NCBI GenBank assembly: GCA_003971905.1
Contig: RSEE01000001.1
Coordinates: forward strand, 310,001-374,000
From: Moniliella sp. 'wahieum'
Taxonomy: Eukaryota
Length of the DNA: 64,000 nt
Direction of reading: 5' to 3'
Each line of letters opens with the position of its first letter. Position 1 is the stretch's first letter. Of the stretch, positions 1 through 64,000 are shown piece after piece. Position numbers and translations under genes: made by a program. The notes beneath the pieces were generated by a model. That model saw nothing but the letters and a program-made list of their open reading frames with translations. It was not told the origin of the DNA and ran no database searches.

Positions 1-930
1 TTCCGCTACTCTTACACCCACGTTCCCATCAACACCTGCGCGTCCAACTTTTATGTGATGTGAGATGTTTCCTGTCATGACCCACCTCATTACCCCCGCA
101 TGGCGCCCTCTTCATACACACCTCGCTCTCCTGCTTTTTACTTTTGCTCAGAGCTTACGGCTGACGGGTGGCGGGGGCAGGCCGAGACACCCCCTTCCTC
201 CCGCGCACCTCTGTTTCTGCCTGTTCTTCCGTCTGCGTTCTACCTTGTACTTTCCCTCTGCCGTTGTTATGAACCCGTTCTTGGCTGTAACCCGACCCTA
301 TGAGGAGTCTGCTGCTGCTGCCGACCCAGCAGTGGACTTGGTAACACTTGGAGCTGCGCATCGTAAGGGTGTGTTCCGTTGTGCAGGCTGTCGAGTGCTT
401 GCAAGTTGTGTCTAGTAGTATGCAACGCAGGACACGAGAGGGGGGAACGAGGAGCTCGCCAGAGGAGAACATTGGCTTCGGCAGCCTCGCACTTGGCCCG
501 CCGCCCGCGCGGACGGGATGCTGGGCGGAACGAGCGGGGAGAAGAGGGGATGCAGGATGGCGGATGGGGTGAAGCATGATGCGTGACGGCTGATCGGGGC
601 CGCGCGCGGGGGCAGTGGCGGCAAGACGAGGAAAAGCTGCTGGGCCACGGGGGACTGGCGCAGTGGCTAGTGACTGGCGAGCGGGCATAGTGCTAATGAC
701 TTGCGCTGGGCTGCTTGGCTGGGGCACTGCGTAGCTGTCGCCGCTGCAGCTGCCGCTAACCACGCTGAACGTTGAAGTTGAACGCGCGCCCACCTGCCTC
801 TCTGCTCCTCCGCCGCCCCGCCATCGCCCCCACCTGCCATCCCCTCCGGCCGCCGGCCTCCCCACTGCCACCACCACCACCACCACCACCCCGTCCCCGC
901 CCTCCTTCCGACCGGTGTTACGGCGCTGCG

Positions 931-3900
931 ATGGCTGCCGTCGCCTTTGCTCCATCGTCGTCGCCGACGATTCTCTCCCACCCGCTGCGCCCCCGCTCCT
1001 TCCCTCCTCCCATCTCTTCTTCCCGCACCGCCAGCGTCAGCACCATTCAGCCCCCCAGCTCTCTGACCACCGACGATACCAGTGCGGCAAGCGCAGCTGC
1101 CGCCTCGCTCCGTGCGCAGGGCATTGATCCACGCCTGGCCGCTGAGCTGGCCAACGAGGGCATCCCTATTACCAGCCCAGCCGCGTTGCAGTACTTCGGC
1201 GCCTCACCCCATCGCCCGCAGATCCTACTAGGCGACTATCTCTTGCTCCAAACCCTGGGCGAAGGGGAGTTTGGCAAGGTCAAGCTTGGGGTGCATAAGA
1301 AGTATGGAGAGGAGGTCGCTGTCAAGCTCATTCGCCGCGACCATGCACCCAAGCCCGAATCCCTCGCCGAGCACCATCGATCATAATGTCCAAAATTGAT
1401 CGTGAAATCGAAATGCTACGGGCTGTTCGGCACCCCAACATTGTCCGCCTTTACGAGGTCGCCACTACCGAGCGCTACATTGGAATTGTACTTGAATTGC
1501 ATCCGGTATGTTTTGCCTCCCCTATCTGTGGGCCCCTCGTTGACCCACTTCTACTTGTGACTAAGGTGGAGAGCTCTTTGATTATATCCTTGCCCACAGT
1601 GTTTGCGGGAGAAGGAAGCTTGCCGCTTGTTTGCACAACTCATCAGCGGCGTGCACTACCTTCACCAGAAACACATTGTGCATCGCGACCTCAAACTGGA
1701 AAACTTGCTCCTGGATCGGAATCGCAACATGATCATTACCGACTTTGGTTTCGCCAACAACTTTTCGGGCCGCGCCAACGACTTGATGTCCACTCCTGCG
1801 GTTCGCCCTGCTATGCAGCGCCGAACTCGTGGTGCAGGACGGGCAATACAACCGGCTCGGCGGTCGATTTGTGGTCGTGTGGAGTGATTCTGTACGCCAT
1901 GCTGGCGGGCTATCTTCCCTTCGACGATGACCCAGCCAATCCTGATTCCGACAACATCAACCAGCTCTACCACTACATTCTCTCTACTCCCCTCACCTTT
2001 CCCGACTATTTCCCCGAGTTCCCACGCGACCTTCTGCGGCGTATGCTCGTTCCTGACCCGGCCAACCGCGCAACAATGGAGGAGGTCATGGCCCATCCTT
2101 GGCTTCCGATTTCCACCCCTCTTCTCCTTTGGGTGGAGGATCTGGAACGGGCAGCAGCAGAGCAGCAGGCGCGCAAGCGTCAACACTACCGAAAAAAAAT
2201 GGAGCTGCAACACCAGCTCCAACGCCAACCCCCCATGCTTGCCTCACCGCCCGATCCCCCCTCTCATGGGCTTCCTCCTCGCAGCGAGACCATTGCCGAC
2301 ATCCCCCAGGTTTCGTCCCAACACAACTACCGCAACACAGCCATGCCGCTTCCTGCCTCCCGCCCAGCTGACCTGCCGAGCAAGCCCCTTTCCTCTCAGG
2401 TGCCTGCCGCGGCCAATTCAACCGCCACACCTTGCAAGTAGAGTACAGTGCACCCGGAAACGCCCCTTCTTCCGCCACTGAAGAGATTGCACCCGAAGCT
2501 CCCCCAGGCGTCGCCGGGCCCATCCTGATGGGTGCTGGCGCGGTTTGTGATGGAGGACCCAGAGGAGATGACCCCTTCCCGTGTGTCAACGCAGCCTGCG
2601 TCGGATTCGCATTCTATGCAAAGAGACGCACGTGGCCACGGAGGATCCAGTTCCAGAACAGACGACGCAAGCGGATACTTCAGCTGAACAAGCTCCTGCG
2701 CCACGCTCTCCCCAACTCGACGAAATCTCAACTTCCGCAAAAGCTCGAACATGTCCTTGCAGTCGAGGAGCCGCGTGTTCCGCACCAGAAGGTAGCTGGC
2801 TCCATTAGGCTCTGAGCCTCAACAACTGCTGCCACAACGGTCGCGCCCAACGGTGAGCAACGTCTTCTATTCCCCCCCGTCCCGTTGATTGTCAAGGAAG
2901 CGGATACTCGTGCCGCACCCACGAAAGTGGCCGTACAGAGCATACCACACCCCAGCCAGCCTCAGCAGTGATGCTTCCGACGACGATGCAACGTGAGGAT
3001 ACCCGTTCCCGCTCCCGCTCAGTCAGTACTCCTGTAGAGAAGGTCCCGTCTGGGAAGCGGCGCATGTCACTCATGCCCCCCAAGGAACAACGGGGCCTGG
3101 ATCCCGCCGCAATTCCCTTTTGCCCGGATTATGCCGCACCGCACTCCCTCTTCCTCCACTTCTGCCAGCCAGGCCCCATCAATGGGTCTGCAGGATTCGA
3201 AACAATCGAATGAGTCGGTTACGTCCTCCCGAAAGAAGACTCTGTCTTTACTCCCCTCGCGCAAGGCCGAGCGGGACCGCAAGGTGGCCGTGCAGATGGC
3301 CAAGGAGAAGGCCACGTCTGAAGTGCCTTCAGCGCCACAGGCCCCTGCCCCCGCCCACAACCCTCGGTTCAGGCCCCCCGTATGCCCTCTCAACCTAAAG
3401 GCAGCAAGGCATCAACCGGGCCAGCCAAGCGTGTCATGGACTGGTTCCGTGGCCGTAGCCGTCAAACATCCGGCTCGGCCAGCACCGGCTCGCCCCAGGC
3501 ATTTCAACCTCTTTCAGCGCCGAGACCCACCCAGGCTCGTCCATCCGCCCAGGCTCTCCCGACCGCTCGCCCTTCTCAACCAATTAAGCCTTCAAGCCAC
3601 TCCAGTGCCACACATAGTGATCTCAGTCGTGATACGCACCTCACCGCTCCCCTCGAGGAGACCGCGCCTCTCAAACAGGCCAAGATTCCAGCTCCTACCA
3701 AGACGACACCAGCGGCAGCATTCTCAGATGCCATGCTGCGGTATCACGAGGGCGCCGTGGACCAATCCGCCTTAACGTCCGTTCCGCCGACCGAGATGTT
3801 GGCGCGGGTACGGACAGCTCTGACAGAGATGGGCATTGAGTTCCATCTGGCGGGCCAAGAGCAGTTTAAGCTGGAGTGTCTGCGCCCGAAGCAGGCGGCG

Positions 3901-4228
3901 CGTGGGGGACGCGGGGCGTGGCGTGCCTTCCGTACCTCTGTCTTTCCCTCCTTGCCTTCTGAAGGGGAGAAGGGCACCTCACCTGCTGCCCCCGCCTCAG
4001 CGGGGGAAGCTCGCCCCCCAGCCCGTGGCCAGACCAACGCCGATGGCGGGCAAGGTACGGTTCAGTGTTGAAATTACACGGCTCAAGAACTTGCCGGGAC
4101 TCTCGGTCGATATTCGCCGCATGCGCGGCAGCGCGTGGGCTTACAAGTCTTGCTACACCACTTTGCTCCAGCGGTGCACGACCTCTGACCTTGCCCCGTC
4201 GTCGGGGCGTGTTTCTATCCCTGCTTGA
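931..4228 (+). CDS. Ser/Thr protein kinase, CAMK group, Kin4/Ppk1-like, with C-terminal KA1-like domain
   Basis: Kinase motifs are spread over several frames: [80 protein letters not shown]. The C-terminal [15 protein letters not shown]...[29 protein letters not shown] resembles KA1. Probable intron at about 1506-1565 (GTATGT...CTAAG). Several frameshifts. Confidence 0.88.
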
Positions 4229-5121
4229 ATCAAACCTATCCTATCCTATCCTATCTTGCCTGCCGCAGTTGGCTCTTTGATCGATCACTACCCGCTTCTC
4301 CCAAAGCATGTGCTCCATGAGCTTCCGTATCCCCGTCTGGACTGCACTAGGATCAACTCCTTGCAGATCAATCGATATTATTCACAGCAGCCTTCGAAGC
4401 GCGAAGCGCGTGAAGCCTCGCTCACGGCCTTGAAAGTGATTAAAGGACAGTGATTAGGCAGCATTTTCCCGTATATGCTAGCACTGATAATCCAAGCGAA
4501 CACCGAAACCCGAGGAAGGTGTCAAGCGCTCGAGAGGGCCGCAAGACGGTTTTGGAAGCTGCATTGCTTCGTCTGGCGCTCCCCAACAATAATGCTACCA
4601 CGGTCGTTGGTGACCTGTCTGTCACCTGTCTTCCCTTCTCGATAACCTCGTCTCCACTTAACTGCCTCCTCGTCTTCCAACCTCGTACCTCTAGCATTCC
4701 ATTCTCCACGTGGGCGCAAAGCTGGCACACACCGCTGTGACAGCCTCCTTCTATAGACACCTATAGTCTCTGGGATAGCTTCAATCGTCTTCCCTCTCTT
4801 CTGGCTCCTTTCCACTCCCTCCTCCCTCTCCACTACCCTCTTTCGCCCTGCGCTCACCAGTAATCAATCCCTCTAGCGATCATAGCTGACTGCTTGCTCT
4901 TTCGGGGGCTGGGCGCTGGGCGTGAGGGCCTCTGTGATCGACTTGACGATGTGAGAGGTTTCGCTGGTCACCTGAGGCCCTTGGGCCTGAGGTTGGGTCT
5001 GAGGAGGTGTGCCCTGGCGTGCTTGGCTGTACGTAAGCGAATGGGCCAGCTCGGGGGCGTCCTAGGGGTTTTGCATGGTGCATGAGTTAGACACCTAGCG
5101 GCGCGCTCTCGCTTGTCACTA

Positions 5122-5372
5122 TCACTAGTCACTAGTCACTAGTCACGCGTGGCTGGGCGGGGGGGCACTCTGGCTGCGCACCGGGCAGCATGCAAGGTGA
5201 CCCCCCTGTGGCCCCCGCGCGGAGCCACCCAGCTGTCAGCGTCGGGGCTGGCCATGCCGTGCACATCAGCAACCCATCATGCATCATGCATCATGCATCA
5301 TGCATCACACGTGGCATCCACCCCACAGGCGCATGTCACATGTCACATGGCCCATGGCACGTCGCATGTCAC
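5122..5372. repeat. 7-bp phased arrays upstream of chitin synthase
   Basis: (TCACTAG)3 TCACGCG at 5122; (TCATGCA)4 at 5277; (TCACATG)2 at 5336. Confidence 0.9.
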
Positions 5373-5587
5373 ACGTCGTGCAGGGCACCAATGCCCGCAC
5401 CACCACACTGTGTGGCGCGCGGCAAGTGGGCGCACAGCGCCAGTGCCTCCTGCTGCGGGCTGCCCCCACCCGCCAGGCACTGGCGTTGTGCCCCATGCGT
5501 GACAGCAGGCACGCTGCCCTGGCAGCAGACCGGAGCAGCGCCCCACCCGGCTCTCGCTGGTCGGCGCGGCGCTGCCTCGTTCTCCTC

Positions 5588-5618
<31 letters not shown>

Positions 5619-5675
5619 TCCCTCCACCTCTCTCTTCACACTCGTTCTTCTCCCGCCTCGTACCCCCACCCACCC

Positions 5676-8630
5676 ATGAGTCGCTCGCCCTACGCGCCGG
5701 TCCACGACGGCTATTACTCCGCCTCGGACCTGCACGTCCAGGACGGTGCGCCAGGCTTGCCGCCGCCACTCCCAGCGTTCTCCTATTCGCCACACAGCAG
5801 CCCTGGACCTGTTCCTGCCGAGCCCCGCTCCGGGTACTACGCCCAGCATTCGTCGGCCAGCAACAGCTACTCCGACTTCTCCAACAAGGGGTACGGCAGC
5901 GCAGGCTATTACGATGCCGGCGGCCACTACCCCCTGTCGGATGACAAGCCGCCCACCGAGAAGCTGATGCCGATGGAGGTCAACTACCCGCCCCCGCGCA
6001 ACGTCCAATACCAACAGTATGGGTGCGTGCCCTCCCCCTCTCTCTCTCGTATGCGGCCATACTAACTCTCTGTGTGTACACACACACCTTCACTCTCCCC
6101 CACTACTTCTGGCGCCACGCTGTCCCCCCCGCCCATGTCTCCGTACCGCATGCACCCCGGCACCACCCTCACCGACAGCTCCTCCCAGCTCATGCTTCCG
6201 GACCAGTCACAGTCGCAGCTCGCTTGGGCACAGCGCCAGGCCAAGCCCAAACGTGGCCTGACGCGGAAGGTTAAACTAACGCGTGGCCATTGGATCGTCG
6301 AGCATCGTGTGCCCACGGCCATCCGCAACGCCTTTGAACCCAAATGGACGCAGGGCAACAAAACGACCGAGTTTACTCATATGCGCTACACGGCCGCCAC
6401 CTGCGATCCGGATGACTTCACCAAGGAGAATGGCTGGACCCTAAGGGCTTCGGATCAGTATGGGCGTGACACCGAGTTGCTGATCGCCATCACGTATTAC
6501 AATGAGGACCGCATCCTTGTCGCCCGCACGCTGCATGGTGTCATGCTCAACATTCGAGACATCTGCAAATCCAAGGCTTCCAAGTTTTGGCGCCGTTCGG
6601 CCGAGGAGGGTCGACCCGGCTGGCAACGCATCGTCGTCTCGCTCATTTTTGACGGCATCGACCCGTGTGACAAGGAGGTGTTGGATTTGCTGGCTACAGT
6701 GGGGGTGTACCAGGACGGAGTTATGAAACGACAAGTCGATGGGAAAGAGACTGTCGCTCACATCTTCGAGTACACTACCCAACTCTCTGTTGATTCCAAA
6801 CCCTCCCTCGTTCAGCCCCACGGGAACGACGATAGCAACCTTGTACCCGTCCAAATGATCTTTTGCCTCAAGCAGAAAACTCCAAGAAAATCAACTCGCA
6901 CCGCTGGTTGTTCAATGCGCTTGGACGTCACCTTGAACCTGAGACGTGCATTCTCCTCGACGCGGGAACCAAGCCGAGCCCCAGGAGTCTGTACTACCTG
7001 TGGGAGGCCATGTACAACAATAGTCATCTTGGTGGCTGCTGCGGCGAAATTCACGCGATGATCAAAGGCGGAGTCAAGCTGTTCAACCCGCTGGTGGCGG
7101 CCCAGAACTTTGAGTACAAAATGAGCAACATTCTGGACAAACCGCTCGAGAGTGCGTTTGGCTATGTCTCGGTTTTGCCTGGTGCGTTTAGTGCGTACCG
7201 CTACCGTGCCATCCAAGGCCGGCCCCTGGAACAATACTTTCATGGGGATCACACTTTGGCCGATCGGTTGGGCAAGAAGGGATTACACGGCATGGGCATT
7301 TTTACCAAGAACATGTTTCTGGCTGAAGACCGTATCTTGTGCTTTGAATTGGTTTTCAAGATGGGCGACCGCTGGACCTTGGGGTACGTGAAAAATGCCA
7401 AGGGCGAGACGGACGTTCCCGAGGGGGCAGCAGAGCTCATCAGTCAGCGCCGGCGTTGGCTCAATGGCTCTTTTGCCGCCTCAATTTACTCGTTGGTTCA
7501 TTTTTGGAAAATCTACCGTTCGGGGCACAACATTATCCGGATCTTTTTCTTCCACATCCAAGCCCTCTACAACTTCATTGTGCTCTTTGTCACTTGGTTT
7601 GCTCTGGCCAACTTTTGGCTTACCTTCTCGATTATCATCCAGTTCCTTCCCGACAACATTCTCGAGAACTCGAACGACACAGTGCAAATGATTCTGCATT
7701 GGGTCAACCTAGGTTGCGAGTGGGTCTACATCTTTTTCTTGATCCTTCAGTTTGTTCTGGCACTGGGAAATCGACCAAAGGCTGAGAAACCACTCTACAT
7801 TCTCTCCTTTTCGTCTTTGCTGTGATGGGCATGTACTTGCTTACCGTCTCGCTCTGGCTTACGGTCGACATGCTTACCGACTTGGCCCATCAAATCGAGG
7901 GGTCCGATACGTTTTGGTCGGTCATCATGTCCAATGCACAATCAACGACGGTACTGATTGCGAGCTTAATCGCCACCTTTGGGGTGTACCTCCTTGCTTC
8001 GATCATGTACCTCGACCCGTGGCACATGATCACCTCGTTTCCTCAATACCTCGCTATTGCACCCAGCATGACCAATTCCTCAACGTCTACGCCTTTTGCA
8101 ACCTGCACGACGTGAGTTGGGGCACCAAGGGATCGGACAAAGCCGACGTGCTGCCTTCCGTAGACACCAAGAAGGCCAAAGCCCCGGACGGCACCATCGA
8201 GGAAGTGGAACAAGAGCAAGAAGACATTGATGCACACTTTCGTGAAGTGGTTCAACGCGCAGTTGCCCCCGTTGTGGTGGAAGAGAAGAAGGAAAAACCT
8301 AGTATGGACGATAGCAACCGCACCTTCCGCACACGCTTGGTCGTATTTTGGATCCTGTGCAATGGCGCTTTGACGGTCGCCATTCAGAACTTGGCCGGTT
8401 TGCACTACAACGTCACTGAAAAGGCGATGAAACAAGACGAACAAAGGATCCAAGGGTACTACTTTAAAGTTCGTCCTCCATCAACCTCCCCTTCCTCCCA
8501 TCTTGCTTACTGACGTGATTTTCGCTAGGTGCTGTTGTGGACCACATTTGGCCTGGCCTTCTTCAAATTCTGTGGATTCTTCGTCTTTTGGTTGACACGC
8601 TTGGTACGGATGCCGTGTCGCAAATCATGA
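5676..8630 (+). CDS. Chitin synthase (division 1, GT2)
   Basis: [86 protein letters not shown]. Introns near 6022-6100 and about 8469-8528. The last exon reads VLLWTTFG...MPCRKS-stop at 8628-8630. Confidence 0.95.
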
Positions 8631-10030
8631 TTGACATCGTGGTCCCTGGCGGGTAGAGTTGAACCCAAGATCGGGTGCTTTGCTTTGCCGACGCAGGCGT
8701 CGGTCCACCACACATCCTTCTTTCGGCTCTCCCCCGCTGTCTTATTCCCGCACGGTCATGAACCACCAATCACGTCCTTCGAGTTCAGTAGGCGTTCCCT
8801 TTTAGTTCGTCTCGTCTCGTCTTGCCCCCTCCCTCCTTCATTTACACCTCACCCACTCCCGCGCTCGTTCCCAGCTGCACACCTTCCTTGGCCACTCCGT
8901 AACCCCCCCCCCCCCCCCCCCCCGACCCCTTGCGCATTCGTTCTTATGCCAGTGCTCTTGGACGACTCTCTTTTTTGCACAGCCTGCTATACCCCCTTAC
9001 TGCCAGTGCCACCCTACTCTGCCTAGGGTCGGTACCCTCGCCTTTTCTGCCCTGGAAACGCTTCAAGACGACCGCAGATGTCGCTGCCGCTCATGTTGAG
9101 CTCCAACGCCCAGGTGGAAGGTATTGTGGGGTTGATGATTGCTTTCTGTACTCAATGTATATTTTGCCTCGCCTCAATGTGTTGATCACCCTAAAGCTTC
9201 TCAGATCTCAAACTCTTAAGTCTCAATGCCTCATGGTTAGAACCCTCCCGCTCCAAGTGAGAGTTGACTTGACACGAGAAGCTTACCAAGGCAGGTCTAA
9301 ATACAAGCCAGTTTCCTCTTGATGAGGTTGAATGTCCTCCTTTATACTGTTGGGACGCGTTCCCGTGCATAGGGCCAGGCGCCTTATCACCCTTTACCCC
9401 TTCGACCTTATTTGTCCTCCGAAGCCACCACGTGGATATCCGGCTTGTTCGAACCCCTGTCTCCTCGGTGTGGCAAAAGGCTTAGACCTTCACCACCACC
9501 ACCTCGACTGCATTCCTCTACATGTTAGAGTTTCTCCACCCAAACCCTTGGGTTCCTCCGGCCTTACATACACGTTTCCCACCTCCCATATATTGTTTTC
9601 AGTACAAGATCGGAAGGCGGGTATTCAAGTTCCACGGGAGGGAGCAACGGGGGTATGACTCGAGACCCGAGATGGCAGGGACGATCAGGCGTGGAGGCAG
9701 CGCACGGAGGTCGAGTGACCACATGCGGACGCGTGAGCGGGGGGAAGGAAGAGTACAGGACGAAGGTGCGACAATGGGAAGACAAAAAGTGCCTAGGACA
9801 GGATTGGGAGCTCAGAGGATGGGGGGATCAGAGTGGACAGGGACCCCCCCATTCCTCCCTCCTTCCTCGTGGATGCGGGGTGGAAAGGTGAAATGAGGAA
9901 AAGCACAACAGTCATTAGTCATTGGGGGCGATGGAGGTGGTGAATGGGAACGGAAATGGGAGCGGCGGGTGGGGGATGGAAATGAAATGAGAATGAGGAA
10001 ATGAAATAACAAGACGGAAGAGCGAGACCG

Positions 10031-11836
10031 TTACACGGTAAACTCCCATCGTCCCTCAGGGTACCCCTGGAGTGTATCTCCCAGCATGATTTCCCGTCGA
10101 CGCTGGACATAGACCATGAGGTCAGTCACTTTCTGCCTCAGTTGGGTAATCGTATCTTGGTCAATACGCGACTGAAGCTGTTCCGACAACTCTTCACCCA
10201 CCGCGCTCGAGATCACGTTGGTTGTCCTCAAAGATCTCAGTCATGTTGTTGCGCTCGAGGTAAAAGGCCATTGCATAGGTCCACTTGAGTGTCATCCGGC
10301 ATTCGTTAACCACCGTCGCTGCTTTGGCCAAAAACTGCACCTCTGACCACGACAGAACGCCTGCCTCTTGCATCGCGTCCATGTTCTTGCGCGTCTGCAC
10401 CATCAACTTTTCATCCAGACGAGCTGACTGTTCGTGGTTCTGGTACCGGTTGAAGTAGTGGAGGTAGCGCTCCAAGCTCACCCGTGACGATTTGCGGCTT
10501 TCTTTCTCTTGGGCCTTTTTCATGTCAAAGCGATTGCAGTTGTAGTACGAAGTTCCATGCTCCGACCAGGGCCCTCGCAAATCCAGCAAAACTCGTACCG
10601 GCACTTGCGGCAGACCATGTGATTGCACCCTCCGTTCTTCTCAATCAGTGAGTTGCAGCTCGGGTTGGGACAGTCCTGCGTATTGGCCTTGATCCAATTG
10701 GACGTCTCGCTATCGTCCTCGCATTTCTTCAGCCACAACTTGACGATGCGGCAAATGCAAGGCGCATGCGCTTCTTGGCTGCAGCCAAAGCAAAACTCAT
10801 GGCCGTTCCCGCACCGCACGGTAGGCACGATCGTATTCAGCTTCTTGCGCGAAACGTGGCATTCGACCGCAAGCTCGCACCCGGCGCCGGGCACCACGCC
10901 ATCATTCCCGAATCGGAAACAAAGGCACGGTTGAGTAGCGTGCGGTATCGTTCCAGCATTGACGCGTCCACCAGTTGGCCAATCGTGTTCTCGTCAATAA
11001 TGAGCTTGCAGGACTCCTCCATGCACTGCACCCGGCGGGACTCGCCCTCGTACTTGATCTTGTTGTTGAGGTATTCAGTGTAGCATGAGGTGCAGTACCG
11101 GTGACCACAGGCGAGGGCAAGGGTAGACAGGGACGGGATAGAGGGAGGGAGAGGGATGACTTGGGCCGAGCCAGCGCTCTTGGCGCGGGCCACCGCGCGT
11201 TCGTACTCATTCAGCTTCCTCTGCTGGGAGGGCGTAAGACGAGGCAAGTCATCGGTCGACTGGAAGCAGATCTCGCATGTGAAATTGTCATGGGGCGTCA
11301 TTGCTGCTACGCGGGGGCGGGAGGGTCGTCAATGACGCCAGCCTCGTACTTGACCTCATCGGGGGCGTCCATGTAGCGTTCAATCAAACGCTCCTTGTTC
11401 CAGTTCATGTGACGTAGCAGGATGGCCGCATCCGTGTCCTAATTTGAGGCGATGGGGTTAGCAAGAAATCGAGCATAAGAAAAGGAAGAGGCACACCTTG
11501 ACGTTGAACATGGCCGCGATCTGGTCCACCTCCTTCTTCTGGAGATTGGAGATGTCCTGTTCGTTGCGCGAGATATACTCGACTTCCCAAGGCTTCTTCT
11601 TTGGGGTGGGTGGCATCATCGAGTTCATCTTCGTCGATCGTCGACTCGGCGCCATCGAAGTTGACGTCTTCAACGTCAGAGTCATCAAAGGCGACAAATT
11701 CGCCGTCTCCATCGTCGGCATAAAACAACTGTGCGCCGTCGTCGTCCAGGCCCTCGAAGGCGGCAGCGGAGTCGTTGTCGGAGGATGTCATTTCGACGTC
11801 GGACGAGATGTGCTCGTCGGCGCGGATAGCAGACAT
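10031..11836 (-). CDS. Ariadne/ARIH1-like RBR E3 ubiquitin ligase
   Basis: Acidic N-terminus, RING1 (CEICF...CGHRYCTSCY...CMEESC), IBR (WCPAPGC...CGNGHEFCFGC...HAPCIC), RING2 (CPNPSC..IEKNGGCNHMVCRKCRYEFCWIC) and Ariadne domain (SLERYLHYFNRYQNHEQS...LKWTYAMAFYL). Confidence 0.93.
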
Positions 11837-12211
11837 GGTTGCGTTGGCTGGAAGCGAGCGGGGCAGGTGGTGGGGGGGGGGCGGCAGGAGGAGTGGCGGT
11901 GGTGGTGGTGCGAGGTGTGGTGAGCACTTAATGTGACGTGACTCGTCAGTCGGGGGCCGTGAGGACTGCGGCTTACCTAACCAAACGCCGCGAGGGGTGG
12001 GCACGGCGACGACACTGGCGCCGTGCTGGATGCGGTTGAGCAAGCCATGCCTTGCAGCGCAGCCCACAGCCACCGCCGCCCTCCGCAGCGCCCCACACTG
12101 GCCTGGTGCCGCCTGCAGCCACCGCGACGGCCCCTGTCGCTGCTGGGTGCTTGTCCCCGATTGCACCCCTAACCCTACCGCCTCCTCATTGCAGCCGATC
12201 GAATCGACTGG

Positions 12212-12895
12212 TCAACGTTCAAACGTTCAACGTTCGTGTCGACGCGAAATATGTGAAACGTCATTTCTCCCCTCCATCGAATATTGAGCAGGCTGAGGCC
12301 CTGAGGGGCCTGAGGCTCAGGCCTGATGAGGCGCTGAGGCTCAGCGCTGGCTGACGTGAGGCTAAGGGGTGCCAGTGATGCAAGATGAATGACCGGTGAT
12401 CCCGCCATCGCGTCCACATGACGTACCGCATTCTATGCCTTCAAGCTTCAAGCTTCAACCTTCAACAGTCGTTTGTCGATCACTACCCTTTGGCCTTAGG
12501 CTTAGGCCTTATGTCAGCGGTTCAGTACCTCAGTACTGAGACTCAGTTGAGAGCGTTGAACGTTTGCAATTTGAACGTTGAATATTCAATGTTGAACTCA
12601 ACGCTGAACTTCAACAGCTTCAACACTGGTACCGCAAATCACTGGCTGGTCGCATGTCACATGTCACCGATCACCGATCACCGGTAACTTAACTGTGCCC
12701 CTGGCGCTGCAGCGCTGTCTTAGATACTCCGCACACCGCTCCCTCCCTCTCTCCCGGCTCCGCAAGCCACACAGGAAATCATGCATCATGCATCATGCAT
12801 ACATCAGTCACCGATCCTAGTCATCATGCATCACTCAGGAGTGACTCGTGACGCGTGACGTGTGACTAGTGACTGGTAACTAGTAACCAGTTACC
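12212..12895. repeat. Cluster of 7-bp phased T[G/C]A-N4 arrays
   Basis: TCAACGT units at 12212; TCAAGCT x2-TCAACCT-TCAACAG at 12441; TCACATG-TCACCGA x2-TCACCGG at 12657; TCATGCA x3 at 12779; seven phased units at 12842-12890. Confidence 0.9.
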
Positions 12896-13504
12896 GCCGT
12901 CTTACCTCCATTCTCTTCTCCTTCCCCTCTGTCGCCGTGGAAGGACCTGGTAGGACCCAAATGCCATCGAATTACTCCCCAGGCTGTGCATGGTCAAGAT
13001 GATTGACCACCGATTATCGCGTGTGTCCACGTGCTGCACGATCGAGATTATTACCAATCTTCGACGATATCTTTGTTGGGAACCCTCAGAAGTGTTTGTC
13101 GTGCATATGCAAGTGGGTATTGATATTGAGGGAAGATATTCCGGCGTCCGCTAGCTGTCATACATATCAGGCGTTCAAAAACATGCTTTTTAGACAGCAT
13201 GTTTAGACGATGATAGAGGCTCAAAAACAGCTGTAAAAGCGCGTACACATCTACCGAGCGCCATATGCTTTTCGGTTTCACCGTTAATTTCACCGTTTTC
13301 ACAACATCTTCACGCTTGAATGCCGTGTCTCGTCGACAGAGAGACCCCGTGTTATGACAACCTGACAGATCTGTGAGACGCCAAGAACGTGCCTCTCTAT
13401 ATCTGAGGATATATAAGCACAAAAAGAACAAGGGGCAGAGGCTTATATCCGCGCCACGCTCGCGATCACAGTGGATTTTTAATAGTGATCGTGTGTGGCT
13501 GTTA

Positions 13505-15095
13505 TACATGTGTATAAGTGTGGCGTCGTGTCCTCGCTTGAGCGCATCGTAATGGCTTGCACCCCTCAGTCCAGGTTTGTGTGGATTGCATGAGACGGTG
13601 CGGAGAGCTCATTCTCCAACTCAGCGCTCCTCCCCGAAACCCACATCCACAACAGCCGACGGTGGAGAACCAGGACGGCAAGGCGTGGGAGGGCGTGGGA
13701 GGAAGGCGATGCGTACTGACTACTGACTACTGGCCGTCACGGAGCGGGCCCCCGCCAGGGGGCACGCCCCGGGGTTTGGGGTTTACGATCCCTTTGGAGA
13801 CAGTAGGTCGACTAACGGTAATTTCGGGCTTGGACTAGTTGGTGGTCCGAGCGGAGCTAGGGACGAGAAGAGGCCTTTGGTGGGGCGGCTGTACTGCGTC
13901 TGCACTGGCTTGGGCCGTAGTAACGTGTCTGAAGCCTCCGGGACTAAGGGACGGGAGGAGGCAGAGGTGGACAAACACTGCCTCAACGGAGACTGGATAG
14001 AGACTGGAAATCGACGTAGCTGAAGGACGGCTCGCGCGGACTGGACTGATGGAGTGCTGGAGGACGAGGTAGGAAGAGGAAGCGGGAGCAAAGAAGAGAG
14101 GAGGCTACCTACACTGGATCAATTGGATCGAAACTGGACAGGAGTCGGACAGGATAGGCGAGAGGGGACGAAGGGGTTGAGGAGATTGAAGACGAGAGAT
14201 GACGAGAATGGAAGGTGGGGGGGGAAAGGATCACCATCAACCAGGGGTACAGATTAGATCAAAAGGGAAACGGATACAATAGGGGGAGTGTAGAAGGTAT
14301 GTCAAAAGAGGAGTTGGTCACCGCATGAGCGACCGAGAAAGGAAAAGGAAACGGGGACAGAGGCGACAGTCGTCGCCAAGACACAACTGGAAGCTCGGCT
14401 GGCCTTATTTAGGCCAGCCGACTTGGACTTAGGCGGGGGGGGGCGACTATTGTCGTGCGGGTGCATGGCCCTTCGGGCCCCGGTACCTAATTTAACCAAC
14501 CAACGTCACACTTGGTTGGACTGCGGAGCACGCCCTACTGTGGACATGTGCGGATAGAGCAGGCCGGCTTTAGCTTGGATCGGACTATCTCGGGCCTACC
14601 GCAGCCCGTAACACTGGCTATCGAGTGATGTGAGACCTTGAGCAATTGGAGGATTGGGAATGGAGGTGGACCACACGTTGCGAGACTCGGGAACTCAGGA
14701 GGGGATGGCTGCGTACGGGAGGGTGGTACGCGACAGCACCGCGACGTACCTGGGACGCACCCAAGAACTCTTCTTCCCTTTGGTTTGACGACTCGAGGGT
14801 ATACCATATTATGCCATCAAGACGGGGTGAACAAGATGTTTGGGCACTGGAAGGAATTAGCTAATGAGTACTGAGTCTCAATGGAGATGGTTCACCGCTC
14901 GGATGTCTACCACGTTCATCCGTATCCACACGCACTGCCTCTGGTATAGGAACAGATGGCGGCACCAGAGGGCCCTGATCTGCTGTCGATTCCCCTGGTT
15001 CCCTAAACGCGTTTGGCGCCAACAGGCAACACGCGCCTGATGAGCGAATCGGTTTAGGCGCACCGTTTTCCTATCCTAACAGCCGTAAGCTGCGT
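13505..15095 (+). mobile_element. Decayed 3' fragment(s) of the CRE-like retrotransposon (copy 1), interrupted by about 870 bp of unrelated sequence
   Basis: 13505-13730 aligns by eye to about 17245-17445 (ATGTGTATAAGTGTGGCGTCGTGTCCTCGCTTGAGC vs ATGTGCAAGTGCGGGGTCATGTCCTCGCTGGAGC). 14598-15095 aligns to about 17428-17955 with an internal deletion (GGAATGGAGGTGGACCACACG identical; GHWKELA / AHWKELA). Confidence 0.8.
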
Positions 15096-15459
15096 CTATC
15101 GAGTAATATGGGCACGGTATACTCTCAAGAGAATGTATGCCCTCAGTGCAACATCACATTTGTGCTCGTTTTCCCTGATTATTTCTGTATGCAAGCGTCA
15201 CTGTTGGGGGAAGAAACAAAAGCGTTTTGCCCAGAAAAACTCATTACCTCGTCATCCACATCATCTACGAAGAGTCGTGACGAAGAACCAATCGTTCCGA
15301 GTGAGGAGGTGGTGAGATAAGAGATGCACCAGCTATTAAGTGCTAAGACGAGATAAGCAGACACGCCAGTACCAAGCCTCCAAAATTTGCAAACAGCATG
15401 TTCATTATATGATTTGTGGCGCGGCACACGAAAAGCATGCAGAAAGGGGCATGATATAT

Positions 15460-17960
15460 GGTAACCCAGTCACCAAGGCCGACCGCCTCATTCGGGAGGG
15501 CTGCCTCAGCCGCGCAGCAAGTACCCTCGTTGGCCAATCCACCATTGCCCCCCTCCCCCGAGACCCAGGCAAGCCTGGAAAAGCTCCACCCCGTTGGAGA
15601 GGCGAACCCCTTCAACCTCGGTCCGGGCACAGCGTTCGGCAACGCCTCCAGCCGCACCCGTCTCCTACCCACACAGGCCGCGAGGTACCGCCGGGCACCA
15701 CCCTCACCGACACGACGGACAGTAACCGCATCGTGGTGGACCTGGACGAAATCGACTTTGTTGCTTTGATCGCCACGTTCAGAATCGACGTTGGGGCAGG
15801 TCTATCCGGGTGGACCCAGCCCCTCCTGAAAACGGCCCTTCAATGCGATTGCTTCGTCACCTTTCTCACCGCCCTCACCAAGAGTATTTCCCCCGGCACT
15901 GCCCTGGACGCGAGCTCTTGTTGGCCTCCCGCCTTACCCCCTGGAGAAGGCATCGGGAGGTATCCGCCCCATCGCCTGGGGAGCTGATCTACCGTCTGTG
16001 CGCCAAGGCCATTGCTCGAGCGATCGCCCCCAACAGCTGGCTTCTCCCCACCCAGCTGGGAGTAGCATCGCAAAACGGGGTGGAGCCTATCGTACGGATG
16101 GTCGAGCGCATGACAGCGCCAGGCGGGGAGAACGATGCGGAAATGGGCGACTTCAGCACGTCGCCATGCTCGACTTTACCAACGCTTCAACACCGTGCGC
16201 CGTCGCACACTCGCCAAGGCGCTCCATGCCCACGCCCCCCATCTCCTCACCTTGGGCCGATGGATCTATGGTTCCCCCACCAGCTTTGGGTTGCGTCGGG
16301 CGGAAATGAGACCAGCATCCTGTCGGCAGGGCGTACGGCAGGGCGACCCCCTCGCCCCCTTTTTCTTCTCCATCGCAGTGCGGCCCACGCTAGAGAAGTT
16401 GAGAGATGCTCTGCCGCCGGGCCACCTGGTGATGGCATACCTGGACGACATTACGATTTTCGGTCCAGGGCCAGGCATTACGGCCAAGCCGCGGAGATTT
16501 TGGAAGACGACGCGTCAGGCCTCAAGCTCAACCTGCGCAAGTGTGTCGAGCGGGACCGGGACCAGATTCGGGAGGACGGTCTGCAGGTCCGGGCACTTGT
16601 GTGGGAGGGGTAGACTGTCGTCGATCGTGGCTCCGGGCCCAACTGGCCAGTCTGAGGGAGAACATGCCTAAGTTTGATGGCACCCCCGCCAGGGACGCCT
16701 CTTACTATGGCGGCTCAGCACTCAGACCAAGCTGCGCCACCTGCTCCGCACCATGCAGATGGAAGGAGAGCTAGACGATGTGCTGGCCGAGATTGATGCC
16801 TTCATCTGTACGGAGTTCAGACGGATCCGGGGCGACGAGGATCCCCAAGGTGCCAAGGACGACCACTTCGACATGCTCATGAGCCTGCCTCTTCGGCTGG
16901 GAGGATGTGGCAGCCCGCTTTACTCGTACATCGCGCCCCACGCCCGTGCCGCGGCCAACGAGGTCAACGATCTATCATTACCACTTATGTTGACCGTTCG
17001 GGACCGCAAACGGCAAGGGCCAACGCATTTACGAAGCAACGCCAGCGCTGCCGCGAGATGTGGGAGCAAAGTCGACAGGAGCTGCCCAGAAGCTGGACGC
17101 TGCCGATGGTCGCCATGTGGTTGAGCACAGCAACCCGCTGAGCCACAACTGGCTCTCCGCCATTCCGTCCGTCCCGTACCTCAAGCTCTCCGACCAGCAG
17201 GTCCAGGTCGGTCCAGCTCCGCACGCTGTGCCGCACCACGCGCAGCATGTGCAAGTGCGGGGTCATGTCCTCGCTGGAGCACACATGTCTTGCACCCGCT
17301 CCAGGCCAAGTTTGGTGCGTTGCATGACGCAGTGCGGGAGCCCATTCTCCAGCTCCTACGCTCCATCCCCGACACCCATGTCCGCAACGAACCTATGGTG
17401 GAGGACGAGGATGGGAGAAGACAGAGGACGCAGCGCACCGACTACCGCGTGATGGGGCCCGGAGCACTCGGCGGATCAGGAATGGAGGTGGACCACACGC
17501 TGCGCGACACGGGATCATTGGCGGCGCAGAGCGCGTTCCGGAGGGTGGTGCATGAGAGCACCGCAACCCCCTTGGAACGCCGGGAGAAGGAGCTGCTTCG
17601 GATGCTTGAACAAGCAGAATGCGACAAACGCCAAGTACCAGGACGCACTCAAGAACCGTTTTCCCCCCTGGTTTTGACGACGCGAGGATACTACGGCACC
17701 AAGACAGCGGGCAAGTTGTTCGCGCATTGGAAGGAGTTGGCTACTAAGTCTCAGTGGAAATGGTTTCCTCGGCTGTCAACCACGTTCCTCCGTGTCCACA
17801 CGCGCTTCCTAGGGTACGGGACCGGATGGCGTGAGCCGGAGGGTCCTGATATCCTGGCGATCCCCTGGTCCCTTGACCCTGGTGGCGCCCCCAAGTAACC
17901 CCCGCAATGAACGATTAGGTTTAGACGTAGCGTTCCCCCTGTCCCAGCCTTAAGCTCTGT
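15460..17960 (+). mobile_element. Non-LTR retrotransposon, RLE type (CRE clade, Cnl1/MoTeR-like): RT, CCHC finger and restriction-like endonuclease; probably 5'-truncated (copy 2)
   Basis: RT motifs GELIYRLCAK, QLGVASQNGVE, LDFTNA(F)NT, GVRQGDPLAPFFF and AYLDD. Downstream are CKCG..EH..SC, LHDAVRE, RTD..EVDHT and FSPLVLTTRG, matching the CCHC-RH-PD-D-K layout of RLE elements. No APE domain and no LTRs seen. Confidence 0.88.
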
Positions 17961-18615
17961 CAATGAAATGGACGTGATACACCAGGGCATGCCTCTGGAT
18001 GCCGAAAGATGCCAAGAAATAACGATGATTGTTTGACATCTCTCCATTTGCTTTTCACCTTCGAGCTTCGATCGACAACGTGCATCTCCATCTCTGTCAC
18101 ATATATTTTTTTCTTTCCGATCGGTATCATGCAATCATGTTTAATTCCGTCGTTAGTGTGTATTCGATGTGCCTATACAGAGAAGAAGGAGGATCCGACA
18201 TATATACCCCACAGCTACTATAATCAATGTGTTGGCCACTGCCATCGAGCTGGCGGCCTGCCTCCTGTACCACATCATATGGATATGCGGTTGGCTGATT
18301 ATCACTTTTTTGAGAGTATATCCATCTTACGTACGGAGGATTGAGAATGTTGTTGGCATGACATGTTGACATGTTGATTTATCGACACACCTTTGTTGAC
18401 TAAGTTTGGAGCGAGAGTACCTGGCCTGTATTCAAAAGAATCATCAATCAAACCCGATACATTTGTAGCAGTGGCGGGGGGTCACATGCATCACATGGCC
18501 TCACACATCTCGACTCGCATTCTTCCTTGAAGCATCGACCAGATGTATATCCCCCTCATCTATATCTACTAAGACGCAACAAAAGCGCCCATCTATATGG
18601 CCTTCCTATAGCTCC

Positions 18616-19680
18616 TGACTAGTGACTAGTGACTACGGCCTGAGGCCGGAGGTGTCTGTGAAATACCGATACATTTGCTCACCGAGTCTAGCATAAGTAC
18701 ACTGAGTAACGTACTGAGCTCCTGAGGCGTCAGCCTGACGTCTGAGGCCGGTCTGAGGCCTGTCGATGAGATCGATGATCAATGGTAGATGACCTACGTG
18801 GCTTGACCAGCTTGAAGCTTGATCACGCGTCATGTCACGCGTCAAGCTTCACACGTCGCGCTGACATTGGCGTTGGACCTTTGAGTTGAAATGTCCAAAT
18901 GAAACATTGGGCTGGTAGCTTCTTGAACAGATTGGTGGCAACGTGCGAGCAACTGCGCGTGCGAGCAACCGCGGGAACATGTAACACACGTTAACATGTT
19001 AACAGATCATCGATCATCGATCACTACTCAGTACGCACTCTGCTGATGGAACTGCTAAAACCAACTACACCATTTTTGGCTTTCTGACTTTGGCCTCGGC
19101 CGCATGGGTTTGCCGATGCATCCTCCCCACTCGAAGCGTGCTCACGCGCTCGCATGCTCACAGCCGCTCAGCACGCCCAGCAGTAGTATACTAGAGATCT
19201 GAACTCCCACACATGTATATCGGTAGCATTATCACAGGCACGATAATAGAAGAACTTTTCCCGTTTATAGCTAGTAGCAAATGGAAAACGCTTCGGGCCG
19301 GGAGCGCTGATGAGACGTTGAAGCCTCAAGCTTCAGTCTGCTTCAGTTGCCGAAAGGCTAATTGGCGTATTGCAGATGGTCTCTATGACGCGTGACGATG
19401 GAGAGGAAGGCGATCTTCCCCTGCCCCCGCTGCATACCATGAACTCGCCCTGGTATGGGCATGTGGTCGGATGGTCCTCTTCGTCTTGGCCGCCGTCATA
19501 CATCAAACTTCAAGCCTTAAGCTTTAAGCTTCAAGTCCAGGGCCAAGTAGTCGGTGATGTGGGTGGTGATCGTATGACCAGTCGATGACAGGCGGGCGTT
19601 GACCGGTGACCGGTGACCGGTGAGATCTGAGATCTGAGATACACGTGTGCACATGATGATCATGAGAATGCACATGCATG
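18616..19680. repeat. Cluster of 7-bp phased arrays
   Basis: (TGACTAG)2 at 18616; TCACGCG-TCAAGCT-TCACACG near 18835; (TCATCGA)2-TCACTAC-TCAGTAC at 19007; (TGACCGG)3(TGAGATC)2 at 19600. Confidence 0.9.
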
Positions 19681-20144
19681 TGGACATTCTACGTAGCTGC
19701 ACTGCTGTTGGGCCAGGGCCGTCAGCCATCCGAAACAACCGTACGCGCGGACGTCGCCATCGCGCAGCGCGCATGCTATAGATGTCCGCCCAAACGCTTC
19801 CGCCACACACGCGTGCACTGCAACGCAGAGAGGGGAGAGGAGGATCCAAAAAGCGCCTCTTTCAGCGCGCTTCTCATCGCTCCTATAAGCCCGCAGACAG
19901 TGTCATATTACCTCCCATATATCTCCTCTCCTCTCGACTTCACCCCCCGGGCTACCCGCAAAGCGCATGGCCATCTAGCCTCGCCTCCCCTCCTCCCCCA
20001 ATTCCACGTCCACGTCTGCCCTCCTGTTGACGACCGACCCCCACCCTTTTATCATATTGCACGCCCCCCTTCACGTCCTTTGCTTGAATTTCCAGCTTTT
20101 CCCGTACCGCCCTTGTCTTCCTCACATTCTTTCCGCTCCGCATT

Positions 20145-21547
20145 ATGCGCCTTTTTCCATTGGTGCTTCTTGCTGCGGCCCACGTTGCGTGTGCTGCTCC
20201 CATCCGAGGGGTCAACCTTGGGTATGTCCCGCGGACGTCTCTTTTCGAAGCACCAAACTGAGTACTGACTGCAGAGCATGGGATGGATGATGTTTCGTTA
20301 GCGGGTGGTTGGTAAGCGAGCAGTGGCTCGTACCTTCCGTTTACCAATCAATGGGGAACAACTCCATCATGATGAATGGACGTTTGGGTATGCCCCCAAC
20401 GCCACCCAAATCCTGACCAAACACTGGGAGAACTTTGTCTGAAGACGATTTCCGCCAGATGGCCGCCGTGGGCCTGAACTATGTCCGGTATGTCGTTCCT
20501 CTGTTCTGCATTTGTCAGGGATAGGCGCGCGTGGTGCTAGCTAACGCAGTTGCAATGAAGGATTCCCATGGGTACTGGGCTACGACACTCGGCAGGGGAG
20601 CCTACGTGCACGCCAACCAAACGGCCTACTTATCTCGTGCGGTCGGTTGGGCTGAGAACCACGGGATCAAAGTCATCATCTGTTTGCATGGCGCACCCGG
20701 TTCCCAGAATGGCCACGGCTCGTCCGGCCGAGTGGGGGGTATGTACTGGCAAGATGCTCAGTCGAACGCCAATCGTGCCGAGGCAGTGTTGAAACAGATT
20801 GCTTCTACCTTCAGCTCGAAACAGAGCACAGTGACCCACATTGAGGCGCTCAATGAGCCTTTGCTCAACATGAACAAGGACAACAACGTTGCCTTTACTA
20901 AGAATTACTACTACTGCCCTCAACCAGTTGCAGTCGGGGTTACGTCGGTGTACCATGATGGGTTCCTCAACCTGTCTTCCTGGTACACCTTTAATGGTGG
21001 CAAGGGATCCGTCGATACACACATTTACGCCAACATGTACCAGTACAACAGTGGTCTCGCCAGTACGTGCTTTCCCGTACAGTAACTCTTGTTGTTGAGG
21101 GTGTGATGGGTGATGGGGGGAATGGAAGAGACGACTGACCATTGTATATGGTACTGCTGCAGACCCACCAGCGTACAAAAACGTGACGGATGTCGCGTTG
21201 CGGCAAGTATGTCAACTCAAGGGGGCGCTCGCAGCAAGCCAATCGCACCACGAGACAATCGTGGGAGAGTGGAGTGTCGCACAGACGCAAGAATCAACGG
21301 GAAAAAGCAGGCGCAGTCTACTTTCGGTGCGGGAGGTCCGGTCCTCCCGGTCGAAGGCGCGCCCTCATCGATCCCATCCTGGCGGGGTCGACGATACGCT
21401 CTACCGACAAACAACTGTTCGACACTCAGTCGCTCGCGTACGAAAACAACGCAGCCGGATGGATCATGTTTACTTGGAAAACCGAAGATTCAACAAGTTA
21501 GTGGTCCTACCAAGCTGGCTTGGGTCATTGGATCCCGACCAATTTGA
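20145..21547 (+). CDS. Secreted glycoside hydrolase family 5 (exo-1,3-beta-glucanase-like)
   Basis: Signal-peptide-like MRLFPLVLLAAAHVACAAP followed by IRGVNLG (intron) GWLV.EQW, CLHGAPGSQNG, IEALNEP (acid/base), DTHIY, TIVGEWS (nucleophile) and GWIMFTWKTE. Introns start at GTATGT 20222 and 20488. Confidence 0.88.
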
Positions 21548-22756
21548 ACCAACGTACACATGCTGTCTGTTGATGCTTCCATGCCTCTATTTCCTGTGGA
21601 CAGTCCGCATTGTTTCCCTCTTCACTATGGACTCGGGCTTTTCTGTCACCCACGCCTTCCCTGGGTTTATAGTAGGCGCGACCGTCGCTCGGCGGCATGC
21701 TGGTCCTGCCCCACCATCGTCTTATTTTTCTTTGTATAATTTTTGACCACACCCGTCCTGATATGCCTACCTGTGTCGTCGAAATGTTAATACGCTGCCT
21801 CTGTCGTCGCCCCCTACTTCTCACGTACGTGGCTGAACAAGTGGAAAACACTTGCTAGTGTTTACAGCTTTTGATCTATACTTGATGAAGACAAAGACTG
21901 AGGATCGCTGCCACCACTTGGTTTGGGAATCACGGGGTTGGGCCAAGGAAATGAACGGGAGACACAAACTCACATCTGTTGATCCGGTCGGTATGATGCG
22001 ACGAGACGAGACGGCAAGTGAATACGGTATAACAGCAAAGAGCAAAGCGTCGAAAGCATGATGGAGCTTGGCTTCCAGCTACGCGTGCATGGTACTTCCT
22101 TTACAGGACGTCTCACAACTCCGTCCGGCACCGGCTGGCACGGCCCGACACCAGCATTTTGATCTAGTGCCCTGGTGACGAAACCCGAGGCGATCACGAT
22201 GCGCATTGCTAGTACCGGTGTTGACGCGTTTTCTCCAACGATCAGCCATCACAAGCTGACGCGGCACACAACTGCCTGAAACCACACTTATGTACGAGCC
22301 CAGGCTTAGTAGTAGGGAGCGCACGAGCGCGACGCTAGGCAGGTTCTTCCTCATCCTTGTCTGACGCCGGTGACGGACGGACTCCTAGCTTCATGGTACT
22401 TTGCCCACCGACTTGGAGAGGAGGCACAGCCACGGTCATTTGTTGCAACGCTCCAACGCTCCCGGTTGCAGCCCAAGCCAGGCCCGCGCCGTTGGGTCGG
22501 GCCTGTCACCCATCCGAACCCCCCAGGCCACCCCCATCCGACCTAACCCGCCACTGGGTTATCCAGGCTACATAAGCCTCACGGCACAAATGATCCACAC
22601 GACCACCAGGCTCGGGGGCAGAGGCAGCACCAAGATTCTCAACCACGCTGGTGCTGGAAGGCCGGAGGCCACAATGGGAGTTCGAGTTAAAAGACTGCAC
22701 CTGGATCAGTGCCAGAAAGGTCCTGGTTTGGTGCTCTCCGCGCCCCCCAACTCCTG

Positions 22757-24000
22757 TTAAGCCTCCAGCAGACAAAGGGGAATCGTACTACCAACAAGTA
22801 GGGCAAAAGGTGGATAGGGGAAATGTAGCAATGGATACAGGGGATACTTGGTACAAGACCCTTGAGGCAAGCGCAGGGGAGGGATAGAGGGGAGGCGCAA
22901 GCCAAAGCGGCACTGAGGGTTATATGCCTCGACGGGAGGACCGCCCCGATCGCGGTTCAGTCGTTGCAGACGGGAGGACAGGCCGGGCGTCGGGGGGCTC
23001 TTACCTGTTGTAGGGTCCGATTGGTGCGAACGGACGCTAGAGTCGGTACCAGCGGAAGAGGGGGCTGGTTCGGCAGACCGTTGTCTTCCATATTTGGCCC
23101 GGGCTACGAGCCGAGCCAGGTACGAGCCAAGTACCGAGCCTGGGGTAGGAGGCAGAGTTTCATTGCAGCGGAGGGGAAAGGACGGACCGTTGTCCAGGAG
23201 AAGGGAAGAGCGGCTTGGTCGAGTTGGGGAAATTGGTCGAGGGGCGAAGGGGAGAGGGGGTTGAAAGGAAGGGAGAAAAGGTCCGTATCTGCCGCCAGAG
23301 GTTGGCTGCTGGCCAGTAGAGGCAGGTACCAGTGGCACCGAAGACGGTGCTGGTACAGGCCACCACCCGTCCCATGCATCCAGAGGTGGCGGGAGGGTTG
23401 CATTGGGGGTGTGTGAGGCGACTTGTGGGGGGAAGGCTGAGATAGGGTCTGGGGTTGCGGGAGAGGGCCAGGTTGAGTTTGAGTTTGAGGTTGGGGTTGA
23501 GGTTGGGGAGAGAATTGGGGAAAGAGTGGGAGTGGGAATGGGAATGGGAGCGGGAAGTGGAGTTGGACTGGGAGTAGGGGTGGGGACGAGGATGAGGATG
23601 CGGATGAGGATGGGAATGAGAATGGGAAGAACATGAAGCTGAGAAGGAGGCTGAGGTGAGGCTGGGAAGGAGAAGGGAGCTGTGGGGGTGGCGGACTCGG
23701 CAGAGGTGGGGCAGAGGAGGCGGGCGCGCGGACATGCTGCGCGCAGCCAAACACAGCGGGTCGGGGGCAGGAGGGGGGTTGTCCAACGCAATGGCCGGGT
23801 CGAGGGACTGGAACAGCGCATCCAGTTCGCTTGGGATGGCCGTGTCGGGGTCCAAGCCGGGGCTGGTGACGGCGGGTTGGTGATGGCGCTGTCGCTGGGG
23901 AGGGGGCCGGGGAGGGGCCAGGCGAGGGGCGGGGGTCGGGCATGGCGGCAGGCAGGGTGGGGGCGTACCCCGAGGGCAGGGCAAGGGCAGGGGCGCAGGT
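22757..24000 (-). CDS. Hypothetical Pro/Ser-rich protein
   Basis: Long GC-rich open frames on the minus strand with coding-like segments (AIPSELDALFQSLDP; SVLGSYLARLVARAKYGR). No recognisable domain. Confidence 0.35.
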
Positions 24001-25108
24001 GAGCGAGGGAAGGCGCTTCCGGGGAGGAAGCGAGAGGAGGCGCCGAGGGTGGGGAGACGCAATGCTGATGGCGGTGGGGCCGGCGTTGGGGCGGTGTTGC
24101 GGTGTTCGGTTTCGGGGTTAGGCCACTAGTGCGTCCGCTAGGCGTGCGGCCTCTTGCGGCGGGAAGCTTGGCAGCCCAGAGCAGCTCGCTTGGGCCTTGA
24201 GAGCCAGGCACGGCTTACGTACGCTGCGTGCCAGCGGCCCACGGCGCCTGTGTGGCGCTGCGCCTCCGTGCCTGCGTGTGCCTGAGTGGCACAGCGCCAG
24301 TGTCGCGGCGTCGCTCGCTTATTCGCGCGTATCCAAGGCGGAACACAGCGGGTGCGCCCAGGCTGAGCGTGACCCGGAGCGCCCCAAGCAGCGAACAGCC
24401 CACTTCCGTCCCCTATCCCATCCTCTCTGGGGCCACCGCCGCCGCATCCAAACCATTTGCTCGCCAGATACATCCGACTTCCTGATCAAACAGAGGCACC
24501 CGTACCCCCTGGCTGTCTTCTTACGCTCTGCCTCTCTTCGTGTTGGATATTAGCTGAAGCCTGAAGAAGCCTGAGCCTCCTGAGCCCTCAGGCAGGGGCG
24601 CTCAGTGTACTCAGTGTGCTTTCGGTCGGCGGGGACTGACCTACAACCGTCCTACCTCCGTTCTACCGCTACAGCTTGGCCCTGAGTGTGACGCGCCGAA
24701 ATAGAGCGCCCTCACACGGTGCGCTCGCGAGAGAGCGTGGATGGAGGTGGGCAATACGACGAGAGAGAGAGACGCACAAGCGTCTCTCCAAACAAGGCAA
24801 AACGAGTGTGAGTTCGTAGTAAGTGGCGTTTAGCGTCGTAGGTGCCAGCGGCGGTCCTCACCCCGGAGGGGGACACAAACCGCTCGGCTACCTGATGGGA
24901 AGATGGGAAGGTTGGGGGGGGGGGGGAGAGGAGGAAAGCACAGGCGACGGTATAGGATCGTGACACGTGAAACACGGGGTATAGTCGCCCGGCCAAGCTT
25001 GGGCTGGGAAGAGATGGGGGGGACTATATTTGTGCTGTTTTGGTCGAGATGGGGGCGGATGGGAAAGAAAGGGGGAGAAGGGAGGGGGGGGGAGAATGGA
25101 TACGCTGA

Positions 25109-26322
25109 TCAGGCCCGGCCGATGCAGCAGGATAAGAGGGACGAAGCGAGCCTACGGCTACTCGAGCCCAGCGAGCAGGGCGGCGGATGTGTGGCTTGGT
25201 CAGGTGCGTGTGCCAACGCTGACGTAGGGAGCGGTCCCGACGACGGCGCTGTGAGGTTCTCCGTGGGGACGGTAGCCGCGCCCTGCACCGCACTCGGCGC
25301 CGCAGTCTTGCCCTCCAGCACACTCATCGCCACAGCCTTGCCCTTCCCACCTTTCTTGGACTTCTTGATCTTGCTTGAGCCAGCACGGGTGGCAGCGATG
25401 CTGCTCAGGTCGGGAAGCTGGTCGCGGCAGGTAGGGTCCGACTTCCAATGTCGCCGCAGTGCGTCAGAGCGTGGGAAGGCCTTGCCACACGCTTCGCACA
25501 CGTATGGTTTGTCGCCCGTCTGGAGTCGATTGTGGCATCAGTATCCGTCGCTTCGCACTACACAATCTCTTATATGGACGGGGGGGGGGGGCGTACGTGG
25601 CTGCGCGCATGACGCTGTAGGTCATGTTTCCTCGAGAAGGTACGATTGCACCGTGGGCATACAAACGGTTTGAGGTTGATGTGACTCCTGAGGTGAGCCT
25701 TGAGGTTGTATGTCCGGTTCTTGGGGAATACCTTGGAGCAATTCGGAAATGGGCAGAGCGTAGCTGTGGGCACCTGATGTTCATCGGGGGAAATCAAGGA
25801 GGCCAAGATTCTGTGCCCTTCCTCTTGCGCGGGGAAATGCGAGGAGGCAAGGGGCAGGGAGACCGATTGAGAACGGACGTGGGCCGGATCAGAGAAGAGC
25901 GAGGTGGGGGCCACGGAGAGCGGGGTGGGGTACAGCCCGAAGCCCATCCACTCGTTTCCTTGTGGCGGGAAGAGGAGCGGATCGCAGGCATCCCCCATAT
26001 GCAATTCAAGCGCAGAGCGCATATCTGAATACAGGGGCGAGGTCGGGGACAAATTGAGGGGACTGGAGGTGGTAGTGGAGTTGGTGAGCAAGTCCGATCC
26101 GGGGCTAAAGGAAGAATCGCTTCCTTGGCTCGGGGTGAGGAAAGGAGTGCTCTCCATCGAAGGGGGAGCTATCATGTCTATCAACCAAGCCTGCTGCTGT
26201 TGACAGTAAAATGTTAGTACACGTCTCACGGACGGTCCTCAAAAACGTAACAAACATACGTTGCCCCCCAACGACGGAAGGGTGAGTGAGGCAGGGTCAA
26301 GGGAAGCCCGTTGGTGGGGCAT
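25109..26322 (-). CDS. C2H2 zinc-finger transcription factor (three fingers)
   Basis: CPFPNCSKVF..YNLKAHLRSH, KPFVCPRCNRTFSRKHDLQRHARSH, (TGDKPY)VCEACGKAFPRSDALRRH. ATG at 26322, then a GTATGT intron at 26259 and a second intron at about 25520-25597. Confidence 0.88.
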
Positions 26323-27262
26323 GGTCGTGCGGGTCGTAAAAGGCGTTAAGGGTGCGTTAGAGGTGGTGGATGGGAATGTGGTGGTGGTGGCAAGCTCGGA
26401 GAACTTGGTGGGAGAAATCGTCGCAATCCACGTATAACTTAGCTCAGGGGCTTTAGTATTTCGGTAGACCCTCGACTCATCGATGATGCAACAACGATAT
26501 TATACTTCTACGTATAATCGACTTCTGGCGGTTGCACCCTTATAACTCCTGAGGCCTGGCTTCCCAATATCCAATGCTATAGGCGGGACAGTACAGCTGT
26601 TGGACCTCTTCCAACGGGGCGCGAGGTACGGTAGCGCACGGCGGCCGATGCGGCTTGAAGCTTGGAGCATGAAGCTTCAACCTTCAAGTTTGATCGATGC
26701 GCGTGATCGTACCCTCTGTTGCCTCTGTCTTTCCTCTTTCTCTTTCCTTTCTGCCGCAGGAATCTTCGCAGTTGGGCTCTCGGGGCAAGAGGCACACCCA
26801 CTGTTGTGCGGTACAGTTGCCCCCCCCCTCCCAACGACTATCTCTACTAAATACTATAACCGGCCCCCTTTCCCGGTGGAAGTCCGTTGGGTCATACATA
26901 CGATTCTATCCCACTGCGCTGGTGTGTGGCTACGATCTCGCCCCCCCCCTCCCCCGTCCCCTCTGCCTGCAGTATATCAGTTCAACAGAGCCACCAGCCT
27001 AGCAGGGCCAGTGAATGCCCCGATCCATACGTTCACCAGGTATCATATATCACGCGTCACGCCACCATGCCCGGTCGCGCTGGTGCGTAGCAAGGGTGTT
27101 GGTCTTGTTGATTCGGCTGAGCGCGCTGAGCTGTACTGGCCGAGCGGCTAAGCGCTCAGCTGCTGAGCTCGAGCCGCTGGGCATAACTAGTACATTGACT
27201 ACGAGGAGGACCACCGGCCTACGGCCCGGTCGGCTGGGGCTTCGCCCCAGCTTGGTGCTTCG

Positions 27263-27410
27263 TCGCCACCTTAGCCACCGTTCCCCCTTCGCCACCTTAG
27301 CCACCGTTCCCCGTCGCCACCTTAGCCACCGTTCCCCCGGCCCACCATCGCCACCTTAGCCACCGGTCCCCTCCGCCACCTTAGCCACCGTTCCACCGTC
27401 GCTACCGTTC
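27263..27410. repeat. Minisatellite, about 5 copies of TCGCCACCTTAGCCACCGTTCCCC (25-34 bp period)
   Basis: Units start at about 27263, 27289, 27314, 27348 and 27374. Confidence 0.95.
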
Positions 27411-27453
27411 ACGCTGGAACCCTTCCACGCTGGAGAGGGCAAATAATATCACC

Positions 27454-27627
27454 GATACTCTGGCTGCGGGTGGCTGGGAACGTGTCACGGGGCAGCTGAT
27501 GTAAAAAGTGCAGGCCAACCAACCTATTTATTACTTAGTGATACTCTGGCTGCGGGTGGCTGGGAACGTGTCACGGGGCAGCTGATGTAAAAAGTGCAGG
27601 CCAACCAACCTTTTATTACTTAGTGAT
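27454..27627. repeat. Near-perfect tandem duplication of an 86-bp unit
   Basis: GATACTCTGGCTGCGGGTGG...TTATTACTTAGT at 27454-27539 and again from 27540, with one 1-bp difference. Confidence 0.95.
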
Positions 27628-27916
27628 TCAGTACTCGAGTGCAGAACGACACTCGCAGCTCGATCACTATTAGTAAGAACTACTACAAACGTGACATATC
27701 TCTCAAGCCTCGTCGCACAATGACTAGACTCACGTAGGTTATCGGCTATGTCCCCCTACCAACCCTGCCACCCCAAACTCGCACTCGCGTCCCAACGGAA
27801 CGGTGCCGATGGTTACGGTCAATAGATAGACTCTGGTGGTTGCGACCAATTGATATGCATCGGGGGGCGATCTGAATCTGAATTGGACCATGCTGGCTCC
27901 GATCTGGTCCCGGCAA

Positions 27917-29787
27917 TTAAGCCAGTTCGATCCCCTTCTCTTGGGTAGCCTTCTCGACGACGCCCGCGGCGCCTTCAGTGGCACTCGACTCGCGGATAGG
28001 GAAACCGTCCTTGATGAGAAGCTGCTTCACCTCTTCGATTGCCACTTCGTGGCGGTGGAAGATGCCAGCGGCAAGGGCAGCTTCGACCGAGCTCGGTCGC
28101 TCGCCCTCCCTCACGAAAGGTAGCGGAACACGTCGGCAAGTGCTGGGCCGTGCCTGCACCCGAGGAGGCAACAACGGGGATGGAAGCTGCCTTGCGGACC
28201 AAGTCGATCAGTTGCCGGTCAAAGCCCTGCGCACTGCCATCGCGATCGATCGAGTTGACCAACAACTCTCCCGCGCCCAAACGCCGCCACTCCACGTGCC
28301 AACTGAACCACATCCACGTCTCGGTCCTCCCGCCCGCCCTTGATGGTGCACCGGTACCACCACCTCTTGCCTGCGTCGGCGGTGCCAGGGATACCACTCA
28401 CCACACACGCACTGTGCGCCGTCGTCTCTCCTTCAGCGAGGTAGACCCGGCGCGGTCCACGCTCACCACCACCGCTTGGGCGCCATACGCATCGGAAATC
28501 TGCTCATGCCCGTTTTCCCCGTCAGTGCGGTAGCCGGCACCTCAAATGGTCGAGGGTTTGCACGCCAGCCTGTGCCCCTCGCTCCAGCAACTCCTCCACT
28601 GCCAACACAGCCTCGGAACCAATCGAGACCTTGTCTGCCCCGGCACGGAAGTAGGCATCTGCCACTTCTTTGGCGCTGCGTACCGTGCCCGAGTCGGCTC
28701 GACAAAGTCCTTGATCCCGCCGCCAATGGTGAGGGGCACAAAGCATTCGGACGCCGCAAGTTGGAGGACGGAGAGCATAGGTGGTCTTTGAGCGGCGAGG
28801 CGCGGAAGGAGGTAATGTTGAGGAAGACAATCTCATCGGCCCCTTCGAGGTAATGCGATGCGCCAGTTCCACTGGCTTTCCCAGGTTGCGCACCCCGGCT
28901 TCCTCGGTCTTTTCACGCACATCGTAGCTCTCGCCCTTGGTGACCACCAGGTCGCCGCATCGTTGCTGCGTACATCCAGACACGCGACCACACGCTTGGT
29001 CAAACCGGCCGATTGGAGCGCCGGCAACGACAGTACCTCGTCCGGATTGGCCACGGTCGACGTGATGGGGGGGTAAAGGGGACCGCGCGGTGGGCGTTGG
29101 CCTTGGCAGTGCTGGGCGCGGGGTCCGACAGCTTGGTCCAGCCAGGCGCGCACGACGGCGAGGCCCGCGGCACTGCTCTTTTCGGGGTGGAACTGGGCAC
29201 CAAAAATGTTGCCCTTGGCAACGGACGAGACAAAGGTTTCCGCTCCGTACCGGGTCAACGTCAGTGCCCAGTCGGCATGCTGGCCGCGTCGTACGCGACA
29301 CGGTACGAGTGCACAAAGTACACGTCTTCCCCGTCCTCCTTGGCGCCCTTGAGCGCGTACCGCTCCGCCACCTCGTGACCCACAATCTCCCGTGGCACAG
29401 GCACTGCCCGGTTCCAGCCCATGTGCGGCACGGTCTTGTGGCCCAGGAGCGAGTCGGCGGGTCAAAGCGCCGGACACGGCCAGGGATCAAGCCGAGGCCT
29501 GGGCGGTGCCCGTGCCTTCGTCCGAGCCCTCAAAGAAGGCTTGCATGCCGATGCAGATGCCCATCGGGGGCGGCCCGAGGCAGCATAGTCGCGCAGAGGC
29601 TGGACGTAGCCTTGTATGTGGAGCGTGTTCATTGCATGCTCAAAGGAGCCGACGCCAGGGAAGAGCAAGGCGGAGGCCTTGTCCAGGTCGCGGGGGAACG
29701 GACCCACTCAAAGTCGTACCCGAGCTTGCGGATGGCATTGGACAGGCTGCGGACGTTGCCGGCGCCATAGTCGAGGAGGTAGAGCAT
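27917..29787 (-). CDS. HIS7: Imidazole glycerol phosphate synthase HisHF
   Basis: MLYLLDYGAGNVRSL, LFPGVGSF, GAQFHPEKS, GLTKRVVACLDVRSND, GESYDVREK, VRNLGKPVELA, FVPLTIGGGI, GADKVSIGS, GAGELLVNSIDRDG, IPVVASSGAG. Confidence 0.96.
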
Positions 29788-30332
29788 GGTGCGGAGAGGG
29801 GCAGTTGTTGGGGGGAGCCAAGCACGAAGAACCGAGGCGAGGGTACGAGACGGACGCCGGAGACCCGTGCTGGGCTCAGCCTCAGGGCAACCCGCGAGTC
29901 ATCGCAAAGGCCATCTCCGTCGGCCGCAGCGCCGACGGAAGAAGGCGGGATTGAACATTTGCGGTGACAGTTCCGCCGGAAGAAGCGGGTCACGTGGCGC
30001 GGGGGGTGCCGGAGATGGAGCAGGGGAAGTGAAGTTGCAGGAGCCCCTGTCGGGCGGGGAACATTTGAGATTGGGCAGGCACGGCGTGGCTGCTGCGGCG
30101 GCGGCGCCAAAGACAGAAAGACAGGGCTCGCGGGCGGCGGCACTGTGGGGCAGTGGCCGCTCCTCCCGCACGACACTCTCCTCGGCGCCCTGCCGCATCC
30201 GAGACACAGCCACCCCGGCACCCGGCCGCTGTGCCTGGCCGCTGCCCCTATTTCCATATCAGTCTGTCTGTTCTCATCCCCTCCACCCCGCCCCGGCCCA
30301 TCCATCCCCATCCTCCTCCACCACCCCCCAGC

Positions 30333-31081
30333 ATGCACGCCTCCCCCCGCGCGCCGTGCTCCTCGACCTGTCCTGCCTCTTCGCCTCCCCCGCCGCCGAG
30401 CTCGCCGATCTGGAGCGTGCCCTCGCCCTCCCCCCCGCCTGGCTCTCCGTCGCCCTCACCTCCCAGCGCGACGCCAGCGTCCTGGCCCAGCTCGAGCGCG
30501 GCGAGCTGGACGCGGCCCTGGCACTGCCCTGCTCGAGTACGAACTCAACAACCACCCCGTCGTCCGCCGCGCCTACCTCGCCCACCTCCGCACCCGCGGC
30601 ACAGCACCCCCCCGCCCCAGCTGGGTTCCCGGCAGGATGATCCCGACCGCGTGCTCAACACCCTCGTCCGTGCCCAGGCCCACTGGCACACCGCTGCATT
30701 GCGCACCCTCCGCCGTCTTCGCGAGGCAGGTGTCACCGTCGGCCTGGTGGGCAACGCGTTGCCCCCGTCGGTATCGGCGCCTCGGCGCCTCGCTGGCTTC
30801 CCTGCGCGACGAGGTGGATGTGTTTCTGGTGAGCTACCAGCTCGGTGCCCGTCTCCCGTCGCCGTCTTTCCCCCCCTTGTTCCGTCACGCTCTGTCGCAA
30901 CACACCACCTCGTCCCTCACGAAACCATCTTCTCGCTGCTGAGGGCTCCCGCATACCTGCCATGCGGGAGCTGGGCGTGCACACTCTCCTCGCCTCCGAC
31001 ATGGCTCTTGCCCTGGACCGCTTGCACACCCTCCTCCCTGACGTGGCCCCCGTCGGCACGTGGGATCCACCGCGTCTGTAA
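30333..31081 (+). CDS. HAD-like fold protein (similar to the N-terminal domains of soluble epoxide hydrolase/ACAD10), catalytic motifs degenerate
   Basis: PRAVLLDLSCLF...LERALALPPAWL...LERGEL, LRRLREAGVTVGLVGN, VDVFLVSYQLGARLPSPSF, LPAMRELGVHTLL. Confidence 0.55.
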
Positions 31082-31319
31082 TGACTTTTTTGCTTCTCTC
31101 CCCTCCTCTCCCCTCCTCTCCCTTCCTCTCCTCTCCTCTCCTATACTCATGCCCCTTACTTCTCGCTGTCCCTGTAAACATTTCTGTACTACCATCACGT
31201 TCCTGCCTCACTTTCCGTTCGTCCCCCTTGTCCGGGGGACGAGGAGTGCTTCATTTCACAGAGGCAACAGTAGTGGCATGGCAGTCTATGCATTGTCTGG
31301 CTTGTGGGTTGGTGACCTT

Positions 31320-34300
31320 CAGTGTCATCCAGAGCACAAGGGGTTCCGCGTGTCCACAACAAAGTCCTGAAGAAAATTGACGGATGAACCAAGGCGCAAT
31401 CCTCACCGTGCAACAGGCGGGCATTGTCATAGAATAGGCCAGCGATGCCGCGCACGTCGGCCATCACCCAGGGCGGCAGATCCTCCGGTTGAGCGCACGG
31501 TTGCCAGGGTACCCCCTTCCCGATTCAACCAACCGCATCCCTCTGCCGTGGCACACTCCGCTCCGTAGTGCTCCACCCTTGGACTCGCACCAGAGCATCT
31601 GCCCCCTCGTTCGCGTTACCCATCCTCGGTCTGTGCCTCTCCCACCTGCTCTCTTTCCAGAGTCAGCTCGTCGCTTCTTCTCACCGTGCCCCTACCCACT
31701 CGGACTCATGCCACGCACCATGTAGCGCATGCTCTTTCTCTGTCTGCGTCTCCTTAGCCTACCTTAACCGCCGACCTGCCACCCAGCTACCGCACCCAAC
31801 CCCGAAACACGCAGCACCATCCGATTCGTCCAGGCCCAAACCAGATCCTTGCACCCACTTCGCTTCACAGCTCGGGGAACCGGTTCGCCGCTGACCCTTC
31901 GTGGACGCTCCACGCAGCGTAGCTCGGTCCTGGCCCCATCCCGAACCGTGTCCCGAACCGGTTCGGTGGTCCAGTTGTTCCGGTCCCTCGTCATCGTCCG
32001 ACGAGTCTTCCTCCTCCTCGGGCGCTGGGGCCTGGCCAAACGCGCGGCCCGGCGCAGTTCCATCTCAGCCTCCAACCGAGCCAACTCCTGCTCCTCCTCA
32101 TCCAATTCCCCTCCAGCCCCAGCGCCGCTGGCACTGGTGGCACTGGTCGACCTCACCTCGGGACCCGGCGCAGGCGCAGGCACAGGCGCAGTACAGGCGC
32201 AGGTACAGGGGCCGACACCGGTGCCGTCGCCTCAGCTGCGGCTCCAGGGCCAGAGGGGGTTGACGCTGCCCCCTAGCCAACCGGGCCGCGCGGCGAGCCT
32301 GCATTTCCGCCTCGAGGCGCGCCAACTCGCGTTCCTCTTCGTCATCTTCCTGCTCCAGGGAGCCGGACGACGGAGCCGGCTCGGCGACCGCGACCGAGGC
32401 GGGGGGGGGATGGGACCCGATGCCGTAGGTGCGAAGGCAGGGGATGGCGCATCCGTCTCGGCCAAACGGGCAAACGGATTAGTCGAAGGCAAGTCCTTCG
32501 TCGGTTCGGCATTGCGACGAGCCGCGCGAGCGTCTTCGCGTTGTGGGCCAGCACAGCGGCGTCCGGCACATCACCGTCGGTTCGACGGGCGCGGCAAATG
32601 CCGAAGGTGGCTGCGACAGGCGGAGTGGCGGCGAAGGCAGACGGAGCAGCTGAAGGAGGCGCCGAGCAAACGCTGAAGGAGAAGAAAGCAGCAGGAGGAA
32701 CCGAAGCAGGAGCGGAAGCAGGGGCAGGGTCCGAAGGGGCCAATCCGAGGGCAGCCATCCGTTCGCGCACTTTCTTTTGCGCTTGTTCACGGAGCCATTG
32801 GCGCGCTCCGGGCCCGAGGGGGGCGGGGTAGACGTGCTGGCGATCGAGGCGGCACGCGAAGCGGGAGGGGACACGAACGTCGGGCGGCTTGCCGTCCACT
32901 GCTAGGCTCTCGCTTGGTCTCCGCCAGCTCCGAGTAGGACGCACTCCGTTCCGAAGGCGCCGAGTACTCCGATCGTCCCGATTCGGACGCCGGGCGGGAA
33001 TCGTACCGGTCGTACAAGCTCGTACGCTCCACGCGGTCCGAGCGGTCAAACCGCGAACCCGGCTGGTCTTTGGCGTTTCGCAAGTCTCGCTCGCGCGCTT
33101 CTTTGGTCTTGGATGCGGCTGTGCGCTCGCGTGTGCGCGCAAGCCGCTCCCGTACAAGGGGAGTTGCTGGTGGGCAACGCGAATCAGCTGTCGCTCCGTC
33201 TTGCGCCGTCGATCCGCAACTTGGGTATGCTCCTCGGGCGTAAGCTGACCCGAGGCTAACGCACGCTGGTCCGCCTCCACCGATTGCTCCAGCTCGCTCT
33301 TTTCGTGCTCGAGATGGCTCTCTTCACGCTCCAGTGCGTCGACTTCTTGTTGGTCCCCATCCCCTTCCTCGGGGATGGAAAAGGAGGTGGCAGAGGCGGT
33401 GGATGCACCAGAGCGGGTGTCGTCAACCAAGGCCTGCGTGCGCGCCCAGCTGGCTACGCAGGTCGTCCAGTTCCGAGTGGGGTTGCTGTCCCTTGAAGCG
33501 AACGGCAGAACGGTTAATGTGCGGGCGCAGAGCGATAGACGGGGGTCTGGTTCGCATCGTCGTTTTTGTACGCCGCTGCTTCGCCGACGACGCGCTGGCC
33601 AAAGGAGCGAGACGGGGGCTTGCCGTGCCGCCAGACGATCGAGCGAGCGGGTCTTGGTACAAGCTGTTTTCCGACCCCGCCGGTCCACTCCCGCTCCGGC
33701 CGGGCAGGGGCAGATTGATGCCGGTGGCGGCACGGACACTGGCGTCGCGCGTGAGCAGCTCCTTGAGAAAGTCGACGCTTTCGTTGAGGTCGCGTGACGA
33801 GCTGGGAACCATCTCCTTGGGAGCTCATCAGGAATGGGGTTTCCGTTGAGCGCGCGGTAAATGAGGCCCATGGCGACCTGGAACTCGGCAATGTTGAGCT
33901 TGCCGCGATTATCGGTATCGGCCAAGGTCCAGACCTGCATCAGTTCTTCGTTCGAAAGCCCCGACTGGCCAAACACTTCGCGTGCCAAGGAGCCATCGAG
34001 GAAGCCTCCGCTTGGGGTCCCAGGAGCGGAAGATGGCCTCGTAGCTCTTCTTCTCGTCACTGGCCAATTTGTACGACATGGCTTTCTTGGTACGTGGCGC
34101 CATCCCGGTCTTTGCGGGCCGAGCCGGCGCCGATGCGGCCAGCGCAGCTGCAAATGGTCCGGCTGCACTGCCCGCTGCTGAACATACCGGCTGCCGGCGC
34201 AGCCACCGACGCGGGCAAGAACTGCAGCGCCATCATCCGCATCCGCGGATCCATCGGGCCCATCATGCCCGTTTGCTGCGCCCCGAGGGGCATGCCAGTT

Positions 34301-34794
34301 TGCTGGGGCATCATGGGCATACCAGTCTGCTGGGGCATCATGGGCATACCAGTCTGCTGGGGCATCATGGCATGCCGGTCTGCTGGGGCATCATGGGCAT
34401 CCCGGTCTGCTGGGACATCATGGGCATCCCGGTTTGCTGTGAGCCGAGCCGGGCATGCCGGTCATCTGGGGGCCGAGCATGCCCTGCTGCGGGGCGGGCG
34501 GGCCATGCCCGTGCCCATGGCGGTGGACTGGGCCATGATGCCGGTGGGGGTGGGCTGGAGCGGCGGCATGAGGCGCTGGGCGGAGGGGCCGGCGGATAGG
34601 GCTGGGGCGCAAAGGGGGGCGCCGATGCGGCCGGGCACAGCGGTCTGCTGGGGGAGCGGGGCGGAGGGCATGGCGGTCATCTGCGGTTGGAGCGGCATGC
34701 CGGTCTGCTGTGGCTGCATGCCGCCGGGCGCAAAGCCGGTGATCTGCGGGGCCATCGAGGGCGGCGGCCACCCATTCGACGGCGGGCCGTACAT
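31320..34794 (-). CDS. PAN1: Pan1-like endocytic actin-regulatory scaffold (QQTG repeats, EH domain, coiled coil, Pro-rich tail)
   Basis: MYGPP...PQITG, multiple (P)QQTG repeats, SDEKKSYEAIFRSWD, GFLDG..AREVFGQSGL....LMQVWTLADTDNRGKLNIAEFQVAMGLIYRALNG (EH domain), WLREQAQKKVRERMAALG. The 3' end is approximate. Confidence 0.85.
34260..34450 (-). repeat. 27-bp coding minisatellite (PMMPQQTGM)n in Pan1
   Basis: About 5-6 copies of GGCATCATGGGCATACCAGTCTGCTGG-like units. Confidence 0.9.
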
Positions 34795-35203
34795 GCTGGG
34801 AGGTGGTGGTGGTGGTGGGGGGGGGGTGGCTGCTTCGCTCGGCGCACAGCCCGGCGCCTCCCCAGCGTGGGCGGCCGCTCCACTGCCCCCGCGCTGCGGC
34901 CAGGGGCTGCGTCCGTACGTCAGCTGACCGCTGGCTCGTCGGGGATGGGCATTTGTCAGGACACGCCTGAAGCTTGACAACGGCCGAGCCTTCTGCCCGT
35001 CCTTCTTCGTGCGCCGCCCAGCCCCGCGCCGAGCTGCCCCGTCGACGCCGACACCCGCTCCGCCTGGCTCGCCCTCCAGGCCCAGGCCCACGCGCGCCGA
35101 GGCGGCCCCAGCACCAGCGGCGATGCCTCTCGCGCCTCTCCTCCGCCCCCCCCCGCCCAGGCAAACGACAGCGCCGCGCCCCGCGTTCCTGGCGCTCCGT
35201 GGC

Positions 35204-35874
35204 ATGACCCATCCCTCGTTCTCCTCCTCTTCCTCCTCTTCCTCCTCCGCTTCCCCTCCGCTTCCCATCCCAGCACCGGCTCCCCCACACCGATGTGGCC
35301 GCCCACCATGGCCTGTCTTTGGACCGAGAGGTCTCCTCCATCCCCCGCTCCCGCACCACCAACGTCGGCACGGGCGGCAGCCACGACATGGCGAACGCAG
35401 CCGGGGAGGAAGGCGAAAAGTGGGTCTACCCGTCCCCGGCACAGTTTTACGCTGCGCTCGCACGCAAACACAGCTCCAACCCAGCCGACGTGGCCGACAT
35501 GGACGTCGTCGTTCCCTTACACAACGCGGTGAACGAGCGCACCTGGGCCATGATCCGCGTTGGGAACAGAGTTCCACCCCAATGCATCTTGAAAGACGGG
35601 TTGAAACTCACCACGTTTGAGGGGAAACCCAGAGATGAGTTGGCGCGCTTGGTTCTCTACCCTTGTCGGGTACACGCCCCCCTTTGATCGGCACGACTGG
35701 ACTGTGGATCGTGCGGCAAGCCGGTACGCTACGTGATTGATTACTACACCGGTAAGCCCGCCGAGACGGGCGGGGTGTCCTTCTATCTCGATGTCCGTCC
35801 GGCCCCCAACGCAGCGGATAACCTCATGATGCGGTTTTGGCGGGCCGTACGCGGGACACCACCCAATAAGTTGA
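35204..35874 (+). CDS. Holocytochrome c/c1 synthase (heme lyase)
   Basis: LSLDREVSSIPR, WVYPSPAQFYAALARK, MDVVVPLHNAVNERTW, PFDRHDWTVDR, RYVIDYY, FYLDVRPA. Confidence 0.9.
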
Positions 35875-37049
35875 CGGCTTGATCCTTGCTCTTTCTCCTT
35901 GCACCTACCTCCGCATGCATCACTGCTCATATTTCCTCATCTCCCTCTCTCCTCTTGCTTGCTTCTTGCCCATCCATTTTAGTCGCAGCCATCGATTCCT
36001 CTATACCGTTATGTCGCGCTTCCGGTCACTCCAGGCGCCCTAGATGAGCACTGAGTCGTCAGTCGTCTGCCCTGTTTCTTCCACGGTCCAAGGGAGAGAG
36101 ATCATGTATAACTGTACAGTTTGCCTCGGATCTCTTTGAATTCCCGGACATTCTCCTCCTAGCTTTGGATCTTCATTTTGCCTATGGCCTCAGCCGCGCT
36201 ACCACCGACATAAAGCACCCTCTCAACACGCGTAAGTGAGGGTACATGAGGAGGTCGCCCCCAATACCCCTCTAGCAAATCCCAGCTTTGACCGCGGTTC
36301 TGCCACGTTTATGCCTTGGCCAGGATGCGAGCATTGGACCGGCGCTTGGCCAGTACCACGTTCCAACAGGTTCTGGATTGACCAATGCTTGAGGATGGCC
36401 GAGACCTGCCTTATCGCGGCGTGCCAAGGTTCACTTTGGGACCTCAGGCCTCATTAACTCATTGCAGTAATTGGCTTGGCGTGAGAAGTCACTTCATTCT
36501 GGCTCCTCTCTCGGTTGGGTCATGGGCACCTCAATTACAGTGCAGGGGGAGCAAAGGTCAACTATAAGGCTGCTGGAACAATATATCTCTTTCCGTCGGT
36601 GGAACAGCTTTCAGGCTTATATGATTTCGAGGGCGCTTGCCCACCGTTTGGGTCGTCAGATGCATTTGCTGCTTGCAAAAAAGACAGGTCACGGTAGAAA
36701 AACAAGGCCACAGTCAACATGCCGCACCTTGTTCGTACCATGTCCAAACGTTCTTTGGTCCAGGTGGTCTGCGAAACATGAGAGGACACGTCATTAGAAG
36801 AATTATAAGAGAGCGAGGGCCAATGGGGGGCAAGGAAGGTCGGCGGGGGGGGGGGACGCGGTGCGCCAACCCTAACATGTGTCCACCTACAGTTAATTAC
36901 GGTAGGGTTGCAAGCTCCAACTGCCCGCCTACGCGTGTTTGAATTTATTGCGGTTCCATCACACTTTGCTGCGGGAGCTGCCCCCCTCATCGAACTGAGC
37001 CGAGCCGCGAGCAAACGTCGTCGCCCCCACCCGACGAACTGGAAACAAG

Positions 37050-37621
37050 ATGAAGGTGGTATGCAGGAGCTATGGTGCAACTGCTCTGCCTCCCCTCCCC
37101 CCCGCGTGCGGGGAGAGGCGGGACGTAAGGCAACAGGCTAACCGTCGATCCAGGTTGAGACGGACTCGTTCTCGCTGCGCAAGGTCTACCCTAGCCGGGG
37201 CCGCCTCTTTGTCCGCTCGGGCGATGGCAAGGTGTACCGGTTCAACTCGCACAAGACCGAGCAGCTGTTCCTGCAGCGCAAGAACCCGCGTAAGATCGCC
37301 TGGACTGTGTACTTCCGCCGGATGCACAAGAAGGGCATTTCGGAGGAGGTGGCCAAGAAGCGCTCGCGCAAGACGGTCAAGCACCAGCGTGGCGTTTTGG
37401 TTCTCGTCGCTGGCTGACATTCAGGCCAAGCGCAACCAAAAGCCCGAGGTGCGCTCGGCGGCTCGGGACGCGGCCAAGTCTAAGTCGAAGGAGGAGAAGA
37501 AGGCTCGCGCTGAGGCTCGCAAGGAAGCCAAGAAGGCTGGCAACGCCGCTGCCCCCAAGATCTCGAAGCAGCAGATGAAGGTGCCGCCGGTGGCGTTGGC
37601 AAGAACTTCAAGAGCGTGTAA
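37050..37621 (+). CDS. RPL24: 60S ribosomal protein L24 (eL24)
   Basis: MK exon, intron to about 37154, then VETDSF..KVYP.RG, LFLQRKNPRKIAWTVYFRRMHKKGISEEVAKKRSRKTVKHQR, SLADIQAKRNQKPEVR. Confidence 0.95.
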
Positions 37622-38263
37622 ATCCTCTTTGCTCAGTTCTCTTTGGCTGAAAGGAGGATCTCCTCTACACGTTCCTTGAACTGGGATGATCCCTGTACTT
37701 GGACCTCTATGCCTGTGGATGGCTTTGGCATCTGCAACCTAAAACCATGCACCATGGCACTATGCTTTTTTCTTTTGTCTGCCTGTTATAGCTGAGTGCT
37801 TCTTTGGATCACCCCAGTTGGACCTCGTGTGCTGTGAACCATGAATGGCGGGAACAGTGGCTGGGATTAGTCCCATTCGTGAAGACGACCAAGGGGAGGC
37901 GTGGCTGACCGGATTGTCCTACGCGGGAGGCTAGTGTGTTAGCAATCGTCCAGAAATGGGGACAGACGCAAGGGGGGACAAAATGAACCGTTGGCCAAGA
38001 GGCATACTACTTTCAGTATTTCTTTTACTTCGCGGCCAATCCCTTCTCCACCCACAGCTTGCATCATCGGCATCATCGGTCGAGAAGATACAGTAGTCGT
38101 TCCCTTGTACTGGCAGAAACGTCGGGTTCAGCCCAACTTGAGCTCAGCCATCCCTTTCCTCTGGCGTCCTCCTCAACCATTCAGACCGCAACAGGAACGA
38201 ACAAGCACTGCAGTCCCTCTGCACCCCCCTCCATCTTTCTGCTCCTCTCCATCCCCCCACCTC

Positions 38264-39326
38264 ATGTCCGCTGTTTCCCCAGCGAGTGCCCGTGCGGCCG
38301 TTCTCGGTGCCATCAAGAACGACGCTGTGGCCCAGTTATGTGCGCGTCTCTACCCCGCGCGGGTACGCGGGCACTACCTGAGCCTGCGCGCATTCGATGC
38401 CGAACTCAAATCGGTACGCAGCAGCGTATCCAACGAGTTGCTTGGGCGCATCAAATTGGCCTGGTGGCGGGACGCAATCCGCACCCTTTACGCCCAAGGT
38501 GCTCGTCCGCCCGCCCATCCCATCCTGATGGCGCTCCATGCTGCCGTGCATGACCCGACTGTCCGCGCCAACCCTGCGGGCGGGCTGCGCGAAGGCCATT
38601 TTCAATCCCTCATTGATGCCCGCGAAACCGACCTGGCTTCCCAGACCCCCGCCACTCTAGAGGAGATCGAGATGGCGGGGGAAGGCCGAAAGCCGAATGC
38701 TGTATCTTGCCCAGAGCCTGGTTGGCGTACCTTCCTACCCACTTCCGCGCCAAGATGTTGGCCCGGCCGAGGTTGTCCTCTCCCATCTTGGCAAAGCGAT
38801 GGGGATAGCACGTGTGCTGGCTGAGGCCCCCGGAGCAGCACTCGGCACCGCACGCGCAGCCAGCTTGGGCCTCCTTCCTGGCGCTACCCTTTCTGGCGGT
38901 GGGCTTCCGGCCCGTGTTCTTCTTCCCCTCGACCTGCTCGCTCAACATGGTGTGACTGAGAACGATATTTTGCGCTATTTCACCCCGCGCGGAAAGGAGC
39001 AGGCGGCGCTGCCCCCCGAGCGGTCAGCTAAGGTGCAAGAGGTGGTGTATGACATGGCGGTACGCGCTAATGATTACCTCCTCTCGGCTCGGTTGGCCTA
39101 CCAAAACGGGAAACCCGATCCGGATCCAGCCTCGCTTCTGGACGCACAGGGATGGAAACAGTTGCGCCCAGTGTTGGCCGAAACAGCTGGGGTTACTTCC
39201 TTCCTGGCCCGGTTACAGCGCGCCCAGTTCGACGTGCGCCACCCTTCCTTTCACCCGTCACGGGAAGCGGGCAACGTGGGGCTACCTCTGCGCGTGCTGT
39301 GGACTAGCTGGACCGGCCGATTCTAA
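38264..39326 (+). CDS. NDUFAF6-like squalene/phytoene synthase-family protein (complex I assembly factor)
   Basis: YLSLRAFDAELKSVRSSVSNELLGRIKLAWWRDAI...PPAHPIL...LIDARE.DL, SHLGKAMGI, LLPLDLLAQHGV, VYDMAVRANDYLLSAR, FLARLQRAQFDVRHP. Confidence 0.85.
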
Positions 39327-39489
39327 GCTCAAACTAGCTAACACCCACCCACACACACAGACACACAAAATTGAGGCTACAGGTATTGCATTCGCAATCG
39401 TTTTCACGCGCGGGCTCCATAGTAATGAGGGTCAGGCCGCAAGGACCTGAGCAAAGCCTCAACACGAGATAGGGTACATGAGGGGTGAA

Positions 39490-40594
39490 TTACTGGTCCT
39501 CTGGCCCCAACTCAAACTCGTTGCCGTACAGCTTCTGAGTAAAGAAGGAAGGGTCGAACCAGTTGATCCGTACATAGCCATCCTCTCCCCCCGTAGCGAA
39601 GCACTTGCCAAACGGATGAATGGCAATCGTGTTTACCGGACCAAAGTGCCCAGCAAAGCGGCCACACTCCTCCTCAAAGACCTTGTGCCAGAAGCGCGTC
39701 TCAAAGTGGCCCTGGCTCGCCCCTGTTGTCGTCACGTCCATCGCGTCCTGACCACCACCGAGGATGATGTACGGCCGGGTGGGGTGCACCGCAGCCGAGT
39801 TCAACGGGGTCTCGGTGGAATAGGTTTTGATCGTGTCCAGCGTCCGCGCATCCAGCAGCTTCGCCACCTTGTCACGAGCCGAAGTAACAATGTACGTCTG
39901 GTCCGCGCTCAGCTGCACGTCCGTGATGGTCGAGCCAGGGTGCGGAGACACTGCCTTCTCTACCAAATCGTCAAACATGCCCGATTCGGGGGCTTGGCGG
40001 TCGTGCGGGATACGCGCCACTGTGCCATCCGCATGGGCTGTGATGATGGCCTCGTCCAGGGCCGCCCAGACAGCCTGGGTGGGCTTGACTTCGAGGCCGC
40101 GGAGCTCAATGGAACGCACGGGCTCGGTGGACTGCTTAGTGGGTTCAGCGCGGTTGATGTCGAATACCCGGATCACCGCAGGAATCGAGACACGCGCATC
40201 GGTAAACATGAGGATTTGCGAGTTGTCCGAGCTCCACGCCACCGAGCGCACTGCTGTCTGGAACGTCCATTGGAACAGCTCCTTGCCCGTCTGCACCTCC
40301 CACAGACGCATGGTGTTGTCGGCGGATCCGGTCACAAGGAACTTGGTCTCCGAATCGACGTCCACCCGCCACACCGCACCGTTGTGGCCATCGTAGGTGC
40401 CGATGCGCTCGCCGTTGTGGCTAAAGACACAGTTGACGACCTTGTCACGCGAGGAGGTGAAGAAGATGTCGCCCTCCTTGTTGAACTGAATGTGGTTCAG
40501 CGGCCGCTCGTGTCCGTGGAAGAGAATGGGGCGCTTGGGAAGGGTCAGCAGGAGGCGCGGCAGGAGCAACGAGGCAGGATGGGGAACGTACCAT
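39490..40594 (-). CDS. TIF34: Translation initiation factor eIF3 subunit i (WD40)
   Basis: RPILFHGHERPLNHIQFNKEGD, HNGERIGTYDGHNGAVW, GGGQDAMDVTTT, GHFGPVNTIAIHP, GGEDGYVR. ATG-only first exon at 40594-40592 followed by GTACGT. Confidence 0.97.
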
Positions 40595-41499
40595 GGCGAT
40601 GTGTGGTGGGAGAAAGGCGGGCAGCAGTGGGGCGGCGTTGGCCAGCGGACGAAAAAACTCGGAAAAGGAGGCCGAGGCAGAGCGGCAGTGTTGCCGCCTG
40701 CGAAGATCCGCCCTAATTCCGCGCCTGCCTCGCGGCTTGCGCAGCCAGGAGCCAGGCCTTTGTGTGCGGGGTGTGCCGCGTGTCCATTCCGGCACCCAAG
40801 GGGGTGTGGATGGTGACGATGATGCCGACGCCGATGGATACGCTGCCCGGCTGAAGACACCAGCATGCCCCCCACCGGCGGCAAAACGGATCCAGGGCAT
40901 CATGAGAAAACTGACCGGGAGAAGAAGCGCAGCGACATGCACTTTGGCCTGTTGCACAGCGTGTCGGGCCGGTGACCTGTTTTGGCTGCAGCTTTTCTCA
41001 CATCCCAAGCCCCGTGCGTGTAGCACACAACATGCAGAAAGAGGACGATGGCATTGCTGTACATGGCGAGTGGCGGATCCCATGATCTGGTACAGCAGCG
41101 ACAATTCTTGTGCACTGCACGTGCGGCCACGAGTCGGATGGAGCACAACGCACTGCTGCTGGACCATTGAAGCGGGAGGGGGGAGGGAGGGGCGCAAGAA
41201 TGCACCAAGGCACGCAGCCAGTGCCTGGGCAAAGCGGACGAATCGTACTGGCGACCCGTACCGGCGAGCAACGTTGATGGCAAAATGGGTAACTGCGACC
41301 ATCAGAATATGACCCTCTGACCCATCGGACCAAAGACTCTTCTCTATAGCAGCGGTGCTCGCCTACACCACCACCTTCGGGATCATTGAATCTAGATCAT
41401 ATTCATCGCCAGTAGCAACTAAACACTTCAATGGTCAAAGGAATCGTCCGTATGTACATGGCAGGCCGCCCACAACCAAGCCACCAACTTTCCTTTGTT

Positions 41500-42516
41500 C
41501 GTTTTGCCAAGAGGACGGAGTACAGCTTTCATGCTACAGGCCGAAAATTGTGGGTTGGCCATGGTGAACCCTCCATCCGTAAAGATCGTCTGAGCCGTTG
41601 TGTATCGTGCTCCCAGCGATGCCAAGAAGCCCACCGTCGCCGCTACTTCCGATGGCCGGCCGGGCCGAGGCACAAACAGACCTTTCTTGGGCAACCGCTC
41701 CACCTCCTTGGGATCAATCTCCGTCTGCGGTGTAGCAATCAAGCCAGGTGCCACGCCATTGACCGTCACCCCACGGGGCCCCAGCTCCCCAGCCAAATAA
41801 ACTGTTAAGCCGCGCAACGCGTGCTTGGCGCACGTGTAGATTGAGCTGTTGGGCAGCGGTGTCAGCCCATGTACCGAGTTGGTCATAATGATCCGACCCT
41901 TGCCCCATTGGGACGTGTAAAAGTTGGCCTCGAGGTCCGGGGAGCCCTCCATATCCTGCGTCCAAGGTTGCGGCGGGGCCTGTTTTCAAATTGCTTGGCT
42001 GCCAAAACGAAAGCAACACGGGGGCATCGAAGTTGACTGCCATGCCCTGTGAAACTTGTCCAGCAGCGCATCCACCGCTTCTTGCTCCCCTTCCGTCTGG
42101 CTGCCTTTAGCATCCGTCTCGCCCAACCGCATAAACGGCGTTGGAGCAAACGCGCCCCAGCCGGCATTGTTGCACAACACGTCCAGTCGGCCAAACCGCG
42201 CAACGTGTGCACTCAACAGCCGGGGCGCTGCCACAGCCGGGACGGCAAACTCGGTAACAAAGATTTCGGCTTGCACACCATACACTGTTTCTAGCTGCTC
42301 CTTGAGCTCTTCCACCGTCGTTCGCGCTTCCCCCGGCCGCACCGTTAAGCCCACATCGAACCCCTGCGCGCCCAGCTGACGCGCAATCGCCACACCGATC
42401 CCGCTGCTCGACCCGGTTACCAGCGCGGTACGGCGCACCACCCTCTGGAGGCATGGGGGCTCGAAGTGAAGTCTGCCGTTGACACATTCTTGGTTGGAGA
42501 TGATTGGAAAAGCCAA
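41500..42516 (-). CDS. Short-chain dehydrogenase/reductase resembling bacterial YohF
   Basis: ALVTGSSSGIG, GFDVGLT, GRLDVLCNNAG, GRII..NSVH..TPLP.SS.YTCAKHALRGLT, VNGVAPGLIATP, YTTAQTIFTDGGFTMANPQF. No intron is evident. Confidence 0.85.
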
Positions 42517-43889
42517 AGCCGATGGTCGGATGCAAGGAACAAGGTGGTTGGAGGGTTGCGAGGCAGATGGCTGTGGGCTTTTATTTGCTCGTTATATCAT
42601 CTGATGAATCTGACGCGTGCTGGGACTGAAGTGGTATGGTACGTGTTACCGTTGCTCTTCCCACGGTGAAATCGGCGGAGGGTCTGGGCGGTCATGTGCA
42701 GATGAGCTGCATGACAATCTATATGATCAGTTCGTTCCCCCGGTGCTGGCGGTTGGGGGAGAGGCCCTTGGACCTTTGGAGCGAGTTAAACGTTAAACGT
42801 TAAGGCTGCAGTAGGCAACACAGGGAGGTTCGTGCGCCCACCCCGCGATGCGCCAGGATGCATTTCGACAGTGTGGTCGGCTTTTGCCCGCTTTGGCGGG
42901 ACATGGATGGATGACCTGGCGACGAGGCAACGCGTGATGATCGATGACGGTGCGGACTAGTGTGGTGGCGTCACTGTGACAGGTACTGAGTACACTGAGT
43001 ACTCACTCAGACGAGTACCTAGTGTAGTACTGAGTGGCTGAGGGTCTCAAGAGACTTGAGAGCTTGCGAGCCTGAGGCCTGGGCCCGAGGAGCGCTGCGA
43101 GAGAGATGGATGAGGTGGGCTCATCGACGACTCGTACTCAGGAGCCGCTGAGCTTACTCAACGTGTTGGGGCTGCTGAGCCTCAGTCCCCCAGCCCCCAC
43201 AGCGCTAAGAACTCACCGGTGACCCTGGGCGCTGGCGTTGGGTTAATACGTACTGCACTCAGTAACTAGCCTCTGCAGTGCCCCCTCCCTGGGGACAGTA
43301 CTTTTTCAGACGTCCATCCCCCTGGTGCCGAGGGACGGCGAAAGCGCCGCGTAGAGCCTGGGCTGCTTGTTCCTTCATCAGGCCTCAGGCGAGCATGAAT
43401 GATTCATGGCGCGTGAGCTCAGTACTGGGTGTGCCTCCAAGGTCATCGATCTCATCGAGCTGTCCATGGGATCTCCAACCACTGAACTTCTTGACTTGAA
43501 CTTGGGTGGGGCCCGGTGCGGCGCTGGAGTGCTGCAGCTGCATTGCCGACGAAAAATCTGGTTATTATGTCCACGCAAAAAGCTTCAACATCTCATCCAA
43601 CCGCCAGGGTCTGGAACTCAGGCACTTGGACCTGAACGCAACTAGTACCGGCAGCTGCAAGCTGTGCGGTACCGAGTGTAGAGTTGGTGCACCGAGTCGA
43701 TGTGGGCCAAAAATGGCCTGCTCGGGGGTTAGGGCGTGGAGCGTAACCCGAAGCCAGTGCCACTTTTATGTGTTCTCTGTTGTGTATGCGGTGCGGCCTT
43801 TTGGAGAATCGTGACTCTTGATCATTTCCTCCTTGAGATGATTTGGGATAGATATATCCTACTGCAGTTGCATTCCATCACATCTACAG

Positions 43890-45750
43890 GTTTGAAGTCA
43901 GGACAAGGAAATACGGCGCCTAACTGGCTCGCTCATCCGGCGTGTGCAGCTTTGTTGGTGTCGACCCGATTAGGAAACCGGAGGATTCGCCAGCAGCTCA
44001 AGACTCTACTTGCGCCCGCAATTCGCGCCCAAGCCGGATGTAGCGTGCGTGGATACGGATGAACGTGGTCGACAGGTGGGCGGTGAACCATCTCCAAAGA
44101 GAGACTCATCGCAGTTAATTCATTCCATCACACGCCCAAAACACCTTGCTCTCGCCGTAGTATCCGGAAAAGACATGCTCTTGAGTGCGCCCCTGGTGCT
44201 TGGCATTGTTTCCTGTGGCGTTCCAAAGGCATGGTGGTTGTGGCTCGTGTGCCTCATTCCGGTATACGCAACCATTGTCTCTCCTTTGTGCCCGAGTCCG
44301 GTAAAGAGTGGTCCACCTATCCATTCCTGAACTTGCGAACGCTCCGGATCCCATCACTCGGGAGACTGCACGTCTGGCAGTCCGCCCACACTGCGTCGCG
44401 TCCTCTTGCTCCACAGTCGGCTCGTTGTGGGTGTGAATGTTCAGGATGAAGCACACAAGATTGATAGTTGGCTCCCGCACAGCCTCGTTGGTGCACCAGC
44501 TCGGACTGTGGGTACGGGTGTTAGCCGAGATGTGCCCAAGCGAGAAGACATCAGATCACTTGCTGCTCGAGGAACGGGACAGGATAGGGAGAGCTAGATA
44601 CTAATTAGACTTTGCTTGCCGGTGAGCGCGAGAGGTACTTGGTTGCTGGCATTGAGGCAAGTAGAGTGTAGTTGAACGCGATTGCTATGCTCAACCACAT
44701 TGCGCCCATCGGCCCCGTTGGGGTTATATTGAGGAGTACCTGACGACTCTTCTCCCACATCTTCTGACAACGCTTGTCCTGCGTTGTAAATGCGTTCGCC
44801 ATGTATGCGTCCGTGGGGGCAACAAAAGTGGAAATAAGATGGCCGTTGACCTCATTGGGCACAGCACGCGTGGGGCGCAATGTACCAGCAGAGCGGACAG
44901 CCGCATCCTTCCATCGAAGAGGCAGGCTCATGAGGATATCGAGGTGTGATCGTCGTTCCCCCCTTGAGAGGGTTCTCGTTCCGCCAAAACTCCGTGCGGA
45001 TGAAAGCGTCAATTTCGGCCAGCACATCGTCCTGCTCTCCCTCCATCTGCATGGTACGAAGTAAGCCGGGGTGCAGCTGGTCTGAGCATAGTACCGCCAT
45101 AGTAAGAGGCGTCCTGACGGGTGATGCCATCTGATGAGACCTGGAGTCCTGTGATGTCCTCGAGGGTGATGCAATCGCACTGGTGGTGGTGGTGGTGGTC
45201 TAAGCCAGCCAGCAACGCCTAACCAGCCAGCAACACCTATACAGAGGAACATCAAGCAGCGAGTCGCCACCAGGGGCTAAGCTGCGGAACAAGGAAAAAA
45301 CGCGAGAGAGAAAACAGAATTCCCAGGCCTCTGAGGAGGAACTGAAGGGACATTGGCCAAAGCACGAGCCACCGATGCTCAACACCATCGAGCTCAGTAG
45401 GCACGTCCAGTCTCAGGTGTCACGCGTCACGATCACAGTGATGCACCTCAGCTTCCACACACGATAGTGCTTAGGACCTCGATAAGCCGTCATACCTAAT
45501 CTGACCCCAGTCCCGTTCAGCGCACTAGCTCGGTTTGAGTGTGAGCTGACGGGCCTTCTTCCAAAACCATAGCTTCCTACGAACCGAGCGTGGTGCACCG
45601 ACGTCAAGTGAAAAGCTGGGTAGGGGTACCAGAGATCCAAGGGGCCAAACAGAAAGAAGAGGTGGGACATGTGTATATCCGTGGGGAGCGCGTTTGGGCG
45701 AGAGTACTATATACGGTGATGCAGTTTACGCGTTACGGTCACTCGGGACC
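43890..45750 (-). mobile_element. Highly decayed copy of the CRE-like retrotransposon (copy 3)
   Basis: Minus strand reads LLRTMQMEGEQDDVLAEIDAFIRTEF (copy 2: MQMEGELDDVLAEIDAFICTEF), DILMSLPLR, NAFTTQDKRCQKMWEKSRQ and TTFIRIH. Positions 45610-45730 match the RT region HAPHLL..WIYGSPTS. The 3' tail lies at 43897-43995. Confidence 0.85.
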
Positions 45751-46030
45751 AATTTCCGGGGCGAGTCGGTGCCTCACGTACGGAGGATGCTGCGACTAAG
45801 ATGAGGTGGGGACCAAGCCACACTGGTTGCGCTATAGTCACTGCAGAGCGAGATAGAATCCATGATACAACCACCAAGCTGTGAGTCGAGGCGCCCCCCA
45901 AAAAGTGGCATTACAGTGATCAATGGGGAGGGGCAAACAGGCAAAAGGCGGGAAAAAAACGAATCAGAGTCTTGGCTGCCGGGGCTATATGTAAGCAGTG
46001 ACTAGAAGGGGAAAGGACAAGAACGAAGAG

Positions 46031-47573
46031 CTACACTGGTGTTGGTAAGAGTTGCGGTGACGTTTCCCGAGCTCGTTTGGCCGGTCGGTCCGACTCGGAC
46101 TCCACAGACAACTCGGTAATGCGGCCTTGGGACCCACTGAGGCAAGGCCAAGACCTGTTCTTCGGTAGAACTAGGTTGGCAAGCCCGCGTTGGCGACGCC
46201 ACCAGTAGTGCGGGGAGAATTGGAGCTGCAGGTGGAAGTCAGTCGCGGTCATTTCAACATAGGAGAAGGGAGAGTGGGCGGGGGGCGCACCTGTCAACAG
46301 GAATCCCCAGCGGGATACAAATCCTTCGCTGAGTTCGTACGCTTCGGGATCAAAGGGGTCGTCACCATGAACGACATAGGCCGTGTCCCATGGGTTGGAC
46401 GACTCCCCTCCCCAGAGCTCAGTGCAGAGATCCAGCTCGGAAAAGTATCCGCGCTGAATGCCGAGCAGGATGCGTTCGCGCACCACTGGCCAGGGAAACG
46501 AGGCGTCGATAAAGAAGTGGTGAGGGACCACGGCGGCTAGTTTGGAGGGTGCGTACTCCTCCGGCAACCGGTCCCAGCACAGTTGGCGCTGATGGGAATA
46601 GTCGTCGGCCAGATGAGAGAGGGCGAGGTCGTCGTCCCAGAGAGCTTTGTCGACACCAATGCGGAGACCAAAAGTGTCGAAGACCAAGGTAACGTCGAAG
46701 GAGGGCATGAGGAGCTGGTCGGCCCATACGTTGCCAAAGAGACGGGACAAGTCCCAGGTTCGAGGGGATGCAGCACCGGTACCGAGCACGAGTTGGTTAG
46801 GGGGGCTTGGACGGAAGGCGTCTCATTGGGTTTGGGCGGCGTAATTTGCCACTCGAGGGGGATCAATGGTGACAGGCTAGGTGGGTTATCCGAAGCATGG
46901 GGCGGGGCCTGTTGCGGCACGGGCGCGGGAAGTTCCATGGCAGCCAACAGGTCGTTGACAGAGGCAGTGGAGAGGGTAGAGTGGCTAGGGAGAGTGGGGG
47001 CGGTGGGGAAAGTGGGAGCAGTGAGAAGAGCAGAATCGTTGGGGGAGACACTGGGGTGGTGATCGGGGAGAAGCCGGGTTGGAATTGGGATGGAGAGAAG
47101 GAGAATGAGAGATCCTGGGATGGGGGTTGGGTTGTGGTTGGGCTTGAGATTGGGTGGAGGGTGGGAGTCGGACCTGGGAGGGTCAGAGGGAGTGAGGCCA
47201 GCGGCCCAAGCCGAGGGGGACCAAGTGCTGCCGAGGCCAGAGCCGGAGGCAGAGAGGGAGGAGAGGGCGCCGAGGATGTCAGTGGGGGCGCGGTCGACCG
47301 CAGAGGGGAGCGGAGGAGGGGCGGAGTGGATGGACGGGGGGAAGGCGGAGGGATGGGCTGAGGGGGAGACTCGTCGGAAGCCGACAGCGCCTCGGCGGCG
47401 GGCAGATCGGGCAGGGCGACTGCGGCTGCCACATCGGCCGCCGAAGCAAGACTTGGGTCCTGGCCGCGGCGGCGCATGCGGAGACGGAGCTGGGCGAGGC
47501 GGTTCTGCTCCTTTCTCCGCAGCCTGCGCATCTCGAGCTGCTCGGGCGTCAACTGCTTGGGTCTGGGCGCCAT
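46031..47573 (-). CDS. bZIP-like basic region plus DUF3425 fungal transcription factor
   Basis: RRLRRKEQNRLAQLRLRMRR at the N-terminus. The C-terminal LPEEYAPS...VPHHFFIDASFPWPVVRERIL...VHGDDPFDPEAYELSEGFVSRWGFLL resembles DUF3425. Confidence 0.8.
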
Positions 47574-48037
47574 GGGTGGATCAGACACGATGGGGGGGCG
47601 GTGGTGGCTGGAGAAGAGGGAGCCGCAGGCGGACATCATGCATCATGCATCATGCACCGAACGGCGTACGTCACTGCACGTGACAGCGTGACTGTCCGTC
47701 GGACCCCGAGGCGACGGGCCGGCAGCATGCAGCACCAGGCAGCACCTCGAACGGCTGTGCGGGGGCAGTGTCGGGCTGTGTTTGCTGTGCTGCTCTGCAG
47801 GCAGCTGCGCAGCCAGACAGCCCCTGCGCCACCGGTGAACACGATGTGTGACGGGACGAGGCCAGCACGGGGGCGGTGTGGGGCGGGCGGCGGGCGGCGG
47901 ATGCGCCACACTGCCTGCGGACAGCGCGGGGAGGAGGGCAGTGTTGCGTTGCGTTCTGGGTCGTCGTCCTCCGCTCCGCGCCACCACCACCCTCCCGCAT
48001 CCCGCCATCGCCCCCACCATCGCCCCCGCTGCCTGCC

Positions 48038-50240
48038 ATGGCCGTCGTCCCCGCCGCCCGCTTCCGCCGCGTCTCTGCCGGCGCCCCGCCCGCCTCCCCC
48101 TCGCCTCCGCCCTCCCCCCCCACTGCCCAGGCCACCACCCATCTGCCCAACCAGGACGTCCTTGCCATCGTTCGTGCCAGTGGCGCTCGCGCCGCCCTTC
48201 TCCGCGCCCACGCCCGCGCCCGCTCCCACGACGACGCACGCTTTGCCCACCCTATCTTCCAGCCTCAGCCCGACAGCTCCCCCATCCTCTCCTCCTCTGT
48301 ACTAGACCACCCCCCGCGCCCCAGCACCGATCTCGGTCACTACGCCCCCGTCCTCCACCGTCCCCCTGCCCCCACCCTTCCCTCTGTACGAGAGGGTCCC
48401 CCCCCGCCGGCCCAGCACCAGTACCAGCATTCAGTCTGACCGCAGCATCCGCGGCCCCAGACCATCCATCGAGTCTGTCTCCTCCCTGTACTCAACCTCC
48501 ACCGCACGCAACCCTCCCTTGCCCGGCTCCCGCCCTGTCTCGGGGGAACCGCGGTCCTGGTCCAGCGCCAGCTCTTATTCTGTCCCGCAGCCCTCCACTG
48601 CGCCCACCACACCGGCATCAGTACCCCACGAAACAGCCGCGGTATGGAACCCCGTCCTCTCCCTCCATTGGTGGGCAAGGAGACACTGCCTATCCAGCGG
48701 ACCGAGCCGGTGCGCTCCCTTCCGACCCCTCCGACAGAGTCCTTTTCTACGCTTTCAACAGGGCCCCATCCCCTCCCACATCCACCTCTCTCTCTGAACA
48801 CCAAGGACCCTACTCCGCACGAGCCATACGCCCTTTCTCCTGACCCCCCCGTCCCTGCATCTGTTGCAATGCCCAGCCACGAATCTGGTGTTCCTGCTCC
48901 CATCCCCGAACGGGAAGGGACCATTGCTTCCCACTCCTCCTATTCCTCTGGGGGCACAACCCCCGTGCGCGGATCCCCCCTACTCGGCCCAACGCCGCAT
49001 GAAGGTAACCCTGATGAGCTGCTCCGGCAACACGGGATTGGGGTCGGCATGTCGCTCGATGCACCTTCCGCATTAGAAGTGGACGAGCTAGCGGACCAGC
49101 TAGAGGCGTTGCGCGCGCCTGGTCACCCAGTCTGGCGGGTCTCTCCGAGGAAGCTGACTCGCTCGCTTCTCTCGACGAGCTGGATGAGGACGTGGGTCCA
49201 AGCGTGAGCGACAATGAGGCTGAGATGGACTGGTCGGACGAAGACGGGGATGGCACCTCGACCCTGGTCGGGTCCAGCTACACTTTCACCTCGGCCCTCC
49301 CCAATTCACGGCGGAGCATGCGTGCCTCGCGCGCCTCGCGCTCCTCTCGGCGAAGTTACCATCAACGCCGGTCTAGTCAGCGCCCGCGCAGCGAGGCGCG
49401 GCGCAGCACGCGCCGCCCTTCCACTGGCCCCGCCACAGAAGGCGCGACTGGCACAAGTGCGGCACGTGGGGCAACCCGATCCATCCCGGGCCAGCACGAC
49501 GTGGAAATCCTCTCAACCCGCCCCTATCTGGGATCGGAGGAACACCGCTCGCTCCGATCCAGAGCGTTACCCACCTCCCCAGTCCGGAACGCGTTCGACT
49601 ACGCGACCGATTGCGCAATCCTGCGTCGATTGGGTTCTATGGCAGTACGGGTAACTTGCACCGAGGCATGCGCTCCACGTCTTCTCTCTTGGGCTTCAGT
49701 TTGCGCCCTACCACTTCGCGTCCGCTTCCGGTGGCAGAACAAGTGCAGGAGGAAGAGGAGCTGCAGCGCAGCGCGTCGTTTGACTCGCTCCTCTCGGAAG
49801 CGTCTACACTGAACGAACAACGGCGGAGGATGGGCGTGCGGCGACCGGGCCAGGCAGCTGCGCCGCCTCCTTCCGTCCCGCGCGGACCACGCTTACCTTG
49901 GGGCCGGTCCACGCCCAACCTTCTCGCCCGTGGTCCTGGAGGCCCTGGGAACCACCTGTTCCCTTCCACCTCTCGTCCCACTGCCCCTACCCCGACCCCG
50001 GCCCAACCGTTCCACAGCCCCGCCCGCGTCTGGAAACCACCTCTTCCCTCCCTCTACCGCCACCCCGTTGCCGGCCAAGAAACGTGGGAAATTCCGTGCT
50101 GGCTTTCGCCGCCTCTTCTCCCACTCGCTCTCAGCCGTCGCGCTAACGCCCAGCCGAGTCTTAGCCCCCACTGCTCGAATCCAACTCATGTTACTCCTTG
50201 GGCTTGTGTCACTTTTCTCACCTCTCTGCCTTCTAACCCA
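48038..50240 (+). CDS. Hypothetical low-complexity protein
   Basis: Chain of overlapping plus-strand ORFs with coding-like segments (NQDVLAIVRASGARAALLRAHAR; ALEVDELADQLEAL; IGFYGSTGNLHRGMR). No known domain recognised. Confidence 0.45.
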
Positions 50241-50552
50241 CTGAGCGCACTGCGCTCGCATCTTGCTTTCCCCCCATGCATTGGGCCTCCCTTCCTTCTC
50301 GTTACCCGCTGTTTCATCTTGTTTCCTCGGCCTCTCTAGGCTCACGATGGTCTGTTTCTTGCTCGCCTGTCGTGTCTTTGTTTGGGGCCTCGGCCTCGGC
50401 CTCATCGACCATCACTCTCGTTCCTGGCCTGATCCGCCTAGCTAGGCGCTGTACTTTGTTCTCGGACAATGGATCTGCCTTAGTTCCGGAACGGGCTCAT
50501 GGATTCTAGATTCTAGTTCTTGTGTCGATAGAAGAAGCAGGGAACAGAGATT

Positions 50553-51500
50553 TCAAACAGAATGCGATCGCGCCTCGATTCTAGGGAATCCGCGCTCACC
50601 TGAGGGCGTGAGCGCGTGAGCGCGTGAGCCTAGCTGGGGACGCTCAGTTTCGGACTTGGTAACTTGGCCGACACCGCCCTTGGGCTCAGCGTCACATCCG
50701 GAGTCCCGAAGGGCCTGGGCCCGCGTTGCCGCCGCCGGCCGACTGTCGCGTTCGCGCATCATAGCGGATGCGACCTCCATGAACCTGTCAAATGCTTCGG
50801 GAGGCATGTTGTGTCGCGCATCTGGAGGAGCAGATCCGTGAGCTCGGGCGGGATCGACCGCCTCTCGGGGCGGGATGGGCACGTTCGGGCCGTATGTGCG
50901 CGCAGCATGTCGCCTTGCTGCAACTCCATGTGTTGCAGCTGATGGAGCAGGGTAGGGTCGGCGGAGGTGGGACAGCAACCACGTCATCGAAAAAGCCGTC
51001 GTCTTCTATCTCCCCAACTTTTCCCGAATTTCAGCGGGGGCCAGCCTTCGTGCAGCGCCTCCAGCAGCATATCATCACCGCATTCGGTGCTTCGCCGAAC
51101 CAGGGTTCCACTTTCAGCATCATTTCTTTGTGTGACAAGCGGCCGTTCCAGATCGTTCAGCATATCGTACACTCGGGCGGGCCTCCATCGAGTCCCGCCA
51201 CCGGTCCGCGTCCATTTCCATATACTGGAGCAACCGTTCCTCGATTTGCGCAGGGTACAACCCCTTGCCCAGCGCGTCCAGCACGACATCCATCACGTCT
51301 GCGGCACCGGGTCGTTCACCTGGGTAAACTTTTGGCGGATCTCCTGCGCCGTCCACCCCGCGCGCGCATCCCACAGCAAACCAAACACGTCCCGGCGGCG
51401 GTATGAAAGGTTCCTGACCCAACGGGGGGCCCGGAAGTTAAGTTACCAAGACCACCACGACCACGACCACCACCACGGTAGTAGCACCACCAGTAGCACC
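50553..51500 (-). CDS. Hypothetical protein
   Basis: Globular-looking segments across frames (DVMDVVLDALGKGLYPAQIEERLLQYMEMD; MPPEAFDRFMEVASAMMRERD). Family not recognised. Confidence 0.4.
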
Positions 51501-53065
51501 AGCAGCGGGAGCACCAGCACCAGTTGCGCTTGCGGAGGGGGCGGGAAGCGGCGGGGGCAGGGCCGGTGCCGCGCTGGTCGGCTCGGTTGGGCATTCTCGG
51601 TTGGGCATTCGCGGGGGGAAGGGGCGGGAACCGTGGGGGGGGAAGAAAAGAGCAGGCCTCGGCTGCGGGCTGTCGATATACACTCCTCCCTGGGCGAAAG
51701 GGGAGAGGGCAGATGGGCCGCTGCGATGCTTGATTGGACGGTGCGGTGCAATCGCCGCACACTGCCCCCGTCGGGGTGTGTACGTGGACGAGCGATGCAC
51801 GTGCGATCATCGATCGAGCTGCGAGCAGAAGGCTCGAGCGCAAGCAGTCATGATCAACATCCGCAGCCAGCGCCCGCCACGCTGGAAGCCGGCCGATGCG
51901 CTCCATCCCATCGGCCAGCATCTCCACGCATCGAGCATCCCCAATCAATCATCATCGCATCATCAGTCCCCGCTCCCTGCCCCTGCGTGCTTGGTGCTTC
52001 CCCCACCACGCCCTCCCGTCCCCCCCATTCCCAGCGAGACACATTGCCATGTAGCCATCCCACCGCGATGGTTGCATTCCCTCCTCGGCGGGTGCATCCC
52101 ACCCGTCCTCAGCGTTGTTCCCTCACGTCTCGCCGTGGGGTGCTTGGTCGTCCTCTGGCCCGCTAGCTGCGCAGCCTGGCCGCACATGAGCGCCGCCTCG
52201 ATCGTGCGCTGCAGCCAACCGCCTCTGGGAGCTCTGCGTGCCCATCAAATAGACCCCTCTGTCCCAACAGCGGGTTGCCTATGCATGGACACGGGGGCGA
52301 TGCGCACGCCGGCGGGGTGCTACGGTCTGGAGCGTTTGGAGCGAGTTGTGCTAGTTATGGTTAGCGCCGGGGTTGCTCTCTGCAGGGAAGGGGCCTAGCT
52401 GAGAGAAGGTGGAAGCTTGCATGGGGGCATCCTTCTATGTTGGCGGTCTGCGTGTTGGGTGCCCGCTGCGATGCGGAGCGGAAGCGGCTATAACGTCTCA
52501 GGCCCGATGCCTCCGGAGGCCGAAGGCCCGAGTCTCACAGGCGAGTACGTGAGGACGGAGTGGCGTCGGCCAGCTGGGGCACTGGGCGGTGTCAGAGTAG
52601 CCTGTTTTCAATTGTGCCGCTGACAGGAGGTGCTTTTGGGGGCGGTGTGTTGTCCTAGAGGGGGGGGGTGGTGGTGGTGGTGGTGTGGTGTGGTGGTGGT
52701 GGTCGCCCGGGCGAGGTGGGGTGGGGAGGCAAATGTCGCCATGGGCGGCGTGACGTGCTGGCGCCGGTGTGGCCCAGCGCCATTCTTGCGCCGCAGTGGG
52801 CGGTGTGGGCGCCAGTCGGCCACTGCGTCGCTGCAAACGTCGAATCAAATCAGCCTGGAATCATCCCCGCACGCGTGATCGCCGATAAGCGCTGGGGTGC
52901 CGTGTGCCGCGTCTCGTCAGTCTCACGACGCGGTCCCGCCAGCTCCGCATCCTCCGTCCACGCAGCGGAGCCACGAGCGACCCCCCCCATCCCCTCGCAT
53001 TCCAGCATCGCACCGCCTCGCCTCGCCTTGCCTCCTCCTCCTCCTCTCCCTCCCCCGACACCTTC

Positions 53066-54821
53066 ATGAGCTCGACCGCGCGCACGCCGCTTACGTCCGG
53101 CAAGTCGACGCCGAAAGCCGTGTCGAAATCCGCCTACCAGGCCACCCCGTCTTCCTCCTCCCCGACCCTCTGCTCCCCCGCCCCCAGCATGCGTGCCGCC
53201 TCTTCTGCCGAGCCTTCGTCTCCGGGCCTGGGCAGCGGCCGGGTCAGTCTGTTCATCTCATCGGCCAACCTGCTGAATGTGCTGATTGGTGCTGGCATCT
53301 GTGCCATGCCCTACTCCTTTGCCGCGGCTGGCATCGTGCCTGGGTTTGTTCTGGTGGTTGTGTGTGGGGTAACGTCGGCGTTGGGCGTGTACCTGTTGAC
53401 GCGCTGTGCGGCCCGACTGGGTGGCAACCAAACCTCCTTCTTTGCGATTGCGTCGGCCGTGTGGCCCTCGGCGCGCCAGGCGATTGATGCCGCAATTGCG
53501 ATCAAGTGCTTTGGCGTCGCAATCAGTTACCTGATGATTGCCGGCCAACTCATGCCGCAAGTGTCGTGGTCCTTGGCGCGCATCCTCACCGGCTCGCCAC
53601 AAGGGTTCCCTAGCGTGCTGTACTCGCGCGAATTTTGGATTGCCGCCTGGGCCGTGCTCCTGGCCCCGCTCTCGTTTTTGCGCCGGCTCGACTCGCTCCG
53701 CCACACGTCCTACGTCAGCTTCTTGGCGGTCGTGTACCTCGTTGTCATTGTTGTCTACTACTTTTTCGTCCCGCCCACTTTTTCGACCGAAGCGCACATG
53801 GCTTCTACCGCTCCTGCTCCTGCTCTGCGCCCACGCAGCCCCCTCCAAGCCCTCGCCGAACCGCCCCCAAGGGTGACGTGCACTGGTTCCACATGACGAG
53901 CGAGTTCCTCAGCGTTTCCCCCGTGTTTGTGTTTGCCTTTACCTGTGCTCATGTACGTCCTCCTTCGACCTCGTTCCTACCTCTCAGTATGGCACGCGGG
54001 GCTATTCTTGTTTCCGCACGTACCCAGTACTAACCCCGGCTCCAGAACGTGCTGTCCGTGTACAACGAGCTCAAAGACACACCGAGGCGCGGACGAACGA
54101 GGTGATTGGGTGGTCGATCGGCTTGGCAGGAGTGCTGTACGAGGTGGTAGCCATCCTGGGGTACTGCACCTTTGGCGCCCATGTGAGCGCGAACGTGATT
54201 GCTTCCTACCCGGCCGACTCGCTGTTTGTCTGTGGTGGACGCCTGGCCATTGTCGCCTTGACATTGATGAGTTACCCCCTCACCATCCACCCTTGCCGCG
54301 CGTCCCTGGCCAACATCTACGCCGCTTTCCGCCCTGCTGGACGCTCCGGGACCAGACCACCAGCGCCAGTGCCAGCATCCACGACGAGACGGAAGCGTTG
54401 GTCTCCTCGGACGAGACGGGTGGCGGTGCTGGTGCAAGCCCGGTCGCTCCCGAGCTGGGCACGCTGGCCTGGGCCGGGGTGACGGTGGCGTTGGTGGTGA
54501 GCACGACGGCGATCGCGATCGCGGTGGAAGACTTATCCCTAGCCCTCGGGTTGTCGGCAGCGTTGGCTCCACTCCATCTCGTTCATCTTGCCGGGCTTGC
54601 TGTACTGGCGCATGTTCCGCCACGCAGACGGCGCCGACGAGTTGCCCGGCGGCCAGTTTGCCCCGCTCGAGGAAGGTCATCCGGCCCCGCGCCCGGCCGA
54701 GGCGCAGCCCCCCGCCCCGTCTCGCCGCACCACACTGCATTTGGCCATCGGCCTCACGGTGTGGGGCGTGGTCGTGCTCGTGGTCACGCTCACGGCGAAT
54801 ATCCGCAAGGTGCTCGCATGA
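53066..54821 (+). CDS. Vacuolar amino-acid transporter, Aa_trans family (AVT5/6/7-like)
   Basis: SSANLLNVLIGAGICAMPY, DAAIAIKCFGVAISYL, PLSFLRRLDSLRHTS, PVFVFAFTCA, GYCTFG, SYPLTIHPCRASL, FILPGLLYW. Confidence 0.92.
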
Positions 54822-55124
54822 AGCTCCCATACCAAGCACCAAGCACACCACACGACCTGACATCCTCGATCCCCAGCCCCACTAGAACCACTGCATCGCC
54901 CCACGTTTCTTGTCTTTTTTCGCCTTGCCTCTCGGATGGACCGATCGTGCCGAATCTAAGTCTGTGCTCAGCCACCTTCCCTGCGCTGGTTGGCGCCTGG
55001 TCCCGCGGTCGGGTGGGTGGGTGGACCGGCGATTGCGATTAGGGCGCACGCTCCCCCTTTATGTCAATGGGCCCAAGCGGTGTAGATGGGGGGGAGGATG
55101 CGGGATGGTCGATGGAGAGGCCTG

Positions 55125-55157
55125 TGACATGTGACATGTGACATGTGACATGTGACA
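55125..55157. repeat. (TGACATG)4 array
   Basis: Four exact 7-bp units plus TGACA. Confidence 0.95.
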
Positions 55158-55795
55158 GGGCTGGTTGCTTACGTACTCCCCGCGGGCCGCTCGTAAGCGC
55201 GGGCGGAGATAGGCGGGCGACGTGATGAGTGGGCGATGCGACAGGCGTGGAAGCTCGGGGAAGGCGAGGGGGCGGTGATTGATGACGTCGGCGGCGTGTG
55301 GGTCACCGCCGCGGCCGAGGGGGGATGGGACGGGATGGGCGCAGGCGGCGAGCTGGGGCATGAGCCATGCTGACGCGGGCGGTGCAGCGGCGGGGCGAGG
55401 GCGAGGCAGGCGGATGGGGGCGGAGGCGCGGGGGTGGCCGGTGGGCTGCTCTGCTCGGCTGGGCCTCAGCTGCGACGCACCGCCGCCCGTCGAGTGCGCG
55501 GCGGAGGATGATGCAATGGATGGCGCAGCGCAGGATGCATGTGCATGCGATCTGAGATCTCTGAGGGGCCGCAGAGCGTCATGCGTCGGCGGGTGAGGGC
55601 CCGAGCGTCGAGGCACACGGGCGCAGTGGGGGCGCATGCGTCATTAAATAAGCGCTGGGCCCCCGCCGCAGCCTCCGCCTCGCAAGCACTGAGCCCGGCC
55701 ATCGGACGCACCACAACCGTCCGCGCATCCGACTCTACCCCAGCCGCCCATCCGACGCAGCGCCCCCCCCGCCATCGCCCCCCCTGCTCCCCTCC

Positions 55796-57726
55796 ATGGA
55801 CGCACCCCCCGCGCTGCGCCGCGTGCCTTCCCACGGCTCTCTGCCCTCCTCGGCCGCCGCTCGCCCCCCCGCCGCCCCCCTCGCCCCCCGCGCCCCGCCG
55901 CTGCTGCCCGCCTCCGCCGCTCCCACTCCCTCCACGCCTATCTGCCCACCATCCCCTCGGCCTCCGCCGCCGCCTCCGCCCCCACCTCCGCCTCCGCCTC
56001 CACATCCAGCATGTCCTTCTCCCGCCCCCTCCCCCGCCGCAGCAGCAGCACCGCCTCCGCCTCCTCCTCCTCCTCCTCCTCCCACACCAACCCCCCGCCG
56101 CCCCCGCCCCCGCCCCCCGTTGCCGCCGGCCACGCCCACCGCCTTCCCCCGGACGCTTCACCTTTGCCTCCCAGCCCTTGCACAACCCCATATGGATACC
56201 ACTGCCACGCCCACCTCGCTGCGCCCGGCACCGAGCCCGGCGTGCGCTACACCTTTCTCTCCGCCCCCTCCAGCAGCGAGGACATGACCCAACCCGGCGA
56301 CCTCTCTCCGCCGGATCAGGACCCCTTCTCTCTCCAGCCGGGCAGCCGACCACCGCGACGACATGCGCCCCTGGCCCAGCCGCACCTTCCCCGCATGTCG
56401 GGCACCGGCGGTGGCTACGGCTACATCTCGGGCTCGGCGCGAGAGTGGCATGTCGCTGGATGAGGACGACCCTGGCCCTGCGTTTTGGCGCGACTCGGGC
56501 GCTCGCCTGCCCTCTTCATCCAAGTCCAAGCAGCCGCCCCATCGTTCCTTTTCTACCGACGACGACGAGGACGATGACGACCCGCTGTCGGCGCTGCAGA
56601 AGCTGACGTTGGATCTGTACGAGCAGAAACACTCGGTGCCTGCGGTGGACGAAACCGAATCGGATTCCCTCATGGGATCCACCCACCTCTTGACCAGCAG
56701 CAGCGAAGTGTCCGAACGAGGCGCAAGCACCAGCAACGTCACCAGTCCCAGACCAGATAGCAGCACGCAGGTGGATGCGACCACGCCGTTGCCTGCCTCG
56801 CCGCCGGTGCCACCGCCGCTGCCGCTGCCACAGTCCCAGTCCCAGCCACCGGGCACGCGCAAAGCACGTTCGTCGAGCGACAAAGACCGGCGCACCGCAT
56901 CGCCGCGCGGAGGGCGGGATGGAGGAGGAGGAGGCCGAGGTGCGTCGCAGGAACCAGCTTCTTCCTCTACTGTCGCTGCGCCTTCGACACCTTGTGCCTC
57001 CTATGCCTCGCCCCCGCCCGCGCCCGCGCCCGGCCGCACATCCGCCACGCCTACCTCGCCCCCGCTTGCCACCCGCCGGCCCGTGCGGCACGTGTCCACT
57101 TCCCCGCGCTTTGCTCCGCCGCTACGTGGGTCGTCGCAAGAGGCCGACGAGTACGAGCAGCCGCCGCGCGGGGTCGGGATCAAACGCCCCCGTCGTCGTG
57201 CCCCTTCGCCCGGGAAAGAAGCAAGTGCGGGTGCGGGTGCGGGTGCGGGTGCAGGTGCAGGTGCGAGTGCAGGTGCACACCCTGCGCCCTCGCGACGCCG
57301 TACCGGCCCAGCCCGCGGCTCCACTGCCCCGCCCCGCCGCCGCCTCCGAAACGTCCTCCCGTGGCTCTAGGGACTTGTCTCCGTCCTCACGCGCCGACGC
57401 TGCTGGTGGTGGTGGCGGAGCGGGTGGTGCGTCCGGGCGGGGAAACCAAGATGAGCGTGTGCGAGTACGTGAATCCCTTGACGGGCGCGTGTGGGACGCA
57501 GTTTCATCGTCTGTACGACCTGGTGCGGCACCGCGAGACGGTGCATGGCCGCGACGAGGCGCGGGCAGTGCAAAAGGGCACGTTGAGCATGGAGCAGGCG
57601 CTGGTATGGGGCAAAGAAGTCAACCCCGCCACATCCAATGTGGACCACGAATGGAAATGCGAGTGTGGCAGTGTGTTTTCGCGCAAAGATGCCCTGTTGC
57701 GCCACAAGCGCCTGCGCCAGCACTGA
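55796..57726 (+). CDS. Rpn4-like C2H2 zinc-finger transcription factor
   Basis: C-terminal CEYVNPLTGACGTQFHRLYDLVRHRETVH...WKCECGSVFSRKDALLRH resembles the fungal Rpn4 finger pair. Low-complexity N-terminus; the start is uncertain. Confidence 0.7.
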
Positions 57727-58559
57727 TTCCCGTCCAGGCTCGGGATCCGGATCCGGTGGTCGGGCGAGGGAGGGAAGAGGAGCGGGGTGCAAGCTCCTCG
57801 TGGGTTTTTTGTTTTGGTTGTGATTGTGCTTTTGTGTCCTTTCCGTGTATCCTCGCATTTTTCTTGGCTGCTGTGGACGCCGCTGCGCCCCAGCGCCCTT
57901 GCTCGCCGCACGGGCTGGCTTGGCCTCGGCAGCGGTCGTACCCGGTCCCAGCCGGCCTGGCCCCGGCCTGGCCCCGGCCGCGTTCCATTCCATCTTGCTG
58001 CTGCCATGCTTGTAGTTTGTGAGTGTGTGCTGTGTGTGCCCGCAGTCCCACAGGCAGGGGAGGGCGCTGGCGGTGCGCAAGCGAGGGTGTGGTGGGGGGG
58101 GGGGGTGGCGGTGCGAAGAGCCAAGACTGGCAGTGCTTTGTAGCAAGATGCGTCCCGAGTGCAGTTAGCACTCGTCAAACTTGAAATGGGCGAGTAGGAG
58201 ACGCGCCGCATGCGCACGTGACCGGCGGGAGTGTTGGTATTGGTGTTGGTGTTGGTGTTGGGCCGGACGGGGGCAGCCCGCGCCCAGGCGGGGCAGTAGG
58301 GTTGGCGCACACCCCGCCCGCACGCGGCGAGCAGCACAGGCGCCGTGCCCGCAGGGAGATTGAACATTGCATCGCGGCGGGGGATGCGTGAGTTGAGGGG
58401 CGCGTGACGACGGAATCTGAAATTGCAGGCGCATGTTGACGCTGCCGGACGGGAGCCGAGACTGGCGGCATCGCGTGAGGCGCCGTCGGCCTCCCTCGCC
58501 TCCCTCCCCTCCCCCCCCCCCACTCGCCCCTCCCCCCCTCCTCCCCGCCCTGCCCTGCC

Positions 58560-61500
58560 ATGGACGCCCCCCCGCCGCCCGACGACTGGGCGTCGCAGCC
58601 GCTCCCAGAGCGCCTGGCCAGCAAGGTGTGGAAGGCACGCTGCAGCGCCTACGACGACCTTGCCACCGCCTTTGCCCGCTCCCCCGACGCGGCCGACGCT
58701 GTGTTTGACCCATGGGTCCGCGACCCCGACCGTGTCCGCGCCTGGGTCCTCGACTCGAACGCTGTCGCACAGGAGAAGGCTATCGACGCTGTGCGTGCCC
58801 TGGTTGAATTCGGCGGCACCCGCGTGGCCAAAGCAACCCGCCCCGTCCTGGTACCTGCGCTGGTCGAAAAGGCGCTCCCTTCCACCGCGCCGGCACGCGC
58901 ACCCATGCCCAGCACACCCTCCTCTGGCTCGCGGAGAACGAAGATGTACTGGGATGCGAAGAACTAGTGAAAGCCGTCTTGGCCGGCTTTTCCGCCAAGC
59001 AACCCAGAACCGTCGCTGCCGCCGTCGCCTCGCTCGACTTGCTCATGTCTGCCTTTGGCCCGCACCAGATCGAACCCCGCTTTATCCTCGACCGCCTCCC
59101 CGACGCGTTTGTCATTCCGACAAAACGGTCAGAGCCAACGCGTCGGCACTTACCCTTACCCTCTACACTTACCTTGGCGATGCGCTGAACGCGACGCTGG
59201 ACAAGCTCAAGGACATCCAGGCCAAAGAACTGCGCGCCCAGTTCGCTTCCCTCCCGAACGATCCGCCCAGCCCACCCGGTTCCTCCCATCCCAACGTCCG
59301 GCCCCCGCTGGGGCCGAAGAGATGCGGCCGGTACCAATGGCTCGGGAGCCGAGAGCTTCCCCGCTGGGGCCGGCGAGGGTCCCGGGGCCGAGCCAAAAAG
59401 CTGGACGCGTACGACATCGCCATCCCTGCGGACCCCTTTAACACGAAAATCTGGCCGGAGAAGTTCCATGAACAGGTTGCTCACACGAAATGGTCCGAAC
59501 GTCGAGACGCGCTGATCGCCGCCGCTACCGCGCTCAAAACATCCCCCAAACTCAGCGACAACAGTGATTGCTTCAAGGTACGATTCGCTGGTGGAGGTGT
59601 GCGCGGAACGAGTGCGCAAGACTCCAACATCATCGTTGTCATTGAAGCTGCCGGCTGCCTGGCTCTGTTGGCCTCGGGACTGCGCAGCATCTTTGGCGGT
59701 CGGTACCGGGAAAAAGCCGAGCCAGCGTTGATTGAGCGATTGAAGGAGAGAAGGCGAATGTGCTCGAGGCGCTGAATGGGGCGTTAGACGCGGTAGCCGC
59801 CACCAGCTCGATCGGAGAACTTTTGCCCGACATTTTGACCGGAATGAAACACAAGACGCCCTCGGTCAAGTCGGAATCCGCCCGCTTCCTCGCTCGCTGC
59901 CTTGCCAATACCCGCACGGTACCGGGCAAAGCCGATGTGGGCTCCACGGCCGAAGCGCTGCTGGCGGCCATGGCCGACGCCAACCCCGAGGTTCGCGATG
60001 CGGCCGCCAAGGGACTGGGCACGCTGATGAAGCTGGTGGGCGAACGGGCGATGAACCAGTACCTGGACCAGCTTGACGACCTGAAAAAGGAAAAGGTCAA
60101 GGACGAATACGCCGCGGCCCAAGTCAAGGCCAAAGCTTCGGCCCCGGCCCCGCCCAAACCGGTCGCTCCGGCTGCCAAACCCGTCGTCGCCAAACGACCT
60201 GTCCTCTCCTCCTCCAAACCCAAGCCCGCCCCACCGGCGTCCCCGCCTCCGACTGCTTCCGCGCCCAGCGCATCGCCTGTCAAACCCCGCGCACCTCCAG
60301 CCCGCTTGTTGGCGAAAAAGCCAGCGGCATCTGCGTCTGCCTCTGCATCTGCCTCTGCCCCCAGCTCGGCAGTGCCGGCAGCCAAACGGGCTCCTGCCTC
60401 GGCTGGGGATCTTTGGTGACGCCCGCTACCGAACCTGTCAAGTACCGCTACCCGGCCGAAGAGGCCGAAGCACGAGCGCAAGAACTGGTGCCCGCTTCGA
60501 TCGGCGTGTTGATCGAGAGCAAAGCGTGGAAAGAGCGATTGGAAGGCATGACGCAGCTCAATGCGTGGCTAGATCGGGAAGCGGAGGAAGTGGATGCCGA
60601 GATCCTGATCCGAGGGTTTGGCAAGCGGCCCGGATGGAAAGAGTCCAATTTCCAAGTGCTGGCCGAAGTGTACAAGGCGATTCGCACGCTTTCTGAGCAC
60701 AGTCCTTCCTTTGGTCGCGCTCGGCGCGTTGGCCATCCCAGATTGTGTGACAAACTGGGCGATATCAAGTCAAGGTACCGGCGGGCGAGAACGTTGGTCG
60801 CACTGTCGGAAAAAGACGAGTTTGGCTTCGTCTTGGCCCAGAGTATTCCGGCATGGCCAAGATCAAGGCGCCCAAGGCCATCGCGGACGGTCTGGCTTGG
60901 ATCGACGCTACCCTGCTCCTCTTTGGCCTGGCGGGGATGTGGACGTAAGAGTCTCGTGGCCCATGATCGCCATGCTCAAAAACTCCAACGCGATAGTGCG
61001 GACGAATGCGACGAAATGCTTTGGTACGCTGGCACGGTACGTGGGTAGTGCCTTGCCAACTTTACCGGCGAATCACTCCCCAGTTGCAGGCCACCATACC
61101 AGACCGAGGTGGAAAAGGCTACCTCCAACCCGCCCCGGCCCGGAGAAGTTTAGTGCCGAGCTGGCCCAGCCAACGGCCACGGCGGGGGCAGCTGGAGGCA
61201 GTTCGGCCGACAAGGGCCGCGCAGCCGCGATGAACCCGCTGGACGACTTGGTACCCCGTTTGCGGTCGAGAAGGTCATCCCGCACGCGCTCATCACGGCG
61301 AGCAACGAGAGTGGGCCATGGAAGGAGCGCAAGGCAGCACTGGAGAGCATTGTGGGCGCGTTGCAAGCAAACGAACGACTCAAGGGGGACGTGCCGTCGG
61401 ATCTAACCGGCGCGCTCAAGCAGCGCTACGCCGATGCCAATCTGCAATGCAAGATGCTTGCGGTGGATGTCACGGCGCGTCTGGCGCGTGGGCTGGGAGC

Positions 61501-64000
61501 CGGGTTTGACGGGCCGGCACGGACGTTGGTGCAGCCGTTGGCGGGCGTGTTGGGCGATGCCAAGGCCCCGGTTCGGTCCGCTGCGCTGGACGCTCTGATG
61601 GCCATCGCCGAAGCGGTCGGCATTTCTCATCTCCTGCCCGGCTTGGTGGGCGCGGTAGAGGCCAAGGGCGCCAACCCCATGCTCAAGCAGGAGGTCTTCT
61701 CCTTCCTGGCCGCTTGGTTTGACGCGCACGATCCTGCCTCCGATCGGAGCTTGGACCTTGGGCCTCTCGCGTTCCCTGCCGTGCTGGGCTTGGATGACAA
61801 GAGCGCTCCGCTCCGTAAGGCCCAGGCAGTGCTGCCCTATGTCATTGCCAAGGCCGGGTGGAAGATGGTGTCAGCGCAGACCGACTCGCTCAAAGCTTCC
61901 CGCAACACGGTTCTGCCCCTGCTGGAACAGGCGCGGGCCAAAGCCAAGGCCAGTGCTCCTGCTTCGGCCCTGCGCCTGCGCCGCTGCTCCTGCTCCTGCT
62001 GCCGCTGCCGCCAAGAAGCCCACCGCGAGCCTTGCCCGTGCCCCGAGCAAAGTGGTGCCGCAGAGCGCGACGGCCCGTGCGCCAGCCCCTTGGCTCAAGC
62101 TCCCTCTGCAACAACCAACGTGGCGGCTCCCATGCGCGTAGGCGGGGCTCCCCGCCCCGCGAGCTGGGGCGACCGGCTTGAAAGCGCCTACGAGCGGTGT
62201 CTCGCTCGTTGCGTGCCCCGCCACTCGTCCCAGCTCGGCCGCCAGTGGGATTGCGCGCGGCACGAGTCTTCGCCATCCGGGCGTGCCGGCGGCTGCGCGC
62301 GCGGCGACCCCCGCGGAAGAAGAGGGGAGAGCGAGCGACGTGGCTGTGCTCACGTCCGATGGGAAGTTCAAGTTGGCCAGGGAAAAGAAGGATGCGCGGT
62401 TGCCCCATCCGTGGATTGGGGCGGACTTGGTGTTGCGTCCCGACACGGCGGCGGCGCTGCAAGCGCTCTGCGAGCCCCAACCCCCGCCATCCTGGACGCC
62501 ATGTTCTCCCGCGACCACTCGCCCGAGCGGGACTACCTCGCTGCATTGACCACCCTGATCGATCTCTTTGCGCCTCTGACCAGCGCTGGGGCCGAGACGG
62601 AGGGTGCGCTGGACCGGGAGGAGCTGCTGGCGGCTGGTGGCCAACTGGGATTGCTCGCCAAGTATGCTACGCTGCGTCTGGCCGAGGGGGGCACGTCGGT
62701 GGGACTCAAGTGCCTCGAGTTGCTGGATGAGTTGGTGGATGGGCGAAAGACGGCGGACCGGCACTTGTCTGAGGCCGAGGCGGTGATCTTGGTGCCCACT
62801 CTGATGGAAGTTTGGCGATGCCAAGGCGACGTTCCGAGACCGGGTGCGTGCGATTGCGCGCGCCCTGCCGGCAGTCTACCCGGCGTCCAAGTTGGTGGCA
62901 CGCTACATGGACGATGGGTTGGGATCGAAGAATTCGCGCACGAGGAGCGAGTGCCTGACGGAGGTAGCCTACCTGGTCAACAAGTACGGCCCGCATGTCG
63001 TCGCACCGGCGCGCAACTTGCCCATTGTGGCTAAGCAGACGGGAGACGGGATACTGCCGTCCGGCATGCCGCCCTCGCCGTGCTCGCCGAGGCTTTCAAG
63101 GTGCTTGGCGATGAGATTTACAAGTAACACTTCCAACCTCCCGCCCAAGGAAAGGGGGATGGTGGAGGAGCGACTGAAGCGCGTCCCGGCTCCCAGCAAA
63201 CGGCGAGAAAGTGGCCGGTGTCGCCCGTGCGGCCGCGGCCCCCGTGACCAGCAATGGCACGTCTCGCTCTGCGCTGCCGCCTCCCTCCCGCCTCGCGCGA
63301 CCGTCCATGCTTCCGGGTGCCGGGGGGTCAGGCCTGCCTCGTGCCGGCTCGCGCGCCTCTGCCTTACCGCGGCCCAGCTCCGCCGCGGCGCGGAGACCTT
63401 TGCTTCCTCTTCGGAAGGGGAGGAACGGGAGGTGGGGAGAAGCACCAGCCCGCCCACGGGCTTGCCCCGCCCAGGATCCGGGTTGGCACGCCCCAGCTCG
63501 CGCTCTGGCCTCGCTCGTCCTTCCTCTGGTCTTGCCCGGCCTGGCTCGAGCCTGGCTCGGCCGCCTTCTTCCTTTGGCCAGGCTCTTACGCACACCGAGA
63601 CGGATCTGGACCACTGGCTGACGCAGGCGTTGAGCCCCGACCCGCTACTGCAGTGAATGCGCTCAAGGAAGTGCAGGATGCCATTACGCGGAACGACGAA
63701 ACGGTGAGCCGGATGGCGGATCGGGTGCTGGGCGTCTTACGCAACAAGTACACTCGGCCTTCTCGGTGGCAGACGAGCCTCCGGAACTGAGCCAAGCTGC
63801 GCACCCAGCTTGTCCTGACGGTGGGCACTTTCTTCTCCCCGGAGCACCGGGGCGCAGAGGGCCACCCGTTCGCCTGGTCCATCTCGACCGATACGTTCCA
63901 GGCGGCTTTGACTGAGCTGATCCAGCGTTTGATGTTGGCCAACTCGGTTGATGCTAATGATCCGCTCCGCACGTACACCCGACCGCTCAACAGTGTTGTC
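58560..64000 (+). CDS. Stu2/Dis1/XMAP215 TOG-domain microtubule polymerase (runs off the window end)
   Basis: TOG starts LPERLASKVWKAR..AY, KWSERRDAL, SKAWKERLEG and WKERKAALE; DSNAVAQEKA; GWKESNFQV; KNSRTRSECL. Confidence 0.93.

Follow-up and report, generated by a model that had tools for sequence, protein, structure and literature searches.

Palindrome-cored 7-base units in intergenic DNA of Moniliella sp. 'wahieum' as probable excision footprints of a cut-and-paste DNA transposon

Loci and joints in the window

We analysed a 64,000-nt stretch of DNA (the window) from Moniliella sp. 'wahieum', a fungus of the smut lineage, in which T-S-A triplets (S = G or C) recur around self-complementary 4-base cores. 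For the placement of the 33 loci, gene limits were drawn by hand. Thirty lie in 19,061 bases of intergenic DNA, two in 5,802 bases of retroelement remnants and one in 39,137 bases of gene bodies, and 29 of the 30 intergenic loci fall in intervals holding a gene's 5' end. The 49 units of 7 bases amount to about 2% of the intergenic bases. The original prediction, that the arrays are absent from coding DNA, thus holds as an intergenic bias, but not strictly, as there are two coding matches (16515, in an RT frame, and 34968, in PAN1), a frequency equal to chance. The main features, none of them stranded, are as follows.

764..777: TGA-ACGT-TGA unit within a degenerate composite, upstream of a KIN1-like kinase
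5122..5145: array of 3 TCA-CTAG units upstream of a chitin synthase; core matched by neither outer flank
5275..5307: array of 4 TCA-TGCA units; left flank match of exactly 2 bases, right end flush at TCA
5332..5349: TCA-CATG-TCA, matched on both flanks
9199..9212: minimal one-sided joint with core GATC, made of a direct copy of 5 bases and 2 inverted ones; no other locus lies between convergent genes
9910..9923: a non-palindromic 7-mer, TCA at its positions 3-5, simply repeated in tandem; both copies of the target are kept and nothing is inverted
12212..12890: dense cluster upstream of an Ariadne-type E3 ligase, with nine same-triplet loci (12212, 12390, 12441, 12572, 12657, 12779, 12824, 12849, 12863) and also opposite-triplet, 8-base and 9-base joints
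12609..12624: diagnostic 9-base joint, two whole TCA-centred non-palindromic 7-mers with 2 bases between them that are the reverse complement of the right copy's start
13714..13732: tandem copies of a non-palindromic 7-mer, centre TGA
14863..14876: one-sided joint TGA-GTAC-TGA in a retroelement remnant
18125..18139: 8-base joint that combines the entire left overhang (TGCA) with a single base from the right copy
18614..20270: cluster upstream of a GH5 gene, with nine same-triplet loci (18616, 18813, 18823, 18835, 19007, 19326, 19386, 19600, 20259)
19600..19640: composite array in one 7-bp register, 3 CCGG units then 2 GATC; the right core mirrors the right flank
27041..27061: composite array, TATA core mirroring the left flank and CGCG core the right; this is two independent events at one site
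36442..36463: composite, GGCC core from the left flank, then an 8-base joint and a TTAA core from the right flank
42785..43390: cluster upstream of an SDR gene, with a TAA-ACGT array (42787), loci 42938 and 43378, a 9-base joint (42985-43000) and opposite-triplet joints (42996, 43213)
45418..45737: one-sided joints TCA-CGCG-TCA (45420) and TTA-CGCG-TTA (45726)
47634..47656: TCA-TGCA array upstream of a bZIP/DUF3425 gene
50607..50629: period-8 variant TGA-GCGCG; overhangs overlap by three bases
55123..55157: four TGA-CATG units arrayed at a palindromic site, each end of the array lying exactly 2 bases past TGA

All the arrays that the original prediction had named were recovered, namely CTAG at 5122 and 18616, TGCA at 5277, 12779 and 47636, CATG at 5336 and 55125, ACGT at 12212, AGCT at 12441, TCGA at 19007, and CCGG followed by GATC at 19600, together with the occasional TAA in the ACGT array at 42787. 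At locus 14865, one retroelement copy is 7 bases longer than its paralogue near 17740, the frame of which is open across the site. This case is ambiguous, as the paralogue flank would also allow for a palindromic heptamer that was simply duplicated and changed at one base, and a third copy of the retroelement has indels of its own.

Enrichment and anatomy of the units

T[GC]A-N4-T[GC]A occurs 121 times in the window, compared with 53.5±7.5 in 60 block-wise dinucleotide shuffles, and in 60 of the 121 the core is palindromic, against 3.6±1.8 (maximum 9) in the same shuffles. Thirteen distinct palindromic cores are present, where about 10 had been predicted. A self-complementary unit is found in 19 of 36 exact repeats of period 7 (0.9 expected), in 4 of 65 of period 6 and in none of 9 of period 8; exact repeats of other periods likewise exceed shuffles. 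These counts confirm that the T[GC]A-palindrome-T[GC]A pattern is real, and bear out the original prediction on enrichment, on the excess of palindromic cores and on the singularity of period 7. When 32 strand-collapsed trinucleotides were compared as frames of a 4-bp palindrome, TCA/TGA came foremost (33 loci vs 1.6), followed by TAA/TTA (5 vs 0.5) and CCA/TGG (11 vs 3.2). Cores of 2 bp are no commoner than chance (5 vs 6.7), and there are 2 cores of 6 bp vs 0.4. Among odd palindromes T-N-A is the sole enriched centre, which points to target choice by a protein; neither the stronger odd palindromes centred on C-N-G and G-N-C nor long even palindromes are enriched in the window. Across 37 loci compared from other eukaryotes, the core is palindromic in 20 of 307 cases, the chance rate. 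In the openly searchable literature, which excludes subscription papers, figures and most supplements, we found no account of the 7-base pattern.

The units had been described as tandem arrays of hexamer palindromes with a dyad every 3.5 bp. Arrays of 2-5 units are indeed found at 11 of the 33 loci, but the other 22 are single units; the palindromes are likewise present, but with imperfect dyads: in 52 of 60 cases the two triplets share their middle base, leaving 8 perfect 10-bp palindromes. In same-triplet pairs the core is perfect in 52, has one pair broken in 21 (10.8 by chance) and both pairs broken in 16 (16.1 expected). The core mirrors the flank for at least 2 bases on at least one side at 23 of the 33 loci (0.1 in shuffles), and on both sides at only 5. 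Such runs reach 2 bases or more at 28 of 66 edges (4.1 expected), and the distribution peaks at exactly 2 (18 edges). On folding, multi-unit arrays place T-S-A in the loop, whereas single-unit loci barely fold (9194-9217: 0 kcal/mol).

Origin of the units and alternative explanations

We propose that the units are probably scars left by the excision of a cut-and-paste DNA transposon, one with a 7-bp nnTSAnn target. As the joints suggest, the element would insert at a-b-T-S-A-c-d, mostly into open DNA upstream of genes, and duplicate this target, with T-W-A and C-C-A as less frequent targets. On excision, the transposase would close each flank into a hairpin right at the border of the duplicated target, as the even palindromes imply; such sealing would be RAG-like, unlike that of Ac/Ds (one base inside), and the RAG cut is described as precise at the boundary (PMC6900584). 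A Pso2/Artemis-type nuclease would then open the hairpins 2-3 nt 3' of the tip, a position taken from published work: incision by Pso2 and Artemis falls 2 nt 3' of the apex (PMC3299998), and Artemis gives products at 2 and 3 nt, with wild-type P additions of at most 2 bases (PMC2715118). Opening would yield the overhangs c-d-d'-c' and b'-a'-a-b, and by deduction opening at 2 or at 3 nt would give an identical product at T-N-A sites. End joining may align these overhangs in register or trim one, so that one palindrome is kept. The product would read T-S-A, palindrome, T-S-A; it would leave the site 7 bases longer, its core templated by one flank, and this is the anatomy seen in the window. Each scar would offer two new targets, one now palindromic, on which further hits could build pure or composite arrays; flank-matched composites are present at 27043, 36444 and 19600, and slippage probably lengthens the pure arrays. 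No function for the units is needed. The insertion and hairpin-sealing steps have no direct witness in the window because element and transposase are absent there: the 64,000 nt hold neither a transposase fragment nor an element that combines terminal inverted repeats with a credible duplication of 7 bp.

In model scans, a 7-bp duplication with even P nucleotides accounted for 32 loci needing inverted bases (0.55 expected), compared with 1 (0.5) for odd, hAT-type palindromes at the same length, 2 (0.15) for a 5-bp and 3 (0.25) for a 9-bp duplication. A grid over duplication length and hairpin opening, with no prior on the centre, peaked at length 7 and opening 2-3, with 43 non-genic joints vs 3.6 and 6 genic ones vs 6.0; opening 4 was near chance (non-genic 8 vs 4.4), length 5 at chance (43 vs 39.6) and length 6 in roughly twofold excess (non-genic 22 vs 10.4). 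The classes that the excision model predicts as minor were found: 8-base joints (12294, 18127, 36451), a 9-base joint with both whole copies (12609-12624), blunt pairs (9910, 12453, 12669, 13715) and the flank-matched composites. The 9-base joints at 18482, 18767 and 43443 match one flank only, and no joint in the window keeps both whole overhangs. The 6- and 8-base joints are less safe, since the assembly carries single-base errors, such as a 26-bp step within a 27-bp coding repeat. Ten loci match neither flank and fit poorly: two are coding chance hits, three are read as degenerate composites and the rest need later substitutions. Opposite-triplet joints, of which there are 8 vs 1.6 expected, fit the hairpin-scar model in part only.

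Two other break or copying processes predict much the same products. In a replication template switch or fold-back, the T-S-A end of the new strand would pair with the opposite strand, copy two bases back and restart five bases upstream. This yields the same 12-mer as the commonest class, as the original prediction of fold-back at a T-S-A loop had it, and the folding of multi-unit arrays agrees with it; it is nonetheless unlikely, for it would require a loop of a single base and a return over exactly five bases without homology. A homology-guided return would instead predict edge runs of 4, and 18 of 28 matched edges stop at 2; C-N-G and G-N-C palindromes should also have been enriched, single-unit loci do not fold, and no joint keeping c-d in the left copy (12609-12624, 9910) would arise. 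Hairpin-opened ends of a 7-bp-target excision fit the joints with both whole 7-bp copies (12609-12624, 9910-9923), which fold-back does not yield, better than fold-back; a described kind of system, the P-nucleotide footprint, therefore does match, if with different geometry, where the original prediction knew of none. The same break-and-repair chemistry might also act with no mobile element, if a RAG/EnSpm-like enzyme, domesticated or orphan, or some other nuclease of the host made hairpin-capped ends in open chromatin around a 7-bp T-S-A site that is duplicated. Its predicted products are identical, the window lacks element and transposase, and the scars are dense and uniform (30 loci per 19 kb of intergenic DNA), but target duplication needs a filled intermediate, the simplest being an inserted element, and we consider this quite unlikely.

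An origin by slippage of palindromic heptamers, whether ordinary or hairpin-assisted, with later decay of the flanks is very improbable, and the original prediction rightly held ordinary slippage insufficient. Multi-unit loci, the excess of repeats at other periods and the probable extension of pure arrays speak for it; the 18 of 33 loci that lack a complete 7-base duplication, the one-sided 12-mers and the composite arrays drawing different cores from two flanks contradict it as the origin. Nor can decay have erased a flank match on one side at most loci, because the cores are little decayed (52 perfect, 21 one-broken). We give equally little credence to a selected code, either TGA half-sites 7 bp apart or small cruciforms, read in promoters by a transcription factor or structure-binding protein. 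The promoter bias (29 of 30) agrees with such a code, but insertion into open chromatin and loss from coding DNA give the same bias, and one unit lies inside a dead retroelement. Half-site selection is at odds with cores broken at both pairs, which stay at chance, and with 13 different cores dictated by the flank; selection for structure is disfavoured by perfect 10-bp palindromes being in the minority (8 vs 52), by long even palindromes not being enriched and by single units that barely fold. Of the two readings originally offered, a dedicated mutational process is thus supported and a structural or binding code is not. An amplification, base-calling or assembly artefact is hardly credible: the arrays are known from the assembly alone, which has its single-base errors, but they are restricted to non-coding DNA (1 locus per 39 kb of gene bodies), older versions with a single mismatch are more frequent than chance, and the flank dependence of the core agrees with known repair chemistry.

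Returning to the transposon reading, we suggest tentatively, as a possibility short of even, that an EnSpm/CMCT-clade lineage, its 7-bp T-N-A-centred target undescribed so far and its excision passing through RAG-like hairpins, has acted as a genome-wide promoter mutator in this fungus. If so, one stereotyped scar would make up about 2% of the window's intergenic DNA and seed about half of its exact 7-base repeats, opening a new route to microsatellite birth in which the first slippage step is unneeded. The scars would naturally record how CACTA-clade elements are excised and how mismatched 4-base overhangs are joined in register, offering a genomic test of cutting by a hairpin-forming transposase of unusual target length. 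Footprints are usually known a few at a time, from reporter assays; in this window they seem to rank among the main sources of small promoter insertions, frequent enough to form a sequence grammar. On this view, a strong promoter motif in a fungal genome could be a mutational scar and not a binding site.

Comparison with known systems

Microsatellites and short template-switch mutations resemble the arrays as short tandem and inverted copies of local sequence; unlike both, the units have one period, one centre and a 2-base, one-sided inversion. Slippage-born microsatellites would have at least one complete direct duplication per locus, and 18 of the 33 loci have none. A spaced half-site code would show enrichment whatever the spacer or with one fixed spacer; here fully non-palindromic spacers are at chance (16 vs 16.1) and cores number 13.

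Among hAT elements, Ac/Ds and Hermes likewise cut and paste via flank hairpins, P insertions and end joining, with Pso2 acting in yeast (PMC5873905). The palindromes of Ac/Ds, however, are odd, their centre being the complement of the base that adjoins the element (PMC5873905), and the footprints of Ds in Candida are much more mixed (28 kinds among 128; PMC5873905). A hAT excision footprint was tried and rejected (odd model 1 vs 0.5, even 32 vs 0.55); with odd symmetry at S the middle base would be inverted, yet 52 of 60 keep it. The Hermes target is also different (nTnnnnAn; PMC6900584). hAT duplications are 8 bp long; those of hAT7 from rust fungi, also a basidiomycete lineage, are 7 bp (PMC12730594), a comparison by duplication length alone, and the 7 bp here comes from the joints, with no filled site in the window. 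Neither a hAT transposase nor its terminal inverted repeats were found in the window. The Mutator-like Muta1 forms an 86-nt flank hairpin (43+43 nt) with no base lost (PMC5499845), in line with the even palindromes, but more than 90% of its excisions are precise and leave no footprint when the duplication is present (PMC5499845), so Muta1-type scars should be rare; precise events leave no trace in one genome. The window holds no detected Mutator-like transposase.

V(D)J coding joints made by RAG and Artemis, and Transib excision, share the following: a flank hairpin precisely at the boundary (PMC6900584), even palindromes with about 2 added bases, and opening 2-3 nt from the apex (PMC2715118 and PMC3299998). 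Here too the palindromes are even in both scan and grid, and additions centre on 2 bases (edge runs peak at 2, the grid at 2-3). Transib, by contrast, duplicates 5 bp (bioRxiv 10.64898/2026.08.26.747230), whereas the duplication here is 7 bp with a T-S-A centre, and a 5-bp duplication finds 2 loci vs 0.15 in the scan and chance in the grid. Also unlike RAG/Transib joints, the units belong mostly to one joint class, and their scars have become fixed, at high density, in a germ-line genome. In the window, no Transposase_21-type transposase or CA..TG termini are present, and we found no paper showing the excision chemistry of the CMCT clade (EnSpm/CACTA with Plavaka, ESTA and Transib). Its described duplications are 2-5 bp (PMC12730594), against the length of 7 that scan and grid suggest here. 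The clade is nevertheless present in basidiomycetes and its transposase motifs are common with RAG1 (PMC12730594), which makes RAG-like hairpins plausible.

The heptamer pattern and its distribution

The pattern of palindromic heptamers is real. All the arrays named in the original prediction, in which T-S-A triplets (S = G or C) alternate with mostly palindromic four-base cores, were located in the window. The expected enrichment over shuffled DNA was also borne out, with 121 occurrences of T[GC]A-N4-T[GC]A compared with 53.5 in 60 block-wise shuffles, as was the excess of palindromic cores (60 of the 121, compared with 3.6 in shuffles). When the palindrome frame was sorted by its centre triplet, TCA/TGA accounted for 33 loci with 1.6 expected, TAA/TTA for 5 (0.5) and CCA/TGG for 11 (3.2), and the excess was tied to the four-base core length. 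Exact period-7 repeats had a self-complementary unit in 19 of 36 cases, an excess specific to period 7, and same-triplet spacing in intergenic DNA was raised at 7 (73 against 10.2), 14 (47 against 11.0) and 21 (28 against 10.0). The 33 same-triplet loci (a core between two identical T-S-A triplets) comprise a single unit in 22 cases, two in 7 and three to five in 4. With gene limits drawn by hand, 30 of them are intergenic, 29 of these in intervals holding the 5' end of a gene, and the 39 kb of gene bodies contain one. All statistics come from 64 kb of one genome.

Among the genomes compared, the pattern is specific to this one. Palindromes make up 52 of 89 same-triplet pairs in the window, whereas the share is 20 of 307, the chance level of 1 in 16, in 37 loci, each 3 kb or longer (492 kb in total), around eIF3i of other eukaryotes, a set that lacks close relatives, includes some near-duplicates and leaves out 43 of 80 eIF3i loci as shorter than 3 kb. 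An eIF3i search of metagenome contigs for a close relative gave best loci at 36-66% identity, no eIF3i loci were found on viral contigs, and no stretch similar to 3460-15459 was found in the other genomes searched. One public DNA run, and no RNA run, matched the region; it shared a small fraction of words (0.08) and gave short contigs on 1000-20900, mostly retroelement, with nearly zero depth over the clusters at 12288-13615 and 18264-20900, so it carries no information on the arrays.

Gene setting and other repeats

The window (61% G+C) belongs to an intron-bearing fungus, whose eIF3i has its best named relatives in Ustilaginomycotina (55-63% identity). Besides eIF3i, Pfam matches identified a KIN1-like kinase, chitin synthase, an Ariadne-type ligase, a reverse transcriptase fragment, a GH5 gene, two C2H2 genes, a histidine-biosynthesis gene (read as HIS7), an EH-domain gene (read as PAN1), RPL24, squalene/phytoene synthase, an SDR, a bZIP/DUF3425 gene, an amino-acid transporter and an XMAP215 homologue. 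Other features are as follows.

Further features of the window
5429-5494: 66-base imperfect inverted repeat (78%), upstream of chitin synthase and outside the heptamer rule
16114-16668: reverse transcriptase frame of the retroelement (Pfam RVT_1)
27261-27410: motif of 18-25 bases repeated irregularly in tandem, between a C2H2 gene and HIS7
27454-27627: intergenic tandem duplication (86 bases, 98% identity)
35208-35684, forward strand: cytochrome c heme lyase match (E 6e-12)

Decayed retroelement remnants occupy 13500-18000 on the forward strand and 43900-45200 on the reverse strand, both lying in intervals rich in heptamer loci. The 3' part of the retroelement occurs in three copies, about 70-77% alike, and its C-terminal frame resembles unnamed eukaryotic clusters (score 0.96), with zf-RVT the nearest named family and a lead (0.85); because of this resemblance, we regard it as probably a non-LTR element. 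The motif copies at 27261-27410 resemble the subterminal repeats of a DNA element, and no matching opposite end was found for them. The 86-base duplication would be either recent or an assembly error. The heme lyase match lies across from the 5' part of PAN1 as drawn, on the other strand; it may mark a separate gene, and the drawn gene limit may be off. One step of the 27-bp coding repeat in PAN1 (34262-34449) measures 26 bases, likely a single-base assembly error, and HIS7 (27920-29790) has several frame changes, by introns or errors.

Anatomy of the joints

The anatomy, centre, length and location of the product can be read directly from the loci. With the putative 7-bp target written as a-b-T-S-A-c-d and complements as primes, the core reads c-d-d'-c' or b'-a'-a-b in 23 of the 33 loci, mirroring two bases outside the array; the flank matches on both sides at only 5. 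Edge runs measured 0 bases at 27 edges, 1 at 11, 2 at 18, 3 at 4, 4 at 5 and 5 at 1. Taken together, the mirrored cores and edge runs indicate a minimal event of a 5-base direct copy plus two inverted bases. We scanned models with duplication lengths of 5, 7, 9 and 11, each with even hairpins (RAG-like, sealed exactly at the flank end) and odd hairpins (hAT-like, sealed one base inside). Length 7 accounted for 37 loci with even hairpins, inverted bases being required in 32 (0.55 in shuffles), and for 1 locus with odd hairpins. A grid without a centre prior had its maximum at a length of 7 and 2-3 inverted bases, where non-genic joints numbered 43 against 3.6 and genic joints 6 against 6.0, as expected by chance; the model does not account for a twofold excess at length 6.

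Minor joints set the target frame at 7, namely 12609-12624, where two whole non-palindromic 7-mer copies enclose 2 inverted bases, blunt pairs with central TCA or TGA at 9910, 12453, 12669 and 13715, and 8-base joints at 12294, 18127 and 36451. In the composite arrays (neighbouring units with different cores) at 27043 and 36444, the left flank gives the left core and the right flank the right core; at 19600 the right core fits the right flank, and the left flank misses by one base. The retroelement remnant at 14865 is 7 bases longer than its paralogue, whose frame stays open there. Comparison of the two copies shows an insertion, by an ambiguous route, since the paralogue's flank would also permit plain duplication with one substitution. 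The same copy carries another 7-base insertion (14797-14806), with an 8-base palindrome but lacking a T-S-A centre, which would fit hairpin opening 4 nt from the tip and one later substitution. Joints centred on CCA/TGG (7 loci against 2.1; positions 4910, 26564, 37745, 40745, 55106, 55435) suggest that the target is looser (Y-N-R), T-S-A being its preferred form.

Several observations speak against a hairpin-joint model. The flank matches on neither side at 10 of the 33 loci; two are chance hits in coding DNA and the remainder would require composites or later substitutions. The eight opposite-triplet joints (TGA paired with TCA) are compatible only in part with a reading by longer P nucleotides (inverted bases from hairpin opening). 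Period-9 joints, T-S-A + x-y-y'-x'-x-y + T-S-A, at 18480-18497, 18763-18780 and 43441-43458 are not explained by the simple model; all three match one flank only, and two have identical 16 letters on opposite strands. No joints retaining both overhangs were found in the window, and the assembly contains single-base errors. Published footprints are more mixed than those described here (PMC5873905).

Origin and relation to known systems

The pattern most likely represents stacked excision scars of a cut-and-paste transposon. From the products we infer an element, a hairpin, a nuclease and a joining step. A duplicated a-b-T-S-A-c-d whose flanking hairpins were opened would leave two 4-base palindromic overhangs, and their joining in register, or the trimming of one, would give T-S-A + palindrome + T-S-A, adding 7 bases and matching one of the flanks. 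Opening at 2 and at 3 should, by deduction, give the same product wherever the target is T-N-A, and this would favour uniformity. Each scar would provide two new targets, such that three quarters of second hits would extend the same core and one quarter would make a composite. Thirty loci spread at random over the roughly 665 intergenic T-S-A sites would give fewer repeat hits than are seen; the surplus reflects hot spots, slippage or both, which these data do not tell apart.

Slippage as the origin predicts a whole duplicated unit at each locus, which is missing in 18 of 33. The original prediction had also raised selection for a structural or protein-binding code, and neither form held up: a selected spacing code should enrich non-palindromic spacers, yet spacers in which both pairs are broken are at the expected level (16 against 16.1), and selected cruciforms should make perfect palindromes the leading class, yet these number 8 against 52, with long even palindromes at chance. 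Topoisomerase II staggers its cuts by 4 bases and Spo11 by 2, from which a 7-base gain is impossible. The neighbouring retroelement is an unsuitable cutter, as the clusters at 5122, 27043, 47636 and 55125 lie far away and a nick yields no hairpin. Within transposon models, the geometry supports P nucleotides, and anatomy rules out 5-bp and 9-bp duplications as well as hAT geometry with its odd symmetry, and a footprint built from element ends would demand 13 termini for 13 cores. Among hAT elements, Hermes has a one-base offset.

Hairpin sealing of flanking DNA is documented for hAT, Transib, RAG and Muta1 (PMC5499845, PMC6900584). In Ac/Ds palindromes the centre is the complement of the element-adjacent base, giving odd symmetry (PMC5873905), whereas RAG cleavage exactly at the boundary (PMC6900584) and the 43+43 nt Muta1 hairpin (PMC5499845) lead to even palindromes. 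For both Pso2 and Artemis, the hairpin opening lies 2 nt 3' of the apex (PMC3299998); Artemis yields products at both 2 and 3 nt, and P additions in the wild type did not exceed 2 bases (PMC2715118).

The search for an intact element gave 8 candidates that combine inverted ends with a 7-bp duplication, against 1.0 in shuffles; four are the heptamer arrays themselves and four span or overlap gene bodies, and a loose candidate at 17962-18904 showed no excess over the shuffle rate of 1.8. No credible element with inverted ends was found within the 64-kb window, nor a transposase in Pfam scans of its 300 long and 274 shorter, partly repeated, frames.

We found no earlier description of the pattern in the literature searched, and no hAT7 target sequences in a search of the supplement of PMC12730594. 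EnSpm/CMCT elements, as described there, make 2-5 bp duplications, compared with the putative 7 here. Pack-CACTA elements combine a 3-bp duplication with varied footprints, and duplication length can shift within a transposase lineage, according to PMC6379663, PMC7780238 and bioRxiv 10.64898/2026.08.26.747230. The window's joints depart from hAT in symmetry and from Transib in its 5-bp duplication, and would work in the manner of a RAG/Transib coding joint.
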